DNA from: Polyangiales bacterium
GTDB lineage: Bacteria > Myxococcota_A > Polyangia > Polyangiales > Ga0077539
DNA: 64,000 nt
Direction of reading: 5' to 3'
NCBI GenBank assembly: GCA_044229975.1
Contig: JBGARZ010000013.1
Location: 1 to 64,000, forward strand
The notes under the pieces were generated by a model. That model was not told the DNA's origin, searched no databases, and saw only the letters and a program-made list of their open reading frames with translations. This document shows positions 1-64,000 of the stretch, in pieces. Within the stretch, counting starts at the first letter, position 1. Every line of letters begins with the position of its first letter. The position numbers were made by a program, and so were the translations under genes.

Positions 1-176
1 CGGGGTTGCAAGGGAAGTCACCGCCTCCCGCTCTTCGTCGGTCAGGAGTGTGATGGATCTCGGGCCTGCAACCCCGTCGCGCAGCGGCGGGGTGACCCCC
101 TACCATTGTCCGGGGTGAACGGAGCGCGACGGACACGGAGCCTGCACCGTGAACCCCGGCCCCCACGGCGCGAACG
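1..176. repeat. Long inverted-repeat (REPIN/MITE-like) element, subfamily A; left arm cut off by window edge
   Basis: 66-170 closely matches the right arm of the 58449-58705 element (GGGGTGACCCCCTACCATTG..GTGAAC..GGAGCCTGCAC.GTGAACCCCGGC); 1-10 CGGGGTTGCA is the inner end of the left arm. Confidence 0.85.
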
Positions 177-195
177 TCGACGGGGTGAATCGGTG

Positions 196-1209
196 TCAAT
201 CGGTCGACCGGGTGGCGACGCGGCGGCCCGTCGTGTGGTCGGCGACGTAGCGCGCGCCGAGCACGTCGATGGCGCGCAGCCAGCGGTCGACGGTCTCGTG
301 GGTGCCCTCGCCCGCACCGATTCCTACGGCACGCGAGCGCACCTCGCGCGTCGGTACCGGGAGACCGAGCAGTCGCGTCTCGGCCACCCACGACGCGAGC
401 GCGAGGTTGCTGTGCTCCATGTGCTCCACGGACGCGAGCCATCGACGATCGACCTCGACCTCGCCGGGGAAACGTCGCGTGACCGAGGAGAAACCCGTCG
501 GGTCGAGGTGCCAGATGCCCAGCGGGCCGAAGCCGCCCTCGGCGTGGATCCATCGGTCGGCGCGGAAGTGCTCGTCGCGGGTGATCCACTCGACGGCGCC
601 GTCGCGGTCGAGGTCGTTGAAGAAGGGGAGGTTGCGATATGGACCCCAGGAGCGGGCGCGCCACCGCCATGGGCCGTCGGCTTCGCGCCGCGCGAGCATC
701 GTGAACGAGCAGCAGTACGCACCACGCTCGACGCCCTGCACGAAGGCCGTCGGGCGACTCTCGCCGGGGAGCGTGAACCACCCGGCCGCCGTGACCTCCA
801 TCGCGGGGTACACGTCGACGGGTCGACCCTCCGTGTCGACGAGAGAACTCGACGGCTCCGGGAAGGTGACCCTGAGCCCGTTCTCACTGCTGATGAGGTT
901 CATCGACGCGAGCGCGCGACCCGCAGGGTGAGCCGCGGGCGCCGCCTGCAACGCGCCCACGAAGGAGCGCGCGGCAGGAGCGTCGGCAGAGGGCCGCTGC
1001 CACACGCCGTCGCGGTACTCGACGACGGCCACCGGGAAGGCGTCGGGGCCTCGGAAGCGCTCGTAGATGACGCTCGACTGACCCTCTTCGAGCGGGAGCG
1101 TCCACCCCGTCGGGGGATCGTCGGAGTCGGCGTCCTGTGCGAGCGCCGCGCGCGACGTCATCGAAGCGAGCACCCCTGCGAGCAGCACCGTGAGAGCGCG
1201 GGTCGTCAC
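196..1209 (-). CDS. Hypothetical secreted protein
   Basis: Likely GTG start; signal-like N-terminus (TRALTVLLAGVLASMTSRAALAQ); FG-GAP-like DLDRDGAVE motif. Confidence 0.7.
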   Translation of the reverse strand: MTTRALTVLLAGVLASMTSRAALAQDADSDDPPTGWTLPLEEGQSSVIYERFRGPDAFPVAVVEYRDGVWQRPSADAPAARSFVGALQAAPAAHPAGRALASMNLISSENGLRVTFPEPSSSLVDTEGRPVDVYPAMEVTAAGWFTLPGESRPTAFVQGVERGAYCCSFTMLARREADGPWRWRARSWGPYRNLPFFNDLDRDGAVEWITRDEHFRADRWIHAEGGFGPLGIWHLDPTGFSSVTRRFPGEVEVDRRWLASVEHMEHSNLALASWVAETRLLGLPVPTREVRSRAVGIGAGEGTHETVDRWLRAIDVLGARYVADHTTGRRVATRSTD

Positions 1210-1331
1210 ATCGGGGGCGTTATCCGATGGCCGCGGCGGGCGCAAATCAACGCCACGCGAACCACCGCTGGAGCCGTCCACGTCCGCGATCGCCTTGCGG
1301 CGCGCGCGACGCCTCCCCTACGCTGCCTCGC

Positions 1332-3209
1332 GTGAACCACCGCGCCGCGCTCACGAGTGTCCTCCTCTTGTTCGCCGCCCCCATCGCAGCGCTCGCGCAG
1401 CCGGTGACCTTCCGCGCGGCCTACAACGAGACCGTGCGCGGCGGCCTCACCATGGACGGCTGGGGCGCCCTCTCGTCGCCGACCACCTACGCGATGGGAA
1501 CGTTCCGACTACGCATCCCGCGAGGCGGGCGCGTGGTGTGGGCGCGGCTGCTCTCCGACGTCGTGATGCGTCCGCAGGACGTCGCGACGGCGATGGTTCC
1601 TGCGGGGCCCGCCGGGTCGCCGCGCGAGGTCGTCGTGGGCGGCATGAACGGCGGCATCACCCGTCGCCTGGAGGGACGGCCCGACTTCGTTCGCACCGTG
1701 AGCTTCACCTACGGAACCTTCTCCACCGACGTCACCACCGCCGTCCGCTACGTCGTCGGCCCCGTGGCTCCGGGCGGCGAGATCGAGGTCCCGGTTCGCG
1801 AGCGCGGCGACGAGGGACCGAGCAACGGTTCGGTGAGCGTCGCGCCCGTCTTCGAGGGACACGCCCTCGCGGTGGTGTACGAGCTCGACTACGGCCCGCG
1901 CCGCAACCTCACCGTCTACGAGGGCAACGCCGCCGGGACGGTGCGCGTCACCGACCTTCCCCTCCGCAGCCCGGTGGCCAACCGCTGCCCGTCGATGAGC
2001 CTGAGCGGCGAGGCCTTTCCGCTCTCGGTAGCGCTCGCGAGCGAGTACTCCGTCTGCCAGGAGAACAACCCCCTCACCATCAACGGGACGCTCGTGTCGA
2101 GCGCACTCGGCGGCGCCGACGACTGGCCCGACGACCCGCGCACGGGCTGCAACGGACCCATCGCCGGCCTGGTGACCGCGGGTTCCTTCGGCGGCGCAGA
2201 GGCGGGCGACGGCACGGCCGCGGGCGCTCCGCTGGGACTGGAGGGCGACAGCGTGACGGGCCTCCCCGCGGCACCGCGGCGCGACGACGAGCTGTACGAC
2301 GCGCGCACCTTCCTCGCGGATGGCGTCACGCGCCTGGACTTCAACTTCGGCGGCGACGGCGACGAGGTGGTGATGGGCATCGGGCTGCAAGCGCTCGCCC
2401 GCGACCAGATGACCGACGCCGACGACGACGGCTTCGACGACACCATCGAGGGCGACTGCACCGTCGACACCGACCGCGACGGGACGCCCGACTACCTCGA
2501 CCGCGACTCCGACAACGACTGCCGACCCGACCGCATGGAGACCGCCGCCGGGCGCACCGACCCCGCGGTTCCTGGTGCGCCCGACGCCAACTGCGTGGGC
2601 GGCGCGCCGGTGTGCGATCGCGCCGTCGGCGTGTGCGGCTGCCGGGCGAGCGCCGACTGCCCGCTGGCGACGCCGGTGTGCGACGCGACGGCGAGGTTCT
2701 GCGGGGCGTGCACGATGAGCTCGCAGTGCGCGGGCCGCGTGGGCCTCGCGGTGTGCGCGACGTCGGGTCCGCGCGAGGGACAGTGCGTGCGCTGCGTGAC
2801 GAGCGCGCAGTGCGCCGCGGGCGAGACCTGCGACGCAACGACCAACACCTGCGTGGGCCCGGCGGACGCCGGGACCATGGACGCTGGAACGGTCGACGCC
2901 GGGATCGTCGATGCGGGCGCCGTCGACCTCGGGGTCGCGGACACGGGAGCCATCGATGTCGGGGGCGCGGACGCGGGCGTGACGGACGTCGGCGCGACCG
3001 ACACCGGGGTCGTCGACGCGGGCGTGGTGACGGACGCAGGCACCGTGGACGCGGGCGGTGCGCTGGTCGTCGACGTGATGGACGACGGCGGCTGCGGCTG
3101 CCGTGTCGGGACACGATCACCAGGGAGCGGCGCGCTCACCGCGGCGATAACGGGATTGGCGCTGATCGCCCGACGGAGGGTGCGGCGGCGGCGCACATCC
3201 ACCCACTGA
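1332..3209 (+). CDS. Secreted surface protein: globular N-domain, TSP3-like Ca-binding repeats, Cys-rich stalk, DAG repeats, MYXO-CTERM-like tail
   Basis: Signal peptide; DADDDGFDD/DTDRDGTPDYLD; CxxxxxC repeats; C-terminal GGCGC + hydrophobic helix + RRRVRRRR. Confidence 0.85.
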   Translation: MNHRAALTSVLLLFAAPIAALAQPVTFRAAYNETVRGGLTMDGWGALSSPTTYAMGTFRLRIPRGGRVVWARLLSDVVMRPQDVATAMVPAGPAGSPREVVVGGMNGGITRRLEGRPDFVRTVSFTYGTFSTDVTTAVRYVVGPVAPGGEIEVPVRERGDEGPSNGSVSVAPVFEGHALAVVYELDYGPRRNLTVYEGNAAGTVRVTDLPLRSPVANRCPSMSLSGEAFPLSVALASEYSVCQENNPLTINGTLVSSALGGADDWPDDPRTGCNGPIAGLVTAGSFGGAEAGDGTAAGAPLGLEGDSVTGLPAAPRRDDELYDARTFLADGVTRLDFNFGGDGDEVVMGIGLQALARDQMTDADDDGFDDTIEGDCTVDTDRDGTPDYLDRDSDNDCRPDRMETAAGRTDPAVPGAPDANCVGGAPVCDRAVGVCGCRASADCPLATPVCDATARFCGACTMSSQCAGRVGLAVCATSGPREGQCVRCVTSAQCAAGETCDATTNTCVGPADAGTMDAGTVDAGIVDAGAVDLGVADTGAIDVGGADAGVTDVGATDTGVVDAGVVTDAGTVDAGGALVVDVMDDGGCGCRVGTRSPGSGALTAAITGLALIARRRVRRRRTSTH

Positions 3210-3316
3210 AAGTGCTTGTTTAATCGGCGTCTGGCGCGTCGCGATGTTTCGACTTCGCGCGCGACTTTGACGACACTCTCGGACGCGGCGGGCGTCCCGC
3301 ACCGAAGGGTATTTCG

Positions 3317-6300
3317 ATGAAGAACCAATGGATTCTCTTTGCCGCGGCGTTGATCGCGGTGGGTTGTGACGGCATGTCCGTCATCGGCGGTCCGACCGTC
3401 CGTGACGCGGCGATGGAGGCCGCGACGGCCGACTCGAGCATGGACGCCGCGGCGGACGCGGACGTGCCGACGGCGGACGTTCCGCTGAGCTGTCCGTCGC
3501 CGCTGCTCTCGTGCAACCAGCGCTGCGCCAACCCGCAGACCGATCGCGAGAACTGCGGCGGCTGCGGGCGCACCTGCGAGCGCGGCAACGTCTGTCAGAA
3601 CGGCGCCTGCGTGCCCGACTGCGGCACCGGCGAGACCCTCTGTCGCGGCACCGGCGGCGACGCCGGCGTGACCCTCGCGTGCGTCTCGCTCCAGACCGAC
3701 GGGGCCAACTGCGGCGCCTGCGGCAACGCGTGCGGACCCAACCAGGTCTGCACCGCGGGCGCGTGCGCCTTCATGTGCAGCGGCGCCACGACCGAGTGCA
3801 CGCGCGCCGCGACCGGCGGCATGGACGGCGCGGCGGGCGAGCGCTACTGCGCCAACCTCCAGACCGAGCGCGACGACTGCGGCGCCTGCGGCAACGCCTG
3901 CCAGGAGGGCTACTCCTGCCAGGCGGGTCGCTGCCGCATCCGGTGCGGTGAGCTGACGGTGCAGTGCCCGGGCCCCGTGGCCGACGCGGGCACCGGCACC
4001 ACGGGCGGCGGCGAGATCTGCTCCGACACCACCACCGACATCAACAACTGCGGCGGCTGCGGCAACGCGTGTCCGTTCGGGCAGTTCTGCGTCCGCGGCG
4101 CGTGCCAGACGACCTGCGGCGCGGGCTTCACCGACTGCATGGGCGTCTGCCGCGACGTCACCTCCGACCGCCTCGGCTGCGGCGCGTGCGGCAACGCGTG
4201 CGGCTCGGGCGAGGTCTGCACCGCGGGCCGCTGCGTCGTCTCGTGCGGCGGCGGGCTCTCCAGTTGCGACAACATCTGCCGCGACCTCCAGACCGACCTC
4301 AACCACTGCGGCGCGTGCGGCGCCCGCTGCGCCCCCGGCCAGGTGTGCTCGCGCGGCATGTGCCAGGTCTCCTGCGGCGCGGGCACGGCGGAGTGTTCGG
4401 GCGTCTGCCGTGACCTCCAGACCGACAACGCCAACTGCGGCGCGTGCGGCACCGCGTGCGCGCCGGGCCAGCTCTGCTCCATGGGCGCGTGCGTGGTCTC
4501 CTGCGGCGCCGGAACCACCAACTGCTCGGGCACCTGCCGCGACGTCCAGACCGACAACGCCCACTGCGGCGCGTGCGGCATGGCGTGCTCCGCCGGTCAG
4601 GTCTGCTCGCGCGGCATGTGCGTCGTCTCCTGCGGCGGCGGCCTCACCAACTGCACCGGCGTCTGCCGCGACCTCGACACCGACCGCGCCAACTGCGGCG
4701 CGTGCGGGACGGCCTGCGCCGCGGGCCAGGTCTGCTCGGCGGGCGTGTGCCGCGTGTCGTGCCTCGAAGGGCTCACCAACTGCTCGGGCGTGTGCCGCGA
4801 CCTCGCGAGCGACGTCTCCCACTGCGGCGGCTGCGGCATGGCCTGCGCCTCGGGGCAGGTCTGCTCCAGCGGCGTCTGCCAGGTGTCGTGCGGCGCGGGC
4901 CTCACCAACTGCGGCGGCGTCTGCCGCGACCTCCAGACCGACGTGAACAACTGCGCCGGCTGCGGCACCGCCTGCGCCTCGGGGCAGGTGTGCTCGCGCG
5001 GCGCCTGCGTCGTGTCGTGCGGCGACGGGCTCACCAACTGCTCGGGCGTGTGCCGCGACCTCACCAACGACCGCATCAACTGCGGCGCGTGCGGCACCGC
5101 CTGCCCGTCGGGTCAGGCGTGCACCGCGGGTCGGTGCGTCGTGTCGTGCCTCATGGGCCAGACCGAGTGCGGCGGCACCTGCCGCGACACGCAGACCGAC
5201 AACGCCCACTGCGGCGGCTGCGGCATGGCCTGCGCCTCGGGGCAGATCTGCTCGCGCGGCGCCTGCGTCGTGTCGTGCGGCGGCGGCCTCACCAACTGCT
5301 CGGGCGTCTGCCGTGACACCGACACCGACCGCGCCAACTGCGGGACCTGTGGCATCGCGTGCGCCGCGGGCCTGGTCTGCTCCGGGGGCGTCTGCCAGGT
5401 GTCGTGCCTCGCGGGCCTCACCAACTGCTCGGGCACCTGCCGCGACCTCGCGAGCGACGTGGCCAACTGCGGCGGCTGCGGCACGGCGTGTCCCGCGGGT
5501 CAGCTCTGCTCGCGCGGCCTCTGCGAGGTCACCTGCGGCGCCGGGCTCAGCAACTGCGGCGGCATCTGCCGCGACCTCCAGAACGACGTGAACAACTGCG
5601 CCGCCTGCGGCACCGCCTGCCCGTCAGGCCAGGTGTGCTCGCGCGGCGCCTGCGTCGTGTCGTGCGGCGCCGGGCTCACCAACTGCACCGGCGTCTGCCG
5701 CGACCTCCAGAGCGACCGCATCAACTGCGGCGCGTGCGGCACCGCGTGCCCGTCGGGGCAGATCTGCTCGGCCGGGCGCTGCGCGGTCTCCTGCCTCACG
5801 GGCCAAACCAACTGCGGCGGCGTCTGCCGCGACACGCAGACCGACAACGCCCACTGCGGCGCGTGCCTCAACGCCTGCCCGTCGGGGCAGATCTGCTCGG
5901 CCGGGCGCTGCCAGGTGTCGTGCGGCGCGGGGCTCACCAACTGCTCGGGCACCTGCCGCGACACGCAGACCGACAACGCCAACTGCGGCGGCTGCGGCAC
6001 CGCGTGCGCCGCGGGCACGGTCTGCTCTGGCGGGATGTGTCGCGTGAGCTGCGGCGCCGGAACCACCAACTGCTCGGGCACCTGCCGCGACACGCAGACC
6101 GACACCAACCACTGCGGCGGGTGCGGCGTGGTGTGCCCCGGCGGACAGATCTGCCGGTCCGGCGCGTGCGTGGTCACCTGCCAGGTGGGCCTCACGGCCT
6201 GCGGCTCGACCTGCCGCGACCTCACCAGCGACAACACCAACTGCGGGACGTGCGGTCGGGTCTGCTCGGCGGGCCAGGCGTGCGTGGCGGGATCGTGCTC

Positions 6301-7921
6301 GGTCACCTGCGGCACCGGGCTCACCAACTGCACCGGCACCTGCCGTGACCTCCAGAACGACCGCAGCAACTGCGGCGGCTGCGGCTCCGTCTGCCCGTCG
6401 GGCCAGGTGTGCTCGTCGGGCGCGTGCGTCATCACCTGCCCGGTGGGCCAGACGGCCTGCGGCACCACCTGCGTCAACATCGTCACCGACCGCAACAACT
6501 GCGGCGCGTGCGGGACGGTCTGCCCGAGCGGGCAGATCTGCGCGGGCTCGGCCTGCGTGACGAGCTGCGCGACGGGGCTCACGGCGTGCGGCCTGACCTG
6601 CCGCGACACCACCTCCGACGGGAGCAACTGCGGCGCGTGCGGAACCGTCTGCCCGTCGGGTCAGACCTGCGTGTCGAGCGTCTGCCGGCTGGTCTGCCCG
6701 TCGGGTCAGACCGCGTGCTCGGGCGTCTGCCGCGACCTCCAGACCGACCGCAGCAACTGCGGCACCTGCGGCACGACGTGCCCGGGCGGCCAGGTCTGCT
6801 CGGCGGGTAGCTGCGTGGTGACCTGCGCCACCGGCCTCAGCAACTGCTCGGGGAGCTGCACCAACGTGACCACCGACCCGAACAACTGCGGCGCCTGCGG
6901 GACGGTGTGCCCGGCGCGCGCCAACGCCTCGTCCTCGTGCGCGGGGTCGCGCTGCGGCTTCGTCTGCAACGCGGGCTTCGCCGACTGCAACGGCGTCGCG
7001 TCCGACGGCTGCGAGGTCAACACCGGCACCAGCCTCACCAACTGCGGCGCGTGCGGGACGATGTGCACCACGAACAACGGCGTCCCGGCGTGCACGTCGG
7101 GCACCTGCCGCGTGGCCTCGTGCAACACGGGCTTCGCCGACTGCAACGGCGTCGTGTCCGACGGCTGCGAGACCAACACGCAGACCTCCGCCACCAACTG
7201 CGGCGCCTGCGGAACGGTCTGCCCGGGCGGCGGCGCCTGCACCGCCGGGGTCTGCGGCGCGCGGTGCTACACCGGCGCGGCGCGTGTGCTGGTCTACGGG
7301 CCGGGCGGCACCGTCGGCGCGGGCTTCTTCCCGTCGGGGACGGTGGTGACCGTGGCGAGCGAGGCGCAGTGGCGCTCGATGACCACGGCGCAGTTCGCCC
7401 AGTACGACATCCTCTGGATGGACGGAAACAACTGCGGCGGCACCACCGCCACCAACCTCGGCGCGGCGCAGGACACCATCGCCACGTGGGGCCCGGCGGT
7501 GCTCGGTCGCATGGTGCTCATCACCGGCGACCCCGACCTCCACCAGGACGGGCAGGCGCCGCTCTTCTACCAGAACAGCGTCAACTGGCTGAAGGGCATG
7601 GGCCGCACGAGCGAGGGCGGCCGCACGTCGCTCTTCATGTCCTGGGGCTGCACGCTCTGCTGCAGCTTCGTGGCCGGTCGCGGCACGCCCGAGAACTTCA
7701 CCAGCGTGCTCGGCGCAGGCTTCACGTCCAACACCAACAACTGGTGCGCGGCCAACCTGTCGGGCGTCTCGCACCCCGTGACGGCGGGCTTCACGTCGTT
7801 CTGGGGTTGCCCGATGCACGGCGCGTTCGGGTCCATCGCCTCGGGCTTCGTGACCCTCGCGTCGAGCGGCGGCCTGCCCAGCATGGTCGCGCGCGAGTCG
7901 CCGGTCGCCTGCGTCCCCTGA
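3317..7921 (+). CDS. Giant Cys-rich repeat lipoprotein (~28 Stig1-like DxxNCGxCGxxC repeats plus a C-terminal globular domain)
   Basis: Lipobox AVGC; 43-aa (129-bp) tandem repeats; ~215-aa non-repetitive C-terminal domain. Confidence 0.92.
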   Translation: MKNQWILFAAALIAVGCDGMSVIGGPTVRDAAMEAATADSSMDAAADADVPTADVPLSCPSPLLSCNQRCANPQTDRENCGGCGRTCERGNVCQNGACVPDCGTGETLCRGTGGDAGVTLACVSLQTDGANCGACGNACGPNQVCTAGACAFMCSGATTECTRAATGGMDGAAGERYCANLQTERDDCGACGNACQEGYSCQAGRCRIRCGELTVQCPGPVADAGTGTTGGGEICSDTTTDINNCGGCGNACPFGQFCVRGACQTTCGAGFTDCMGVCRDVTSDRLGCGACGNACGSGEVCTAGRCVVSCGGGLSSCDNICRDLQTDLNHCGACGARCAPGQVCSRGMCQVSCGAGTAECSGVCRDLQTDNANCGACGTACAPGQLCSMGACVVSCGAGTTNCSGTCRDVQTDNAHCGACGMACSAGQVCSRGMCVVSCGGGLTNCTGVCRDLDTDRANCGACGTACAAGQVCSAGVCRVSCLEGLTNCSGVCRDLASDVSHCGGCGMACASGQVCSSGVCQVSCGAGLTNCGGVCRDLQTDVNNCAGCGTACASGQVCSRGACVVSCGDGLTNCSGVCRDLTNDRINCGACGTACPSGQACTAGRCVVSCLMGQTECGGTCRDTQTDNAHCGGCGMACASGQICSRGACVVSCGGGLTNCSGVCRDTDTDRANCGTCGIACAAGLVCSGGVCQVSCLAGLTNCSGTCRDLASDVANCGGCGTACPAGQLCSRGLCEVTCGAGLSNCGGICRDLQNDVNNCAACGTACPSGQVCSRGACVVSCGAGLTNCTGVCRDLQSDRINCGACGTACPSGQICSAGRCAVSCLTGQTNCGGVCRDTQTDNAHCGACLNACPSGQICSAGRCQVSCGAGLTNCSGTCRDTQTDNANCGGCGTACAAGTVCSGGMCRVSCGAGTTNCSGTCRDTQTDTNHCGGCGVVCPGGQICRSGACVVTCQVGLTACGSTCRDLTSDNTNCGTCGRVCSAGQACVAGSCSVTCGTGLTNCTGTCRDLQNDRSNCGGCGSVCPSGQVCSSGACVITCPVGQTACGTTCVNIVTDRNNCGACGTVCPSGQICAGSACVTSCATGLTACGLTCRDTTSDGSNCGACGTVCPSGQTCVSSVCRLVCPSGQTACSGVCRDLQTDRSNCGTCGTTCPGGQVCSAGSCVVTCATGLSNCSGSCTNVTTDPNNCGACGTVCPARANASSSCAGSRCGFVCNAGFADCNGVASDGCEVNTGTSLTNCGACGTMCTTNNGVPACTSGTCRVASCNTGFADCNGVVSDGCETNTQTSATNCGACGTVCPGGGACTAGVCGARCYTGAARVLVYGPGGTVGAGFFPSGTVVTVASEAQWRSMTTAQFAQYDILWMDGNNCGGTTATNLGAAQDTIATWGPAVLGRMVLITGDPDLHQDGQAPLFYQNSVNWLKGMGRTSEGGRTSLFMSWGCTLCCSFVAGRGTPENFTSVLGAGFTSNTNNWCAANLSGVSHPVTAGFTSFWGCPMHGAFGSIASGFVTLASSGGLPSMVARESPVACVP

Positions 7922-7935
7922 CCACTGCCTGAAGG

Positions 7936-7960
7936 GCGCCTCCCTCCCACGGTGAGGCGC
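7936..7960 (+). terminator. Possible terminator hairpin after the Cys-rich gene
   Basis: GCGCCTC...GAGGCGC stem followed by a pyrimidine tract; no U-run. Confidence 0.3.
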
Positions 7961-8030
7961 TCCGCTCCCCTCTCTCCCTCTCCCATCGCTACCCACCGAT
8001 CGCTCACCGCTCGCGGTGTATCGTTCGGCG

Positions 8031-9377
8031 ATGACACGCCCTTCGCTCGGGCGGGCGCTTCGCCAGGGGGCGCTCGCGACCACGGTGCTCGTCGCGGGTT
8101 GCTTCTCCCGCTGGTCAGGCTGCCGCAGCTACGACGCCGGGCACCTCGCGGGCCCAGGCTGGACCGCCCGCGTGACGTGTAATCCCCACACCGAGGTCGG
8201 CCTCGGCGGCGCGAGCGTGCTCCGCGGATGCACCGCGCGGTGGAGCCTCGTGGTGGATCGCGGGCGCGAGAGGGAGACCACCGAGTTGCACGGTCCGCGG
8301 CTCCCCTCGCCCGACTGCGGCGACGTCCGTCGGGCCTGCGCGGCGGCGCGCGGTGAGCTCGCGCAACGACCGACCACCGTGGGCACCTGGGTCGCAGCGC
8401 GTGCGCCCGATGGAGGCAGTACGCGGGTGGCGTTTGTTCCGTCGGGGTGCGGGCGGACGTATGTGCTGCCCGAAGACACGGCGCCCACGTTGTCACCCGC
8501 GGCGGCGGTGGCGAGGCAACCCGATGGGCCGGTGTTCATCGACCGCGTGGTGGCGGGCGAGAGCATCACGGGTCACGGCTGGTACCTGCTGTGTGGCGTG
8601 TCGCTCGTGTCGCGCGTTGCGGCGGTGAGGGCGGCGATGCTCGATTGCCGTGTGCCCGACTCCGTCGCGAGCGCGCTGTACGCGGCCGACCCGACGAGCG
8701 TCGAGGTCGTCTGGACGGCCGCCGTCGACGGGCGCCTGCGCTGCTCCGCCGAGCTACGCCGGTCGTTGCGCGAGCACGCGGCGACGGCGTTGGGAGAGCT
8801 CGTGCTGTCTCGGCTCGCGACGTGTGAAACGAACTGCCCGCCGCGCGGTCGTGTGGCGGCGCTCATCGAGGCGGGCGAGCTGCGGCTGCCGGGCGTGAGG
8901 GAGGTGGCGCTGCGCATCGCGTCGGCGGGTCCGCCGCCGTCGCGGGAGGCGAACCGCGACGGGTACGACGAGTGGCTCGCGGCGCTGTGGACGCTGTCGC
9001 GGGTCGACCCCGCGCGGGGGACGGAGCTCGCGCTGGCGATGTTGCGACGGCTGCCGGTGGCCGAAGGGGTCACGCGCTTCCCGGCGTCGAGCGGCGGCCT
9101 TCCCACGAGGGAGGACGACCCCGCGATGGCGCTGTGTTCGATCGTGCTCGACGACCCGCCGAGAGCGCGCGAGGGGCTGTGGCAGCTCGCGAATGACGAG
9201 GGCGCGAGCGTGGGCGCGCGGCAACACGCGCTGCTCGCGCTGGCGCGGATGGGTGATGCGCGGGCGTCGGGGGAGACGCTGGGGCGCAACCCGCTGACGG
9301 AGGAGCAGCGGACGGAGGTGCGCGCGTCGCAGGCACCCGGGAGCGGTGGGCACCACCATCACCACCATCACTGGTGA
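8031..9377 (+). CDS. Hypothetical lipoprotein with helical/HEAT-like C-half and His7 tail
   Basis: Lipobox VAGC; ends GSGGHHHHHHHW. Confidence 0.7.
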   Translation: MTRPSLGRALRQGALATTVLVAGCFSRWSGCRSYDAGHLAGPGWTARVTCNPHTEVGLGGASVLRGCTARWSLVVDRGRERETTELHGPRLPSPDCGDVRRACAAARGELAQRPTTVGTWVAARAPDGGSTRVAFVPSGCGRTYVLPEDTAPTLSPAAAVARQPDGPVFIDRVVAGESITGHGWYLLCGVSLVSRVAAVRAAMLDCRVPDSVASALYAADPTSVEVVWTAAVDGRLRCSAELRRSLREHAATALGELVLSRLATCETNCPPRGRVAALIEAGELRLPGVREVALRIASAGPPPSREANRDGYDEWLAALWTLSRVDPARGTELALAMLRRLPVAEGVTRFPASSGGLPTREDDPAMALCSIVLDDPPRAREGLWQLANDEGASVGARQHALLALARMGDARASGETLGRNPLTEEQRTEVRASQAPGSGGHHHHHHHW

Positions 9378-9442
9378 GAGGGCCTGTCCCGATAGCCCGA
9401 GCCCGATCGGCCGTCTCCCTCTCGCTCCGTCCCCCACTCCCA

Positions 9443-10516
9443 TCAAACCAGCGGCAGCCGCGTCCCGTCGTCGAGCACCAGCTCGCGCTCGGGCCAGCGC
9501 ACCGCGCCCAGTCGCGACTGCCACGGCGGCGCCGCCCCGAGCTCGCGCTCCTTGTAGCGGGCCCCCGCGCTGAAGTCGGTGCAGAACGCGTTGCGCCGCC
9601 GCCCCACCCACGCGTTGGGCGCCGCGCCCGTGAAGAGGTCGGGCTCGCCCTTCGAGTACGCCCCGCGCGACTGCGGATCGACCCAGCGCCAGTAGTGCCC
9701 GAACACCACCGTCGTCTCGTGGTCGTACTCGTCCCACCAGCGCACGCGGTCGGTCATGCGCCACGCGCCGCCGGCGAAGTACGGCCGCGCCGCGAGCTGC
9801 TCCAGCCCGGAGGTCACCACGCGCATCGGGTTGCCCCGCTGCCACAGCGCGTCGCTCCTCCCCACCGCCTCCAACAGCGGAACCCCCTCGTCGCGCTGCC
9901 GCAGCCGCTCGCCGTAGCGCGCCATCTCCAGCGCGCGCTCGGGCTCCAGCGCCGCGATCGCCGCTTGCAGCTCCGCGGGCCCCGGGTCGTCGCGGTGCAC
10001 CCGGTCGGGCGTCCACGCCGCGAGCTCGCCCCCGAGCCGCGCGAGCGAGGCGTCGTCCCACACTGCATGAACCACCCGCAGGTCGTCGCGCGCCAGCGCC
10101 ACCGGCAGCTCGCGCAGAAACGCCAGCGTCTCCTCCCCCGTCCCCGCGTCGAGGGCCCGCGAGGCGCCAAACTCCCCCGCCGCGCGGTCGTGGTCGTGCT
10201 CGTAGAACCACCCGTTGCCGTGCTTGCGCGCCACCCGCAGGAGGTTGAGCTCGTGGTTGCCGAGGACGGCCTGCGCCCTTCCCTCCTCGATCATCCGTCG
10301 CACCAGCGCGAGCACGCCGGGGCTGTCGGGGCCGCGGTCGCAGAGGTCACCCACGAACACCAGGTGCCGCCCATCGCGGTGCTTGCCGTACCGGTCGTAG
10401 CCCAGCGCGCCCATGAGCGAGCGCAGCGCGTCGAGCTCACCATGCACGTCACCGACGACGTCGAGCGCACCATCGAACAGCGGCTGGAGATACGGGCTCT
10501 GGCGGGTGACCATCAC
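9443..10516 (-). CDS. Calcineurin-like metallophosphoesterase (ApaH/PPP-type)
   Basis: GDVHG, GDLCDRG, GNHE, VVHA and VFGH motifs. Confidence 0.9.
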   Translation of the reverse strand: MMVTRQSPYLQPLFDGALDVVGDVHGELDALRSLMGALGYDRYGKHRDGRHLVFVGDLCDRGPDSPGVLALVRRMIEEGRAQAVLGNHELNLLRVARKHGNGWFYEHDHDRAAGEFGASRALDAGTGEETLAFLRELPVALARDDLRVVHAVWDDASLARLGGELAAWTPDRVHRDDPGPAELQAAIAALEPERALEMARYGERLRQRDEGVPLLEAVGRSDALWQRGNPMRVVTSGLEQLAARPYFAGGAWRMTDRVRWWDEYDHETTVVFGHYWRWVDPQSRGAYSKGEPDLFTGAAPNAWVGRRRNAFCTDFSAGARYKERELGAAPPWQSRLGAVRWPERELVLDDGTRLPLV

Positions 10517-10634
10517 GCGGTGTGACCTTCGTTCAGCGGGTTGCTACCACACCCACGCGTCGGCTCCACGGCCTCGCGCCAGCGGTTGACAGCACCCCGG
10601 TCGGGGTAGTCAGGTCCGCCCCCTTCCACGGACG

Positions 10635-11696
10635 ATGACCCCCGCCGCCCCCCGACCACGGTACGTGCTCATCGACGCGCTGCGCGGCATCGCCGCGTGC
10701 ATGGTGATGCTCTACCACTTCTGTCAGGGCGACCTGCGCCCCGGGCTCACCCGCGTCTTCGGCGCGACGGTGCTCGAAGGCGTGGTGCACGGCTGGCTCG
10801 GGGTGCAGGTGTTCTTCATCCTGTCGGGCTTCGTCATCGCCAACACGGTGGGCGCGCGCGACGTCACGCTGCCCGACGCGGGGCGCTTCGCCTTACGCCG
10901 CCAGGTAAGGCTCGACCCGCCGTACTGGGTCTCGCTCTTCATCGCCGCGGTCGTCCCGTGGATCACCAAGGTGCTCGGCTTCAAGGGCAAGCCCCTGCCC
11001 CCGTGGCGCGTCGTCGGCGCGCACCTGCTCTACATCCAGGAGATCCTCCGCTACCGCTCGCTGCAACCCATCTACTGGACCCTCGCCATCGAGGTGCAGT
11101 TCTACATGGTGTTCATCCTCGCGCTGGCGGTGCTGCGCCGCCTGCCGCGGGTCGCGCCGTGGGTCATCCTCGCCAGCGGGGTCGTCTCTCTCGACCTCGG
11201 GATGCACTGGCAATACATCCACGGGTGGTTCATCCCGCACTGGTACCTCTTCGTGCTAGGCGCCTCGACCTACTGGGTCACGAAGCGCGGGCTCCCGCTC
11301 CTTCCGCACCTCGCGCTCCTCGTCTGGACGGCCTCGCAGGGCGCCGAGTTCGACCGCCTCGAACCCTTCGCGGGCGCCCTCACCGCGCTGCTGCTCACCA
11401 TCGCCGGTCGCACCGGCGGTCTCGAACGCTGGCTCTCCGCCCGCTGGCTCCAGTTCGTCGGTCGCGTCTCCTACGGCGTCTATCTCCTGCACCCGCTCGC
11501 GGGCTCGCAGGCGCGCTGGCACGTGGGCATTCGTGTTCGTGTCGCGACGGGACCGGGTGCGCTCGCGGTGCTGGTGGCTGCCATCGCGCTGACGATGCTG
11601 CTCGCGTGGCTGATGCACCGCTTCATCGAGGCGCCCGCGATGCGCCTCGCGGGTCGCATTCGCTGGTGGCACGGCGACCGCGACGCGGCACGATAG
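10635..11696 (+). CDS. Acyltransferase-3 (OafA-like) membrane O-acyltransferase
   Basis: DALRGIA, GVQVFFILSGF, YWTLAIEVQFY, GRVSYGVYLLH. Confidence 0.92.
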   Translation: MTPAAPRPRYVLIDALRGIAACMVMLYHFCQGDLRPGLTRVFGATVLEGVVHGWLGVQVFFILSGFVIANTVGARDVTLPDAGRFALRRQVRLDPPYWVSLFIAAVVPWITKVLGFKGKPLPPWRVVGAHLLYIQEILRYRSLQPIYWTLAIEVQFYMVFILALAVLRRLPRVAPWVILASGVVSLDLGMHWQYIHGWFIPHWYLFVLGASTYWVTKRGLPLLPHLALLVWTASQGAEFDRLEPFAGALTALLLTIAGRTGGLERWLSARWLQFVGRVSYGVYLLHPLAGSQARWHVGIRVRVATGPGALAVLVAAIALTMLLAWLMHRFIEAPAMRLAGRIRWWHGDRDAAR

Positions 11697-11705
11697 CGAC
11701 CGCCG

Positions 11706-12179
11706 ATGTGGAGGAGCCTGGTCGCCTGGGTGTTGGTGGTGGGCCTCGCCTGGGCGTCGTGGCTTGGCGTGGTGCAGCTCTACGGCTGGGAGCACAGCGT
11801 CGGGCACTTCGCCTTCGCGCGGGTCGGGGCGCCGTGGGCGTTCTTCGTCGCGGGCGGGCTGGCCGTGGCGCTCGACGTGGCCGCGGTGGCGGCTCTGCTC
11901 TTCCCACGTCCGCGTGGCTTCGGGGTGGTGCAGGGCGCGCTGCTCTACGGGCTCGCGCACGACGTCGTGACGCTGCGACTGCTCGCGGGTGACCTCGAAG
12001 GCGCGCGGCGGGTCTACGCGCTGGGTCGCGTCGAGGCGGGCCGACCCGAGACGGCGGCCGCGCTCGACGCGATGTTCAGCCCGATGGGGCAGCACCAGCA
12101 CGGGATGCTGGCGCTGCTCGCGGCGATGGTGGGGATGGTGCTGCTGATGGTGATACGGCCGTACTTCGAGCCGCGCTGA
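11706..12179 (+). CDS. Hypothetical membrane protein
   Basis: About four hydrophobic segments; starts 9 bp after the acyltransferase. Confidence 0.7.
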   Translation: MWRSLVAWVLVVGLAWASWLGVVQLYGWEHSVGHFAFARVGAPWAFFVAGGLAVALDVAAVAALLFPRPRGFGVVQGALLYGLAHDVVTLRLLAGDLEGARRVYALGRVEAGRPETAAALDAMFSPMGQHQHGMLALLAAMVGMVLLMVIRPYFEPR

Positions 12180-12185
12180 CGCCCG

Positions 12186-12701
12186 TTACGGGTGGTTGGC
12201 GGAGATCTCGGTGATGTGCAGCGCGCCGCGGGCCTGCTCGCCCTGGTGGTAGCTGCCGACCCAGACGTCGTACTGACCGGGGCCCGCGTTGGGGACGTCC
12301 ACCGTCGGGCTGAGGCCGCCCCACGAGTCGTCGTTGCAGCGCCAGCTCCCGTTGGCCGCGTTGATGACCAGCGTGGTGTCGGCGTTGTTGGGCGTGGTCA
12401 CGTAGAAGCGCAGCCGCGCGCTGCGGCCCGTGAGCCGGATGATGGCGTCGGGGCGGCGCGTGACCCACCCCTTGCAGCCGGGGCCGATGTTGAGCGTGCG
12501 GGCGTCGAGGTTGCCGCCCGAGACGATGTCGATGTTCATCGGGTCGGGCAGGAAGCCCGGCGCCACGTCGTGCGCGCCGAAGTTGGCCTGCTGACCGCCG
12601 ACGTCGAGGCCCGTCACCTGGGCGACGGCGTTGGTTCCAAAGCCCGAGGCGGCGAGCGCCGCGGTCAATCCCAGGCTGCACAAGATGCGTTGATGCTTCA
12701 T
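12186..12701 (-). CDS. Small secreted protein with pre-peptidase C-terminal (PPC)-like domain
   Basis: Signal peptide; GFLPDP, DTTLVIN..W.CNDD, GQYDVWVGSY. Confidence 0.8.
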   Translation of the reverse strand: MKHQRILCSLGLTAALAASGFGTNAVAQVTGLDVGGQQANFGAHDVAPGFLPDPMNIDIVSGGNLDARTLNIGPGCKGWVTRRPDAIIRLTGRSARLRFYVTTPNNADTTLVINAANGSWRCNDDSWGGLSPTVDVPNAGPGQYDVWVGSYHQGEQARGALHITEISANHP

Positions 12702-12750
12702 CGCTGCGGTCTCCGATCGAAGGCTGCGGGTGACGGTCGTGCTCATGGCT

Positions 12751-14163
12751 TCAGTGGCGCCCATGGCGACCGTGGTGACCGTGGTGGCCGTGGTGGCCGT
12801 GATGACCGCGACCGCCTTCGGGGGCGGGCGCCGCGGGGGCGAGCGCGCTCAGCACCGCGGGGATGTGCTCGGCGCCGGCCGCGCAACCGAAGCGGGCGCC
12901 CGCCTCGACCGCGCCGCCGCGGCGGGCGATGACGAAGACCACGCGGCGGTTTTGCGCCCACGCGGCCTCGTCGTGGCCCTGGTTGACCGGGCAGTACTCG
13001 CCGTACCCGGCGGGAACCATCCGCGACGCGTCGATGCCGTGGGCCGCGAGCCAGTCGCGCACGGCCTCGGCGCGGGCGACCGAGAGGCGCTGGTTGTGAC
13101 GGTCGCTGTCGCGCTCGTCGGTGTGCCCTTCGATGGAGAAGAGCTCGATGTCGGGGTGCGCGGTGAAGGTCGCCTGGGCCTGGTTGAGCGAGCGGTTGTT
13201 CTGCTCGTTGTCGAGGATGGTGGCGCTGTCGACCTCGAAGAGAATCTCGCCGAGGTTGATGACCGTCTGGATGCGACGGCAGCCGAGGCGGTCGGGGTCG
13301 GGCGTCGGGTCCATGGGTTCGAGGCGGCACTGGTCGCGGTGGTCGACGACGCCGTCGCCGTCGTTGTCGTCGTCGGGGCAGCCAAGGCGCTCGGGGTTGG
13401 GCTCGTCGCCCATCGGAAAGCGCGGACACAGGTCCTGCGGGTCGAGGACGCCGTCGCCGTCGAGGTCGCCGAGCGGACAACCGCGGCGCTCGGGGTCGGG
13501 GTTGTTGCCCATGGGGGTGTCGGGGCAGACATCGTCGGGGTCGATGACGCCGTCGCCATCACGGTCGCCGGGAGGAGGCGGCGGGGCCTCCTGCGGCGGC
13601 GGCGAGTGGAAGGTGAGGTTGATGCCCGCGGCGAAGAACTGCGCGCTGTCCGGAAACGGATCGCTGGAGTCCTGCATCAGCATGCCGAAGCGGGCGAAGG
13701 GCCCGATGCCGACCGAGCGCGAGACCGAGAAGTCGAAGCCGAGTCCCGCGTTGAGGTGCAGGCGCGTGAGGTCGCCCGAGAAGCCGGGGCCGACGTTGAC
13801 GTCGAACCAGAAGCCGCCGCCGCGGTTGCCGTTGTCGTCGAAGCGGGCGCGAACGCCGACTTCGAGGGCGAGCAGGCGACCGTTGGACCCCTGGTCGCGG
13901 AGCCAGAGCCAGTTGCTCACGCCGAGCTGGATGTGGAGCGGGCCGGCGAAGCGCAGGCCGCCGCGCAGCGTGAGCTCGCCGCCGAGGCCGTCGTAGCCGA
14001 GGCTGCTGCGCTGGAAGTCGGAGACCATCGCGCCGAGGCCGAGCTCGCCGTGGAGGTAGAGCCGGTGGACGATCTGCGCCTGCGCGTCGGGCGCGGCGGT
14101 GAAGACAGCGAGGGCACCGGCAAGCATGGCGCAGGCACCCGCAGGGCGAATGGATCGGGTCAT
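12751..14163 (-). CDS. OmpA-family outer-membrane protein with beta-barrel, TSP3 repeats, peptidoglycan-binding domain and His-rich tail
   Basis: DRDGDGVIDPDDVCP repeats; IEGHTD, LSVARAEAV, QNRRV; ends GHHGHHGHHGHHGRHGRH. Confidence 0.92.
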   Translation of the reverse strand: MTRSIRPAGACAMLAGALAVFTAAPDAQAQIVHRLYLHGELGLGAMVSDFQRSSLGYDGLGGELTLRGGLRFAGPLHIQLGVSNWLWLRDQGSNGRLLALEVGVRARFDDNGNRGGGFWFDVNVGPGFSGDLTRLHLNAGLGFDFSVSRSVGIGPFARFGMLMQDSSDPFPDSAQFFAAGINLTFHSPPPQEAPPPPPGDRDGDGVIDPDDVCPDTPMGNNPDPERRGCPLGDLDGDGVLDPQDLCPRFPMGDEPNPERLGCPDDDNDGDGVVDHRDQCRLEPMDPTPDPDRLGCRRIQTVINLGEILFEVDSATILDNEQNNRSLNQAQATFTAHPDIELFSIEGHTDERDSDRHNQRLSVARAEAVRDWLAAHGIDASRMVPAGYGEYCPVNQGHDEAAWAQNRRVVFVIARRGGAVEAGARFGCAAGAEHIPAVLSALAPAAPAPEGGRGHHGHHGHHGHHGRHGRH

Positions 14164-14193
14164 CGTGGTGTCTCTCCTTCGAAGGGGTGTCGG

Positions 14194-14910
14194 TCAGTCC
14201 GCGGGCGCGCCGGCGTCAGGGAAGAGGGAGACGTCGGGGAGCTCGACGTCGGGAAGCTGGATGTCAGGGAAGCCCTTCACGTCGGGGAGCACCTGCACGT
14301 CGGGGAGCACCTGCACGTCGGGGAGCACCGAGGCGTCGAGGGTGCCCGCGTCGCCGACGCTTCCGCCGATGGTGAAGGCTTCGAGGAAGTACGGAGACGT
14401 CCGCGAGCAGGTCGCCGATGCGGCCGCCGCGGAGGGCTCGCGCGTCCCCGTGCGGGACAAGAGGCCGAGCGTGGGGTGCCTCACGTCGAGGCGAAACGAG
14501 GTCGGCGCGTCGATGCGGAAGGGAATGACGCAGACGAGGTATTCGCCGGGAGGCGGAGCGGTGGTCCAGAAGACGTTCTCGGGGCCGGTGCCGGAGGTGT
14601 CGTCGCGGTCGAGGGTGCCGCCGCCGCCGGAGCGGGTGATGTAGTTGATGGTCGTGCCCGACGGGGTCACCACGTGGAGGTCGAGGTCACCGGGGAGGTT
14701 CCAGGTGAGGGTGGCGCGGAAGAGGCCGTCGCCCACGCAGGCGCCGTTGACGCAGCGCTGGGTCGCCGCGCAGGCGGGGGTGCACACCGACTGCGCGGCG
14801 ACACCGGCATCCAGGGAGAAGGCGCCCACGATGTTGGCGTCGCCCGGGATGCAACCAGACGCAGCGCAGGCCAGCGCGAAGAAGAGAGACGGGAGAGCGT
14901 ACGGTCGCAT
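14194..14910 (-). CDS. Lipoprotein with YfaP/DUF2135-like domain
   Basis: Lipobox ASGC; DLDLHVVTPSG and LDRDD..GTGPENV; VLPDVQ tandem repeats. Confidence 0.8.
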   Translation of the reverse strand: MRPYALPSLFFALACAASGCIPGDANIVGAFSLDAGVAAQSVCTPACAATQRCVNGACVGDGLFRATLTWNLPGDLDLHVVTPSGTTINYITRSGGGGTLDRDDTSGTGPENVFWTTAPPPGEYLVCVIPFRIDAPTSFRLDVRHPTLGLLSRTGTREPSAAAASATCSRTSPYFLEAFTIGGSVGDAGTLDASVLPDVQVLPDVQVLPDVKGFPDIQLPDVELPDVSLFPDAGAPAD

Positions 14911-15089
14911 CGATCGTCCTTTGGTTGGGGAGAGACGCAGCGCCCACCCGAGCGCCGACCGGCGGTACCCCGATGGTCGTTCGCGAGGTGAGGCGCGACG
15001 CCTCAGGTGAGTCCGTTTTCAAGCCCAAGACAAGACAATTCCCGTGCCGCGTACGCAGGCGGCGGCGCTGCATCGAAGCCCCTCTCCAA

Positions 15090-15133
15090 GGCTGTTCGCT
15101 CAGCGAACAACGGCTGTTCGCCCAGCGAACAAC
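15090..15133. promoter_or_regulatory. Tandem 22-bp palindromic operator/enhancer-like repeats
   Basis: GGCTGTTCGC(T/C)CAGCGAACAAC x2; each contains TGT-N11-ACA; upstream of the 14910 operon. Confidence 0.5.
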
Positions 15134-15161
15134 CGCGAACACACTCATTCAGGCGGCCGGT

Positions 15162-15409
15162 GATCTCGTCCGGTGGGGCCGGAGTTCGCGTCACCCCATG
15201 AGCCCGGGTGCAGTCGCTCACTCCGGGCTATTTCAGGTTGTCACCCCGCGGTGCGGGGTTGCAGCCCAGAGCACCTCAATCGCCCCGGGAAGGGCGGTCG
15301 GATTCTTTGCAACCCCGCACCGCGGGGTGACAACCTGAAATAGCCCGGAGTGAGCGACTGCACCCGGGCTCATGGGGTGACGCGAACTCCGGCCCCACCG
15401 GACGAGATC
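15162..15409. repeat. Long inverted-repeat element, subfamily B
   Basis: 102-bp arms (15162-15263 and 15308-15409) read as perfect reverse complements around a 44-bp loop. Confidence 0.95.
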
Positions 15410-15411
15410 CA

Positions 15412-16581
15412 TCAGGGTCGTCGCACGCAGCCCGGGTGCCCGCTGAACACCAGCGCGTCGAGCGCCCGCTCCGGCGCCACTCCCCGCAGCGGCGCGGCGC
15501 CCAGGTCGATGACCGTGTCGGCGTCCCAGGTCGTCTCGCGCCCTCGCACCGCCGCGTCCCAGCCGCACGCGAGCGCGCCGTACGCGCTGCCCTCCACCAG
15601 GAGCTGCTCGGCGAGCGTTCGCCCCTCCGCCCCGGCGGACGTCACGCGTCGTCGCAGACGCAGCCGCTCGTGGGTCTCCAGCGCGCGCATCTCCTCCACC
15701 GGGTCGGTCACCACGTGCGAGTCGATGCCGACACACAGCCGCACCCCGGCCGCCCGCAGCGCGGCGATGTCCGCGAGCCCGTCGCCGAGGTCGCGCTCCG
15801 TCGTGGGGCACAAGCACGCGAAGGCGCCCGCCTCCCCCATGAGCCGCGCCTCGTGCGCCTCGACGTTGGTCGCGTGCACGGCGACGAAGCGCGCGTCGAG
15901 CACGCCCGCGTCGGCGAGCAGCTCCACCGGGCGGCGACCGTGTTCGGCGAGGCACGACTCCACCTCGCCGGTCACCTCCGCGACGTGCATGTGGAAGGGC
16001 ATCGCATACCGCGTCGCGTATTCGTGCAGCGGCCCCAGCCACTCGCGCGGAACGGCCCGCACCGAGTGCGGCGCCACGCCGACCTTCACCCGCGGGTCAT
16101 CACCCCAGCGCGCCCGGAGCGCGTCGAGGTCGCGCAGCACGTCGTCGGGTTCGGCATCAGAGAAGCGTCGCTGGGCGCCCTCGGGCGGTCGGCCCTGACC
16201 CGCGCGCGCATAGGCCACGCGCAGCAGGGTCACCCGCAGCCCCTCGGCGAGGGCGGCGTCGATCACCACATCAGCGAGCAGCGTGCGCTGCGCGTAGGGC
16301 GCACCGCCCGACTGGTGGTGCACATAGTGAAACTCGCCGACGCAGGTGACGCCCGAGCGACGGAGCGCCCGAAAGGCCTCGCGCGACACGACCGCGAGGG
16401 ACTCCGGGGTGAGCGCGTCGGCCGCGGCGAACATGGCGTCGCGCCACGACCAGAAGGTCCCGCTCTCGGCGGGGGCGCGCTGGGTCTGACCGCGCAGGCC
16501 GTATTGAAACGCGTGGGAGTGGGCGCTCACCCAGCCGGGGAGCACGAGGGAGTCACCCTGGATGGACGTGAGCGGTCGCAT
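15412..16581 (-). CDS. hutF: Formimidoylglutamate deiminase
   Basis: AHSHAFQ..LRG, TFWSWRDAM, VGEFHYVHH, APHSVRAV, HMHVAE, CPTTERDLGDG. Confidence 0.9.
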   Translation of the reverse strand: MRPLTSIQGDSLVLPGWVSAHSHAFQYGLRGQTQRAPAESGTFWSWRDAMFAAADALTPESLAVVSREAFRALRRSGVTCVGEFHYVHHQSGGAPYAQRTLLADVVIDAALAEGLRVTLLRVAYARAGQGRPPEGAQRRFSDAEPDDVLRDLDALRARWGDDPRVKVGVAPHSVRAVPREWLGPLHEYATRYAMPFHMHVAEVTGEVESCLAEHGRRPVELLADAGVLDARFVAVHATNVEAHEARLMGEAGAFACLCPTTERDLGDGLADIAALRAAGVRLCVGIDSHVVTDPVEEMRALETHERLRLRRRVTSAGAEGRTLAEQLLVEGSAYGALACGWDAAVRGRETTWDADTVIDLGAAPLRGVAPERALDALVFSGHPGCVRRP

Positions 16582-16647
16582 GGGAGGGACGTTAGTCCAT
16601 CCGAGCAGACCGTCAGCGAGGATGTGAGGGAGGGGAGTGCGGAGCGA

Positions 16648-17112
16648 TCAGGAAGCGGACTTCTCGGCCACCACGTTCACCTTGAAGGTCGCGCTGACCT
16701 CCGGGGCGAGCTTCGCGGTCACGGCGTAGGTGCCGACCGCGCGGATGGCGTCGACCGCGAGCTTCTTGCGGTCGATGTCGAAGCCGGCCTTCTTCAGCTC
16801 GGCCTCGATGTCCTTGTGGGTCACCGAGCCGTAGAGCTTGCCGGCCTCGCCGACGGTGCGGGCGATGGTGACCTCGACGGCGCCGAGCTTCGCGGCCAGG
16901 GCGGCCGAGTCAGCGCGGAGCTTCGCGGCCTTCTCCGACGCGACGCGCTTCTGGTGCTCGAAGCGGGCGACGTTGCCCTCGCTGGCCGCGAGCGCGAAGC
17001 CCTCGGGCAGGAGGTAGTTGCGCGCGTAGCCCGAAGCCACCTTCACGACGTCCCCGCCCTTGCCGAGCTTGAGGACGTCGCGCGACAGAATCACATGAAC
17101 GGTCTTGCTCAT
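16648..17112 (-). CDS. rplI: 50S ribosomal protein L9
   Basis: LGKGGDVVKVASGYARNYLLP, GKLYGSVT. Confidence 0.98.
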   Translation of the reverse strand: MSKTVHVILSRDVLKLGKGGDVVKVASGYARNYLLPEGFALAASEGNVARFEHQKRVASEKAAKLRADSAALAAKLGAVEVTIARTVGEAGKLYGSVTHKDIEAELKKAGFDIDRKKLAVDAIRAVGTYAVTAKLAPEVSATFKVNVVAEKSAS

Positions 17113-17122
17113 GACTGAACCC

Positions 17123-17446
17123 CTACTTGCCCGACGTGGTGAAGGGCAGGAGCGCGATCATGCGGCCGCGCTTGATGGCGCCGATGAGCATGCGCTGGTG
17201 CAGCGCGCAGGTGCCCGAGATGCGGCGCGGAACAACCTTGCCCCGGTCGCTGAGGAAGTAGCGCAGGAGCGAGGCGTCCTTGTAGTCGATGCCGGTGACC
17301 TTCTCGACGCAGAACTTGCAGACGCGCTTGCGCCCGCCGCGGCGACGGGCCGCGATGTTCTCGGCTGCGATCTCGGCTGCGCCGCCCTCGCTGTAGCCGC
17401 CGCGATCGTCGAAGGGATCCATTCCACCACCTGAAAAGCGTGCCAT
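17123..17446 (-). CDS. rpsR: 30S ribosomal protein S18 (Zn-binding C+ type, N-terminal extension)
   Basis: [27 protein letters not shown]. Confidence 0.97.
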
Positions 17447-17460
17447 GGTCGTTGTTCCTT

Positions 17461-18048
17461 TCAGGCCTCGGCCGCGGGGGGTGCCCCGGCGCCGTCGTCA
17501 GAATCCTTGGGGGCGTCGGCCGAAGCCGTCGGGTCGCGCTGGTCACGGTCGCCGCGATCACCGCGGTCGCCGCGGTCACCACGATCGCCGCGATCACCAC
17601 GGTCGCGCCGGGGCTCGTCGGCCAGGCCGAGCTGGGCCTCGAAGCTCTCGTCGCGGTCGTCGTCCTCGGCGGACAGCTCGATGCGGCGGGTCTTGATCTC
17701 CTCGGGGTCGACGGTGACCGAGGCCACGTCGACGTCCTTGGCGAGCACCACCGTCATGTGACGGAGGACGGTGTCGAGCATGCGGAGGTTGCGCTCCAGC
17801 TCGGCCACGGTGCCCTTGGCGCCGAGGTAGCGGAGGTACACGTAGACCCCCTTGCGCTGCTTGCCGATCGGGTAGGCGAGGCGACGCTTGCCCCAGCTCT
17901 CGATCTTGGTGAGCTTCGCGCCGGTACCTTCGAGGGACGAGAGCGCGCGGGAGATGACCTTCTCCGACGTCTCGCCATCGATGTCCGGGCGAAGGATGAA
18001 CACGGTCTCGTAATCCGAGGCCCGCGTGCTCCGTGCTTCCGTTGCCAT
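17461..18048 (-). CDS. rpsF: 30S ribosomal protein S6 with acidic/RGD-repeat tail
   Basis: [20 protein letters not shown]. Confidence 0.97.
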
Positions 18049-18058
18049 GATGTGTTGT

Positions 18059-18110
18059 CCTCCTGGACTCGTAACAAAGGCCCCCGCGAAGGTGCGGGAG
18101 CGAGGACCAC
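18059..18110 (-). promoter_or_regulatory. Putative S6:S18 ribosomal-protein leader (cis-regulatory RNA)
   Basis: Minus strand TCCTCGCTCCCGC-loop-GCGGGGGCC...GAGTCCAGGAGG: outer stem pairs with the SD and CC lies in an internal loop, as in known rpsF leaders. Confidence 0.65.
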
Positions 18111-18247
18111 CTACCGTCCGTCTCCGAACGTGGGGGCGCGCTTGCTATCACAGCCCATCGACGGAGGGGAAGTGCCCCGCCCGAAGATTTGCGCGGCCGG
18201 TCGCACTGCTTGACCCGGAGCGAAGGGCGGGCGAAGTGTCCGCCGCC

Positions 18248-18907
18248 ATGACCAAAGCCCTCGATCAGAAGCTCGACAAGGTGTTCGCCGCCGACCGCGC
18301 CCTGCGCATCGCGGAGCTGGACTTCCTCGAAAACACCGGCCCCGAACACCTCGCCGCCCTGGGGCGTGCCGTGGACGCCGCCTTCGCCCTCACCGACGTC
18401 GAGGAGGGCGCCATCCGCCTCATGCGCGCGGCCGACCTGCTCGGTGACTTCACCGGGCCGGAGGTTCCGACGCTGCTGCTCCGCATGCTCGACCACGAGG
18501 AGCCGGCCGTGCGCGACGCCGCGGGCTCCACGCTGCTCGACGTCGGCTACTCGCGCTACGCCGAGGTCGCCCGCGCCATCGAGAAGCTCATCGACGAGGG
18601 CAAGGCCATCACGGCGTTGAAGGAGGTTCCGTTCGTGCTGGCGGAGATCGGCGAGCCGGGGGGCGTGAAGCTCTGCCTGCGCCTCACGAAGCACGCCAAC
18701 GGCGACGTGGTGGCCTCGGCGGTGGAGGGACTCGCGAAGCTCGGCGACCCGTCGGTCATCAAGGACCTGGAGAAGCTCCGCAGCGACAAGCGCGTGGTCG
18801 AGGACGACGGCGCCGACGACGAGCACGCGGGCCCCGACGGCGGCGGCCACACCGTGGGCGAGCTCGTCGACGAGGTGCTCGAACACCTCCGCTCGATCAA
18901 GGGCTGA
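18248..18907 (+). CDS. HEAT-repeat protein
   Basis: LLRMLDHEEPAVRDAA, VVASAVEGLAKLGD. Confidence 0.85.
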   Translation: MTKALDQKLDKVFAADRALRIAELDFLENTGPEHLAALGRAVDAAFALTDVEEGAIRLMRAADLLGDFTGPEVPTLLLRMLDHEEPAVRDAAGSTLLDVGYSRYAEVARAIEKLIDEGKAITALKEVPFVLAEIGEPGGVKLCLRLTKHANGDVVASAVEGLAKLGDPSVIKDLEKLRSDKRVVEDDGADDEHAGPDGGGHTVGELVDEVLEHLRSIKG

Positions 18908-18949
18908 GCCTCTCCCTTCACACTCTCCAACGCGGTCGGCGGAGACCCG

Positions 18950-19780
18950 ATGACCATCAACGGCCAGGACGCGGCGCTCGAACAGGCCCTCGCCTACGAC
19001 GCCGCGTTCGTCCCGCGCTTCGCCCAGCGCTTCGGCGAGCGGCTGCTGCTGGCCCTCGACCTGCCCCCCAAGGCCAACGTGCTCGACCTCGTGTGCCGCA
19101 CCGGCTACCCCGCGGTGCAGGTGCTCGACCGCGTGCGCGACGGCCGCGTCATCGCCCTCGACCAGGACGGGCGCTTCCTCGAACTCGCGCGGGCCCGCGC
19201 GGGCACCGACCTCGGGCGGCGCATCTTCTTCAAGCAGGGCACACCCACCTCGCTGGGCTTCTCCGACGAGATCTTCACCAACGTCATCGGCAACCTCATC
19301 GACCGCGTCACCACCGACCGCGCCGCGGTGCTCGCCGAGAGCGCGCGGGTGCTGCGCCCCGGCGGTCAGGTGGCCCTCACGCTGCCGCTGCGCGGGAGCT
19401 TCCTGGAGGTGATCGACCTCTTGCGGGAGATCGCGCTGCGCCACGACCTGTCGCGGCTCTCCGAGAAGGTCGAGCACTACTTCAACGCCATGCCCACGGT
19501 GGAGACGCTGCGGGCCGAGCTGGAGGCGCGCGGCTTCGAGCGCGTGTCCGTCGACGCGTGGGAGTTCACGCTGGAGTACGTGTCATCGGCCGACCTGTTC
19601 GGTGACCCGCTGGTGCAGGCCGCGGGGCTCGTCGAGTGGCGCGCGTGCGCCGAAGGGAGCGACCGCCCCGACGAGGTGATCGCGGAGCTGAAGCGGTGCA
19701 TCGACACGTACTTCGAGGGGCGCCGCTTCCCTCTCACGGTGGTGGGCGGGTGCGCCGTGGGGCAGCGCCGCGGAGCCTGA
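18950..19780 (+). CDS. Class I SAM methyltransferase-fold protein
   Basis: VLDLVCRTG (degenerate motif I), VIALD, RVLRPGG. Confidence 0.85.
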   Translation: MTINGQDAALEQALAYDAAFVPRFAQRFGERLLLALDLPPKANVLDLVCRTGYPAVQVLDRVRDGRVIALDQDGRFLELARARAGTDLGRRIFFKQGTPTSLGFSDEIFTNVIGNLIDRVTTDRAAVLAESARVLRPGGQVALTLPLRGSFLEVIDLLREIALRHDLSRLSEKVEHYFNAMPTVETLRAELEARGFERVSVDAWEFTLEYVSSADLFGDPLVQAAGLVEWRACAEGSDRPDEVIAELKRCIDTYFEGRRFPLTVVGGCAVGQRRGA

Positions 19781-19874
19781 CGCCGGGTGAGACCTGGCTA
19801 CGCGCCCTGCGACGCGATTTACGCACTCGGTCGGGTCATTGCCACGCGCGCGGGACTGACCTAAGAGCGTTGGC

Positions 19875-20588
19875 GTGCAGACCACGGTCGAACAGTCTGG
19901 CGGGGCCAACGAAGTCCCCATGGTGCACGGGATGCCGCTGGCGAGTCCGTCCATCGGCGACATCGACGCGACGCACCGCTTCGTGCAGCCGCGGATGTTT
20001 CGCAGCGAGTTTCCGGAGTTCTTCTCGAAGGTGCACCCGGCGGTGCCGGCGGTGATGTACCTGCCGGTGGTGGCCTTCTTCGCCTGGCAGAGCTTCGCGA
20101 CGGCGGGCGTGTTGCGCGCGCTCGTGACGCTCTTCGTGGGCTTCATGGTGTGGACGCTGGCGGAGTACCTGCTGCACCGCTTCTACTTCCATCTCGCGCC
20201 CACCACGCCGCTGCGGAAGTGGCTCTACTTCTACTCGCACGGCATCCACCACCAGTACCCCGACGACTTCTACCGCCTCGTGATGCCGCCGCTGCTCAGC
20301 GCGGTGCCCGCGGCGCTCTTCTACCTGGCCTTTCGCGCGACGCTGCCCGCGACCTGGGTGCCGGGGCTCTTCGCGGGCTTCGCGCTGGGATACCTCTATT
20401 ACGACTACGCCCACTTCGCGACGCACCACGTGAAGCCGCCGCGCGCCGCGTGGCTCCGCCCCATCGCGGACATCATGAAGGAGCAGCGGCGCCGTCACAT
20501 GAAGCACCACTTCCAGGACCACACCAAGGGCTTCAACGTGTCGATGCCGTTGTGGGACCACGTGTTCGGCACGCACGAAGGTCGCTGA
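19875..20588 (+). CDS. Fatty-acid hydroxylase / sterol-desaturase family protein (FA2H-like)
   Basis: EYLLHRFYFH, HGIHHQYP..RLVMPP, HFATHH, HMKHH, WDHVFGT; start may be 19920. Confidence 0.92.
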   Translation: MQTTVEQSGGANEVPMVHGMPLASPSIGDIDATHRFVQPRMFRSEFPEFFSKVHPAVPAVMYLPVVAFFAWQSFATAGVLRALVTLFVGFMVWTLAEYLLHRFYFHLAPTTPLRKWLYFYSHGIHHQYPDDFYRLVMPPLLSAVPAALFYLAFRATLPATWVPGLFAGFALGYLYYDYAHFATHHVKPPRAAWLRPIADIMKEQRRRHMKHHFQDHTKGFNVSMPLWDHVFGTHEGR

Positions 20589-20678
20589 CCGACGGCGAGC
20601 CGCTCCTCTCGACGGTCGGCCGAAACGTGGACGGCCGACGCCCAACCGCTCTGCGCCTCCATCCCCACCGCCCTTCCC

Positions 20679-22187
20679 ATGACCAGGCATCCCCTCCTCG
20701 TCGCTGACACCGACTGGAAGCGCCACGCCGCGCTCTCCCCCGACGGCTACTACTCGCTCGCCACCGACGACACCGGCGGTGTCCCGGTGCGGCTCTTCCT
20801 CACTGCCGCGCTCCTCACCGAGGCCGAGCCCACGCTCTACCGGCAGATCGTCAACGCCACGCGCTTCCCTGGCGCGCGCCTCGTCGCGATCACCCCCGAC
20901 GCCCACTATGGGTACGGCGTCCCGGTCGGGTGCGTGATTCTCACCGACCGCGCCGAGGGCTCTGTCGCCATGGGCCCGGTGGGCTTCGACATCGGCTGCG
21001 GGATGATGTCGGCGCGCTCGGATGTCGACGCCGAGCGCGCCACGCCCGACCGCAAGCTCGCGTTCAACCGCGAGGTGATGGCGCGCGTGTCCATGGGCTC
21101 GGGCGGCAAGGGACTCCGGCTCGGTGAGGTGGGCGAGCGGGAGTTCGAGAACCTCATCCGCGGCGGCGCCGAATATTACGTGGACAGGTATGGCGCCCAC
21201 TTCGACCGCACCCGCGCCGAGCGCCACCGCATCCCCGTGGAGGACGGCTGGGACATCCCCTGGGGTGAAGCGGGCAGGCCCGAGCGCGGGAGAGACCAGC
21301 TCGGATCGCTCGGCGGCGGCAACCACTTCATCGAGCTCCAGCGCGAGGAGGAAGGCGGAAAGCTCTTCGTGCAGGTGCACACCGGCAGCCGCGGGTTTGG
21401 TCACGGGCTCGCGACCAACTACTTCGCGATGGCGAAGGACGAGCGGCCCGGCGAGCTCGACGACATCGACCTTGGGTACTTCACGCCATCGTCGAAGCAC
21501 TACCGCGGGTACCTCAACGCCGTCGCGGCGGGCGGCAACTACGCGATCCTCAACCGGCTGGTCATCTTCGAGCAGATCGCCGACGCCTTTCGCAAGGTGT
21601 TCAAGGCCGACCTGGAGCTCGTCTACGAGATCTCGCACAACCTCGTGCAGGCGGAGACGCACCCCGAGTTCGGCGACGTGTGGGCGCATCGGAAGGGCGC
21701 GACGCGGGCGTTTCCGGCGGGTCATCCCGCGCTCGCCGACACGATCTGGAAGGACACCGGCCACCCGGTGCTCATCCCCGGGAGCAACCGGGATTACAGC
21801 TACATCCTGCGGCCCTGCGCTGGGGCGGCGAAGAGCGGGTACTCGGTCAACCACGGCGCGGGTCGGCGGCTCTCGCGCGGCGAGGCGACGCGGCAGCTCG
21901 ACCAGCACAAGGTCAACGAGCAGTACCGCCGCGACGGCATCCTGGTGAACCTCGACGGGGAGGTTCCGTTGGATGAATCGTCGGCCTGCTACAAGCGCTG
22001 CGAGGAGGTCGTCGACGCCGTGGTGGCAGCGGGGCTCGCGCGGGTCGAGCACACCCTCTGGCCGCTGGCCTCGCTCAAGGGGACCGAGGAAGGCAACGTC
22101 GGGGCGGCGAAGCGAAAGCGCCAGGACAAGGAGCGCACGCGCGACGAAGACCGCCGTTCCGCGCGACGCACCAAGGGGCACTATTGA
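20679..22187 (+). CDS. rtcB: RtcB-family RNA ligase
   Basis: PDAHYGYGVPVG, GFDIGCG, GSLGGGNHFIE, HTGSRG, HRKGA, HGAGR. Confidence 0.95.
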   Translation: MTRHPLLVADTDWKRHAALSPDGYYSLATDDTGGVPVRLFLTAALLTEAEPTLYRQIVNATRFPGARLVAITPDAHYGYGVPVGCVILTDRAEGSVAMGPVGFDIGCGMMSARSDVDAERATPDRKLAFNREVMARVSMGSGGKGLRLGEVGEREFENLIRGGAEYYVDRYGAHFDRTRAERHRIPVEDGWDIPWGEAGRPERGRDQLGSLGGGNHFIELQREEEGGKLFVQVHTGSRGFGHGLATNYFAMAKDERPGELDDIDLGYFTPSSKHYRGYLNAVAAGGNYAILNRLVIFEQIADAFRKVFKADLELVYEISHNLVQAETHPEFGDVWAHRKGATRAFPAGHPALADTIWKDTGHPVLIPGSNRDYSYILRPCAGAAKSGYSVNHGAGRRLSRGEATRQLDQHKVNEQYRRDGILVNLDGEVPLDESSACYKRCEEVVDAVVAAGLARVEHTLWPLASLKGTEEGNVGAAKRKRQDKERTRDEDRRSARRTKGHY

Positions 22188-22204
22188 GCGGGGTCGCGCC
22201 GCGG

Positions 22205-22443
22205 CTGCGGGCCGGAGTTCGCGGGGGCCCATCACAAGTGCGTGCAGTCGCTCACTCCGGGCTATTTCACGTGGTCACCTCGCTCCGCGAGGTTGCAGGG
22301 AGTCACAACCGTCCACGGATGGCCGGTGAGCTGCTCCTCGAAACCAGTGCTGCAACCTCGCGGAGCGAGGTGACCACGTGAAATAGACCGGAGTGAGCGA
22401 CTGCACGCACTCGTGATGGGGCCCCGCGAACTCCGGCCCACAG
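22205..22443. repeat. Long inverted-repeat element, subfamily B
   Basis: ~94-bp near-perfect arms (22205-22298 and 22350-22443); shares GCCGGAGTTCGCG and GTGCAGTCGCTCACTCCGGGCTATTTCA with 15162-15409. Confidence 0.93.
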
Positions 22444-22515
22444 GCGCAGCATCCCTCTGCAGCGGGATGCGACTGATGGTTCATCGAGGCGCGGCGCTCG
22501 TGTAGGTTGGCGCGC

Positions 22516-23624
<1,109 letters not shown>

Positions 23625-23625
<1 letters not shown>

Positions 23626-24479
23626 TGAGCGCCGCGGTGACGGTGCGCAGCGAGCACCGGAGCTTCGGCGGGGTGCAGGGCTTCTACGAGCACGCGAGCG
23701 CCGCGGTGGGCGGTCCGATGCGCATCGGGGTGTACCTGCCGCCGAAGGCGCTGAAGGGCGAGCGCGTGGCGGCGGTGTACTTCCTCGCGGGGCTCACATG
23801 CACCGAGGAGACCTTCGCGATGAAGGCGGGCGCGCAGCGGGCGGCGGCCGAGCTTGGGCTCGCGCTGGTGACCTGCGACACGAGCCCGCGACACGCGCGT
23901 GTGCCGGGTGATGATGCGTCGTGGGACTTCGGGCAGGGCGCGGGCTTCTACGTCGACGCGACCGAGGCGCCGTGGTCGGGCGCGTACAACATGTACAGCT
24001 ACGTGACGAGCGAGCTGCGCGCGCTGGTGGAGGCGGAGTTTCCCATCGACACCGAGCGGCGCGGCATCATGGGGCACTCCATGGGAGGCCATGGCGCGCT
24101 GGTGATCGCGCTGCGCGAGGCGGGTGAGTACGGCAGCGTGTCGGCGCTGGCGCCCATCGTGGCGCCGACGGCGGTTCCGTGGGGTCAGAAGGCCTTTGCG
24201 GGGTACCTCGGGGGCGACCGCGAGACGTGGAAGGCGTACGACGCGACGGAGCTGCTGAAGGGCGGCGCGCGGTTCGCGGGCGAGCTGCTGGTCGACCAGG
24301 GGACGGCGGACAAGTTCCTGGAGCGGGAGCTGCAACCCGAGAGACTCCACGCGGCGTGCATGGACGCGGGGCAGGCGCTGTCGCTGCGGATGCGCGACGG
24401 GCACGACCACAGCTACTACTTCATCGCGACGTTCATCGAGGAGCACCTGCGGCACCACGCGAAGGCGCTGGTGGGGTGA
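23625..24479 (+). CDS. fghA: S-formylglutathione hydrolase
   Basis: GLTC, DTSPR, GAGFYVDAT, GHSMGGHGAL, DHSYYF; TGATG coupling to frmA. Confidence 0.96.
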
Positions 24480-24569
24480 CGAGCGTCGCTTCGTCGCTCT
24501 CTGTTCGCCAACGCCTCCCCATGCGGCCCTACCCGGAGGGACGCGACCGCCCGAGCCCGTAGCTACGCC

Positions 24570-26144
24570 CTACGGTGGCACCTCGCGCATCGCCGCGAAG
24601 AACCCCGACACCACTGCCGGATCGTCGCTGAGCAGCACATACCGGTGCCCCGCGCTCACCCGATCGGGCGCCCGGTGGATGGGGTAGTACCCCAAGCCGT
24701 CGCGCAGCAGCGCCACGCGTCGCTGGCGCAGGTACTCCATCGTCGCGAGGTGCTGATGACCCGCCCGCCGATCGGCCGCGCGCGGCGTGCGCGCCACGAC
24801 GGCGTCGGTGAGCCCGAGCGTATCGATGATGGGCAACCCCGCGGCGTAGCCGAAGGCGCCCACGGAGTCGGTGGCGATCACCGTCCCCGGCGGCAGGTGC
24901 CGACCGAGCGCCGCGCCCTCGCGCTGCCACTGCTCGAACATCGGCTCCCAGGAGCGCTCATCGGAGAGCCCGTTGACGATGCTTCCCGCCGGGAGGCGAC
25001 CGAGGTTGGCGCCGCTCACGAAGACCACGGCACCGAAGGCGCTCCACACGAGCTCACGCGGCAACGGCAGCGTTCGCAGCGACGCCTCCACCAGCAGGAG
25101 GTACATGGGCAGCACCGTCACGAGGAAGCGCCCCTCCATGAAGTCACCGCCGACGCGCATCACGTAGAGCGTGTGCACCACGACGTACGCGGTGAGCGCG
25201 GCGACCCGCGCCGTCGGCCTCTCGCGGCGGACGAGACCGACCACCGCGCGCGCGACGAGCACCAGCGCCATCGGCGCGAGGAAGTAGCGCCCCGCGAACT
25301 GCGCGACGTACGCGTAGCCCTGCGACCACGCCGCGACGTCGCCCGACTTCGCGTAGAAGGTGTTGGGCAGCGGCAGCCCGTAGTACCGCCAGCGCAGCGC
25401 GAAGTACGGCACGTAGAGCAGCACCAGGGGCGCGACGAAGGCACCGAGCACCGCGGCACGGCGCGACCGATGCGAAGCGTCGAGCGCGAGCGCCACGCCC
25501 AGCACCCCGAGCGCGAGCGCGGCGTCGGGGCGGGTCATCACGGCGAGCACCGTGAGCAGCCCCGCGAGGGCCGCCGACCGGAGCGGATCGGACTCACCCG
25601 GCGAACGATCGAGTGGCGCGACAGCGAAGGCCGCGGCGAGCAGCGCGCCGAGGAGCGAGCCCTCCAGCCCGCTCGTGGCGAAGGCCGCGTAGCTGTAGTT
25701 CACCCCCGCGGCGAGCAGCGCGACGGGCACCACCGCGTCGCGCGGAACGACCCGTCGCCACACCGCGCCGAGCGCCACCATCGCCGCCGCCGTGCTCGCG
25801 AGCCCGAGCGCGATGACCAGCGCACGCGGCGGAGCACCCACGAAGAGCCCCACCGCCAGGAGCACCGTCCACAGGAAGTTGGTGTAGCCCTCGACGCGCT
25901 CGCCGACGTTGAAGACCAGGCCGTGCCCCGCGACGAGGTGACGGGCGTAGCGCAGCGAGATCCACGCGTCCTCGGCGACCCAGCGGAGCGACCACGCGTG
26001 GAGAATCGTAACCGCGGACACCGCCAGCACCCCCCACTGCGCGGGCCCATCGACGCCCCGCGCAGGGGTCGGCGGCGCCGTGTCGGTGGGGGCGGGGCGC
26101 TTCGTTCCGCGCACGCGCCTGCGTGCCCCTTGCTTCTCGCTCAC
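24570..26144 (-). CDS. Multi-pass GT-C-type membrane glycosyltransferase (AftB-like)
   Basis: [51 protein letters not shown]. Confidence 0.85.
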
Positions 26145-26212
26145 GCCGCCGACTCTCGCACGGCAGCGCGCGGGTTCACATCCCGATGCGCCGTAGTACA
26201 AGGGCCACCACC

Positions 26213-27256
26213 ATGAGCGTTCGATTGACGAAGATCGCCAGGCGCGCGGGCTGCGCGGCCAAGCAGCCGCCGGGCTACCTCCTGCCCCTCCTCCGCGGCC
26301 TTCCCCCCATCACCAACCCCGACGTGCTCGTCGGATCGTCCACCGCCGACGACGCCGCCGTCTACCGCCTCGACGACACCCGCGCGCTGGTGCTCACCAC
26401 CGACTTCTTCACGCCGGTGGTCGATGATCCCTACGAGTTCGGCGCCGTGGCCGCGGCCAACGCGCTCTCGGACGTGTACGCCATGGGCGGTCGGCCGATC
26501 ACCGCGCTCAACATCGTCGGGTTCCCCGACCAGCTCCTCGACGTGGCGGTGCTCGGGGAGATTCTCCGCGGCGGCGCCGACAAGGCGCGCGAGGCCGGCA
26601 TCGACATCGTCGGGGGCCATACCATCAAGAGCGACGAGCCCATCTACGGGCTCGCGGTGACGGGCATGGTCGACCCGCGGCGCGTCGTCTCCAACGCGGG
26701 AGGCAAGCCCGGCGACGTGCTGGTGCTCACCAAGCCCATCGGCCTCGGCATCGTCACCACCGCGGCCAAGAACGACGACGACGACGAGGGCGCCATCCGC
26801 GAGGCCGTTCGGCTGATGACGACGCTCAACGCGGGCGCGTGCGAGGCCATGCTGGCGATGGGCGAGGCCGTTCATGCATGCACCGACGTGACGGGCTTCG
26901 GGCTGCTCGGACACCTCCGCAACGTGGCCGCGGCGAGCGGGTGCTCGGCCGTCGTGCGGGCGGGCGATGTTCCGGTGCTGGAGGCGGCGCGGCGCTACGT
27001 GGCGCGTGGCGTGGCGCCGGGCGGGACGCACGCCAACTGGCGCTTCCTCGCCGACTGGGTGACGTGGTCGGCGGAGACGACGAAGGAGGCGCAGTTGCTA
27101 CTGTGCGACGCACAGACCTCCGGCGGATTGCTCATCGCGATCGCACCCGAGCGGGTGGACGATCTGCTCACGGAGCTGCGACGGGTGAGCACACCGTGCG
27201 CGACGGTGGTGGGTGCGCTGGAGGCGGGCACCGCGGGTCGGATGCGGGTCGTCTGA
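26213..27256 (+). CDS. selD: Selenide, water dikinase (Cys-type)
   Basis: [57 protein letters not shown]. Confidence 0.97.
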
Positions 27257-27259
27257 CGA

Positions 27260-27855
27260 TCAGCTATCGCCCGGGCGCCACTGGACGTGCGGAGTCCGGT
27301 CCCCTTCGACCCACGGGCGACAGCGTGACGTCCCCTCGAAGGCTCCGTTGGCGCCCGCGGTCAGCCACCCGAAGCCGTCGTCCTCCCTGCCGATGGTGAG
27401 CGCGCGGATGCACGCCCCGCGACGACCGAGGCATGCTGGGATGCCTCCGACACGAGCACTCCACCGCGCGACATACCTTCGAGAGAGAGGCCTTCGTCGT
27501 ACTCGCGGGTCCGCGGGTTCCAGGCCGACAGGGGCATTCCCCGTCGCGTGGCGTTGGTGATGCCCGAGAACAGCCCGCGCTCGTCGCGCCCCTCCCACTG
27601 CACGCGGAGATTGGGAACACCCGCGGGCTCCCGCCAGACCCGCGCCATGCTCCATCCCCACGCGCCGTGGAGGTCGAGCGGATGGAGTTGCGACTGCCGG
27701 TGCGATCCCATGGACGGACCCGCGACTCCGAGCGCCTGGATTCGCCGCGCCTGGTCGCCGTCCCAGGTGACCGCGATCGAGCCGCCCGTCGTCTCCACGG
27801 CGACGCTCTCGCGGTTCCATGTCACGCCCCACGCGACGTCACGATCGAGTTCCAT
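27260..27855 (-). other. Possible hypothetical ORF or degenerate gene
   Basis: ORF from 27855 reads protein-like, but codon usage is atypical and no motif was recognised; possible frameshift. Confidence 0.25.
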
Positions 27856-27893
27856 GATCGACCGCCTCGCGCGGTAACATCCCCGTCCCCCCA

Positions 27894-28340
27894 ATGACCG
27901 CCCCGGGCCCCCGTCACGTCGCCCTCGCCGCGCACGCCTCGCTGCTCGTCGTCGCGGTCACCTTCATCGGCCTCCTCGGCGGAACGCACCCCTCCGACCA
28001 CGACCGCGACCGCACGCTCATCATCGCCGCCGTCCTCTTCGCGCTCCTCAACCTCCCGACCGTCATGGCCATCGCGCGCCGCAAGCTCCCTCCCCTCGGC
28101 GCGACGCTCGGCCTCCTCGCGCGCATCGCCGTCGCCGTGCTCTCGTTGCGCTTCGTCCACGGCGTCTCCCACGAGCAGCGGCACGACGCGTGGCGAGCCT
28201 GCCGCGCCCGCATCCGTCTCGGCGGCCCGCAGCCCTGCGCGTTGCTTCACCTGTGCGCCAACGAGGCGCCGCTCTCGCCCGCCGAGCGCGCGCTTCTCCT
28301 GCGCCGCATCCGCGCCACGCCCGGCTGCGCCGACCCCTGA
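27894..28340 (+). CDS. Hypothetical membrane protein
   Basis: Three hydrophobic segments; high GC at third codon positions. Confidence 0.65.
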   Translation: MTAPGPRHVALAAHASLLVVAVTFIGLLGGTHPSDHDRDRTLIIAAVLFALLNLPTVMAIARRKLPPLGATLGLLARIAVAVLSLRFVHGVSHEQRHDAWRACRARIRLGGPQPCALLHLCANEAPLSPAERALLLRRIRATPGCADP

Positions 28341-28443
28341 CGGCTTTCCCGCATTGGTGATCGACACGGTGCATCCTACCGATGAACACTCTCGCGATCG
28401 CGTCGCCCCGGGCGGTGCGAGGAAGGCATCGGGTGCCCATCTC

Positions 28444-30024
28444 ATGTGGACCAGCGCATCTCGTGACGACACCTGGCGCGACCTCCGCGCCGAGCCCTGG
28501 GACCTCCTGGTCATCGGCGGCGGCATCACCGGCGCAGGCATCGCCGCCGAGGCCGCGCGCTACGGCAAGCGGGCCCTGCTCGTCGAGGCGCAGGACTTCG
28601 CGTCGGGCACCTCCAGCCGCTCGACCAAGCTGGTGCACGGCGGTCTGCGCTACCTGCGTCAGGGGCAGTTTCTGGTCACCCGCAAATCGGTGCGCGAGCG
28701 CGAGCGCCTGATGAACGAAGCCCCCGGTCTCGTCGACCGCCTGGGCTTCTCGCTCGCCGCGTACCCCGGCGACCAGATGCCCCAGTGGATGTACGGCGTG
28801 GGCCTCGCCATGTACGACGCGCTCGCGGGCAAGTGGGCCCACCGCGGACAGACCGCCGAGGCCATCGTCGAGCGCATCCCCTCGCTGCGAAGCTCCGCCG
28901 TCGAAGGCGGCTACCACTACTTCGACGCGCAGACCGACGACGCGCGCCTCGTGTTGCGCGTGCTGCGGGAGGCCGTTCGGCGTGGGGCGACTGCGCTCAA
29001 CTACGTGCGCGCCGACAGCCTGCTGCGCACCAGGGACGGCCGCGTACGAGGCGCCGTGCTGCGCGACACTGCGCCGGGTGCGTCGCGCACCGTCGAGGTC
29101 GAGGCGAAGGTGGTCATCAGCGCCACCGGCGCGTGGGCCGACGAGCTGCGCGCTGGGCTCGGTCATGCCGGGCGTTTGCGGAAGATCCGCGGCAGCCACC
29201 TGACCTTCAAGGCCGACCGTCTGCCGTTGCCCGAGGCCGTGAGCCTGTTGCATCCGCGCGACCAGCGGGCGGTGTTCGCCATCCCGTGGGAGGGCGTCAC
29301 CATCGTCGGAACCACCGACATCGACCACGGCGCCCTCGACGGCGAACCCGCCATCAGCGAGGACGAGACGGCCTATCTGTTGGAGGTCGTGGCGAAGGCC
29401 TTTCCGTCGCTCGCGCTCGGCCCTGACGATGTCATCTCGACGTGGTCGGGCGTGAGGCCGGTGATCGACACGGGCAAGGCCGACCCCTCCAAGGAGTCAC
29501 GCGAACACGCCATCTGGCGCGAGGAGGGACTGCTCACCATCACGGGCGGCAAGCTCACCACCTTCGCCGTGATGGCGCGCGAGGCGCTGGCCGCCGCAGA
29601 GGAAGAGCTCGGCGAGCTGGGCGAGCGCAGCCGCATCTTCGACGAGGCGCCCACGGACATCGCGTGGCCTGACGCGCTCGACGACGCCGCGCGGGTCCGC
29701 CTGCTCGGACGGCACGGAACGGAGATCGGCGATGTGCTCGGCGACGGCTCACTGGCGCGGCCCATCGAAGGGTCGGTTGCGCTGTGGAGCGAGCTGCGTC
29801 ACGCGGCGACCTGCGAGGCGGTGGTGACGCTGTCGGATCTGTTGCTGCGGCGCGTTCGGTTGGGGCTGTTGCTGCCGCGCGGAGGCACCGACCTCATGGG
29901 GGAGATTCGCGCGATGGCGCAACCGGCGCTGGGCTGGGACGACGCGAAGTGGGAGCGCGAAGAGAGCGCCTACCGCGCGACCTGGACGGCTGCCTATGCG
30001 GGACCGGGCGGGCTGACGACCTGA
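28444..30024 (+). CDS. glpD: FAD-dependent glycerol-3-phosphate dehydrogenase/oxidase
   Basis: VIGGGITGAG, DFASGTSSRSTKLVHGGLRYL, DDARLV, GGKLTT. Confidence 0.93.
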   Translation: MWTSASRDDTWRDLRAEPWDLLVIGGGITGAGIAAEAARYGKRALLVEAQDFASGTSSRSTKLVHGGLRYLRQGQFLVTRKSVRERERLMNEAPGLVDRLGFSLAAYPGDQMPQWMYGVGLAMYDALAGKWAHRGQTAEAIVERIPSLRSSAVEGGYHYFDAQTDDARLVLRVLREAVRRGATALNYVRADSLLRTRDGRVRGAVLRDTAPGASRTVEVEAKVVISATGAWADELRAGLGHAGRLRKIRGSHLTFKADRLPLPEAVSLLHPRDQRAVFAIPWEGVTIVGTTDIDHGALDGEPAISEDETAYLLEVVAKAFPSLALGPDDVISTWSGVRPVIDTGKADPSKESREHAIWREEGLLTITGGKLTTFAVMAREALAAAEEELGELGERSRIFDEAPTDIAWPDALDDAARVRLLGRHGTEIGDVLGDGSLARPIEGSVALWSELRHAATCEAVVTLSDLLLRRVRLGLLLPRGGTDLMGEIRAMAQPALGWDDAKWEREESAYRATWTAAYAGPGGLTT

Positions 30025-30225
30025 CGAGTGCCGTTCCACCGGACCTGAAGGGTCACCCGGTTTGAACGCTACGAGCCCATGTGATGCGGCGGCTTGCCGC
30101 ATCATGCGACAAATAATCCTGCCAACGCGCCACACCTCGCACTCAGAATACCTCGTGTTCAAGCATGAAATTCGGCACGCGACACAGAAGACGCACGGAC
30201 TACGGCATGCATACCATGGCCTCCC

Positions 30226-30984
30226 ATGGTGGATCTGTTCGGTTGGCGAGGGCCCTCGTGGCTCGTCGTGCGATCACGGCCCTGGCTCCGGGCGCTGCGA
30301 TGCGTGGGATTCGCGGCGGCGTGCGTCGTGGCGTCATTCGTCACCTCCGCGCGAAGGGCGCAGTACTGGGGTCACGCTGATGGAGCCTGGCGCGACGGCA
30401 GGCCGCTGACGCAAGCCATCGTCGCGGCGGCGCGCGTGACGACCGGCATGAGCGTGGCGGACATCGGCGCGGGCGGCGGGTACTTCACGTTTCGCATGGC
30501 CCGGGTCGTGGGCCCGCGCGGCCGCGTGGTGGCGACCGACGCCGACTGGCACATGGTCGGTCAGCTCTACCTCGAACGCTCTCGTCACGCGGCGTCCAAC
30601 GTCTTTCCGCGGTTGGTGGGCGAGGACGAGGTTGGCCTCGAGGCGGGAGGCTTTGACGTCGTGCTGATCGTCAACACCTACCAGTTCACCGAGTGCGACG
30701 AGTCGCGCAACCGACGCTACCTCCGGGACCTCGCGCGAGCATTGCGTCCCGGCGGTCGCGTCATCGTCGCGGAGGGCTTCGTCCACGCCTCCGGGTGGGT
30801 GGCGCCCGACGGGAGCGGCACCGACTGCGGCAACCTGTCGCCGGGCGAGCTCGCGCGTCAGGCGTCGCCCGAGCTCTCGGTCGCGGCGGTGGTCCCCGTC
30901 GACCACCGACGGCATCACTATGACCCGCACGAGGGGCCAGGCTTCGTCCTCAGCCTGGTACGGAGGGACGCGAGCGCACGATGA
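30226..30984 (+). CDS. Class I SAM-dependent methyltransferase
   Basis: VADIGAGGGYFT, GRVVATD, ALRPGGRV; start uncertain. Confidence 0.8.
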   Translation: MVDLFGWRGPSWLVVRSRPWLRALRCVGFAAACVVASFVTSARRAQYWGHADGAWRDGRPLTQAIVAAARVTTGMSVADIGAGGGYFTFRMARVVGPRGRVVATDADWHMVGQLYLERSRHAASNVFPRLVGEDEVGLEAGGFDVVLIVNTYQFTECDESRNRRYLRDLARALRPGGRVIVAEGFVHASGWVAPDGSGTDCGNLSPGELARQASPELSVAAVVPVDHRRHHYDPHEGPGFVLSLVRRDASAR

Positions 30985-31026
30985 CACGCCTCGCTGTGGT
31001 CGCGGCTCGTCGAAGGTAGAGGGCAG

Positions 31027-33705
31027 TCAGCGCTGGAGGAAGATCGGGTTGCTCACCGCGAACGCCATGCGCCGCGGGAACACCGGCTGCAGCTCCTGGC
31101 CGTGCACCGCGACCACCACCCAGCTCCCCGCGGTAGCCACCGGGACGCGCACCGTGTTGCGGTAGCGCACCACCGGGTCGCTCGGGTCGCTCGTGCTCGC
31201 GTCGAGCGTGATCGTCGGCTGCGCCGTCCCGTCGACGAACACCTGCATCCGGTCGGCGCGGACCCAGGTCGGGGCGCGCGCGACGATCTCCAGGCGCGCC
31301 TCTGCGCCCGCACCGGTGAGCTCCTGCCCCGGGCCCGCCGAGGTTGCGTCGCCCGTCATCGGGAGCGCGCGCACGTCGAGGAAGACCCCGCCCGAGATGG
31401 TCGAGCGCCCTGTGCCGACGGCCGTGCCGACCGCCTGCGGGGTGGCGGCCATCGGGTCGCTGGTGCCGAGCGCCATGCAGGTGCGCGGGAAGCCCACCGG
31501 CGAGCTGCTCAGGTGGTGGCTGTCCGACGAGCCCACCGCGAACACCCGGCGCCCGTGGCGCAGGAAGGAGAACCAGTCGGCGACGGTGGTGGCGTTCTGC
31601 TCGAAGGAGCTGTCGTTGAAGAACTCCACCGCGGTGAACTGCGTGTCCCACATCGAGGCGTTGGCCGTCCCCGCGTCGGGGTCGTAGCCCGCGGCCGTGA
31701 AGTACGATCCCGCGGCGCCCCCGCGCGGGTGGTTGATGACGAGCGTCGGACGCTCGGGCCGCGCGCGCACGTCCGCGAACACCGCGGGCGGAAGCCGGTT
31801 GGCCCACTCGAAGGGGCCGTTGTTCACGCGGCTCGGGTCGGGCGTCAGCGGGAACACCCCGAAGTGCCCGTACGTGAACGTCGTCAGCTCGATGGACCCG
31901 AGACCGCGCACGTAGCGCTGCAACCCCATCTCCTCGATGAGCGGCTGGAAATCCATGACCCACTCGTGGTCGGACCGGGCCATCACCTCCAGGCCGTCGG
32001 CCACGCCCGCCGAGAGCTTGTAGCGCGCGTCGTCGTCCGAGTCGGCCGAGCGGATCGTGTGGATGTGGAAGTCGCCGCAGAGCACGCCCGGCGTGGTCAC
32101 CACGCGGCGCAGCGAGGCCGTGACCGGCGTCGTCATCCCCGCGGTCACCGTCACCATCGTGTCCGACAGCTCGTAGAACGGCCCTCGCGACACCACCACC
32201 CGGTACTGCCCCGGGGGCGCCGGCAGCGTCACCCGACCGCTCGTCGGAAACGCCACGTGCAGCCGGCCGAACTCCGGCACCTGCTCGCCGTGGCTCTCGG
32301 GCAGCGACGGCGGCGTCGCCCCGATGGGGATCACCTGCACCCGCGCCGGCAGGAGGTCGTTGGAGACCGCGTCGCGCGTCTCGACGGAGATCGATCCCGC
32401 GGCCGGAAACTGGAGCGTCGCCGTGGTCTGCTCGTTGGCCACGGGCACCGCCGGGGTCGGCGCGCTGCCCGCCCGCCACGCCAGCATCCGAACGGCGCCT
32501 GCGGGGACGCGCAGCTCGACGCGGCCCATGGCGTCGGCGGTGGCGCGGTCGAGGTACGTCGCGCCGTCGGGCGAGGTGACGTGCACCCGCGCGCCCGCGA
32601 CAGGCTGACCCGCGGCGTCGGTGACGGTCACCGTGACGGGTCGCAGCGTCGTGCCGCGCGAGGCCGCGATGGTGCGCTGTAGCCCGTCGAGGCCGGGGCC
32701 GCCGATGGCGATGCGGGCGTAGTGGACGCGGGTGCGGCTGCACGCCCCGAAGGTGAGCGACGGCGTGGAGTACATGTTGAAGCCCGACACGGCGAGCAGG
32801 GGCGTGAGCATCCCGCGGGACTCGGGGATCATCCACGCCCAGCTCGTGGCCTGCTCGTCGATCCACCCCACGAAGGGCGTCGGCCCCGCGGCGCCGCTGG
32901 CCTCGGTGAAGCCGCGGCCGGGGACGAAGAGCCCGACGCGGTTGGCCCCGAAGAAGCCGTTGAGGACGGTGCGCGCCACCGTGGTGTCGAGCCGCGGGAC
33001 GTCGAAGGTGATGTAGACCTCGACGACGTCGCTGTCGCCGCGGAGCTCGTAGTCCACCGCCGTGTTGACGTCCGCGTAGTCGGCCGGAGCGATGTTGTAG
33101 GCAAACTCGTTGATGAAGGGGATCGGTGCGAGCGGGCCCACCGCGCGCACCACGGCGGGCATCCCGTCGCGGCCGTCGCGCAGCACCGTCACCGACTCCG
33201 CGCGCTGCGCGAAGCGCCCGAGGCCCATGGACACCTCGCCGAAGTCCCCGGCGTCGACGAGGCGCCCGTCGCGCACGGCCGTCACGCCCACGGGCCTGCC
33301 GCCCCAGACGTCATAGCCCGCCGACGGGCGCGCGGTCTCGATGAGCAGCGCGACGCGGCTGTTGGCCAGCACGTAGTCGCCCGCCTGCCAGGTGTTGAGC
33401 CCCGTCCGGTCGACCGGCAGCATCGCCGTCGTGAGGCGCCCCGCGCGCGCCGCCCCCGCCGGGACCATCACCGGGTCGGGCGCCCCCTCGGCCGAGCCCC
33501 GCTCGAAGGGTGGCGGAGCGCTCGGACACTCGGTCGGACCGGTGTCCTCCAACGCACCACCGTCGTCGAGCGCGTCGGCGGTCGCGCCGTCCATGGAGGA
33601 AGCCCCATCGGAGCCGCCCGCGTCGCGTGCCGGCTCGGCCGGAGAGTCATCACTGCACGACGCCAGCACCGTCAGTCCCACGAGCCCAAACCACCCTGCG
33701 CGCAT
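31027..33705 (-). CDS. Lipoprotein with Ig-like modules and a CehA/McbA-type PHP metallohydrolase domain
   Basis: Lipobox LASC; GDFHIHT, SDH, GHFG, INHPR, GSSDSH. Confidence 0.88.
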   Translation of the reverse strand: MRAGWFGLVGLTVLASCSDDSPAEPARDAGGSDGASSMDGATADALDDGGALEDTGPTECPSAPPPFERGSAEGAPDPVMVPAGAARAGRLTTAMLPVDRTGLNTWQAGDYVLANSRVALLIETARPSAGYDVWGGRPVGVTAVRDGRLVDAGDFGEVSMGLGRFAQRAESVTVLRDGRDGMPAVVRAVGPLAPIPFINEFAYNIAPADYADVNTAVDYELRGDSDVVEVYITFDVPRLDTTVARTVLNGFFGANRVGLFVPGRGFTEASGAAGPTPFVGWIDEQATSWAWMIPESRGMLTPLLAVSGFNMYSTPSLTFGACSRTRVHYARIAIGGPGLDGLQRTIAASRGTTLRPVTVTVTDAAGQPVAGARVHVTSPDGATYLDRATADAMGRVELRVPAGAVRMLAWRAGSAPTPAVPVANEQTTATLQFPAAGSISVETRDAVSNDLLPARVQVIPIGATPPSLPESHGEQVPEFGRLHVAFPTSGRVTLPAPPGQYRVVVSRGPFYELSDTMVTVTAGMTTPVTASLRRVVTTPGVLCGDFHIHTIRSADSDDDARYKLSAGVADGLEVMARSDHEWVMDFQPLIEEMGLQRYVRGLGSIELTTFTYGHFGVFPLTPDPSRVNNGPFEWANRLPPAVFADVRARPERPTLVINHPRGGAAGSYFTAAGYDPDAGTANASMWDTQFTAVEFFNDSSFEQNATTVADWFSFLRHGRRVFAVGSSDSHHLSSSPVGFPRTCMALGTSDPMAATPQAVGTAVGTGRSTISGGVFLDVRALPMTGDATSAGPGQELTGAGAEARLEIVARAPTWVRADRMQVFVDGTAQPTITLDASTSDPSDPVVRYRNTVRVPVATAGSWVVVAVHGQELQPVFPRRMAFAVSNPIFLQR

Positions 33706-33799
33706 GGCCGCGAGTCTGGCACCCTTCTGTCACAAACAGAACGCTCTCCCGCTTGTCACGGGTGATGGGCGTCGTGGATGTTGTGCCGCACCACTCCCC

Positions 33800-34981
33800 A
33801 TGAGCACCGCGTCGCCCTTCGCCCTCGACCCCACGGTCACCTTCCTCAACCACGGGTCCTTCGGGGCCACGCCGCGCGTCGTGCTCGCCGCGCAGGACGC
33901 CCTTCGCGCCCGAATGGAGGCGCAGCCGGTGCAGTTTCTCGTACGCGACCTGGAGACCCTGCTCGACGAGTCGCGGCGCGCACTCGGGGCCTTCGTCGAC
34001 GCTCCGCCCGACGACCTGGTGTTTGTCCCCAACGCCACGCACGCGGTCAACGCGGTGCTGCAATCGCTGGTGCTCTCGCCCGGCGACGAGGTCGTCGTGA
34101 CCAACCACGGCTACGCCGCCTGCACCAACGCCGCGCGCTACGCCGCCGAGCGATCGGGGGCGCGCGTGGTCACGGCGGAGGTCCCCTTTCCGCTGCGCTC
34201 TCCCGGCGCGGTGCTCGACGCCATCACGCGCGTGATGAGCGGCCGCACCCGCCTCGTGCTGGTCGACCACGTCACGTCTCCGACGGCGCTGGTGTTTCCG
34301 GTCGAGGACATCGTCCACGTGTGTCAGCGCGCCGGGGTCGACGTGCTCGTCGACGGGGCCCACGCGCCTGGCATGGTGCCGCTGTCGCTGCGCTCGCTGG
34401 GCGCGGCGTTCTACACGGGCAACCTGCACAAGTGGGTGTGCGCGCCGAAGGGAGCGGCCTTCCTGCACGTCCACCCGAGCCAGCAGCACCGGGTGCGCCC
34501 GCTGGTGATCTCCCACGGCGCGAGCTCGACACGCACCGACCGCTCGCGCCTCTCCATCGAGTTCAATTGGATGGGCACCGTCGACCCCACGGCGACGCTC
34601 TGCATCCCCGACGCGCTGCGCTTCATGGGCGCTCTCTTGCCGGGCGGATGGGACGCCCTCTACGACGCCAACCACACGCTCGCGCTCGACGCCCGCGCGG
34701 TGCTCTGCGAGGCGCTCGGCGTCGCGGAGCCCGCGCCCGCCTCGATGATCGGATCGATGGCCACGGTGCCGTTGCCCGCCGCGCGCTTCCGTCCCACGCG
34801 CAGCCGCGAGCCCGTCTACGACGACGGCCTGCAAGAGCGGTTGTGGGAGCAGCACCGCATCGAGGTGCCGGTGATGCCCTGGGGGACGCCGCCCGGGTTG
34901 CTGCTGCGGGTGAGCGCGCAGAGCGCCTACAACGACCTCGCGCAGTACCGGAAGCTGGCCGAGGCCCTCAGCCGGGTGTAG
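33800..34981 (+). CDS. Class V PLP enzyme (isopenicillin-N epimerase / C-S lyase-like)
   Basis: FLNHGSFGA, VDGAHAPG, GNLHKW. Confidence 0.9.
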   Translation: MSTASPFALDPTVTFLNHGSFGATPRVVLAAQDALRARMEAQPVQFLVRDLETLLDESRRALGAFVDAPPDDLVFVPNATHAVNAVLQSLVLSPGDEVVVTNHGYAACTNAARYAAERSGARVVTAEVPFPLRSPGAVLDAITRVMSGRTRLVLVDHVTSPTALVFPVEDIVHVCQRAGVDVLVDGAHAPGMVPLSLRSLGAAFYTGNLHKWVCAPKGAAFLHVHPSQQHRVRPLVISHGASSTRTDRSRLSIEFNWMGTVDPTATLCIPDALRFMGALLPGGWDALYDANHTLALDARAVLCEALGVAEPAPASMIGSMATVPLPAARFRPTRSREPVYDDGLQERLWEQHRIEVPVMPWGTPPGLLLRVSAQSAYNDLAQYRKLAEALSRV

Positions 34982-35426
34982 CGCCCCAGCGGTAGCGGGC
35001 GATGGCGGCGCGCGCGCCCTGCGTGCAGAGGTCGAGCACACGATCGAAGTCCGAAGGCCCGCCGTAATAGGGATCGGGCACGGGCGCGTCGCCGAGGAGG
35101 AGGGCGAGCTTCGCGCGGTGCGCCGCGGGGCAGCGGGCGCGCAGCTCGGCGAGGTTGTCGTCGTCCATGCACCAGAGGTGATCGAAGCGGACAAAGTCGT
35201 CGGCGTGGACGGCCCGCGCGCGATGCGCCGAGAGGTCGATGCCGCGGAGCTTCGCGTGGCGGACGGAGCGAGCGTCCGCGGAGGCGCCCAGGTGGTACGA
35301 GGCGGTGCCCGCGCTCTCGACGTGGACGTCCGTAGCGCCGACGAGGGCGAGCTCGTGGCGCAGCACGGCGGCGGCGGTGGGCGAGCGGCAGATGTTTCCC
35401 AGACAGACCATGAGCACGGAGGTCAT
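34968..35426 (-). CDS. Low-molecular-weight protein tyrosine phosphatase
   Basis: CLGNICRSP, SAGT, VPDPYYG. Confidence 0.96.
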   Translation of the reverse strand: MTSVLMVCLGNICRSPTAAAVLRHELALVGATDVHVESAGTASYHLGASADARSVRHAKLRGIDLSAHRARAVHADDFVRFDHLWCMDDDNLAELRARCPAAHRAKLALLLGDAPVPDPYYGGPSDFDRVLDLCTQGARAAIARYRWGATPG

Positions 35427-35636
35427 CGCGCGGAGGGTTCTACTACCGTCCGATGGTCTCTGGCATCACGTCCAAACGCTGGCCCACCAGCGGAAACGCG
35501 ACGTCGTGCGGCGAGCTTCGCGAGGCCGACGGGCTCGCGGCGGGTGTGTCGCGTCCAACTTCGACGCGAGTCCAACGCACCACGAAATGCGGGCGAAACC
35601 GCGGTGGCGTCGATGGAGTGGGTGCGCCGTCTGCGG

Positions 35637-35652
35637 TGGCACGCGTGGTGCT
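35637..35652 (+). promoter_or_regulatory. Sigma-54 (-24/-12) promoter candidate for hcp
   Basis: TGGCACGCGTGGTGCT = GG-N10-GC, ~85 bp upstream of the hcp ATG. Confidence 0.6.
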
Positions 35653-35736
35653 CAAGGTCTCTCCGCCGAACGCAGCGGGTTGCAGGCACCCGGCGCTCGA
35701 AGATCCCTACCCAGAAGACCTGCACGAGAGACCATC

Positions 35737-36228
35737 ATGGCCGAAACCGTACATCTCTACCTCAAGGCGAACGGCGCGGAGATCAAGGGCGAGAGCACGC
35801 AGACGAGCCTCGGGCGCGCCGACTCCATCGAGTGCGTGTACTACGAGCAGGCCACGAAGACGGTGCGGGAGAAGGGCTCGGGGCTCGCGCTCGGCCGTCG
35901 GCAGTACGAGCCGATGATCATCCGCAAGCGCATCGATCGCTCGTCGCCGCTGCTGGTGAAGGCGATGGCGGACAACCAGCGCATCGAGGCGAAGTTCAAG
36001 TTCTTCCGCCCGTCGCCCGCGGGCGACGGGACGACGGAGCAGTTCTACACGGTGGAGATCAGCGGCGGGCGCATCGCGTCGGTGAAGCAGATCGTGCCCG
36101 ACTCGCTCGTCCCGGCGACCTCCACCGAGCCGCCGCTCGAGGAGATCACCATCGTCGTCCACACCATCCGGTGGGCGTACGAGCCCACCGGCGCCGAACA
36201 CCAGGACAGCTGGGACCAGAACGCCTGA
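35737..36228 (+). CDS. hcp: Type VI secretion tube protein Hcp/TssD (orphan in this window)
   Basis: IKGES..GR..SIE, G.RQYEP..IRKRIDRSSPLL, EQFYTVEI, EEITIV...IRW. Confidence 0.92.
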   Translation: MAETVHLYLKANGAEIKGESTQTSLGRADSIECVYYEQATKTVREKGSGLALGRRQYEPMIIRKRIDRSSPLLVKAMADNQRIEAKFKFFRPSPAGDGTTEQFYTVEISGGRIASVKQIVPDSLVPATSTEPPLEEITIVVHTIRWAYEPTGAEHQDSWDQNA

Positions 36229-36319
36229 GCGGGATCGGACGGGGGTAACGCGCACGAGGAGACGGTCGCCCCGACGATGCGTCGTCGCGGGCGGCCGATG
36301 ACTCGACGACCCTCACGCC

Positions 36320-36634
36320 ATGGCGCTCGTGATGAAGAACATCGAGGCCCGCGTGCGAGCGGCGGTGGCCGGGCGACGCCCCCCGTCTCGGTCGTGGAGC
36401 CACACTTCCCGGTCCTGCCAGAGTTTCGAGGCACCTCGTACTCGCAGCGCTACGAGCTGTTGTTGAGGAAGCTCGTCCTGGAGCAGCTCTACGACCGGGC
36501 CGCCTTCCTGATGTCGACGGAAGCTCAGGGTCTCCCGGGGTATCTACGCAGAGCCCGCCGCCGACCTGACCATGCGACGGTTGCTCGCTGGCCTCGTCGC
36601 GCACGTGGCGGCAGAGGCAGCAGGCGCGGGATGA
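36320..36634 (+). pseudogene. XhoI/PaeR7I-family restriction endonuclease remnant (internal deletion and frameshift)
   Basis: MALVMKNIEARVRAAVA joined to PVSVVEPHFPVLPEFRGTSYSQRYELLLRKLVLEQLYDRA, then shifted to YAEPAADLTMRRLLAGLVAHVAAEA*. Confidence 0.78.
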
Positions 36635-37503
36635 CGACGCAGCTCTCGATGAACTTCCCGGTCTCGCTTCCCGCCAACGCCTATGCCTACGGCGAGCGGG
36701 CGAGCGGCGAGACGCACGGCGTCGTCCTGACCCGTCGACACATCGTCGACCTGATGCTCGACCTCGCGGGGTGCACCGCCGACCGCGACCTCACGGCCCT
36801 CACGCTGCTCCAACCGGCTTGCGGTCTTGGCGCCTTCCTCGTTCCCGCGGTGGAGAGGCTGCTCGACGCCGCAGAGCGATTGGGGCGCTCGCCCGACAAG
36901 CTCCAACACGCCATCCGCGCCTTCGACGTCGACCCCGCTCACGTCGCCGAATCGCGGGAGCGCCTTCACGAAGTCCTCACCCGACGCGGCGTCTCCCGGT
37001 CTCGAGCAAAGGCGCTCGTCGAAGCCTGGATCACTCCATGGGGACTTCCTCCTCGCCTCGTTGAAATCCGGTTTCGACGTCGTGATTGGCAACCCTCCCT
37101 ACGTCCGCATCGAGCAGATCGCGCCGACCCTCCAGGCGGAGTACCGCGCGCGCTACACCACTCTCCATGACCGCGCCGACCTCTACGTCGCGTTCATCGA
37201 GCGAGGCCTCCATCTGCTCGCGCCAGACGGGGTCCTCTGCTTCATCTGCGCCGACCGTTGGGTGCTCAACAAGTACGGCGCACCCCTGCGCGGCCTCATC
37301 GCAAAGCACTACCTCCGCTTTCAGGCGCAGTACCTGCGGCGCATTCGCGTGCCCGCCCCAAGGACAACATCGCAGCGCCGCTGCGACGGTCGTTGCGCGA
37401 TGCGTTCCGTCGCAGGGACTTCCAGCGGCTGGATGCGTTGGCGTTGCAGGTCTTCGGACTGGAGTCGCTGCCGGAGTTCAACTTCGTCGACAGCCGCCGG
37501 TAG
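36631..37503 (+). pseudogene. Cognate N6-adenine methyltransferase remnant (M.XhoI/M.PaeR7I-like)
   Basis: LLQPACGLGAFL; frameshift ~37035; FDVVIGNPPYVR, RADLYVAFIE, ICADRW..NKYG joined directly to YLRFQAQYLRRIR; second shift ~37360. Confidence 0.85.
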
Positions 37504-37512
37504 ACGCCTGGC

Positions 37513-38586
37513 TCACCGCCCCTGCCGTGACGGCCAGCGCTCTGCCATGCGCTTCGCCTGCGGCGGGTCGGTGAGCACCAGCAGGTGGTCGCCCGCCCCG
37601 ATGACCGTGTCGCCCTTCGGATGCGTCAGCACCTCGAACGTCGCGCCCTTCGCCTTGCCCAACCCCACCAGCAGCGGCCCGTCGAACTCCAGCAGCGTCG
37701 CGCGCACCTCGGCCACGGTGCGCCCCGCGAAGGGTTCCGCGCTGTACTGCCGCAGGTCGAAGCCATCTGCGCCGGTGCTCACGTCTTCGAGCATCCGCGC
37801 CACCTCCGGCTCGAAGGCCGCGCTCGCCACCAGGCGCCCCGAGAACTCCGCCGGCGACGCCACATAGGTCACCCCGCTCGCGATGAGCGTCTTGCGCAGC
37901 TCCGGCGCGTGAACCGCCACCACGATGCGCAGCTCGGGGTTGATCGCGCGGAGGTTGAGCGTCGCCACGATGTTGCGCGTGTCGTCGTCGAAGGCCACCA
38001 CCGCGCTCTCGGCCGCCCGCGCGTTGAGCCGCTCGTCGAGCACGTCCTGCGTCGCGTCGCCGGACGTCACGAACAACACCCCGTCGCCCGCCATCGCCCT
38101 CGCCCGCGAGATCTCGTCGAGCTTGCTGCACAGCAGCGCGACCTTCCGCTCCGCCGCGAGCAGCTCGGTCACCGCCGAGCGCGCGATGTCGCCGAAGCCG
38201 CAGACCACCACATGCCCCTTCAGGGTCGTCCCGATGAGCCCCTCTCGCTCCATGCGCCTCACCTCCGCGACGGCGTCGTTGATCGCCGTCAGTAGAAACC
38301 CGATGGTCGTCAGCGTCAGCAGGATGAACACCCCGGTGATGGCCCGCCCCGCCGACGTCACCGGGTACACGTCGCCGTAGCCCACCGTCGCGAGCGTCAC
38401 CACGCCGAACCACGCCGCGTCCGCCAGCGTCTCGATCTTCGATCCCGGCGCGCCGCGCTCGGCCAACCACACCGACAGCGTCTGTGCCGCGCAGAGCACC
38501 GTGAACGCCACCGTCACCGGCGCCACCCGCTGCCGCGTCAGCGCCCACGCCACCCCCCACCGGCCGCGCTTCTTCGGCGCTCGCAT
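37513..38586 (-). CDS. Potassium channel with RCK/TrkA-N domain
   Basis: TLATVGYGD filter; HVVVCGFGDIA. Confidence 0.93.
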   Translation of the reverse strand: MRAPKKRGRWGVAWALTRQRVAPVTVAFTVLCAAQTLSVWLAERGAPGSKIETLADAAWFGVVTLATVGYGDVYPVTSAGRAITGVFILLTLTTIGFLLTAINDAVAEVRRMEREGLIGTTLKGHVVVCGFGDIARSAVTELLAAERKVALLCSKLDEISRARAMAGDGVLFVTSGDATQDVLDERLNARAAESAVVAFDDDTRNIVATLNLRAINPELRIVVAVHAPELRKTLIASGVTYVASPAEFSGRLVASAAFEPEVARMLEDVSTGADGFDLRQYSAEPFAGRTVAEVRATLLEFDGPLLVGLGKAKGATFEVLTHPKGDTVIGAGDHLLVLTDPPQAKRMAERWPSRQGR

Positions 38587-38696
38587 GCTCACGAAGCTAC
38601 ATCCCTCCCATGGTGTCGGCGGTATCTCACGGCGCGGCGGAGCGCCATACTACGGACAGCCCGCGCGGCGACAGAAGCGTGATACACGGCCCAGCC

Positions 38697-39431
38697 GTGA
38701 GCGCACGACACGTCCTCCTCGACAGCCCCGCCCTCGGGCGCAAGGCGCACCTCTGGCGCTTCGGCGAAGTCGGCCGACCGCTGCTGGTCTTCCCCTCCAA
38801 CGCCGGGGTCGCCCACGAGTGGCAGCAGAGCGGAATGATCGACGCACTCGGCCCCCTCCTCGCCGAACGGAGGCTCAAGATCTACTGCCCCGAGACCAAC
38901 GTCTCCCGCAGCTTCTCGGGCAAGGGCAGCCTCGACGAGCGCATGGCCCACCACCGCGCCTACGAGCGCTTCGTCCTCGACACGCTCGTCCCCTTCATCC
39001 GCCGCGACTGCAACTCACCGGGCGCTCCGATCGTCACCACCGGGTGCAGCGTCGGCGCGCTGTACGCGTCGCTCTTCGTGCTCAAGCACCCGGAGACCTT
39101 CCCGCAGGCGCTCTGCCTCTCCGGGCGCTACCGCGCGAGCCGACTCTTCGACGGCGCCTCCAACGAGGACGTCTACTTCAATGACCCGCTCGCCTTCCTG
39201 CCCAACCTCGAAGGCGCGGCGCTGGAGCGCGTCCGTCGGCAGGCGCACATCATCGCCGTGGTCGGGCGGGGCGCGCACGAGGCGGGCTGCATCCCCGAGA
39301 CCGTCGAGCTCGGCGCCAACCTGCGGCGCAAGGGCATCCCCCACCACCTCGCCCTCTGGGGCCACGACAGCGCCCACGACTATACCTGGTGGCGTAAGCA
39401 GGCCGTCCACTACCTCAGCCAGATCTTCTGA
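38697..39431 (+). CDS. Esterase-family alpha/beta hydrolase
   Basis: G.P.LVFP, GCSVGA, LSGRY, HD..WW. Confidence 0.85.
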   Translation: MSARHVLLDSPALGRKAHLWRFGEVGRPLLVFPSNAGVAHEWQQSGMIDALGPLLAERRLKIYCPETNVSRSFSGKGSLDERMAHHRAYERFVLDTLVPFIRRDCNSPGAPIVTTGCSVGALYASLFVLKHPETFPQALCLSGRYRASRLFDGASNEDVYFNDPLAFLPNLEGAALERVRRQAHIIAVVGRGAHEAGCIPETVELGANLRRKGIPHHLALWGHDSAHDYTWWRKQAVHYLSQIF

Positions 39432-39467
39432 CGGCGCCGCGGTAGGCTACGAGCCATCCCCCCGCCC

Positions 39468-40769
39468 ATGGACCAAGACACCCTCCCCAGGCCCGCCAAC
39501 CCGGCCCCGCTCGCGCAGACCGTCATCGCGCCCACCGACCGGGCGCCCTCGCACGACGGCAACACCCAGGTCGAACGCGCTGACGCCGCGGTCGAGATCG
39601 TCGCCACGGCTGGAGGCGCGCGGTCGACCATCCTGCCGAGGGTGGAGTTTGTCGGGGAGGTCCCGCGGCTGGTGGTCGAAGCGAGGGAGCGCTTCGAGGC
39701 CGCGAAGGTGCTCGGGCGCGGCGGCGGCGGCGAGGTGCTGCTCGCGCGCGACAACGACATCGACCGCCCGGTGGCCCTCAAGCGACTGCTCCCCGAGCTG
39801 GCGGGCGGAGCGTCCATCGTCGCCCGCTTCGTCGAGGAGATCAGGGTGCTCGGCCGCCTCGACCACCCCAACATCGTGCCCATCCACGACGTCGGGCTCG
39901 ACGCCGACGGCCGCTACTTCTACGTGATGAAGTTCGTCGACGGCGAGACCCTCGAACACGTCATCGAGAAGCTCGCCGCGGGCGACCCCGATTACCATCG
40001 GCAGTACTCCTTCGAGCGGCGCACGGAGGTGTTTCTCCAGATCTTGCGGGGGGTGCAGTACGCCCACGCGCAGGGCGTCCTGCACCGCGACCTCAAGCCC
40101 GCCAACGTCATGATCGGGCGCTTCGGCGAGGTCGTCGTGATGGACTGGGGCCTCGCCCGCAGCCGCGAGGAGTCCAAGCGCTTCCCCGTCGACGACAAGC
40201 ACAGGACGCTCACCGCGCCGAAGCGCGGCAACGGCAACGACAAGCTCCAGACCATGGAGGGCTCGCTGCTCGGAACGCCCGCGTACATGTCCCCCGAGCA
40301 GGCCCGCGGCGAGGTCGCCAACCTCGACGAGCGCAGCGACGTGTACTCGCTGAGCGTGATGTTCCACGAGCTGCTCACGCTGCGGCACTACCTCCATGAC
40401 AAGCAGGGCGTGACCGAGTGCATCGCCGGCGTGCTGCGCGACCCGGTGCCACCCGCGGGGCACGCGACCCACGCCCACCAGCGCGGCGTGCCGGCCGAGC
40501 TCGGGCACTTCCTCACCCCCGGCGTCGCCAAGAACGCCGATGAGCGCTACCGCTCCATCACCGCGATGATCGACGTGCTCCAGTCCATCCGCGACGGCAA
40601 GGTGCCGGTGCATTGCAGCTCGACGTTCATGAAGCGCATGGGCGCCGAGACGATGCACGCCGTCGATCGCAACCCGCGGCGGCTCATGGTCATCGCCACG
40701 GTGGTGCTGCTGCTCGGGCTCGTCGGGCTCGTCGCCGTCGTCTGGTGGACGCACCTCGCGATGCAGTGA
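39468..40769 (+). CDS. Membrane-anchored Ser/Thr protein kinase
   Basis: [35 protein letters not shown]-terminal TM helix. Confidence 0.95.
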
Positions 40770-40810
40770 GCCTCTGGCTCGCACCCGCGGTCGGTGCCAG
40801 AGTCGGCGCC

Positions 40811-41458
40811 ATGTTCTTCTCCGACAAGACCAGGATGCCCTCCCCCGACGACGCGCTGCCGGGTCGCGCCGCGCGCATGCCCGTCCCCGCGAAGCACACC
40901 GTGCTCGACGCACCGCTCGACGCGGCCTTCCCCGGAATGGCCACCGCGATGTTCGGCCTCGGGTGCTTCTGGGGCGCCGAGCGCAAGTTCTGGAAGGTGC
41001 CCGGCGTGGTCTCCACCGCGGTGGGCTACGCCGCGGGGTACACGCCCAACCCTACTTACGAAGAGGTCTGCACCGGGCGCACCGGCCACAACGAGGTCGT
41101 GCGCGTGGTGTATGACCCCGCGAAGGTCTCCTACGAGACGCTGCTCAAGACCTTCTGGGAGAACCACGACCCCACCCAGGGCATGCGCCAGGGCGGCGAC
41201 GTCGGCACCCAGTATCGCTCCGGCATCTACGTCTTCGACGACGCTCAGCGCGCCGCGGCGGAGAGCTCGAAGTCGGCCTACGGCGCCGCGCTCAAGATCG
41301 CCGGCAAGGGAACCATCACCACCGAGGTGCTCCCCGCGCCGACGTTCTATTTCGCCGAGGACTACCACCAGCAGTACCTGGACAAGAATCCAGGCGGTTA
41401 CTGCGGCCTCGGTGGCACCGGTGTCGTGTGCCCTATCGGCACCGGCGTCCACGCCTAG
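40811..41458 (+). CDS. msrA: Peptide-methionine (S)-S-oxide reductase
   Basis: [41 protein letters not shown]. Confidence 0.98.
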
Positions 41459-41523
41459 ACTCGCGCGTCAGTCGCGACCTCACCGACGCATCGCGCCAAC
41501 GCACCTCGTCATCGGTTGATATC

Positions 41524-41539
41524 GGGCGCGCTCGTTGCG
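41524..41539 (+). promoter_or_regulatory. Weak sigma-54-like promoter upstream of pfa1
   Basis: GGGCGCGCTCGTTGCG has GG-N10-GC spacing. Confidence 0.3.
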
Positions 41540-41579
41540 CCGTGCCCTAGCGTCCGAAATTGAGATATGAGGCGCGCCC

Positions 41580-43166
41580 ATGAGCGCGTTGGCCACCTGG
41601 GAAGCCTCCTCCGAGGCACCGGTCTTCCTCCCGGCAGAGCTGCCCGGTGCGGTGCGCCGAGTGCGCGAGACGGTGCACATCGTCCGTGATCCCGGCGGGC
41701 GTCTCGGCCTCGCCTTCGGAGGAACCACCGGCCGCGGAACGTACCCGCTCGTCGCGACGCTGCCGCCGATGTTCCCGGAGTGGTTGGGCGATCGGGCCTT
41801 CGTCGAGGCCCACGGTCTGCGCTTCCCCTACGTGACCGGCGAGATGGCCAACGGCATCGCGACCGTGCGCATGGCGCTCGAAGCAGGCCGCGCTGGAATG
41901 CTCGGCTTCTTCGGCGCCGCGGGCCTCTCGTTCGAACGTGTCGAAGCGTCGGTGACCGAGCTCGCGCGCGAGGCGGCGGGGAAGTTTCCGTGGGGCGTCA
42001 ACCTCATCCACTCGCCCAACGAGCCCGCGTTGGAAGAGCGCGTCGCGGCCCTGCTCATCGAGCGCGACGTGAAGCTGGTCTCCGCGTCGGCCTTCATGGG
42101 TCTCACGCCCGCCGTCGTGCGGCTCGCCTATGCGGGCGTTCGCACCGACGCATCGGGAACGGTCGTTCGTCCGCGCACCCTCTTCGCCAAGATCTCGCGC
42201 GCCGAAGTCGCGCGACGCTTCCTCGCACCGGCGCCCGCGGACATGGTTCGGGCGCTCGTCGCGAAGGGATGGCTCACCGAAGCCGAAGCGGCGCTCGCGG
42301 CGCGCTTGCCCGTCGCCGAGGTGCTCACCGTCGAAGCCGACAGCGGCGGCCACACCGACAACCAGTGCCTCACCGCGCTCCTGCCGACGATGCTGCTGGT
42401 GCGCGACGAGCTCGTCGCCAGGCACGAGTACACGCGGCCCATCCACGTCGGCGCGGCGGGCGGCATCGGGACGCCGTCGGGCGTCGCGGCGGCGTTGCAG
42501 CTCGGCGCGGCCTTCGTGATGACCGGCTCGGTCAACCAGGCGGCCGTGGAGTCGGGCCTGTCCGAGTCGGGCAAGCAGCTCCTCGCGCTGGCCGACATCC
42601 CCGACGTGGCGATGTGCCCGGCGGCGGACATGTTCGAGCTCGGGGTGCAGGTGCAGGTGCTCAAGCGGGGAACGATGTTCGCCGCGCGCGCGCAGAAGCT
42701 CTACGACGCGTATCGCGCGTACGACTCGCTCGACGCCATCCCGGCGGATGTGCGGGCGCGCATCGAGAAGGACACCCTGCGCGCGAGCTGCGACGAGGTG
42801 TGGGCCGAGTGCGAGCGCTTCTGGTCGCGGCGCGATCCCCACGAGCTGGAGCGCGGGCGCACCGACCCCAAGCACAAGATGGCGCTGGTGTTTCGCTGGT
42901 ACCTCGGCAAGGCCAGCCGGTGGGCCATCGAGGGCGATGCGACGCGCGTCGCCGACTACCAGATCTGGTGCGGCCCCGTGATGGGCGCCTTCAACCGCTG
43001 GGCGGCGGGCACCTTCCTCGCCGAACCCAGGAACCGCACCGTCGCGCAGATCGGCCGCAACCTCCTCGAAGGGGCGGCGGTCATCACGCGCGTGCAGCAG
43101 CTACGAGCGTGCGGGGTGTCCGTCCCCGCCGTGGCCTTCGACTTCCGACCGCGACGTCTCGCTTGA
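41580..43166 (+). CDS. pfa1: PUFA synthase enoyl reductase (PfaD/Pfa1)
   Basis: GEMANGIA, VNLIHSP, SASAFM, EADSGGHTD, PAADMFELGV, DYQIWCGP. Confidence 0.96.
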   Translation: MSALATWEASSEAPVFLPAELPGAVRRVRETVHIVRDPGGRLGLAFGGTTGRGTYPLVATLPPMFPEWLGDRAFVEAHGLRFPYVTGEMANGIATVRMALEAGRAGMLGFFGAAGLSFERVEASVTELAREAAGKFPWGVNLIHSPNEPALEERVAALLIERDVKLVSASAFMGLTPAVVRLAYAGVRTDASGTVVRPRTLFAKISRAEVARRFLAPAPADMVRALVAKGWLTEAEAALAARLPVAEVLTVEADSGGHTDNQCLTALLPTMLLVRDELVARHEYTRPIHVGAAGGIGTPSGVAAALQLGAAFVMTGSVNQAAVESGLSESGKQLLALADIPDVAMCPAADMFELGVQVQVLKRGTMFAARAQKLYDAYRAYDSLDAIPADVRARIEKDTLRASCDEVWAECERFWSRRDPHELERGRTDPKHKMALVFRWYLGKASRWAIEGDATRVADYQIWCGPVMGAFNRWAAGTFLAEPRNRTVAQIGRNLLEGAAVITRVQQLRACGVSVPAVAFDFRPRRLA

Positions 43167-43179
43167 ACAAGGACCTCCG

Positions 43180-46100
43180 ATGACCACCCGCCACCAGATT
43201 CCCATCGCCGTCGTCGGCATGGGCGCGCTGCTCCCCGGATCGACCGACCTCGCCGGAGCCTGGCGCGACATCGTCACCGGCAAGGACCTCTTGAGCGATG
43301 TTCCGCCCGGTCACTGGCTGATCGAGGACTACTACGACGCCGACCCCCACGCGCCCGACAAGACCTACGCGAAGCGCGGCGGCTTTCTCCCCGATGTGCC
43401 CTTCGACCCGATGGAGTTCGGTGTCCCGCCGTCCATCGTCCCGGCGACGGACACCGCGCAACTGCTCGCGCTGATGGTGGCGCAGCGCACGCTCGAAGAC
43501 GCGACCGGCGGCGACATCGCCTCGCTCGACAAGGAGCGCGTCTCGACGCTCATGGGCGTCACCAGCGCGCAGGAGTTGTTGGGTGAGATGAACAGCCGCC
43601 TCCAGCGCCCGGTGTGGGTGAAGGCGCTGCGCGAGGCGGGTCTCGGTGAGACCGAGGTGCAGTCCATCTGCGACCGCATCAGCGCCAGCTATGTTCCGTG
43701 GCAGGAGTCGTCCTTCCCTGGGTTGTTGGGCAACGTGGTGGCAGGGCGCATCGCCAACCGCTTCGACCTGCGCGGCACCAACGCCGTCACCGACGCGGCC
43801 TGCGCGAGCTCGCTCGCGGCGCTGTCCATGGGCATCAACGAGCTTCAGCTCGGCCAGGCCGACCTCGTCCTCGGCGGCGGCGTCGACACCATGAACGACA
43901 TCTTCATGTTCATGTGCTTCTCCAAGACGCCTGCGTTGTCGGCGTCTGGTGACTGCCGCCCGTTCTCCGACGCCGCCGACGGAACGATGCTGGGCGAGGG
44001 CCTGGTGATGTTCGCGCTCATGCGTCTCGACGACGCCGAGAAGCAGGGCAAGCGCATCTACGCCGTCATCAAGGGCGTCGGCTCTTCCTCCGACGGTCGC
44101 GCCAAGAGCGTGTACGCGCCCGTTCCCGAGGGTCAGGCGCGGGCGCTGCGGCGCACGTACGAAGTGGCTGGCTACGGCCCCGAGACGGTGGAGCTCGTCG
44201 AGGCCCACGGCACCGGAACCAAGGCGGGCGACGCCGCGGAGTTCGAGGGTCTCGCGACGGTGTTCGGGGAGGCGAAGAAGGGCCCCGCGTGGTGCGCGCT
44301 CGGCTCCATCAAGTCGCAGATCGGCCACACCAAGTCGGCCGCCGGCGCCGCGGGTCTGATGAAGGCCGTGCTCGCGCTGCACCACAAGGTGCTGCCGCCC
44401 ACCATCAAGATCGATCGCCCCAACCCCAAGATGGGCCTGGAGACCAGCGCGTTCTATCTCAACACCCAGAGCCGCCCGTGGATTCGCGACGCGTCGCACC
44501 CGCGGCGCGCGTCGGTGTCGAGCTTCGGCTTCGGCGGCAGCAACTTCCACGTCGCGCTGGAGGAGTACGTCGGACCCGGCAAGCGCCCCGCGCGCAGCTC
44601 GACGCGCCCGACGGAGCTGTTCATCTTCTCGGCGGCGACACCCGCGGCAGTGGTCGCAGCAGCCAAGAGCTTCGCGAGCGTCGAGGGTGACCTCGCGCTG
44701 CGTGCGCGGGAGAGCCGGGCGAGCTTCAAGGCAGCCGAGCCGTCGCGCTTGTCGGTGGTGGCCTCGTCGCTGGCCGATCTGCTCGCGCAGGTCGAAGCGT
44801 CGGCGGAAGCCATCGCGAAGGGCGCGGCGCTGTCGACCCCGGCGGGTCTGACCTTCACCGACGGCGCGACCAGCGGGTCGGTGGGCTTCCTCTTCCCCGG
44901 ACAGGGATCGCAGTACGTCGGCATGGGCGCCGACGTGGCCATGGAGTTCGACGCCGCGCGCGACGCGTGGGACCGCTCGGCCGCCCTGCGCTTCGACGGC
45001 AAGACGCTGCACGAGATGGTGTTTGCGCAGCCGGTGTTCAGCGACGAGGCGCGCGAGGCGCAGCAGGTCGCGCTGACGGCGACGGAGTGGGCGCAGCCTG
45101 CGATCGGTGCGGCGAGCCTGGCGCTGTTGGGCGTGTTGCGCGCGCTGGGCGTGAAGCCCGACGCGGTCGCGGGTCACTCGTACGGCGAGGTGACGGCCCT
45201 GCACGCGGCGGGTGTGCTCGACGAGGCGGCGTTTGTCGGCGTGTCGCGCAAGCGCGGCGAGCTGATGCGCGACGCCGCGTCGACGACGGCGGGCGCGATG
45301 ACGGCGGTGGTGGCGAAGGCCGAGGAGCTGCGGCCGCTCATGGCGCAGTGGGGCCTCGACGTGGTGCTCGCCAACCACAACGGGCCGAAGCAGGCGGTGC
45401 TGTCGGGTCCGACGGCGGCCATCGCGGCGGCCGAGGAGAAGCTCACCGCGGCCAAGATCGGCTTCAAGCGGCTCGGGGTCGCGACGGCGTTTCACAGCTC
45501 GGTGGTGGCGGCGTCGTGTGTTCCGTTTGGCGAGCACCTCGCGACGGTGGACTTCGGTGCGCCCGCGATGCCCGTGTACGGCAACGCGTCGGCGGCGCCG
45601 TACCCCACGGATGCGAAGTCGATGCGCGCGATTCTCGGCGGGCAGATCGCCCAGCCGGTGCGCTTCGTCGAGGAGATCGAGGCGATGTACGCGGCGGGGG
45701 TTCGCACCTTCGTCGAGGTGGGTCCGTCGGCGGTGCTCACTGACCTCGTGGGGCGCATCCTCAAGGGGCGCCCGCACCTCGCCATCGCGCTCGACCGCAA
45801 GGGCAAGCACGGCGTGACCGCCCTGCAAGAGTCCCTCGGTCGCCTCGCGGTGGCGGGCGTGAAGCTCGACTTCGTGGGCCTGGAGGGTGAAGTGCCCGCG
45901 GCGCCGAAGGCGAAGAAGAAGCCCGCGATGACGCTGTCGCTCAACGGCTCCAACTACGCCAAGCCGTATCCGCCGAAGGGCGGCGCGGCGGAGCTGCCGA
46001 AGCCCAACCCCGAGCGTCAGCCCGAGGTGATTCGCATCGTGGAGCGGGTGGAAGTGCCCGTGGAGGTTCCGGTGGCCGCGAGCGCGGCGCCGGTGGGCGA

Positions 46101-49100
46101 CGACGTGCAGCACGCGTGGGTGCGCGCGTACCAGGACATGCAGCGCCAGACGGCCGACGCGCACGCGTCGTATCAGCGGGCGACGGCGGACTCGCACGCG
46201 GCGTTCTTGCGGGCGGCCGAGACGTCGATGTCGACGCTTGCGACCATGTTGACGGGTGTTGCGACAGCCCATCCGGTCCCTGCGACGTACAGCCCACCCG
46301 TTGCGATGCAGGCACAGCCCGTTGCGGCGCCCTCCCAGGTCATTGTTGCGCCTGTCCGGCCCGTTGTTGCGCCCTCCCAGGCGGCTGTTGCGCCCGTGCA
46401 ACCCGTTGCGACGCCCGTTCAACCGGTTGCGGCGCAGGCGAAGCCCGCTGCGGTGGCCGTCGACCTCGAGAAACTCATGATGGAGATCGTCGCCGAGAAG
46501 ACGGGCTACCCCGTCGCGATGCTCGCCGTCTCCATGGAGCTCGAAGCCGACCTCGGCATCGACTCCATCAAGCGCGTCGAGATCCTCTCCACGATGCGCG
46601 AGCGCGCTCCCGGCCTCGGCGAAGTGAACCCCAATGAGCTCGCCAAGCTCCGCACGCTCGGTCAGATCGTCGACCACATGCGCGGGCGCCTCGGCAGCGT
46701 CGCAGCGGCAGCTCCTGTCGCAGCAGCGGCTCCCGCCGTGGATCTTGAGAAGCTGATGATGGAGATCGTCGCCGAGAAGACGGGCTACCCCGTGGCGATG
46801 CTGGGCGTTCAGATGGAGCTGGAGGCCGACCTGGGCATCGACTCCATCAAGCGCGTGGAGATTCTCTCCACGATGCGTGAGCGCGCGCCGGGTCTGGGTG
46901 AGGTCAATCCCAACGAGCTCGCCAAGCTGCGGACGCTCGGGCAGATCGTCGATCACATGCGCGGCACCCTCGGTGCGGCGGCGCCCAAGGCGGCTCCGGT
47001 CGCGGCGGCTCCGGCCGTCGATCTGGAGAAGCTGATGATGGAGATCGTCGCGGAGAAGACGGGCTACCCCGTCGCGATGCTCGGCCTCTCCATGGAGCTC
47101 GAAGCCGACCTCGGCATCGACTCCATCAAGCGCGTCGAGATCCTCTCGACGATGCGCGAGCGCGCGCCGGGTCTCGGCGAAGTGAACCCCAACGAGCTCG
47201 CCAAGCTCCGCACGCTCGGACAGATCGTCGATCACATGCGCGGCAGCTCGGCGGCCCCGGCCGCGACGACGACCGCGACGGCAACCGTGACGAAGGCGGC
47301 GCCCATCCGGCGGCTGGCGGTGCGATCGCGGGCGGTTGTTCGGCCGGGCGTCGCGGTGGCGGGCCTGCTCGGCGCGCGCAAGCTCGTGGTGACCTCGGAC
47401 GGCGGCGCGCTCGCGGGCCTCGTGGTCGCGCGACTCGCGGCGGCGGGCGTGGCGGCGGAGCTGGTGACCGACGTCCCCGCGGACGCAGACGCCGCGGTGC
47501 TGCTGGGCGGGATGCGCGCGGTGACGACGCGCGACGAGGCGCTGGCGGTGCATCGCGAGGCGTTCCGCGCGGCGCGGGCGGTGGCGGCGAAGTTCACGGC
47601 GAGGGGGGGGCTCTTCGTGACGGTGCAGGACACCGGCGGCGACTTCGGCCTGTCGGGTCGATCGCCCCTGCGCGCCTGGACGGCGGGCGTCGCGGCGCTC
47701 GCTCGCACCGCGGCCCGCGAGTGGCCCAAGGCGCACGTTCGGGCGCTCGACGTGGAGCGCGCGACGCGCAGCGACGCGGAGGTGGCGCAGGTCATCGTCG
47801 ACGAGCTGCTGCTGGGCGGTTCGTGCGTCGAAGTGGGCCTCGGCGCGGACGGCTCACGCGTGACGCTCGACTCGGTGGAAGCACCCGTCGACGGAACGCC
47901 CGTCACCCTCGACGCGACCTCCGTGGTGCTCGCCTCGGGCGGAGCGCGCGGTGTCACGGCGGCCTCGCTGGAGGCGCTGGCGAAGGCCACGAAGGCGACG
48001 ATGGTGCTGCTCGGTCGCACCGCGCTCGCGGACGAAGGCGCGGCGACCAAGGGCGCGCGCGACGAGGCGGGGCTCAAGCGGGCGCTGCTCGAAGACGCCG
48101 CCGCCAGGGGCGCGAAGGTGACCCCGGCGGAGGTCGGCGCGAAGGCGCAGGCGATCCTGGCGACGCGCGAGGTGCGCGCGACGATGGCGTCGATGGAGGC
48201 GGCCGGGTCGAAGGTTCGCTACCTCGCGGTGGACGTGCAGGACGCGGCGAAGCTCGCGGCGGCGCTCGACGGCGTGCGGAAGGACTTCGGTCCCATCACG
48301 GCGCTGGTGCACGGCGCGGGCGTGCTCGCGGACAAGCTGCTCGCCGAGAAGACCGATGCGCAGTTCGATCGGGTGTTCGACACGAAGGTGCTGGGCCTCG
48401 CGGCGCTGCTCGACGCGACGGCGGGTGATCCGCTGCGGTCGATCGAGCTGTTCTCGTCGGTGGCGGCGCGCGCGGGCAACCCGGGCCAGTCGGACTACGC
48501 GATGGCCAACGAGGTGCTCAACGCCGTCGCGTGCGCCGAGCGGGCGAAGCGGCCGGGCTGCGCCGTGTCGTCGGTGGGCTGGGGGCCGTGGGAGGGCGGC
48601 ATGGTCACGTCGTCGCTCAAGGCGCACTTCGAGAAGGCGGGCGTGACGTTGGTTCCGCTCGCGACGGGGGCGCGCATCTTCATCGACGAGCTCACGCACC
48701 GCGCGACGGACGGCGTGCTGGTGGTGGGCGCCACGGCGGGCGACGACGCGCTGGGCGTGAGCGGCGAGCGCGTGAGCGAGACCGAGGTGCTGGTGAGCGC
48801 GAAGACGCACCCCGAGGTGGGCGATCACCGCATCGCGGGCGCGCCGGTGCTGCCGGTGGCGCTGGCGGTGGAGTTTCTCGTGCGCGGCGCGGCGGACTTC
48901 GCGGGCGGCGGACGGCCCCTCGCGGTGCGCGACGTGAAGGTGCTGCGCGGCGTGCGGCTGGAGCACTACGACGGACGCGGTGATCGGTTGGTGGTGCGCG
49001 CTCGCGTGGCGGGCGACGTCATCGCGGTGGAGCTGCGCGGGCCCAACGACGCATTGCACTACTCGGCGCTGGTGGACGCACGGGATGACGCCACGCCGCT

Positions 49101-49581
49101 CGCGCTCGGGCGCAACCCGGCGGGGCTCACGCCGTGGGTCGCGCGGGCGGAGATCTACGACGGGCACGTGCTCTTCCATGGGCCGCGGTTCCAGGTGATC
49201 CGCGGGGTGGATGGGGTGTCGGACGAGGGGCTCGTGGCGCGGGTCGAAGGGCTCGTCGCGCGCGGCTGGACCTCGGACGACTTCCGCACCGATCCGGCGG
49301 TGACCGACGGCGCGCTCCAGGCCGCGGTGCTCTGGGCGGAGGGTCCGCTCGGTGGGGCGGCGTTGCCGATGTCCGTCGGGGCGATGCGCCTCGCGGGGCC
49401 GGGGCCGGCGAGCAGCGAGCTGCGGGCGACGGTGCGGGCGCGCTCGGTGAGCGGGGCGCGCGCGACGTGCGACGTGTTCGTGACGGGCGCGGACGGCGAG
49501 ACGTTTGCGGTGCTCGAAGAGGTGGCGCTGGTGCAGCGGCCCGGAGAGCCCGGTCGCGCGGTAACTCCGGCAGCGGTCTAG
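43180..49581 (+). CDS. pfa2: PUFA synthase Pfa2 (PfaA-like): KS-MAT-ACPx3-KR-DH
   Basis: DAACASS, EAHGTGT, GHTK; GHSYG; three LGIDSIKRVEIL; GGARGVT..YAMAN; DHRIAGAPVLP. Confidence 0.95.
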   Translation: MTTRHQIPIAVVGMGALLPGSTDLAGAWRDIVTGKDLLSDVPPGHWLIEDYYDADPHAPDKTYAKRGGFLPDVPFDPMEFGVPPSIVPATDTAQLLALMVAQRTLEDATGGDIASLDKERVSTLMGVTSAQELLGEMNSRLQRPVWVKALREAGLGETEVQSICDRISASYVPWQESSFPGLLGNVVAGRIANRFDLRGTNAVTDAACASSLAALSMGINELQLGQADLVLGGGVDTMNDIFMFMCFSKTPALSASGDCRPFSDAADGTMLGEGLVMFALMRLDDAEKQGKRIYAVIKGVGSSSDGRAKSVYAPVPEGQARALRRTYEVAGYGPETVELVEAHGTGTKAGDAAEFEGLATVFGEAKKGPAWCALGSIKSQIGHTKSAAGAAGLMKAVLALHHKVLPPTIKIDRPNPKMGLETSAFYLNTQSRPWIRDASHPRRASVSSFGFGGSNFHVALEEYVGPGKRPARSSTRPTELFIFSAATPAAVVAAAKSFASVEGDLALRARESRASFKAAEPSRLSVVASSLADLLAQVEASAEAIAKGAALSTPAGLTFTDGATSGSVGFLFPGQGSQYVGMGADVAMEFDAARDAWDRSAALRFDGKTLHEMVFAQPVFSDEAREAQQVALTATEWAQPAIGAASLALLGVLRALGVKPDAVAGHSYGEVTALHAAGVLDEAAFVGVSRKRGELMRDAASTTAGAMTAVVAKAEELRPLMAQWGLDVVLANHNGPKQAVLSGPTAAIAAAEEKLTAAKIGFKRLGVATAFHSSVVAASCVPFGEHLATVDFGAPAMPVYGNASAAPYPTDAKSMRAILGGQIAQPVRFVEEIEAMYAAGVRTFVEVGPSAVLTDLVGRILKGRPHLAIALDRKGKHGVTALQESLGRLAVAGVKLDFVGLEGEVPAAPKAKKKPAMTLSLNGSNYAKPYPPKGGAAELPKPNPERQPEVIRIVERVEVPVEVPVAASAAPVGDDVQHAWVRAYQDMQRQTADAHASYQRATADSHAAFLRAAETSMSTLATMLTGVATAHPVPATYSPPVAMQAQPVAAPSQVIVAPVRPVVAPSQAAVAPVQPVATPVQPVAAQAKPAAVAVDLEKLMMEIVAEKTGYPVAMLAVSMELEADLGIDSIKRVEILSTMRERAPGLGEVNPNELAKLRTLGQIVDHMRGRLGSVAAAAPVAAAAPAVDLEKLMMEIVAEKTGYPVAMLGVQMELEADLGIDSIKRVEILSTMRERAPGLGEVNPNELAKLRTLGQIVDHMRGTLGAAAPKAAPVAAAPAVDLEKLMMEIVAEKTGYPVAMLGLSMELEADLGIDSIKRVEILSTMRERAPGLGEVNPNELAKLRTLGQIVDHMRGSSAAPAATTTATATVTKAAPIRRLAVRSRAVVRPGVAVAGLLGARKLVVTSDGGALAGLVVARLAAAGVAAELVTDVPADADAAVLLGGMRAVTTRDEALAVHREAFRAARAVAAKFTARGGLFVTVQDTGGDFGLSGRSPLRAWTAGVAALARTAAREWPKAHVRALDVERATRSDAEVAQVIVDELLLGGSCVEVGLGADGSRVTLDSVEAPVDGTPVTLDATSVVLASGGARGVTAASLEALAKATKATMVLLGRTALADEGAATKGARDEAGLKRALLEDAAARGAKVTPAEVGAKAQAILATREVRATMASMEAAGSKVRYLAVDVQDAAKLAAALDGVRKDFGPITALVHGAGVLADKLLAEKTDAQFDRVFDTKVLGLAALLDATAGDPLRSIELFSSVAARAGNPGQSDYAMANEVLNAVACAERAKRPGCAVSSVGWGPWEGGMVTSSLKAHFEKAGVTLVPLATGARIFIDELTHRATDGVLVVGATAGDDALGVSGERVSETEVLVSAKTHPEVGDHRIAGAPVLPVALAVEFLVRGAADFAGGGRPLAVRDVKVLRGVRLEHYDGRGDRLVVRARVAGDVIAVELRGPNDALHYSALVDARDDATPLALGRNPAGLTPWVARAEIYDGHVLFHGPRFQVIRGVDGVSDEGLVARVEGLVARGWTSDDFRTDPAVTDGALQAAVLWAEGPLGGAALPMSVGAMRLAGPGPASSELRATVRARSVSGARATCDVFVTGADGETFAVLEEVALVQRPGEPGRAVTPAAV
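46255..46440 (+). repeat. Degenerate 21-bp tandem repeats in the pfa2 linker
   Basis: PVAAPSQ/VIVAPVR/PVVAPSQ/AAVAPVQ/PVATPVQ with recurrent GTTGCG. Confidence 0.6.
46455..47245 (+). repeat. Three near-identical ACP-coding direct repeats
   Basis: VDLEKLMMEIVAEKTGYP...QIVDHMRG x3. Confidence 0.95.
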
Positions 49582-49634
49582 TGCCTTGGCACAAGGGATG
49601 TGACGTGTTGGGGCCGTTGGTTCTGCGAGGGTTG

Positions 49635-49795
49635 GCCGCAAGGGCGCAAGGGTCGCAAGGGAGTGATCCTGGGATGCGGTCTCGTGCTCCCCATGGCCTG
49701 AGATCAAACCTCTCCGCGCCACATTTCGTGATCCCGCTGAAAACGGGTCATCGCCTGACCCTCACTCCTCCTTGCGACCCTTGCGCCCTTGCGGC
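49635..49795. repeat. REP-like inverted repeat between pfa2 and pfa3
   Basis: GCCGCAAGGGCGCAAGGGTCGCAAGG..GAGTGA versus TCACTC..CCTTGCGACCCTTGCGCCCTTGCGGC. Confidence 0.85.
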
Positions 49796-49853
49796 TGATT
49801 TCCTGCGGCCACTGCCCCAAACCTTCATGTCCCCCGTGGAACGGTACTAGTCG

Positions 49854-52800
49854 ATGCCCTTCGAACCGATCGCCGTCGTCGGACGGTCGTGCGTGCTTCC
49901 GGGCGCGCTCGACCCGACCGCCCTCTGGAACAACGTTCGGGCGGGGCGCGACCTCGTGGCGCCAGCTCCCGAGGGGCGCTGGTCGCTGCCGCGCAACGAC
50001 GCCATGGGAACGACCGCGAGCCACGCCGACCGCACCTGGACGGACGCAGGCGGCTACGTCACGGGCTTCGACGCGGTGTTCGATCCGACGGGGTTCAGGG
50101 TCGCGGCGGACGAGGTGCGGGCGCTCGACGCGGTGTTCCGGTGGACGCTGCACGGCGTGCGTGAGGCGCTGCGAAGCGCGAAGCGCGAGGGCACGGCGAC
50201 GACGGGCCTCGTGATGGGCAACCTGTCGTTTCCGTCGGCCTCGATGGCGGCCTACGCGGAGCACCTGTGGCTGGTCGATCAGGGGCTCGCGACCGGTGCC
50301 GGGCCGCACCCGCGCAACCGCTTCACGTCGGGGATGCCCGCGCTGTACGCGGCGAAGGCGCTGGGGCTCGGCGCGGGTGCGCTGGCGCTCGACGCGGCGT
50401 GTGCGTCGTCGCTCTACGCCATCAAGCTGGCGTGCGATCGGCTCCAGGCGCGCGAGGTCGACACCATGGTCGCGGGCGCGGTGAGCGCGGCCGACGATCT
50501 GTTCATCCACATCGGGTTCTGCGCGCTGTCGGCCATGAGCCGAACGGGTCGCAGCCGTCCCTTCGACAAGGCGGCCGATGGTCTGGTGCCCGCGGAGGGT
50601 GCGGCCTTCGTGGTGCTGCGACGGTTGTCCGACGCGGTGCGCGACGGGGACACCATCCTCGGCGTGATTCGCGGAGTGGGCCTCTCCAACGACGGGCGCG
50701 GCCGGGGGCTGCTGGCGCCGAGCGAAGAGGGCCAGGTCAGGGCGATGCGGGCGGCGTGGGCGAGCGCGGGTCTCGCGCCGTCGGACGTCGGGCTCGTCGA
50801 GTGCCACGCGACCGGAACGCCCGTGGGCGACGCCGTCGAAGTGCACAGCATGGCGGAGGTGTTCGCGGGGGCGCGAGACGTCCCCATCGGGTCGCTGAAG
50901 AGCAACCTGGGGCACCTCATCACGGCGGCCGGAGCGGCGGGTCTGCTCAAGGTGATCGCGGCGATGGAAGCGGGCGAACGACCGCCGACGCTGCACGCCG
51001 ACGACGCGATCGATGCGCTGGCGGGGACGCCGTTCAGGTTGCTGCGGGAGCCGGAGCGGTGGATGGGGCCGAAGCGCGCGACGGTGAGCGCGTTCGGGTT
51101 CGGCGGCAACAACGCGCATTTGATTGTTGAAGCGTTTGATGGGGCGTCGCCCGCGATCGCCACGCGCACGACGAAGCCCGCGGCGGTCGCCATCGTGGGC
51201 ATCGGGGCGCGCGTCGGGTCGGGGGATGGGCGCGGGGATTTTGTTCGCACGTTGATGAGCGGGCGGGTCGACGACCAGGCGCGCGAGAGCGTGGTGGTCG
51301 ACGCGGAGGGGCTGCGCTTTCCGCCGAAGGATCTGGAGAAGACCCACGCGCAACAGCTCATGGTGCTGGAAGCGGCGCGCGAGGCCGCGGCCGTGGGTGG
51401 ACTCGATCGCGAGACCACAGCGGTGATCGTCGGCATGGGGACCGACCCGGCGGTGGCGAGGCACGGCGCGCGTTGGCGGCTGGGCGCGCGGACGGCGGGC
51501 GCCGAAGGGGTCGACGCGACGTGGATCGCGCAGGCGAAGGACGCGCTCGCGCCGACGCTGGAGGCCGCGGGCGTGGTCGGGACGATGCCCAACATGCCGG
51601 CCAACCGGGTGTGCAGTCAGCTCGACCTCGGCGGGATGGGCTTCACCGTCTCGGCGGAAGAGGGCTCGGGGCTCGCGGCGCTTCGCATCGCCGCGCACGC
51701 GCTGCGGGCGGGTGAGATCGACGCCGCGCTCGTGGGTGCGGTGGACCTCTCGCACGACCTGGTTCATGCGGCGGCGCTACACGCGCTGGGTGTCGATCGA
51801 CCGTCGGGTGATGCCGCGGTGGTGCTGACGCTGCGACGACTCGACGACGCGCGGGCGGACGGGCAGCCGGTGCTCGCGGTGCTCGACGAGGGCGACGGCG
51901 AGGCGGTGGAGACGGTCGGGCTGTTTGGTCACGCGCACGCGGCGACGTCGCTGGTGGACGTGGCGGCGGCGGCGCTGGCGGTGGGGCACGGGTTCAGGTT
52001 CGGCGCGGGGACGGCGGGGCGCGCGTGGTTGGGCGAGCGGAAGGCGCGCGTCGAGACGACGGTGCTCGATGGCGCGAACGCGTCGGTGACGCTGCGCGGG
52101 GACGGGGCGGTTCCGTTGTTCACGGCGGGCGCGCTGGTGTTGCGGGTGTACTCGGGTGGCGACCGCGCCGCGGTGGCGCAAGCGCTCGCGGCGGGCAGGG
52201 AGTCGTCCGCGGGGCCGGCGCGGCTGGTGCTCGTGGGGACGAGCGAGGAGATGCCTGCGCGCGTCGAGGCGGCGCAGCGGGCGCTCGCGGGTGGTGGAGC
52301 GATGCCCGAGGGGGCGGCGTTCGGCGAGCGGGCGGTGGGTGGGGATGTGGCGTCGGTGTTTACCGGCGCGGCGGCGGGGTATGTGGGCATGGGCCGCGAC
52401 CTGACGCTGGCCTTCCCTGCCCTGGTGGAGAAGCTCGGTCGGCGCTCGTCGGGCGTGATCGCGGCGACGCGGTGGGCCTTCGATGGCGGCGACAAGCACC
52501 CGCTCGATCAGTTGTGGGGGACGACGTACCTCTGCCAGTTGCACGCGCTGCTGGTGTCGGATGTCTTCGGGCTGAAACCGCGCGCGACGCTCGGCTACTC
52601 CTCGGGCGAGACCAACGCCCTCTTCGCCGCCCACCTCTGGAACGACTTCGACGCCATGATGTCCGCCTCACGCGAGGCGCCCCTCTTCAAGGACGACCTC
52701 TGCGGGGAGTTCAGGGCGTGCCGAACACTGTGGGGACTGCCCGACGGTCGATGGCAGGCGTACTCCGTGGTGGCACCCGTCGAGCGTGTCCGCGAGGCGC

Positions 52801-55800
52801 TGGCGGGCGAGGCCAACGCGCACCTCACCATCATCAACGCGCCGGACGAGTGTGTGATCGGCGGCGAGTCCCTCGCGCTGGCGAGGGTGGTCGCGAAGCT
52901 TGGCGGCGAGCGCTGCTTCCCGATGGACTACGAGATGGCCGCGCACTGCCCCGAGATCGGCGTGGTGCGCGACGCGTGGTGGTCGCTGCACCACCGCGCG
53001 GTGACGCCCGCAAACGGGCTGCGCTTCTACTCCAACGGGACGGGGCACTCGTTTGCGCCGACGAGCGACGCCGTGGCCGACGCGATCACCGCGCAGGCGG
53101 TGCACACGCTCGACCTGCCGCGCACCATCGTGAAGATGTGGGAGGACGGCGTTCGGGTGTTCATCGAGCACGGTCCGCGTGGGGCGTGCTCGGGGTGGAT
53201 CAAGAAGATCCTCGGGGCGCGCGAGCACATCGCGGTGCCGCTCGACCTGGCCGGGCGCAACGGCGTGCGGCAGGCCGCGCAGGCGCTCGCGGCGCTGATC
53301 GCGGCAGGCGTGGACGTCGATGCGAGTGGGTTTCTCGCGGCGGTGGAGCGAGCGGCGACGCCGACGAAGGTGGCGGGGCGGGCGCTGACGTTCGCGGCGC
53401 ACCCGAAGGCGGTGCGCTTTCCGCCACGCGCGGAGGGTGAGCGGATGGAGCCCGCGCCCGCGCTGCCGTCGATGCTGGCGGATCTGTTGGCGAGGCCGCC
53501 GCGCCCGGTGACGGATGCCGAGGTGGTCGAAGCGACGGAGATGGTCGCGGCGGTGGCGAAGCCCGCGGCGGTGACGGTGAGCGCGCCGACGATGGTGGCG
53601 CCGAAGGGGCGAGCGTCGGTGGAGGCGCTGGCGCATCTGGCGGCGTTCCAGGGGCAGCTCGCGACGATGCACCGGGCGATGATCGAGGAGCAGGCGGCGC
53701 AGCACGAGCGCTTCCTCGACTTCCGCCAGCGCTCCGAGGCGCAGTTGTTGGCGATGATGGGCTCCCCTCCGGGAGCACCCACTCACGCCCCGGCCTCCGT
53801 CCTTACCCGAAGGGACGAGCCCGCCCACGTCCCGGAACGCGCCGAGACGGCCACGCGGTCGCTCCCCTCCGCTCCGCTCCGGGTAAGGCCGGTTATCGCG
53901 GACGTGCTCGAACCGACGCCCGCCGTCGCGTCGACGCCCGTCGCCCTCCCCGGCCCGAAGTTCGACCGCGCCCAGCTCGAAGTCCTCGCGGGCGGCAAGA
54001 TCTCCTCCGTCTTCGGCCCTCTCTTCGAGGCGCAGGACGGCTTCCATCGGCAGGTGCGGATGCCCATGCCGCCGCTGCTCTTCGCCGATCGCGTGACGGG
54101 CATCGACGCCGTCGCGGGCTCCATGAAGCTCGGAACCATCTGGACCGAGACCGACGTCCGCGCCGACGCGTGGTACCTCGGCCCCGACGGTCGCATGCCC
54201 GGCGGCGTGATGATCGAGAGCGGCCAGGCCGACCTGCTCCTCATCTCGTGGCTCGGCGTCGACCTGCTCAACCAGAGCGAACGCGTCTACCGCCTCCTCG
54301 GCTGCGAGCTCACCTATCACGGCGAGCTCCCGCGCGCGGGCGACACCCTCGTCTACGACATCCACATCGACGGCCACGCCAACCAGGGGCCCATCCGCCT
54401 CTTCTTCTTCCACTACGACTGCCGCGTGAACGGCGAGCTCCGCCTCTCCGTCCGCCACGGCCAGGCCGGCTTCTTCACCGACGCCGAGCTCGCCGACTCG
54501 GGCGGCATCCTCTGGAGTCCCGACGACAGCGCGCCCGCCGCCGACGCCCGCCTCGACGCGCCGCCGCGCCTCACCGAGCGCCGCCGCTTCTCCCACGAGC
54601 AGCTCGTCGCGTTCTCCGAGGGCCGCACCCACGAGTGCTTCGGCCCCGGCTTCGAGGCCACCCTCGCCCACGTCGCGACGCCGCGCATCGCGCCCGGCCG
54701 CCTGCTCTTCCCGCAGGAGGTCGTCGCCTTCGACCCCACGGGCGGCCCGTGGCAGCGCGGCTACCTCCGCGCCGAGCAGGCCATCCACGCCGACGACTGG
54801 TACTTCGAAGGCCACTTCAAGAACGACCCCTGCATGCCGGGGACGCTCATGTTCGAGGGCTGCCTCGCGACCATGGCGTTTCACCTCGCGGCGCTCGGCT
54901 TCACCATCGACCGCGACGGCTGGCGCTTCGAGCCGGTGACCGAGCTCAAGTACCTCATGCGCTGCCGCGGTCAGGTCACGCGCACGTCGCGCAAGCTCAC
55001 CTACGAGGTGTTCGTGAGCGAGGTGCACGACGGCCCGCTGCCGACGCTCTACGCCGACCTGCTCTGCACCGTCGACGGCCTCAAGGCCTTCCACGCGCGC
55101 CGCGTCGGGATGCGACTCATTCCGGCGTGGCCGCTCGACCACTGGGAGTCGCTCTCCACGCACCGCGAGCAGGAGACCGGTGAGCCCGTCGCGCTCGCGT
55201 CTCTCGGCGGGCTCGCGGGACACGTCGACACGGGCCGTGTTGCCTCCGTCGACGGCTTCTCCTTCGGCTACGCGTCGCTCATCGCGTGCGCGTGGGGCCG
55301 TCCGTCGCGCGCGTTTGGCCCCTTCTACGAGCGCTTCGACTCGACCCGCCGCGTCGCGCGCCTGCCCGGTCCGCCGTACCACTTCATGTCGCGCATCACC
55401 GACCTCGACGCCCCGATGGGTGCGCTCGTCGCCGGTGGCAGCATCGCGTGCGAGTACGACGTTCCTGCGTCGGTCTGGTACTTCGCTGAAAACGGCGCTC
55501 CCGTGATGCCGCTCGCGGTGCTGATGGAGGCGGCGCTGCAACCGTGCGGATGGTTCGCGAGCTACATCGGCAGCGCGCTCACCACCGACGTCGACCTGCT
55601 CTTCCGCAACCTCGACGGCACCGGAACCATGCACCGCGACCTCACCCCCGGGTCGGGTCCGCTGCGGACGAAGGTGAAGCTGAAGTCCGTCTCGCGGACG
55701 GCGGGCATGATCATCGTGTCCTTCCTCGTCTCGTGCTCGCAGAACGGCGACGCCGTCTACGACATGGACACCGTCTTCGGCTTCTTCCCGAAAGAAGCCT

Positions 55801-58439
55801 TCGAGAATCAAGCCGGCCTGCCCACCACCGACGAAGAGCGCGCCCGCCTCGCGTCGCCGAACACCCTCGACGTCGACCTCACCACGCGTCCTGCGCGCTA
55901 CTGCGGAAGCGCTCCGCGGCTGGCGGGCCCGATGTTGTTGATGCTCGACCGGGTGACGGCCTTCGACCCGACGGGCGGCAAGAAGGGCCTCGGTTGGTTG
56001 CGCGCCGAGAAGGACGTCGACGCGGCGGAGTGGTTCTTCAAGGCGCACTTCTTCCAGGACCCGGTGCAGCCCGGATCGCTCGGCATCGAGGCGCTCGCGC
56101 AGCTCATCCAGTTCTTCATGCTGGAGACGGGCATGGCGGCCGACGTCGTTCATCCGCGCTTCGAGGCGCTGATGACGGGCCGACCGCTCGCGTGGAAGTA
56201 CCGCGGCCAGGTCGTCCCCAAGAACAAGCTCATCCAGAGCGACATCGAGATCGTCGAAGTGGGACGCGACGCGCTCGGCCCGTACGCGGTCGCCGACTGC
56301 TCACTGTGGGTCGACGGCAAGCGCATCTATCAAGCGCGCAACTTCGGCATGCGCATCGTCGCGGGTGATCCGCCGCCGAGCCGCGAAGAGACGCTCGACC
56401 CCGCGCGCGACACCTGGCTCAACGACCATCGCCCGACGTGGACCGTCCCCGCGCTGCCGATGATGTCCATGGTCGATCGGCTCGCCTCCGTCGACACCCA
56501 GCCCGCGACGGTCATCCGCGACGTTCGCGCGCTGCGCTGGCTCGCCTTCGCGGGTGGTCCGCAGAGGCTGCGCGTCGAGCACACCGGCGATGCCACGCGT
56601 CTGCTCGCGTGGCGTGACGCCGCCAACCCAGCGCTCTCCCGCTTCGAGCCCGTCGCGGAAGGCATCGTCTCCCACGAGCCCGTCGGCGCCGCGCCCGTCG
56701 CCTGGGCGCCGCTCGCCGATGCCGTCGATGAGGGCGATCCCTACGAGTCCGGTCGCCTCTTCCACGGTCCGTCGTTCCGGTGTGTCACCTCGTGGCGCCT
56801 CGGTCCCACGGGCGCCTCTGCCGTCGTCGACGCGGCCCGCTGCACCGTCCCGCGCGGAACGCTCCACCAGGGTCTCCTCGACGCGATGACCCACGCCATC
56901 CCGCACGACTCGCTCTGGCGCTGGTCGTCGGAGATCCCGCGCGACGTCGCGGCGTACCCGCACCGCGTCGCCGAGCTGCGCCTCTTCGCCCCGCTGCCCG
57001 ACGTCGGAACCCTCCGTATCGAAGCCCGCTTCGACGGCTTCGATGGTGACCCGCGCTTCCCCGTGACCGACGTTCAGCTCATCGCGGGCGATCGTGTTCT
57101 CGCGACGATGCGCCTCGTCGAAGTGCTGCTCCCCAAAGGGTCGCTCGGCGTCACCGAGCCGCTCGCCCGCCGCGCCTTCCTCGAAGGCCATGCGATGCCC
57201 GGCGTCTCCATGTCGCGCGTCGACGGCGCCGTCACCACGCTCGACGACGCCGAGCTGCGCACCCTCGACTGGCTGCCCAACACGGTCGCGCGCATCTATC
57301 ACCTCGACCGCCCCGCCGACGCCACCGCCGACGTCGCGGTGAAGGAGCACGTCGCCCGCGCGGCCTTCGTCCACCCCGCCACGGTGCGCGTCGCCTACGA
57401 CGGTGGCTTCGCCGCGGTGCGCCCGTTTCGCAAGCACCCGGTGACGGTCACCCGCGACGGATCGCGCGTCGCCGTGCGCGACGCCGCGCCGCCCATCAAT
57501 GACTTCAGCGCCCCCAAGCGCTTCTGGCGCGAGCGCCTCAACACCAACGGCTGGCTCGCGGAGGACATCTTCTTCGGGCTCATCGACCGCTTCGTCGGCG
57601 ACGTGGTCATCACCGACCCGGCGGGCTTCGCGACGCTGCGCGGACGACCGTGCCTCTTCCTGGCCAACCACCAGATCGGCATCGAGTCGCTGCTCTTCTC
57701 GCTGCTCATCACCTCGCTCACGGACACCACGCTCGTCACGGTGGCCAAGGCCGAGCACCGCACCACCTGGATCGGTCGGCTCATCGCGAGCTCGTTCTCG
57801 CGGCCAGGGCTCGTCGACCCGGGGGTCATCACCTTCTTCGACCGCGACGACCCGTCGTCGCTCCAGACCATCGCGCGCACGCTCGGCGAAGACCTGCTCG
57901 CGGGCCGCCGCAACGCGCTCATCCACGTCGAGGGCACGCGCTCGCTCGCCGCCCGCCACGAGGTGCTGAAGATCGGCTCGACCTTCCTCGACCTCGCCGT
58001 CGCCACCGGAACGCTCATCGTCCCGGTTCGCTTCGCGGGCGCGCTGCCGGTGGAGCCGCTCACCGCGCGCACCGACTTCCCCGTCGGGTTTGGCCGCCAG
58101 GACTACTGGGTCGGCCCGGCCATTCCGCCGGAGGTCATCGCGGCCATTCCCTTGAAGGAACGTCGTGACTTCGTGCGCGCGGCCATCAACCAGCTCGGTC
58201 CGCCGCTGGCCGAGGAGGTTCCGCACGCGCCCGACCCCGCGCTCGAAGCGTCCATCGAGTCGCTGCGCCTCGCGACGGGAGCGCCCCTCGCCGCCGCCGT
58301 GTTGCGCCGCCTGCTGGAGCAGGTCGGCGATATCTCGGACGAGGCGCGCGTCGTGCTCGCGGGCGGTCCGTTCGCCGACACTCCCGACGGCAGGTGGCTC
58401 GCGCACTTCGCGCAGCTCGTCGCACCGGAGAAGCTGTGA
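49854..58439 (+). CDS. pfa3: PUFA synthase Pfa3: KS-CLF-AT-DH'/DH-DH'/DH-PKS-type DH-AGPAT
   Basis: DAACASS/ECHATGT/GHL; GYSSG; GHFKNDPCMPGTL; AHFFQDPVQPGSLG; DHRPTWTVPALP; NHQIGIES and HVEGTRS acyltransferase motifs. Confidence 0.94.
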   Translation: MPFEPIAVVGRSCVLPGALDPTALWNNVRAGRDLVAPAPEGRWSLPRNDAMGTTASHADRTWTDAGGYVTGFDAVFDPTGFRVAADEVRALDAVFRWTLHGVREALRSAKREGTATTGLVMGNLSFPSASMAAYAEHLWLVDQGLATGAGPHPRNRFTSGMPALYAAKALGLGAGALALDAACASSLYAIKLACDRLQAREVDTMVAGAVSAADDLFIHIGFCALSAMSRTGRSRPFDKAADGLVPAEGAAFVVLRRLSDAVRDGDTILGVIRGVGLSNDGRGRGLLAPSEEGQVRAMRAAWASAGLAPSDVGLVECHATGTPVGDAVEVHSMAEVFAGARDVPIGSLKSNLGHLITAAGAAGLLKVIAAMEAGERPPTLHADDAIDALAGTPFRLLREPERWMGPKRATVSAFGFGGNNAHLIVEAFDGASPAIATRTTKPAAVAIVGIGARVGSGDGRGDFVRTLMSGRVDDQARESVVVDAEGLRFPPKDLEKTHAQQLMVLEAAREAAAVGGLDRETTAVIVGMGTDPAVARHGARWRLGARTAGAEGVDATWIAQAKDALAPTLEAAGVVGTMPNMPANRVCSQLDLGGMGFTVSAEEGSGLAALRIAAHALRAGEIDAALVGAVDLSHDLVHAAALHALGVDRPSGDAAVVLTLRRLDDARADGQPVLAVLDEGDGEAVETVGLFGHAHAATSLVDVAAAALAVGHGFRFGAGTAGRAWLGERKARVETTVLDGANASVTLRGDGAVPLFTAGALVLRVYSGGDRAAVAQALAAGRESSAGPARLVLVGTSEEMPARVEAAQRALAGGGAMPEGAAFGERAVGGDVASVFTGAAAGYVGMGRDLTLAFPALVEKLGRRSSGVIAATRWAFDGGDKHPLDQLWGTTYLCQLHALLVSDVFGLKPRATLGYSSGETNALFAAHLWNDFDAMMSASREAPLFKDDLCGEFRACRTLWGLPDGRWQAYSVVAPVERVREALAGEANAHLTIINAPDECVIGGESLALARVVAKLGGERCFPMDYEMAAHCPEIGVVRDAWWSLHHRAVTPANGLRFYSNGTGHSFAPTSDAVADAITAQAVHTLDLPRTIVKMWEDGVRVFIEHGPRGACSGWIKKILGAREHIAVPLDLAGRNGVRQAAQALAALIAAGVDVDASGFLAAVERAATPTKVAGRALTFAAHPKAVRFPPRAEGERMEPAPALPSMLADLLARPPRPVTDAEVVEATEMVAAVAKPAAVTVSAPTMVAPKGRASVEALAHLAAFQGQLATMHRAMIEEQAAQHERFLDFRQRSEAQLLAMMGSPPGAPTHAPASVLTRRDEPAHVPERAETATRSLPSAPLRVRPVIADVLEPTPAVASTPVALPGPKFDRAQLEVLAGGKISSVFGPLFEAQDGFHRQVRMPMPPLLFADRVTGIDAVAGSMKLGTIWTETDVRADAWYLGPDGRMPGGVMIESGQADLLLISWLGVDLLNQSERVYRLLGCELTYHGELPRAGDTLVYDIHIDGHANQGPIRLFFFHYDCRVNGELRLSVRHGQAGFFTDAELADSGGILWSPDDSAPAADARLDAPPRLTERRRFSHEQLVAFSEGRTHECFGPGFEATLAHVATPRIAPGRLLFPQEVVAFDPTGGPWQRGYLRAEQAIHADDWYFEGHFKNDPCMPGTLMFEGCLATMAFHLAALGFTIDRDGWRFEPVTELKYLMRCRGQVTRTSRKLTYEVFVSEVHDGPLPTLYADLLCTVDGLKAFHARRVGMRLIPAWPLDHWESLSTHREQETGEPVALASLGGLAGHVDTGRVASVDGFSFGYASLIACAWGRPSRAFGPFYERFDSTRRVARLPGPPYHFMSRITDLDAPMGALVAGGSIACEYDVPASVWYFAENGAPVMPLAVLMEAALQPCGWFASYIGSALTTDVDLLFRNLDGTGTMHRDLTPGSGPLRTKVKLKSVSRTAGMIIVSFLVSCSQNGDAVYDMDTVFGFFPKEAFENQAGLPTTDEERARLASPNTLDVDLTTRPARYCGSAPRLAGPMLLMLDRVTAFDPTGGKKGLGWLRAEKDVDAAEWFFKAHFFQDPVQPGSLGIEALAQLIQFFMLETGMAADVVHPRFEALMTGRPLAWKYRGQVVPKNKLIQSDIEIVEVGRDALGPYAVADCSLWVDGKRIYQARNFGMRIVAGDPPPSREETLDPARDTWLNDHRPTWTVPALPMMSMVDRLASVDTQPATVIRDVRALRWLAFAGGPQRLRVEHTGDATRLLAWRDAANPALSRFEPVAEGIVSHEPVGAAPVAWAPLADAVDEGDPYESGRLFHGPSFRCVTSWRLGPTGASAVVDAARCTVPRGTLHQGLLDAMTHAIPHDSLWRWSSEIPRDVAAYPHRVAELRLFAPLPDVGTLRIEARFDGFDGDPRFPVTDVQLIAGDRVLATMRLVEVLLPKGSLGVTEPLARRAFLEGHAMPGVSMSRVDGAVTTLDDAELRTLDWLPNTVARIYHLDRPADATADVAVKEHVARAAFVHPATVRVAYDGGFAAVRPFRKHPVTVTRDGSRVAVRDAAPPINDFSAPKRFWRERLNTNGWLAEDIFFGLIDRFVGDVVITDPAGFATLRGRPCLFLANHQIGIESLLFSLLITSLTDTTLVTVAKAEHRTTWIGRLIASSFSRPGLVDPGVITFFDRDDPSSLQTIARTLGEDLLAGRRNALIHVEGTRSLAARHEVLKIGSTFLDLAVATGTLIVPVRFAGALPVEPLTARTDFPVGFGRQDYWVGPAIPPEVIAAIPLKERRDFVRAAINQLGPPLAEEVPHAPDPALEASIESLRLATGAPLAAAVLRRLLEQVGDISDEARVVLAGGPFADTPDGRWLAHFAQLVAPEKL
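53797..53892. repeat. Palindromic element inside the pfa3 linker
   Basis: CCTTACCCG...CGGGTAAGG inverted ends; related sequence at ~24524-24550. Confidence 0.55.
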
Positions 58440-58448
58440 ACCACCGTT

Positions 58449-58705
58449 CGCCGTGCGCCGGGGTTCACCGTGCAGGCTCCGGATCCATCGCGCGCGGTTC
58501 ACCCCGGGCAATGGTAGGGGGTCACCCCATCGCTCCGCGACGGGGTTACAGGAGGGATCCTTCCCGGCTCCTGATGCCCCCCACTTCCAACGATCGCACT
58601 TGCTGCAGCCCCGTCGCGAAGCGATGGGGTGACCCCCTACCATTGCCCGGCGTGAACCGCGCGCGATGGACCCGGAGCCTGCACGGTGAACCCCGGCGCA
58701 CGGCG
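58449..58705. repeat. Long inverted-repeat element, subfamily A
   Basis: ~103-bp arms (58449-58551 and 58603-58705) with about five mismatches and a 51-bp loop. Confidence 0.93.
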
Positions 58706-58716
58706 CAAGGACAACC

Positions 58717-61700
58717 ATGACCCACCGCCCATTCCGTCGCGTCGGCGTCGTCAACCGCGCCGAGGCCGCCACCCGCTTTCTCCGCGGCGCCCGCGCCTGG
58801 TCGCTGCTCCACGACCTCCCCCTCGAAGTCGTCGCCTTCTACACCGACCCCGACGCGGGCGCTCCGTTCGTGCGTGACGCCGACGCCGAGGTCGCCCTCG
58901 GTCCCGCCATGGTCGCCGCGCCCGATGGGCGACGCCGATCGGCCTACCTCGACATCCCCACCATCGTCGCGCGCCTCGTCGAGAGCGGCTGCGACGCCGT
59001 CTGGCCCGGCTGGGGCTTCCTCAGCGAAAACCCCGCCTTCGTCGACGCCGTCACCGCCGCAGGCATCGTCTTCATCGGACCGCCCGCCGAAGCCATGCGC
59101 CGCCTCGGCGACAAGATCGCCGCCAAGCGCCTCGCCGAAGCCAACGGCGTCCCCGTCACCCCGTGGAGCCACGGCCCCGTCGCGGACGCCGCCGAAGCGA
59201 AGCGCCACGCCGAGCGCATCGGCTACCCCGTTCTCGTCAAAGCCGTCGCAGGCGGCGGCGGGCGTGGCATCCGCGTCGTCACTGATCCCACGCAGCTCGA
59301 AGCGGCCTTCCGCAGCGCCTCCGACGAAGCCCGCGCTGCTTTCGGTGATGCGTCATTGCTCGTCGAGGCGCTGCTCCCCGAGGCGCGCCACGTCGAGGTG
59401 CAGGTGCTCGCCGACGCCCACGGCAACGTGCACGCCGTCGGAACGCGCGACTGCTCCATGCAGCGCCGCCACCAGAAGGTCATCGAGGAAGGCCCCGCGC
59501 CGTTGCTCCCCGCCGCCACGCTCGACGGCGTGTGCCGCAGCGCCGTCGCGGTCGCCCGCGCGAGCGGGTACGTCAACGCAGGCACGGCGGAGTTTCTCGT
59601 CACGCCCGACGGCGAGCGCTTCGTCTTCCTCGAAATGAACACCCGCCTCCAGGTGGAGCACCCCGTCACCGAGTGCACCACCGGCCTCGACCTCGTCGGC
59701 GCGCAGATCGACGTCGCCATGGGCGCCCGCATCGAGAGCACTCCCCCGACGCGCGGGCACGCCATCGAGGTGCGCCTCAACGCCGAAGACCCGGAGCACA
59801 ACTTCGCGCCCAGCGCCGGTCGCCTGCACCGCTTCGATCTCCCGCACGGGCCGGGCGTCCGCGTCGACTCCGGCTTCGAGGCGGGCGGGACCGTTCCCAC
59901 CGAGTTCGACTCCATGCTCGCGAAGCTCATCGTCACGGGCGCCACCCGCGACGAGGCCCTCGCGCGCCTCGCCGACGCCCTCACGCGCACCACCATCGCC
60001 ATCGAGGGCGGAGCGTCCAACCGCGCGCTGCTGCTCGACCTCGTGCGCTCGCCCGAGTTCCGCCGCGGCCCGGTCACCACCCGATGGCTCGACCGCTGGG
60101 TCAACGAGCGGCCCTCTGGGCTCGACCGCGCGGGCGCCGCCGTCGCCCTCGTCGCGGGCGCCATCATCGAGTGCGAGCACGTCCGCCGACGCCACGTCGT
60201 CAACTTCCTCCGGCAGGCGCGCGGCAGCGGCGTCCCCACCAGCGCGCCCGTCTCCGAGCCCCGCGGCGTGCGCTTCACCGTCGACGGAACCAGCGTCGCC
60301 CTGGAGGTCGCCACCATCGGCCCGCGCCGCTTCCGCGTGAGCGACGGCAGCGGCGCCGTCGAGGCCCGCTTCGAGTTCACCGACCGCTCCACCGGGACGC
60401 TCACCGTCGCTGGACGGCGTCATCGTGTGGTGGTCGTTCGTAGCGCGCGCGAGCTCTCCATCGAGGTCGACGGCGTGGCGCACAGCCTCCGCCGCGCTTC
60501 GGACGGCCGCGTCGTCGCGCCGCTCCCTGCCGTGGTCGCTGGGGTCGACGTGAAGGCCGGAGAGTCCGTCACGGCCGGCCAGCGTCTCGCGACGCTGGAG
60601 GTGATGAAGATGGAGTTCGCGGTGGAGTCGCCCGTCGACGGCGTGGTGACCCGCGTGCTCGTGGATCAGGGCGTTCACGTCAGCGCGGGGGATGCCATCG
60701 CCTTCGTGGTGGCTGCGCGCGACAGCATGTCCATCGCCGCACCCGACGTGCTCAAGCCCGTCGCCGGTCGCCGGCCCGCCGACGACTGGGGCGACCCCGT
60801 CGCCGTCCTGCGCGGAACCCTCCTCGGCTACGAGCTCCCCGCCCCGGCCGTCACCGCCGCGCTCGCTGCGCTGCGCGACCACGGCGCGACCTTCCCCCTC
60901 GCCCGCCTGCTCGACCTGCTGGAGGTCCACGTCGCGCGCGAGGCCCTCTTCGACCGCGCCCTCCTCGCCGACGGAACGGCCGCCGTCGACGCCTTCGCCG
61001 AGTACCTCCGCCTGCCCGTGAGGGACGGTCTCGTCGAGGGCTTCGAGCCGCTGCTGGTGCGTGCGCTCGCCTGCTACGAGGTCCGCTCGCTCGCTGTCAC
61101 GCCCATCCTGGAGAGCGCGCTCCTGCGCATCGCTCAAGCGCGCCGCGCCCGTGACGACCACGGCGTCATCCTCCTCGCCGCTCTCTCGGCGCTCGACCGC
61201 CTCGCCGACGCGGGCGCCACCGACGACACCGCGCGCGCCCTCTTCGAGCGCCTCTCGACGCTCGAAGCCGCCCGCAACCCGCGCCTCGCCGACGCCGCGT
61301 GGACAGCAGCCTACCTGCTCTGCGACCGCGTCGACCACGTCGACCCGACGCCGCTCGCGCCCGGCCCCGAGCTCCACGAGGAGCTGGGCCGACTGTCACT
61401 CTTCGACCTCACATGGATTCCGTCCGCGACCGGCGCCCGCGTCGCCCTCGCCCGCGCGCACTCCGACCCCGGTGACGCGCGGCTGATCGGGTTCGTCCAG
61501 CTCCAGCGCTTGCCCGCGCCGGGTGAAGACCTCGACCGCTGCTACCTGGAGACGGTTCATACGCTGCGACGGACGGTGAGCGCGCCGGAGCAGCTCGGCG
61601 TGAAGCTGGGCGGCGCACGACTGCTGGTGGCCTTCAACGATCCGCTGCCGACCGACCGCGGGCCCTTCGAAGAGGCCGCCCGCGCGCTGGCCGCACCCGC

Positions 61701-63552
61701 CACGGGCCTCGGCCTGGAGGTGCTGGTGCTGCGCGGATCGACCCCCGACGGACGCCGCGTTGCGGGCCGTTGGACGGCGCCGAGCGGTCACGGCGGAGCG
61801 CTCGCCATCGGCGACCCCGACCCGACGCCGGTGCGCCCGGTGGGTGCGTACGAACGACGGGTGTTCGACGCGCGTCGGCGCGGTGGCTTCGTCCCGCACG
61901 AGCTCTTCCGCGTGCTGGCGCGCGAGGACGCCGACGGTCCGCTGCCTCCCGGTCGCTTCGTCGAGCTCGACCTCGACGCCTCGGGCGCGCTCGTGGCCGT
62001 CGATCGCGGCCGCGGCGAAAACACCGCCAACCTGCTCGTGGGCCGCGTGGTCAACCGCTATGCGCCCTTCGAGGACGGCCTCACGCGCGTTCTCATCGTC
62101 GGCGACCCGGGTCGCGCGATGGGCTCGCTCGCCGAGCCCGAGTGCCGTCGCATCGTGGCGGCGTTTGATCTCGCAGAGCGCGAGGGCCTGCCCGTCGAGT
62201 GGATCCCGGTGTCGTCGGGCGCGAAGATCGCCATGGACAGCGGCACCGAGAACCTCGACTGGACCGCGCGGGTGCTCGCTCGCATCGTCCACTTCACGCA
62301 GCGCGGCGGCACCGTGCACGTGCTCGTCGACGGCGTGTGCGTCGGCGCGCAGAGCTACTGGAACGCCGAAGCCACCATGCTCCAGCACTGCCGCGGCGCG
62401 CTGTTGATGACGCCCCGCGGGGCGATGCTGCTGACGGGCAAGCGCGCGCTGGAGCTCGCCGGGTCGGTGTCAGCGGAGGACAACCTCGCCATTGGCGGCT
62501 TCGAGCGGGTGATGGGCCCCAACGGCGAGGCGCAGTACTTCGCGGCCGACATCGTGTCGGCCTACCGAACGCTCTTCCGCCTCTACACCTTCACGCACGT
62601 GATGCCCGGAGAGCGATCGCCGCGCCGGCTCACGACGAGTGATCCGGTGACGCGAGACTTTGGTACGGCGCCGTACGAACCCGCGGCCGACGGGTTTACG
62701 CGGGTGGGAGAGATCTTCGACGAGGCGAGCAACCCGGGGCGCAAGCGACCGTTCGCGATTCGCCCGGTGCTGCGTGCGGTGCTCGATCAGGACCACGAGC
62801 CGCTGGAGCGCTGGGCCCCGATGGAGGGCGCCGAGAGCGCGGTGGTGTTCGACGGCTCGCTCGGTGGGGTTCCGGTGACGTGCATCGGCGTGGAGTCGCG
62901 GCCGGTGCGACGGCGCGGAGAAGCGGCGCCCGATGGTCCGTCGCAGTGGACGGCGGGGACGCTGTTTCCGCTGTCGTCGAAGAAGGTGGCGCGCGCGCTC
63001 AACGCGGCGTCGGGCGTGCGGCCCGCGGTGGTGCTGGCCAACCTGTCGGGCTTCGACGGGTCGCCGGAGTCGCTGCGCGAGTTGCAGCTGGAGTACGGCG
63101 CGGAGATCGGGCGCGCGGTGGTGAACTTCCGCGGGCGGCTGATCTTCTGCGTGATCTCGCGCTACCACGGCGGGGCGTACGTGGTGTTCTCGCGGGCGCT
63201 CAACGAGGGGTTGGATGCGATGGCGCTGTCGGGCTCGTACGCGAGCGTGATCGGCGGGGCGCCGGCGGCGGAGGTGGTGTTCCCGGGCGTGGTGCGGAAG
63301 AGGGCGGCGGCCGATCGGGACGTGGTGGCGGCGCGGGCGCTGCTGGAGGTGGGGACGGACGCCGAGCAGGCCGCGGCGCTGCTGCGCTACGAGCAGGCGC
63401 TGAAGGAGGCGACGATGCGCGAGCGGGCCGCGGTGGCGCGCGAGTTCGACGCGGTGCACACGGTGGAGCGCGCGAGGGACGTCGGGTCGATCGGCGCGAT
63501 CGTGGGCGCGGCGGGGCTGCGCGAGGAGCTGGCGCGGCGCATCGGGGGGTGA
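58717..63552 (+). CDS. Single-chain multidomain acyl-CoA carboxylase (biotin carboxylase-BCCP-carboxyltransferase)
   Basis: NRAEAA, WPGWGFLSEN, GGGGRGIR, RDCSMQRRHQK, EMNTRLQVEH; EVMKME; SSGAKIAMDSG, LANLSGFDGSPES. Confidence 0.92.
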   Translation: MTHRPFRRVGVVNRAEAATRFLRGARAWSLLHDLPLEVVAFYTDPDAGAPFVRDADAEVALGPAMVAAPDGRRRSAYLDIPTIVARLVESGCDAVWPGWGFLSENPAFVDAVTAAGIVFIGPPAEAMRRLGDKIAAKRLAEANGVPVTPWSHGPVADAAEAKRHAERIGYPVLVKAVAGGGGRGIRVVTDPTQLEAAFRSASDEARAAFGDASLLVEALLPEARHVEVQVLADAHGNVHAVGTRDCSMQRRHQKVIEEGPAPLLPAATLDGVCRSAVAVARASGYVNAGTAEFLVTPDGERFVFLEMNTRLQVEHPVTECTTGLDLVGAQIDVAMGARIESTPPTRGHAIEVRLNAEDPEHNFAPSAGRLHRFDLPHGPGVRVDSGFEAGGTVPTEFDSMLAKLIVTGATRDEALARLADALTRTTIAIEGGASNRALLLDLVRSPEFRRGPVTTRWLDRWVNERPSGLDRAGAAVALVAGAIIECEHVRRRHVVNFLRQARGSGVPTSAPVSEPRGVRFTVDGTSVALEVATIGPRRFRVSDGSGAVEARFEFTDRSTGTLTVAGRRHRVVVVRSARELSIEVDGVAHSLRRASDGRVVAPLPAVVAGVDVKAGESVTAGQRLATLEVMKMEFAVESPVDGVVTRVLVDQGVHVSAGDAIAFVVAARDSMSIAAPDVLKPVAGRRPADDWGDPVAVLRGTLLGYELPAPAVTAALAALRDHGATFPLARLLDLLEVHVAREALFDRALLADGTAAVDAFAEYLRLPVRDGLVEGFEPLLVRALACYEVRSLAVTPILESALLRIAQARRARDDHGVILLAALSALDRLADAGATDDTARALFERLSTLEAARNPRLADAAWTAAYLLCDRVDHVDPTPLAPGPELHEELGRLSLFDLTWIPSATGARVALARAHSDPGDARLIGFVQLQRLPAPGEDLDRCYLETVHTLRRTVSAPEQLGVKLGGARLLVAFNDPLPTDRGPFEEAARALAAPATGLGLEVLVLRGSTPDGRRVAGRWTAPSGHGGALAIGDPDPTPVRPVGAYERRVFDARRRGGFVPHELFRVLAREDADGPLPPGRFVELDLDASGALVAVDRGRGENTANLLVGRVVNRYAPFEDGLTRVLIVGDPGRAMGSLAEPECRRIVAAFDLAEREGLPVEWIPVSSGAKIAMDSGTENLDWTARVLARIVHFTQRGGTVHVLVDGVCVGAQSYWNAEATMLQHCRGALLMTPRGAMLLTGKRALELAGSVSAEDNLAIGGFERVMGPNGEAQYFAADIVSAYRTLFRLYTFTHVMPGERSPRRLTTSDPVTRDFGTAPYEPAADGFTRVGEIFDEASNPGRKRPFAIRPVLRAVLDQDHEPLERWAPMEGAESAVVFDGSLGGVPVTCIGVESRPVRRRGEAAPDGPSQWTAGTLFPLSSKKVARALNAASGVRPAVVLANLSGFDGSPESLRELQLEYGAEIGRAVVNFRGRLIFCVISRYHGGAYVVFSRALNEGLDAMALSGSYASVIGGAPAAEVVFPGVVRKRAAADRDVVAARALLEVGTDAEQAAALLRYEQALKEATMRERAAVAREFDAVHTVERARDVGSIGAIVGAAGLREELARRIGG

Positions 63553-63885
63553 TGAAGGGTGGAGGAGCGGAGCACGCTGAGACGGCACCCTTCTCGGAAA
63601 GGCCACCCGGCCGATGGGTCCAACGATACGCCCTTGTCGGCGCGAGTCCGCGCGGGTTTTCAGACCGCCTTCTTGCGCGTGGTTCCCACCTCGTGGCCGC
63701 TCCCAGAGCTCCCTAACATCGCCCGGGCGACCATCACGCTGACGCGATCTGCAAAGCCCTACGTGGCTCGGCATGGATCGTGACGAGTTCGCCGCGCTAG
63801 TGACCCTGTTGGTCGGGCTGACTCAACGCGAATCCGATTGTGTTGTGGTTTAGGATGCGTGACGTTGGCTACACGTGATGCCGTC

Positions 63886-64000
63886 ATGAACTCCCGGCCC
63901 CCGTCATCGCCGCTTGATGCCCTGAACGCGGTTTGTCCGTACTACACGATGTTTCCACTCTCGTTTCCGCTGCGACAGCTTCGCAACGCCAAACGGAATG
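63886..64000 (+). CDS. Probable DNA methyltransferase, N-terminus only (runs off window)
   Basis: MNSRPPSSPLDALNAVCPYYTMFPLSFPLRQL resembles the segment preceding DPFxG in N4/N6 methylases; region is lower in GC. Confidence 0.55.
   Translation, partial: MNSRPPSSPLDALNAVCPYYTMFPLSFPLRQLRNAKRN

Follow-up and report, generated by a model that had tools for sequence, protein, structure and literature searches.

In the accessible parts of PMC8436480 and PMC6731297, the polyunsaturated fatty acid (PUFA) synthase Pfa1-Pfa2-Pfa3 of Minicystis rosea, Aetherobacter and Sorangium (Type L of Shulse and Allen) consists of an ER, a KS-MAT-ACPn-KR-DH protein and a KS-CLF-AT-FabA DHs-AGPAT protein, with the PPTase at another locus and a DH4 segment in M. 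rosea; in those parts the word 'carboxylase' was not counted in either source. Type R clusters have one PfaA-like gene and a PPTase gene, and in Koribacter versatilis an acetyl-CoA carboxylase (ACC) gene lies between pfaA and pfaE, directly after the Pfa-like iterative synthase gene, as was noted in 2011 (PMC3098273). Single-chain bacterial carboxylases have also been characterised. SACE_4237, the essential housekeeping ACC of Saccharopolyspora erythraea and the only one of its host, is a dimer that produces malonyl-CoA and also carboxylates propionyl-CoA (kcat/Km 0.52 versus 0.85), and the single-chain acyl-CoA carboxylase LCC is a hexamer that has no ACC central region and a CT of another group (PMC6491548). 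One third of the eukaryotic ACC is central domain, the hinges of which are believed to serve regulation and the transfer of substrate (PMC4833862, PMC5126230), those around CDL/CDC1 being proposed as necessary for substrate transfer in the fungal enzyme (PMC4833862).

Here we analysed a 64,000-nucleotide stretch of a Polyangiales genome (the window), in which four co-directional ORFs, pfa1, pfa2, pfa3 and a carboxylase gene, were confirmed at their coordinates within 41580-63552 (Table 1). These are the ORFs and domains of the earlier note, which had described a BC-BCCP-CT carboxylase of 1611 aa following pfa1-pfa2-pfa3 in the same direction.

Table 1. Coordinates of the genes, carboxylase domains and intergenic elements of the locus
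Feature	Coordinates	Strand	Details
pfa1, PfaD-type enoyl reductase	41580-43166	+	528 aa; TIGR02814 PfaD 609 bits, cut-off 449
pfa2, KS1-MAT-3xACP-KR-DH1	43180-49581	+	2133 aa; TIGR02813 PfaA 1566 bits, cut-off 1010
Inserted repeat element between pfa2 and pfa3	49583-49846		26-nt inverted arms
pfa3, KS2-CLF-AT2-four FabA-like DH/DH' stretches-DH4-like-AGPAT	49854-58439	+	2861 aa
Palindromic dispersed repeat	58444-58712		Arms 58444-58551 and 58603-58710
Single-chain acyl-CoA carboxylase, SACE_4237 homolog, compact form	58717-63552	+	1611 aa; BC-BCCP-CT
Biotin carboxylase domain	58732-60099	+	K133, K175, H252, K254, E292, E306, N308, R310, E314, R353 present
Biotin carrier domain	60505-60714	+	EVMKM, Lys631
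Compact central region	60784-61851	+	Helical AC1/AC2-like part, short linker, one alpha/beta domain (AC5-like)
Carboxyltransferase, eukaryotic-ACC type	61864-63549	+	SSGAKI, VGAQSY, YHGGAYV motifs; Val1489

Judged by domain content, pfa1-pfa2-pfa3 is a complete myxobacterial-type PUFA synthase, Minicystis-like with DH4, whose predicted products are polyunsaturated fatty acids of C20-C22. The gene order is that of Type L, with the ER in pfa1, KS-MAT-ACPn-KR-DH in pfa2 and KS-CLF-(AT)-DHs in pfa3, and the PPTase genes lie at separate loci, one HetI/Sfp-like on contig C20 (under its NCBIfam cut-off) and one AcpS on contig C38; these are both PF01648 matches of the genome, in agreement with the earlier note, which had found no PPTase gene in the window. 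The single PfaA-like gene followed by (an ACC and) a PPTase that marks Type R is not found here, the window having three pfa genes and no PPTase after the carboxylase. The pfa1 product is 65-66% identical to Pfa1 of genus relatives. In Pfa3, the DH4-like segment gave a weak PS-DH match (E 0.009, against 8e-8 for the equivalent in the homolog L275), His2192 is present, and the C-terminal AGPAT matches PF01553 at residues 2597-2727 with NHQ and EGTRS motifs. Pfa2 has three ACPs, a difference from the known myxobacterial Pfa1-3, and, unlike in the published clusters, a carboxylase gene follows pfa3. Downstream of it lie genes for a DNA methylase, a GmrSD-like protein and a HEPN protein, and no tailoring or extender genes were found in the flanks of the cluster.

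The carboxylase is homologous from end to end to a protein from Saccharopolyspora that matches the SACE_4237 primer at its N-terminus (51% identity in BC, 55% in CT; 40% over residues 6-882 and 48% over 889-1609), a close ortholog that was compared in place of SACE_4237 itself and was obtained through a one-mismatch primer match in one of five genomes, the exact primer being found in 0 of 30 genomes of the genus. Its catalytic motifs are intact, and the biotin carboxylase residues listed in Table 1 are presumably the equivalents of the E. coli AccC catalytic residues. The two proteins share the BC-BCCP-central-CT order and a CT of the eukaryotic ACC group, but the window carboxylase is ~200 aa shorter, does not have the complete central region of a ~200 kDa protein, is tied to a PUFA synthase and is found outside Actinobacteria. 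By its sequence we take it to be a compact derivative of the SACE_4237 family, not a typical member. Since single-chain bacterial ACCs of this family had already been characterised (PMC6491548) and an ACC gene in a Type R cluster had been noted (PMC3098273), the interpretation in the earlier note was in this respect overstated; its description of the enzyme as a eukaryote-like single-chain carboxylase stands, with eukaryotic ACCs making up 20 of 20 PDB sequence matches of the central and CT part and, among the matches listed, all of the fold matches, topped by yeast and human ACC (yeast Acc1, PDB 5csk/5csl, and human ACC1 being the best in both sequence and fold). LCC, which is likewise one chain, was absent from those 20 sequence matches and, unlike it, the window carboxylase has a central region homologous to yeast AC domains. 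Its nearest named homolog is L029, from a Myxococcales MAG, and trees gave no support for direct orthology to the pfa-linked carboxylases of genus relatives. The earlier note did not mention the compact central region.

We consider it probable that the four genes form one operon and that the carboxylase, a predicted dimer, supplies Pfa1-3 with malonyl-CoA, a reading in which co-transcription, activity, substrate, product and dimer state are inferred. In 8 of 9 genomes of the genus pfa3 is immediately followed by the carboxylase gene, and in the seven relatives the two genes overlap in TGATG (stop/start) or are separated by gaps of at most 10 nt. The linkage is narrow: among ten further genomes of the family with pfa3 none has the carboxylase behind it, and of 65 metagenomic pfa3 loci 6 do, with none beside it in the remaining 59, among them L216 and L289, the nearest Pfa3 relatives of the window. 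An order-wide survey, which scored only three candidates per genome and whose 96 pfaD-positive genomes include the unpublished G132, found both pfaD and a single-chain CT in 14 of 301 genomes, with the carboxylase behind pfa3 in none of the six such genomes outside the genus. The four-gene module that had been proposed therefore holds as an operon-like linkage conserved within the genus, but these counts (14/301, 0/6 and 6/65) rule it out as a general rule for myxobacterial-type pfa clusters. Since most pfa1-3 clusters have no adjoining carboxylase, the enzyme is not required for PUFA synthesis. The four genes are 57-66% identical to those of genus relatives, while AccA and FabF are 81-87% identical, a joint drop that would be expected if the four had been transferred en bloc.

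Members of the carboxylase family also occur behind other synthases. A PfaA-like gene lies directly upstream in 43 of 64 evaluable GTDB loci, often in the Type R order with a PPTase next; the window carboxylase differs from these Type R carboxylases in being compact and on another branch. The family also follows fungal-type FAS-I, and four genomes (G002, G003, G004 and G008) carry two copies each, placed behind pfa3 and behind a 3450-aa FAS-I, respectively, the paralogs being 74-75% identical in the three genomes compared. The alternative that the carboxylase is an active general-purpose source of malonyl-CoA, placed next to pfa3 by the tendency of mobile lipid genes to cluster and move jointly and not specially coupled to the synthase, could draw on the 21 of 64 GTDB loci without a PfaA-like gene upstream, on the patchy linkage across the Pfa3 tree, on the housekeeping role of SACE_4237 and on two genomes of genus g7 that carry the single-chain enzyme and in which accA was not found. 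We nevertheless regard it as unlikely, as it is at odds with the stop/start overlaps with pfa3 and with the four genomes that keep accA and have also retained one paralog per synthase.

In the genome analysed here accA, accD and accC were found over cut-off elsewhere, together with an accB-like ORF, and so were fabF and acpP, with a fabG-like gene beside them just under its cut-off. The genes over cut-off exclude the carboxylase as a substitute for a missing ACC or FAS II and, given the canonical accA, accC and accD and the accB-like ORF, it is probably not the sole ACC, in contrast to SACE_4237; it would be accessory to canonical AccABCD.

The main structural difference lies in the central region, which has 380 residues versus 570-663 in 99 of 101 full-length homologs, the whole protein having 1611 aa versus ~2230 aa in eukaryotic ACC, to which its CT and central-domain parts are homologous. 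A linker of ~12 residues (61330-61365) joins the AC1/AC2-like part directly to the AC5-like domain, and by profile alignment the missing part corresponds to yeast residues ~1035-1295, that is AC3/CDL and AC4/CDC1, including Tyr1113, the Ser1157 loop and Arg1260; profile alignment and two predicted models together assign the gap to the AC3 and AC4 equivalent. The same junction was found in five homologs (P0001-P0005) whose central regions show only 44-51% identity; their reading frames are open and their catalytic motifs conserved, and contigs of three runs from close strains span it without a large insertion. Because the gap is shared with these homologs and close strains, an assembly artefact is excluded. 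Comparable shortening is also seen elsewhere in the carboxylase tree. The compact form is rare, with a single 50%-identity representative aligning across the entire central region at E <1e-30. When metagenomes were scanned with the central alignment of P0001-P0005, 0 of 252 stretches were confirmed, and in 400 genomes of the phylum no further member of the compact clade reached a comparable score. The rarity of the form, together with the proposed necessity of the fungal hinges, would fit a protein that is inactive or decaying, in which the biotin carrier can no longer reach both active sites once AC3 and AC4 are lost. We find this very improbable in view of the intact homologs, the close-strain contigs, the recurrent shortening and a confident predicted model (pLDDT 88, pTM 0.87).

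Both intergenic gaps around pfa3 hold repeat elements that are missing from close-strain contigs (~92-94% identity). The element between pfa2 and pfa3 is flanked by a CTAGT duplication (49578-49582 and 49847-49851), its arms occur in 176 copies and 68 convergent pairs in the genome, and a contig of run X3 joins 49577 to 49847, an empty site. The 277-nt gap between pfa3 and the carboxylase contains an inverted repeat with 108-nt arms that are 94% complementary (RNA fold z = -23, 0 of 200 shuffles), flanked on both sides by AACCA (58439-58443 and 58713-58717). Counting this one, the genome has 14 near-full-length copies of the palindrome, which is absent from contigs of runs X6 and X11 and from all seven relatives. 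It is a recent insertion and not a part of the module; as a dispersed repeat absent in close strains it is also rejected as a conserved regulator. No Rfam match was found in 41000-64000, and no sigma-70 or terminator consensus match in 58300-58900. The 108-bp hairpin may uncouple pfa3 and the carboxylase.

Regarding the extender unit, motifs point to malonyl-CoA and not to an unusual extender. The MAT of Pfa2 carries GHSYG and TAFH, of the malonyl type (GHSFG and TAFH in relatives), and not the YASH/GHSQG of methylmalonyl ATs (table, PMC4207774), and Val1489 of the carboxylase occupies the position of PccB Asp422, as Val does in 122 of 126 family sequences, and is shared with FAS-I-linked and Saccharopolyspora homologs. 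A non-malonyl extender and a new lipid, as once suggested, thus find no echo in the AT and CT motifs, which are of the malonyl/acetyl type. That the carboxylase makes methylmalonyl-CoA or another extender, loaded by Pfa2 into a branched or new polyunsaturated lipid, is most improbable given these motifs and the absence of tailoring or extender genes beside the cluster, even though SACE_4237 accepts propionyl-CoA, in the motif preceding GAQ the compact clade carries Cys in place of the Asn of the long forms, and the D422/I420 position is important without being the sole determinant (PMC7835884).

Under the operon and malonyl-CoA supply reading, pfa1, pfa2, pfa3 and the carboxylase gene would be transcribed together, and the carboxylase would likely convert acetyl-CoA to malonyl-CoA for the adjacent Pfa1-3, as an auxiliary, co-regulated supplement to the housekeeping AccABCD. 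Activation of the ACPs in trans would fall to the Sfp/HetI-like PPTase encoded on a separate contig, and the PUFAs would be passed to lysophosphatidic acid through the AGPAT domain. More broadly, the carboxylase family would be an accessory module behind the resident large synthase, be it Type R PfaA, FAS-I or Pfa1-3. According to the abstract of PMC13063552, the range of products that myxobacterial PUFA synthases make in yeast hosts is associated with the malonyl-CoA level. A more far-reaching proposal, which we put forward tentatively, is that the protein is an active, naturally minimal eukaryote-type ACC that has lost two of the four central subdomains, CDL/AC3 and CDC1/AC4, and would therefore need a new architecture to couple its two active sites, and that it belongs to a plug-in malonyl-CoA module that large fatty-acid synthases acquired on several independent occasions (Pfa1-3 at three points of the tree, FAS-I and Type R PfaA), setting the yield or chain spectrum of the co-translated PUFA synthase.

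Single-chain bacterial ACCs and an ACC in a Type R cluster were known already, the parts belong to known kinds, and an ordinary PUFA is the probable product. The central region of ACC is poorly understood, and the compact carboxylase would be a naturally miniaturised form; as a natural 1611-aa protein without AC3 and AC4, kept in homologs ~50% identical there, it allows a direct test of which parts of the central region are needed for catalysis. If the enzyme is active, it would provide a small single-gene source of malonyl-CoA for making PUFAs and polyketides. Finally, the paralogs behind pfa3 and fungal-type FAS-I represent eukaryote-style ACC and megasynthase operons outside Actinobacteria, and such paired operons bear on the origin of eukaryotic ACC.

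Profile and domain searches bore out the four ORFs that the earlier note had described. Pfa1 and Pfa2 exceed the curated cut-offs for PfaD and PfaA, respectively, in Pfa3 a KS, a second, CLF-like KS and an AT are followed by four FabA-like stretches, with an acyltransferase at the C-terminus, and the fourth ORF encodes biotin carboxylase, biotin carrier and carboxyltransferase (CT) domains. On motif inspection, the KS triads, three ACP serines, KR tyrosine and AGPAT motifs of the Pfa proteins were intact. After its final FabA stretch and ahead of the AGPAT, Pfa3 carries a PKS-type dehydratase-like segment (a weak match here, E 8e-8 in the homologue L275), which corresponds to the DH4 by which Minicystis Pfa3 differs from that of Aetherobacter (PMC6731297). 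Another locus (L179) encodes a possible lipid-tailoring fusion, 1728 aa or longer, that combines a fatty acyl-AMP ligase, a flavin oxidoreductase, an ACP and an acyltransferase with 37% identity to the Pfa3 AGPAT.

Coordinates of features in the window and at other loci
Feature	Location	Remarks
Stig1-like repeat protein	window 3317-7921	1534 aa, 23 repeats
Hcp-like domain protein	window 35239-36228	
XhoI-like endonuclease fragment	window 36277-37170	
Second repeat family, pfa2/pfa3 gap	window 49583-49846	26-nt arms, with 176 copies and 68 convergent pairs genome-wide; 5-bp CTAGT duplication
N6/N4 DNA methylase, GmrSD-N and HEPN protein genes	window 63838-64000; L174:3839-7407	directly 3' of carboxylase
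FAS-I/single-chain ACC tandems	L129:8726-19090; L120:8594-18943; L128:852-11204; also L134, L135, L139, L197	gap usually ~430-450 nt
Single-chain ACC 3' of PLP-dependent decarboxylase	L131 (G020:C6:199309-210603)	second, CT-only copy ~4 kb downstream
Putative lipid-tailoring fusion	L179:3791-8974 (G000:C13)	minus strand

The linkage of the carboxylase to pfa held within the genus and is rare beyond it. The gene lies directly 3' of pfa3 in eight of the nine genus genomes, the window's own counted, and in the remaining one (G006) pfa1, pfa3 and the CT were all unmatched. In the seven genus relatives the two genes overlap at the pfa3 stop and carboxylase start (TGATG) or are separated by no more than 10 nt. 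Elsewhere, ten further genomes of the family matched Pfa3, and none had a carboxylase in the 1.5 kb downstream of pfa3; only 6 of 65 metagenomic pfa3 loci carried one (80 fetched, 15 dropped for lacking the 3' end plus at least 600 nt downstream); five of these six belong to the genus clade, and L275 is a distant, separate case. The methylase, GmrSD-N and HEPN genes that follow the carboxylase are likely a defence island.

Carboxylases of this family also accompany other synthases. Of 64 GTDB loci that could be evaluated (80 fetched, 16 dropped), 43 have a Type R PfaA-like gene ahead of the carboxylase, and a PPTase was encoded by 14 of the 32 scanned ORFs downstream of such carboxylases (72 extracted). 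This three-gene unit (L021-L100, L136-L171) is widespread, occurring in Acidobacteria, in some Actinobacteria and, within the order to which the window belongs, in several families; Shulse and Allen (PMC3098273) noted an ACC gene at the corresponding place in the Koribacter Type R cluster. Within the window's family, a 3450-aa fungal/mycobacterial-type FAS-I (PF08354), found in 17 of 30 family genomes plus two others of the order, likewise usually precedes a carboxylase of this family, a eukaryote-style pair outside Actinobacteria; a search of the window's own genome found no FAS-I. Both the FAS-I-linked and the pfa3-linked copies are kept in G002, G003, G004 and G008, which are also among the 28 of 31 family genomes with canonical accA.

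The family itself is common, with at least 596 members in GTDB (596 of 600 among the pattern matches listed) and occurrences in 72 of the 301 genomes scanned from the order. A KS-III gene lies upstream at L065, L071 and L072, a FabF-like gene upstream at L031, and a FabD-like acyltransferase gene downstream at L029. All 20 PDB sequence matches of the central and CT part were eukaryotic ACCs, and the model (pLDDT 88) had yeast and human ACC as its best fold matches, in line with the eukaryote-like carboxylase first proposed. As to substrate, the Pfa2 AT motifs are GHSYG and TAFH; xAFH is typical of ATs specific for malonyl units, and GHSQG with YASH of those specific for methylmalonyl (PMC4207774). 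At the position after GGAY, which contributes to substrate specificity in PccB as Asp422 (PMC7835884), the window carboxylase has Val1489, as do 122 of 126 family sequences, whereas the PCC beta subunit of the same genome has Asp. Given these AT motifs and Val1489, malonyl-CoA is the expected product, and the non-malonyl extender and new lipid once suggested were not borne out. It may also have a side activity on propionyl-CoA, in analogy to the dimeric ~200-kDa single-chain ACC SACE_4237, which accepts acetyl- and propionyl-CoA (Livieri et al., PMC6491548); a Saccharopolyspora protein (G323) sharing the N-terminus encoded by the SACE_4237 primer can be aligned with the window carboxylase over the full length of both.

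Both intergenic elements of the cluster have recently been inserted into an operon whose genes are otherwise closely spaced. The palindrome between pfa3 and the carboxylase, a 108-bp hairpin with 14 near-full-length copies genome-wide, may uncouple the carboxylase in this strain. It is flanked by AACCA on both sides, and excision leaving one copy would give stop, 3 nt, start; contigs of the close-strain runs X6 and X11 (~92-94% identity) lack it, passing from 58320 to 58714 with 112 other letters. The pfa2/pfa3 element, which is MITE-like, is flanked by CTAGT, and a contig of run X3, from a related strain, has the empty site.

The block may also have moved as a unit. Against its genus relatives, the window's cluster shows identities of ~66% for Pfa1, 60-66% for Pfa2, 57% for Pfa3 and 58% for the carboxylase. 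Among the relatives, with two or three compared, Pfa2 and Pfa3 reach 81-84%, while AccA and FabF show 81-87% and 82-85% identity; six flanking genes were unmatched at nine relative loci. In carboxylase trees (FastTree, rooted at the midpoint, with subsets of 62 and 61 sequences), the window protein grouped with five database proteins (P0001-P0005), with the family's long forms as sister, and the relatives' pfa-linked copies formed a separate clade, either next to the FAS-I-linked copies or nested among them. The window's Pfa3 grouped with homologues that lack a carboxylase. On these placements the pfa link occurs at three separate places, through either repeated gain or repeated loss.

The window carboxylase is also compact, its central region having 380 residues versus 570-663 in 99 of 101 full-length homologues. 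P0001-P0005 (1601-1656 aa, central identity 44-51%) have the same junction, which contigs of runs X2, X6 and X11 span without a large insertion. In the long-form model a helical part is followed by more short helices and then by two alpha/beta domains; in the compact model a single alpha/beta domain accompanies the helical part. When a profile of 70 long forms was aligned to yeast Acc1 (numbering offset of 21, inferred from Tyr1113 and Arg1260), the absent segment corresponded to about 1035-1295, starting where the AC3-AC5 construct 5cs4 starts and including AC4. Yeast AC4 holds the Ser1157 loop (PMC5126230 and PMC4833862), but the counterpart of this loop is already much shorter in long bacterial forms, and the compact form can therefore not be said to have lost phosphoregulation. 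The central-region alignment in the supplements of PMC6491548 may bear on this comparison. An identical or almost identical loss is found in other branches (L275/L199, L197 and seven proteins of ~1690-1710 aa). Besides the window's compact group, a second group of shortened single-chain carboxylases (~1690-1710 aa; L160-L162, L198, L200, L201, L206, L207) has a separate CT gene upstream at L160 and L162 and an enoyl-CoA hydratase downstream at L160, neighbours that may indicate another metabolic role.

Our literature search, with most subscription journals outside its coverage, returned no carboxylase in a pfa1-3 cluster and no ACC without AC3 and AC4. The kinds of PUFA synthase and carboxylase are already known, and the literature has a comparable pairing for Type R; apparently new, as far as we found, are the compact enzyme, the pairing with Pfa1-3 and the pattern of one paralogue per synthase seen with FAS-I. 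The linkage is genuine and resembles an operon, and the most likely role of the carboxylase is to supply malonyl-CoA to a PUFA synthase of ordinary myxobacterial type.
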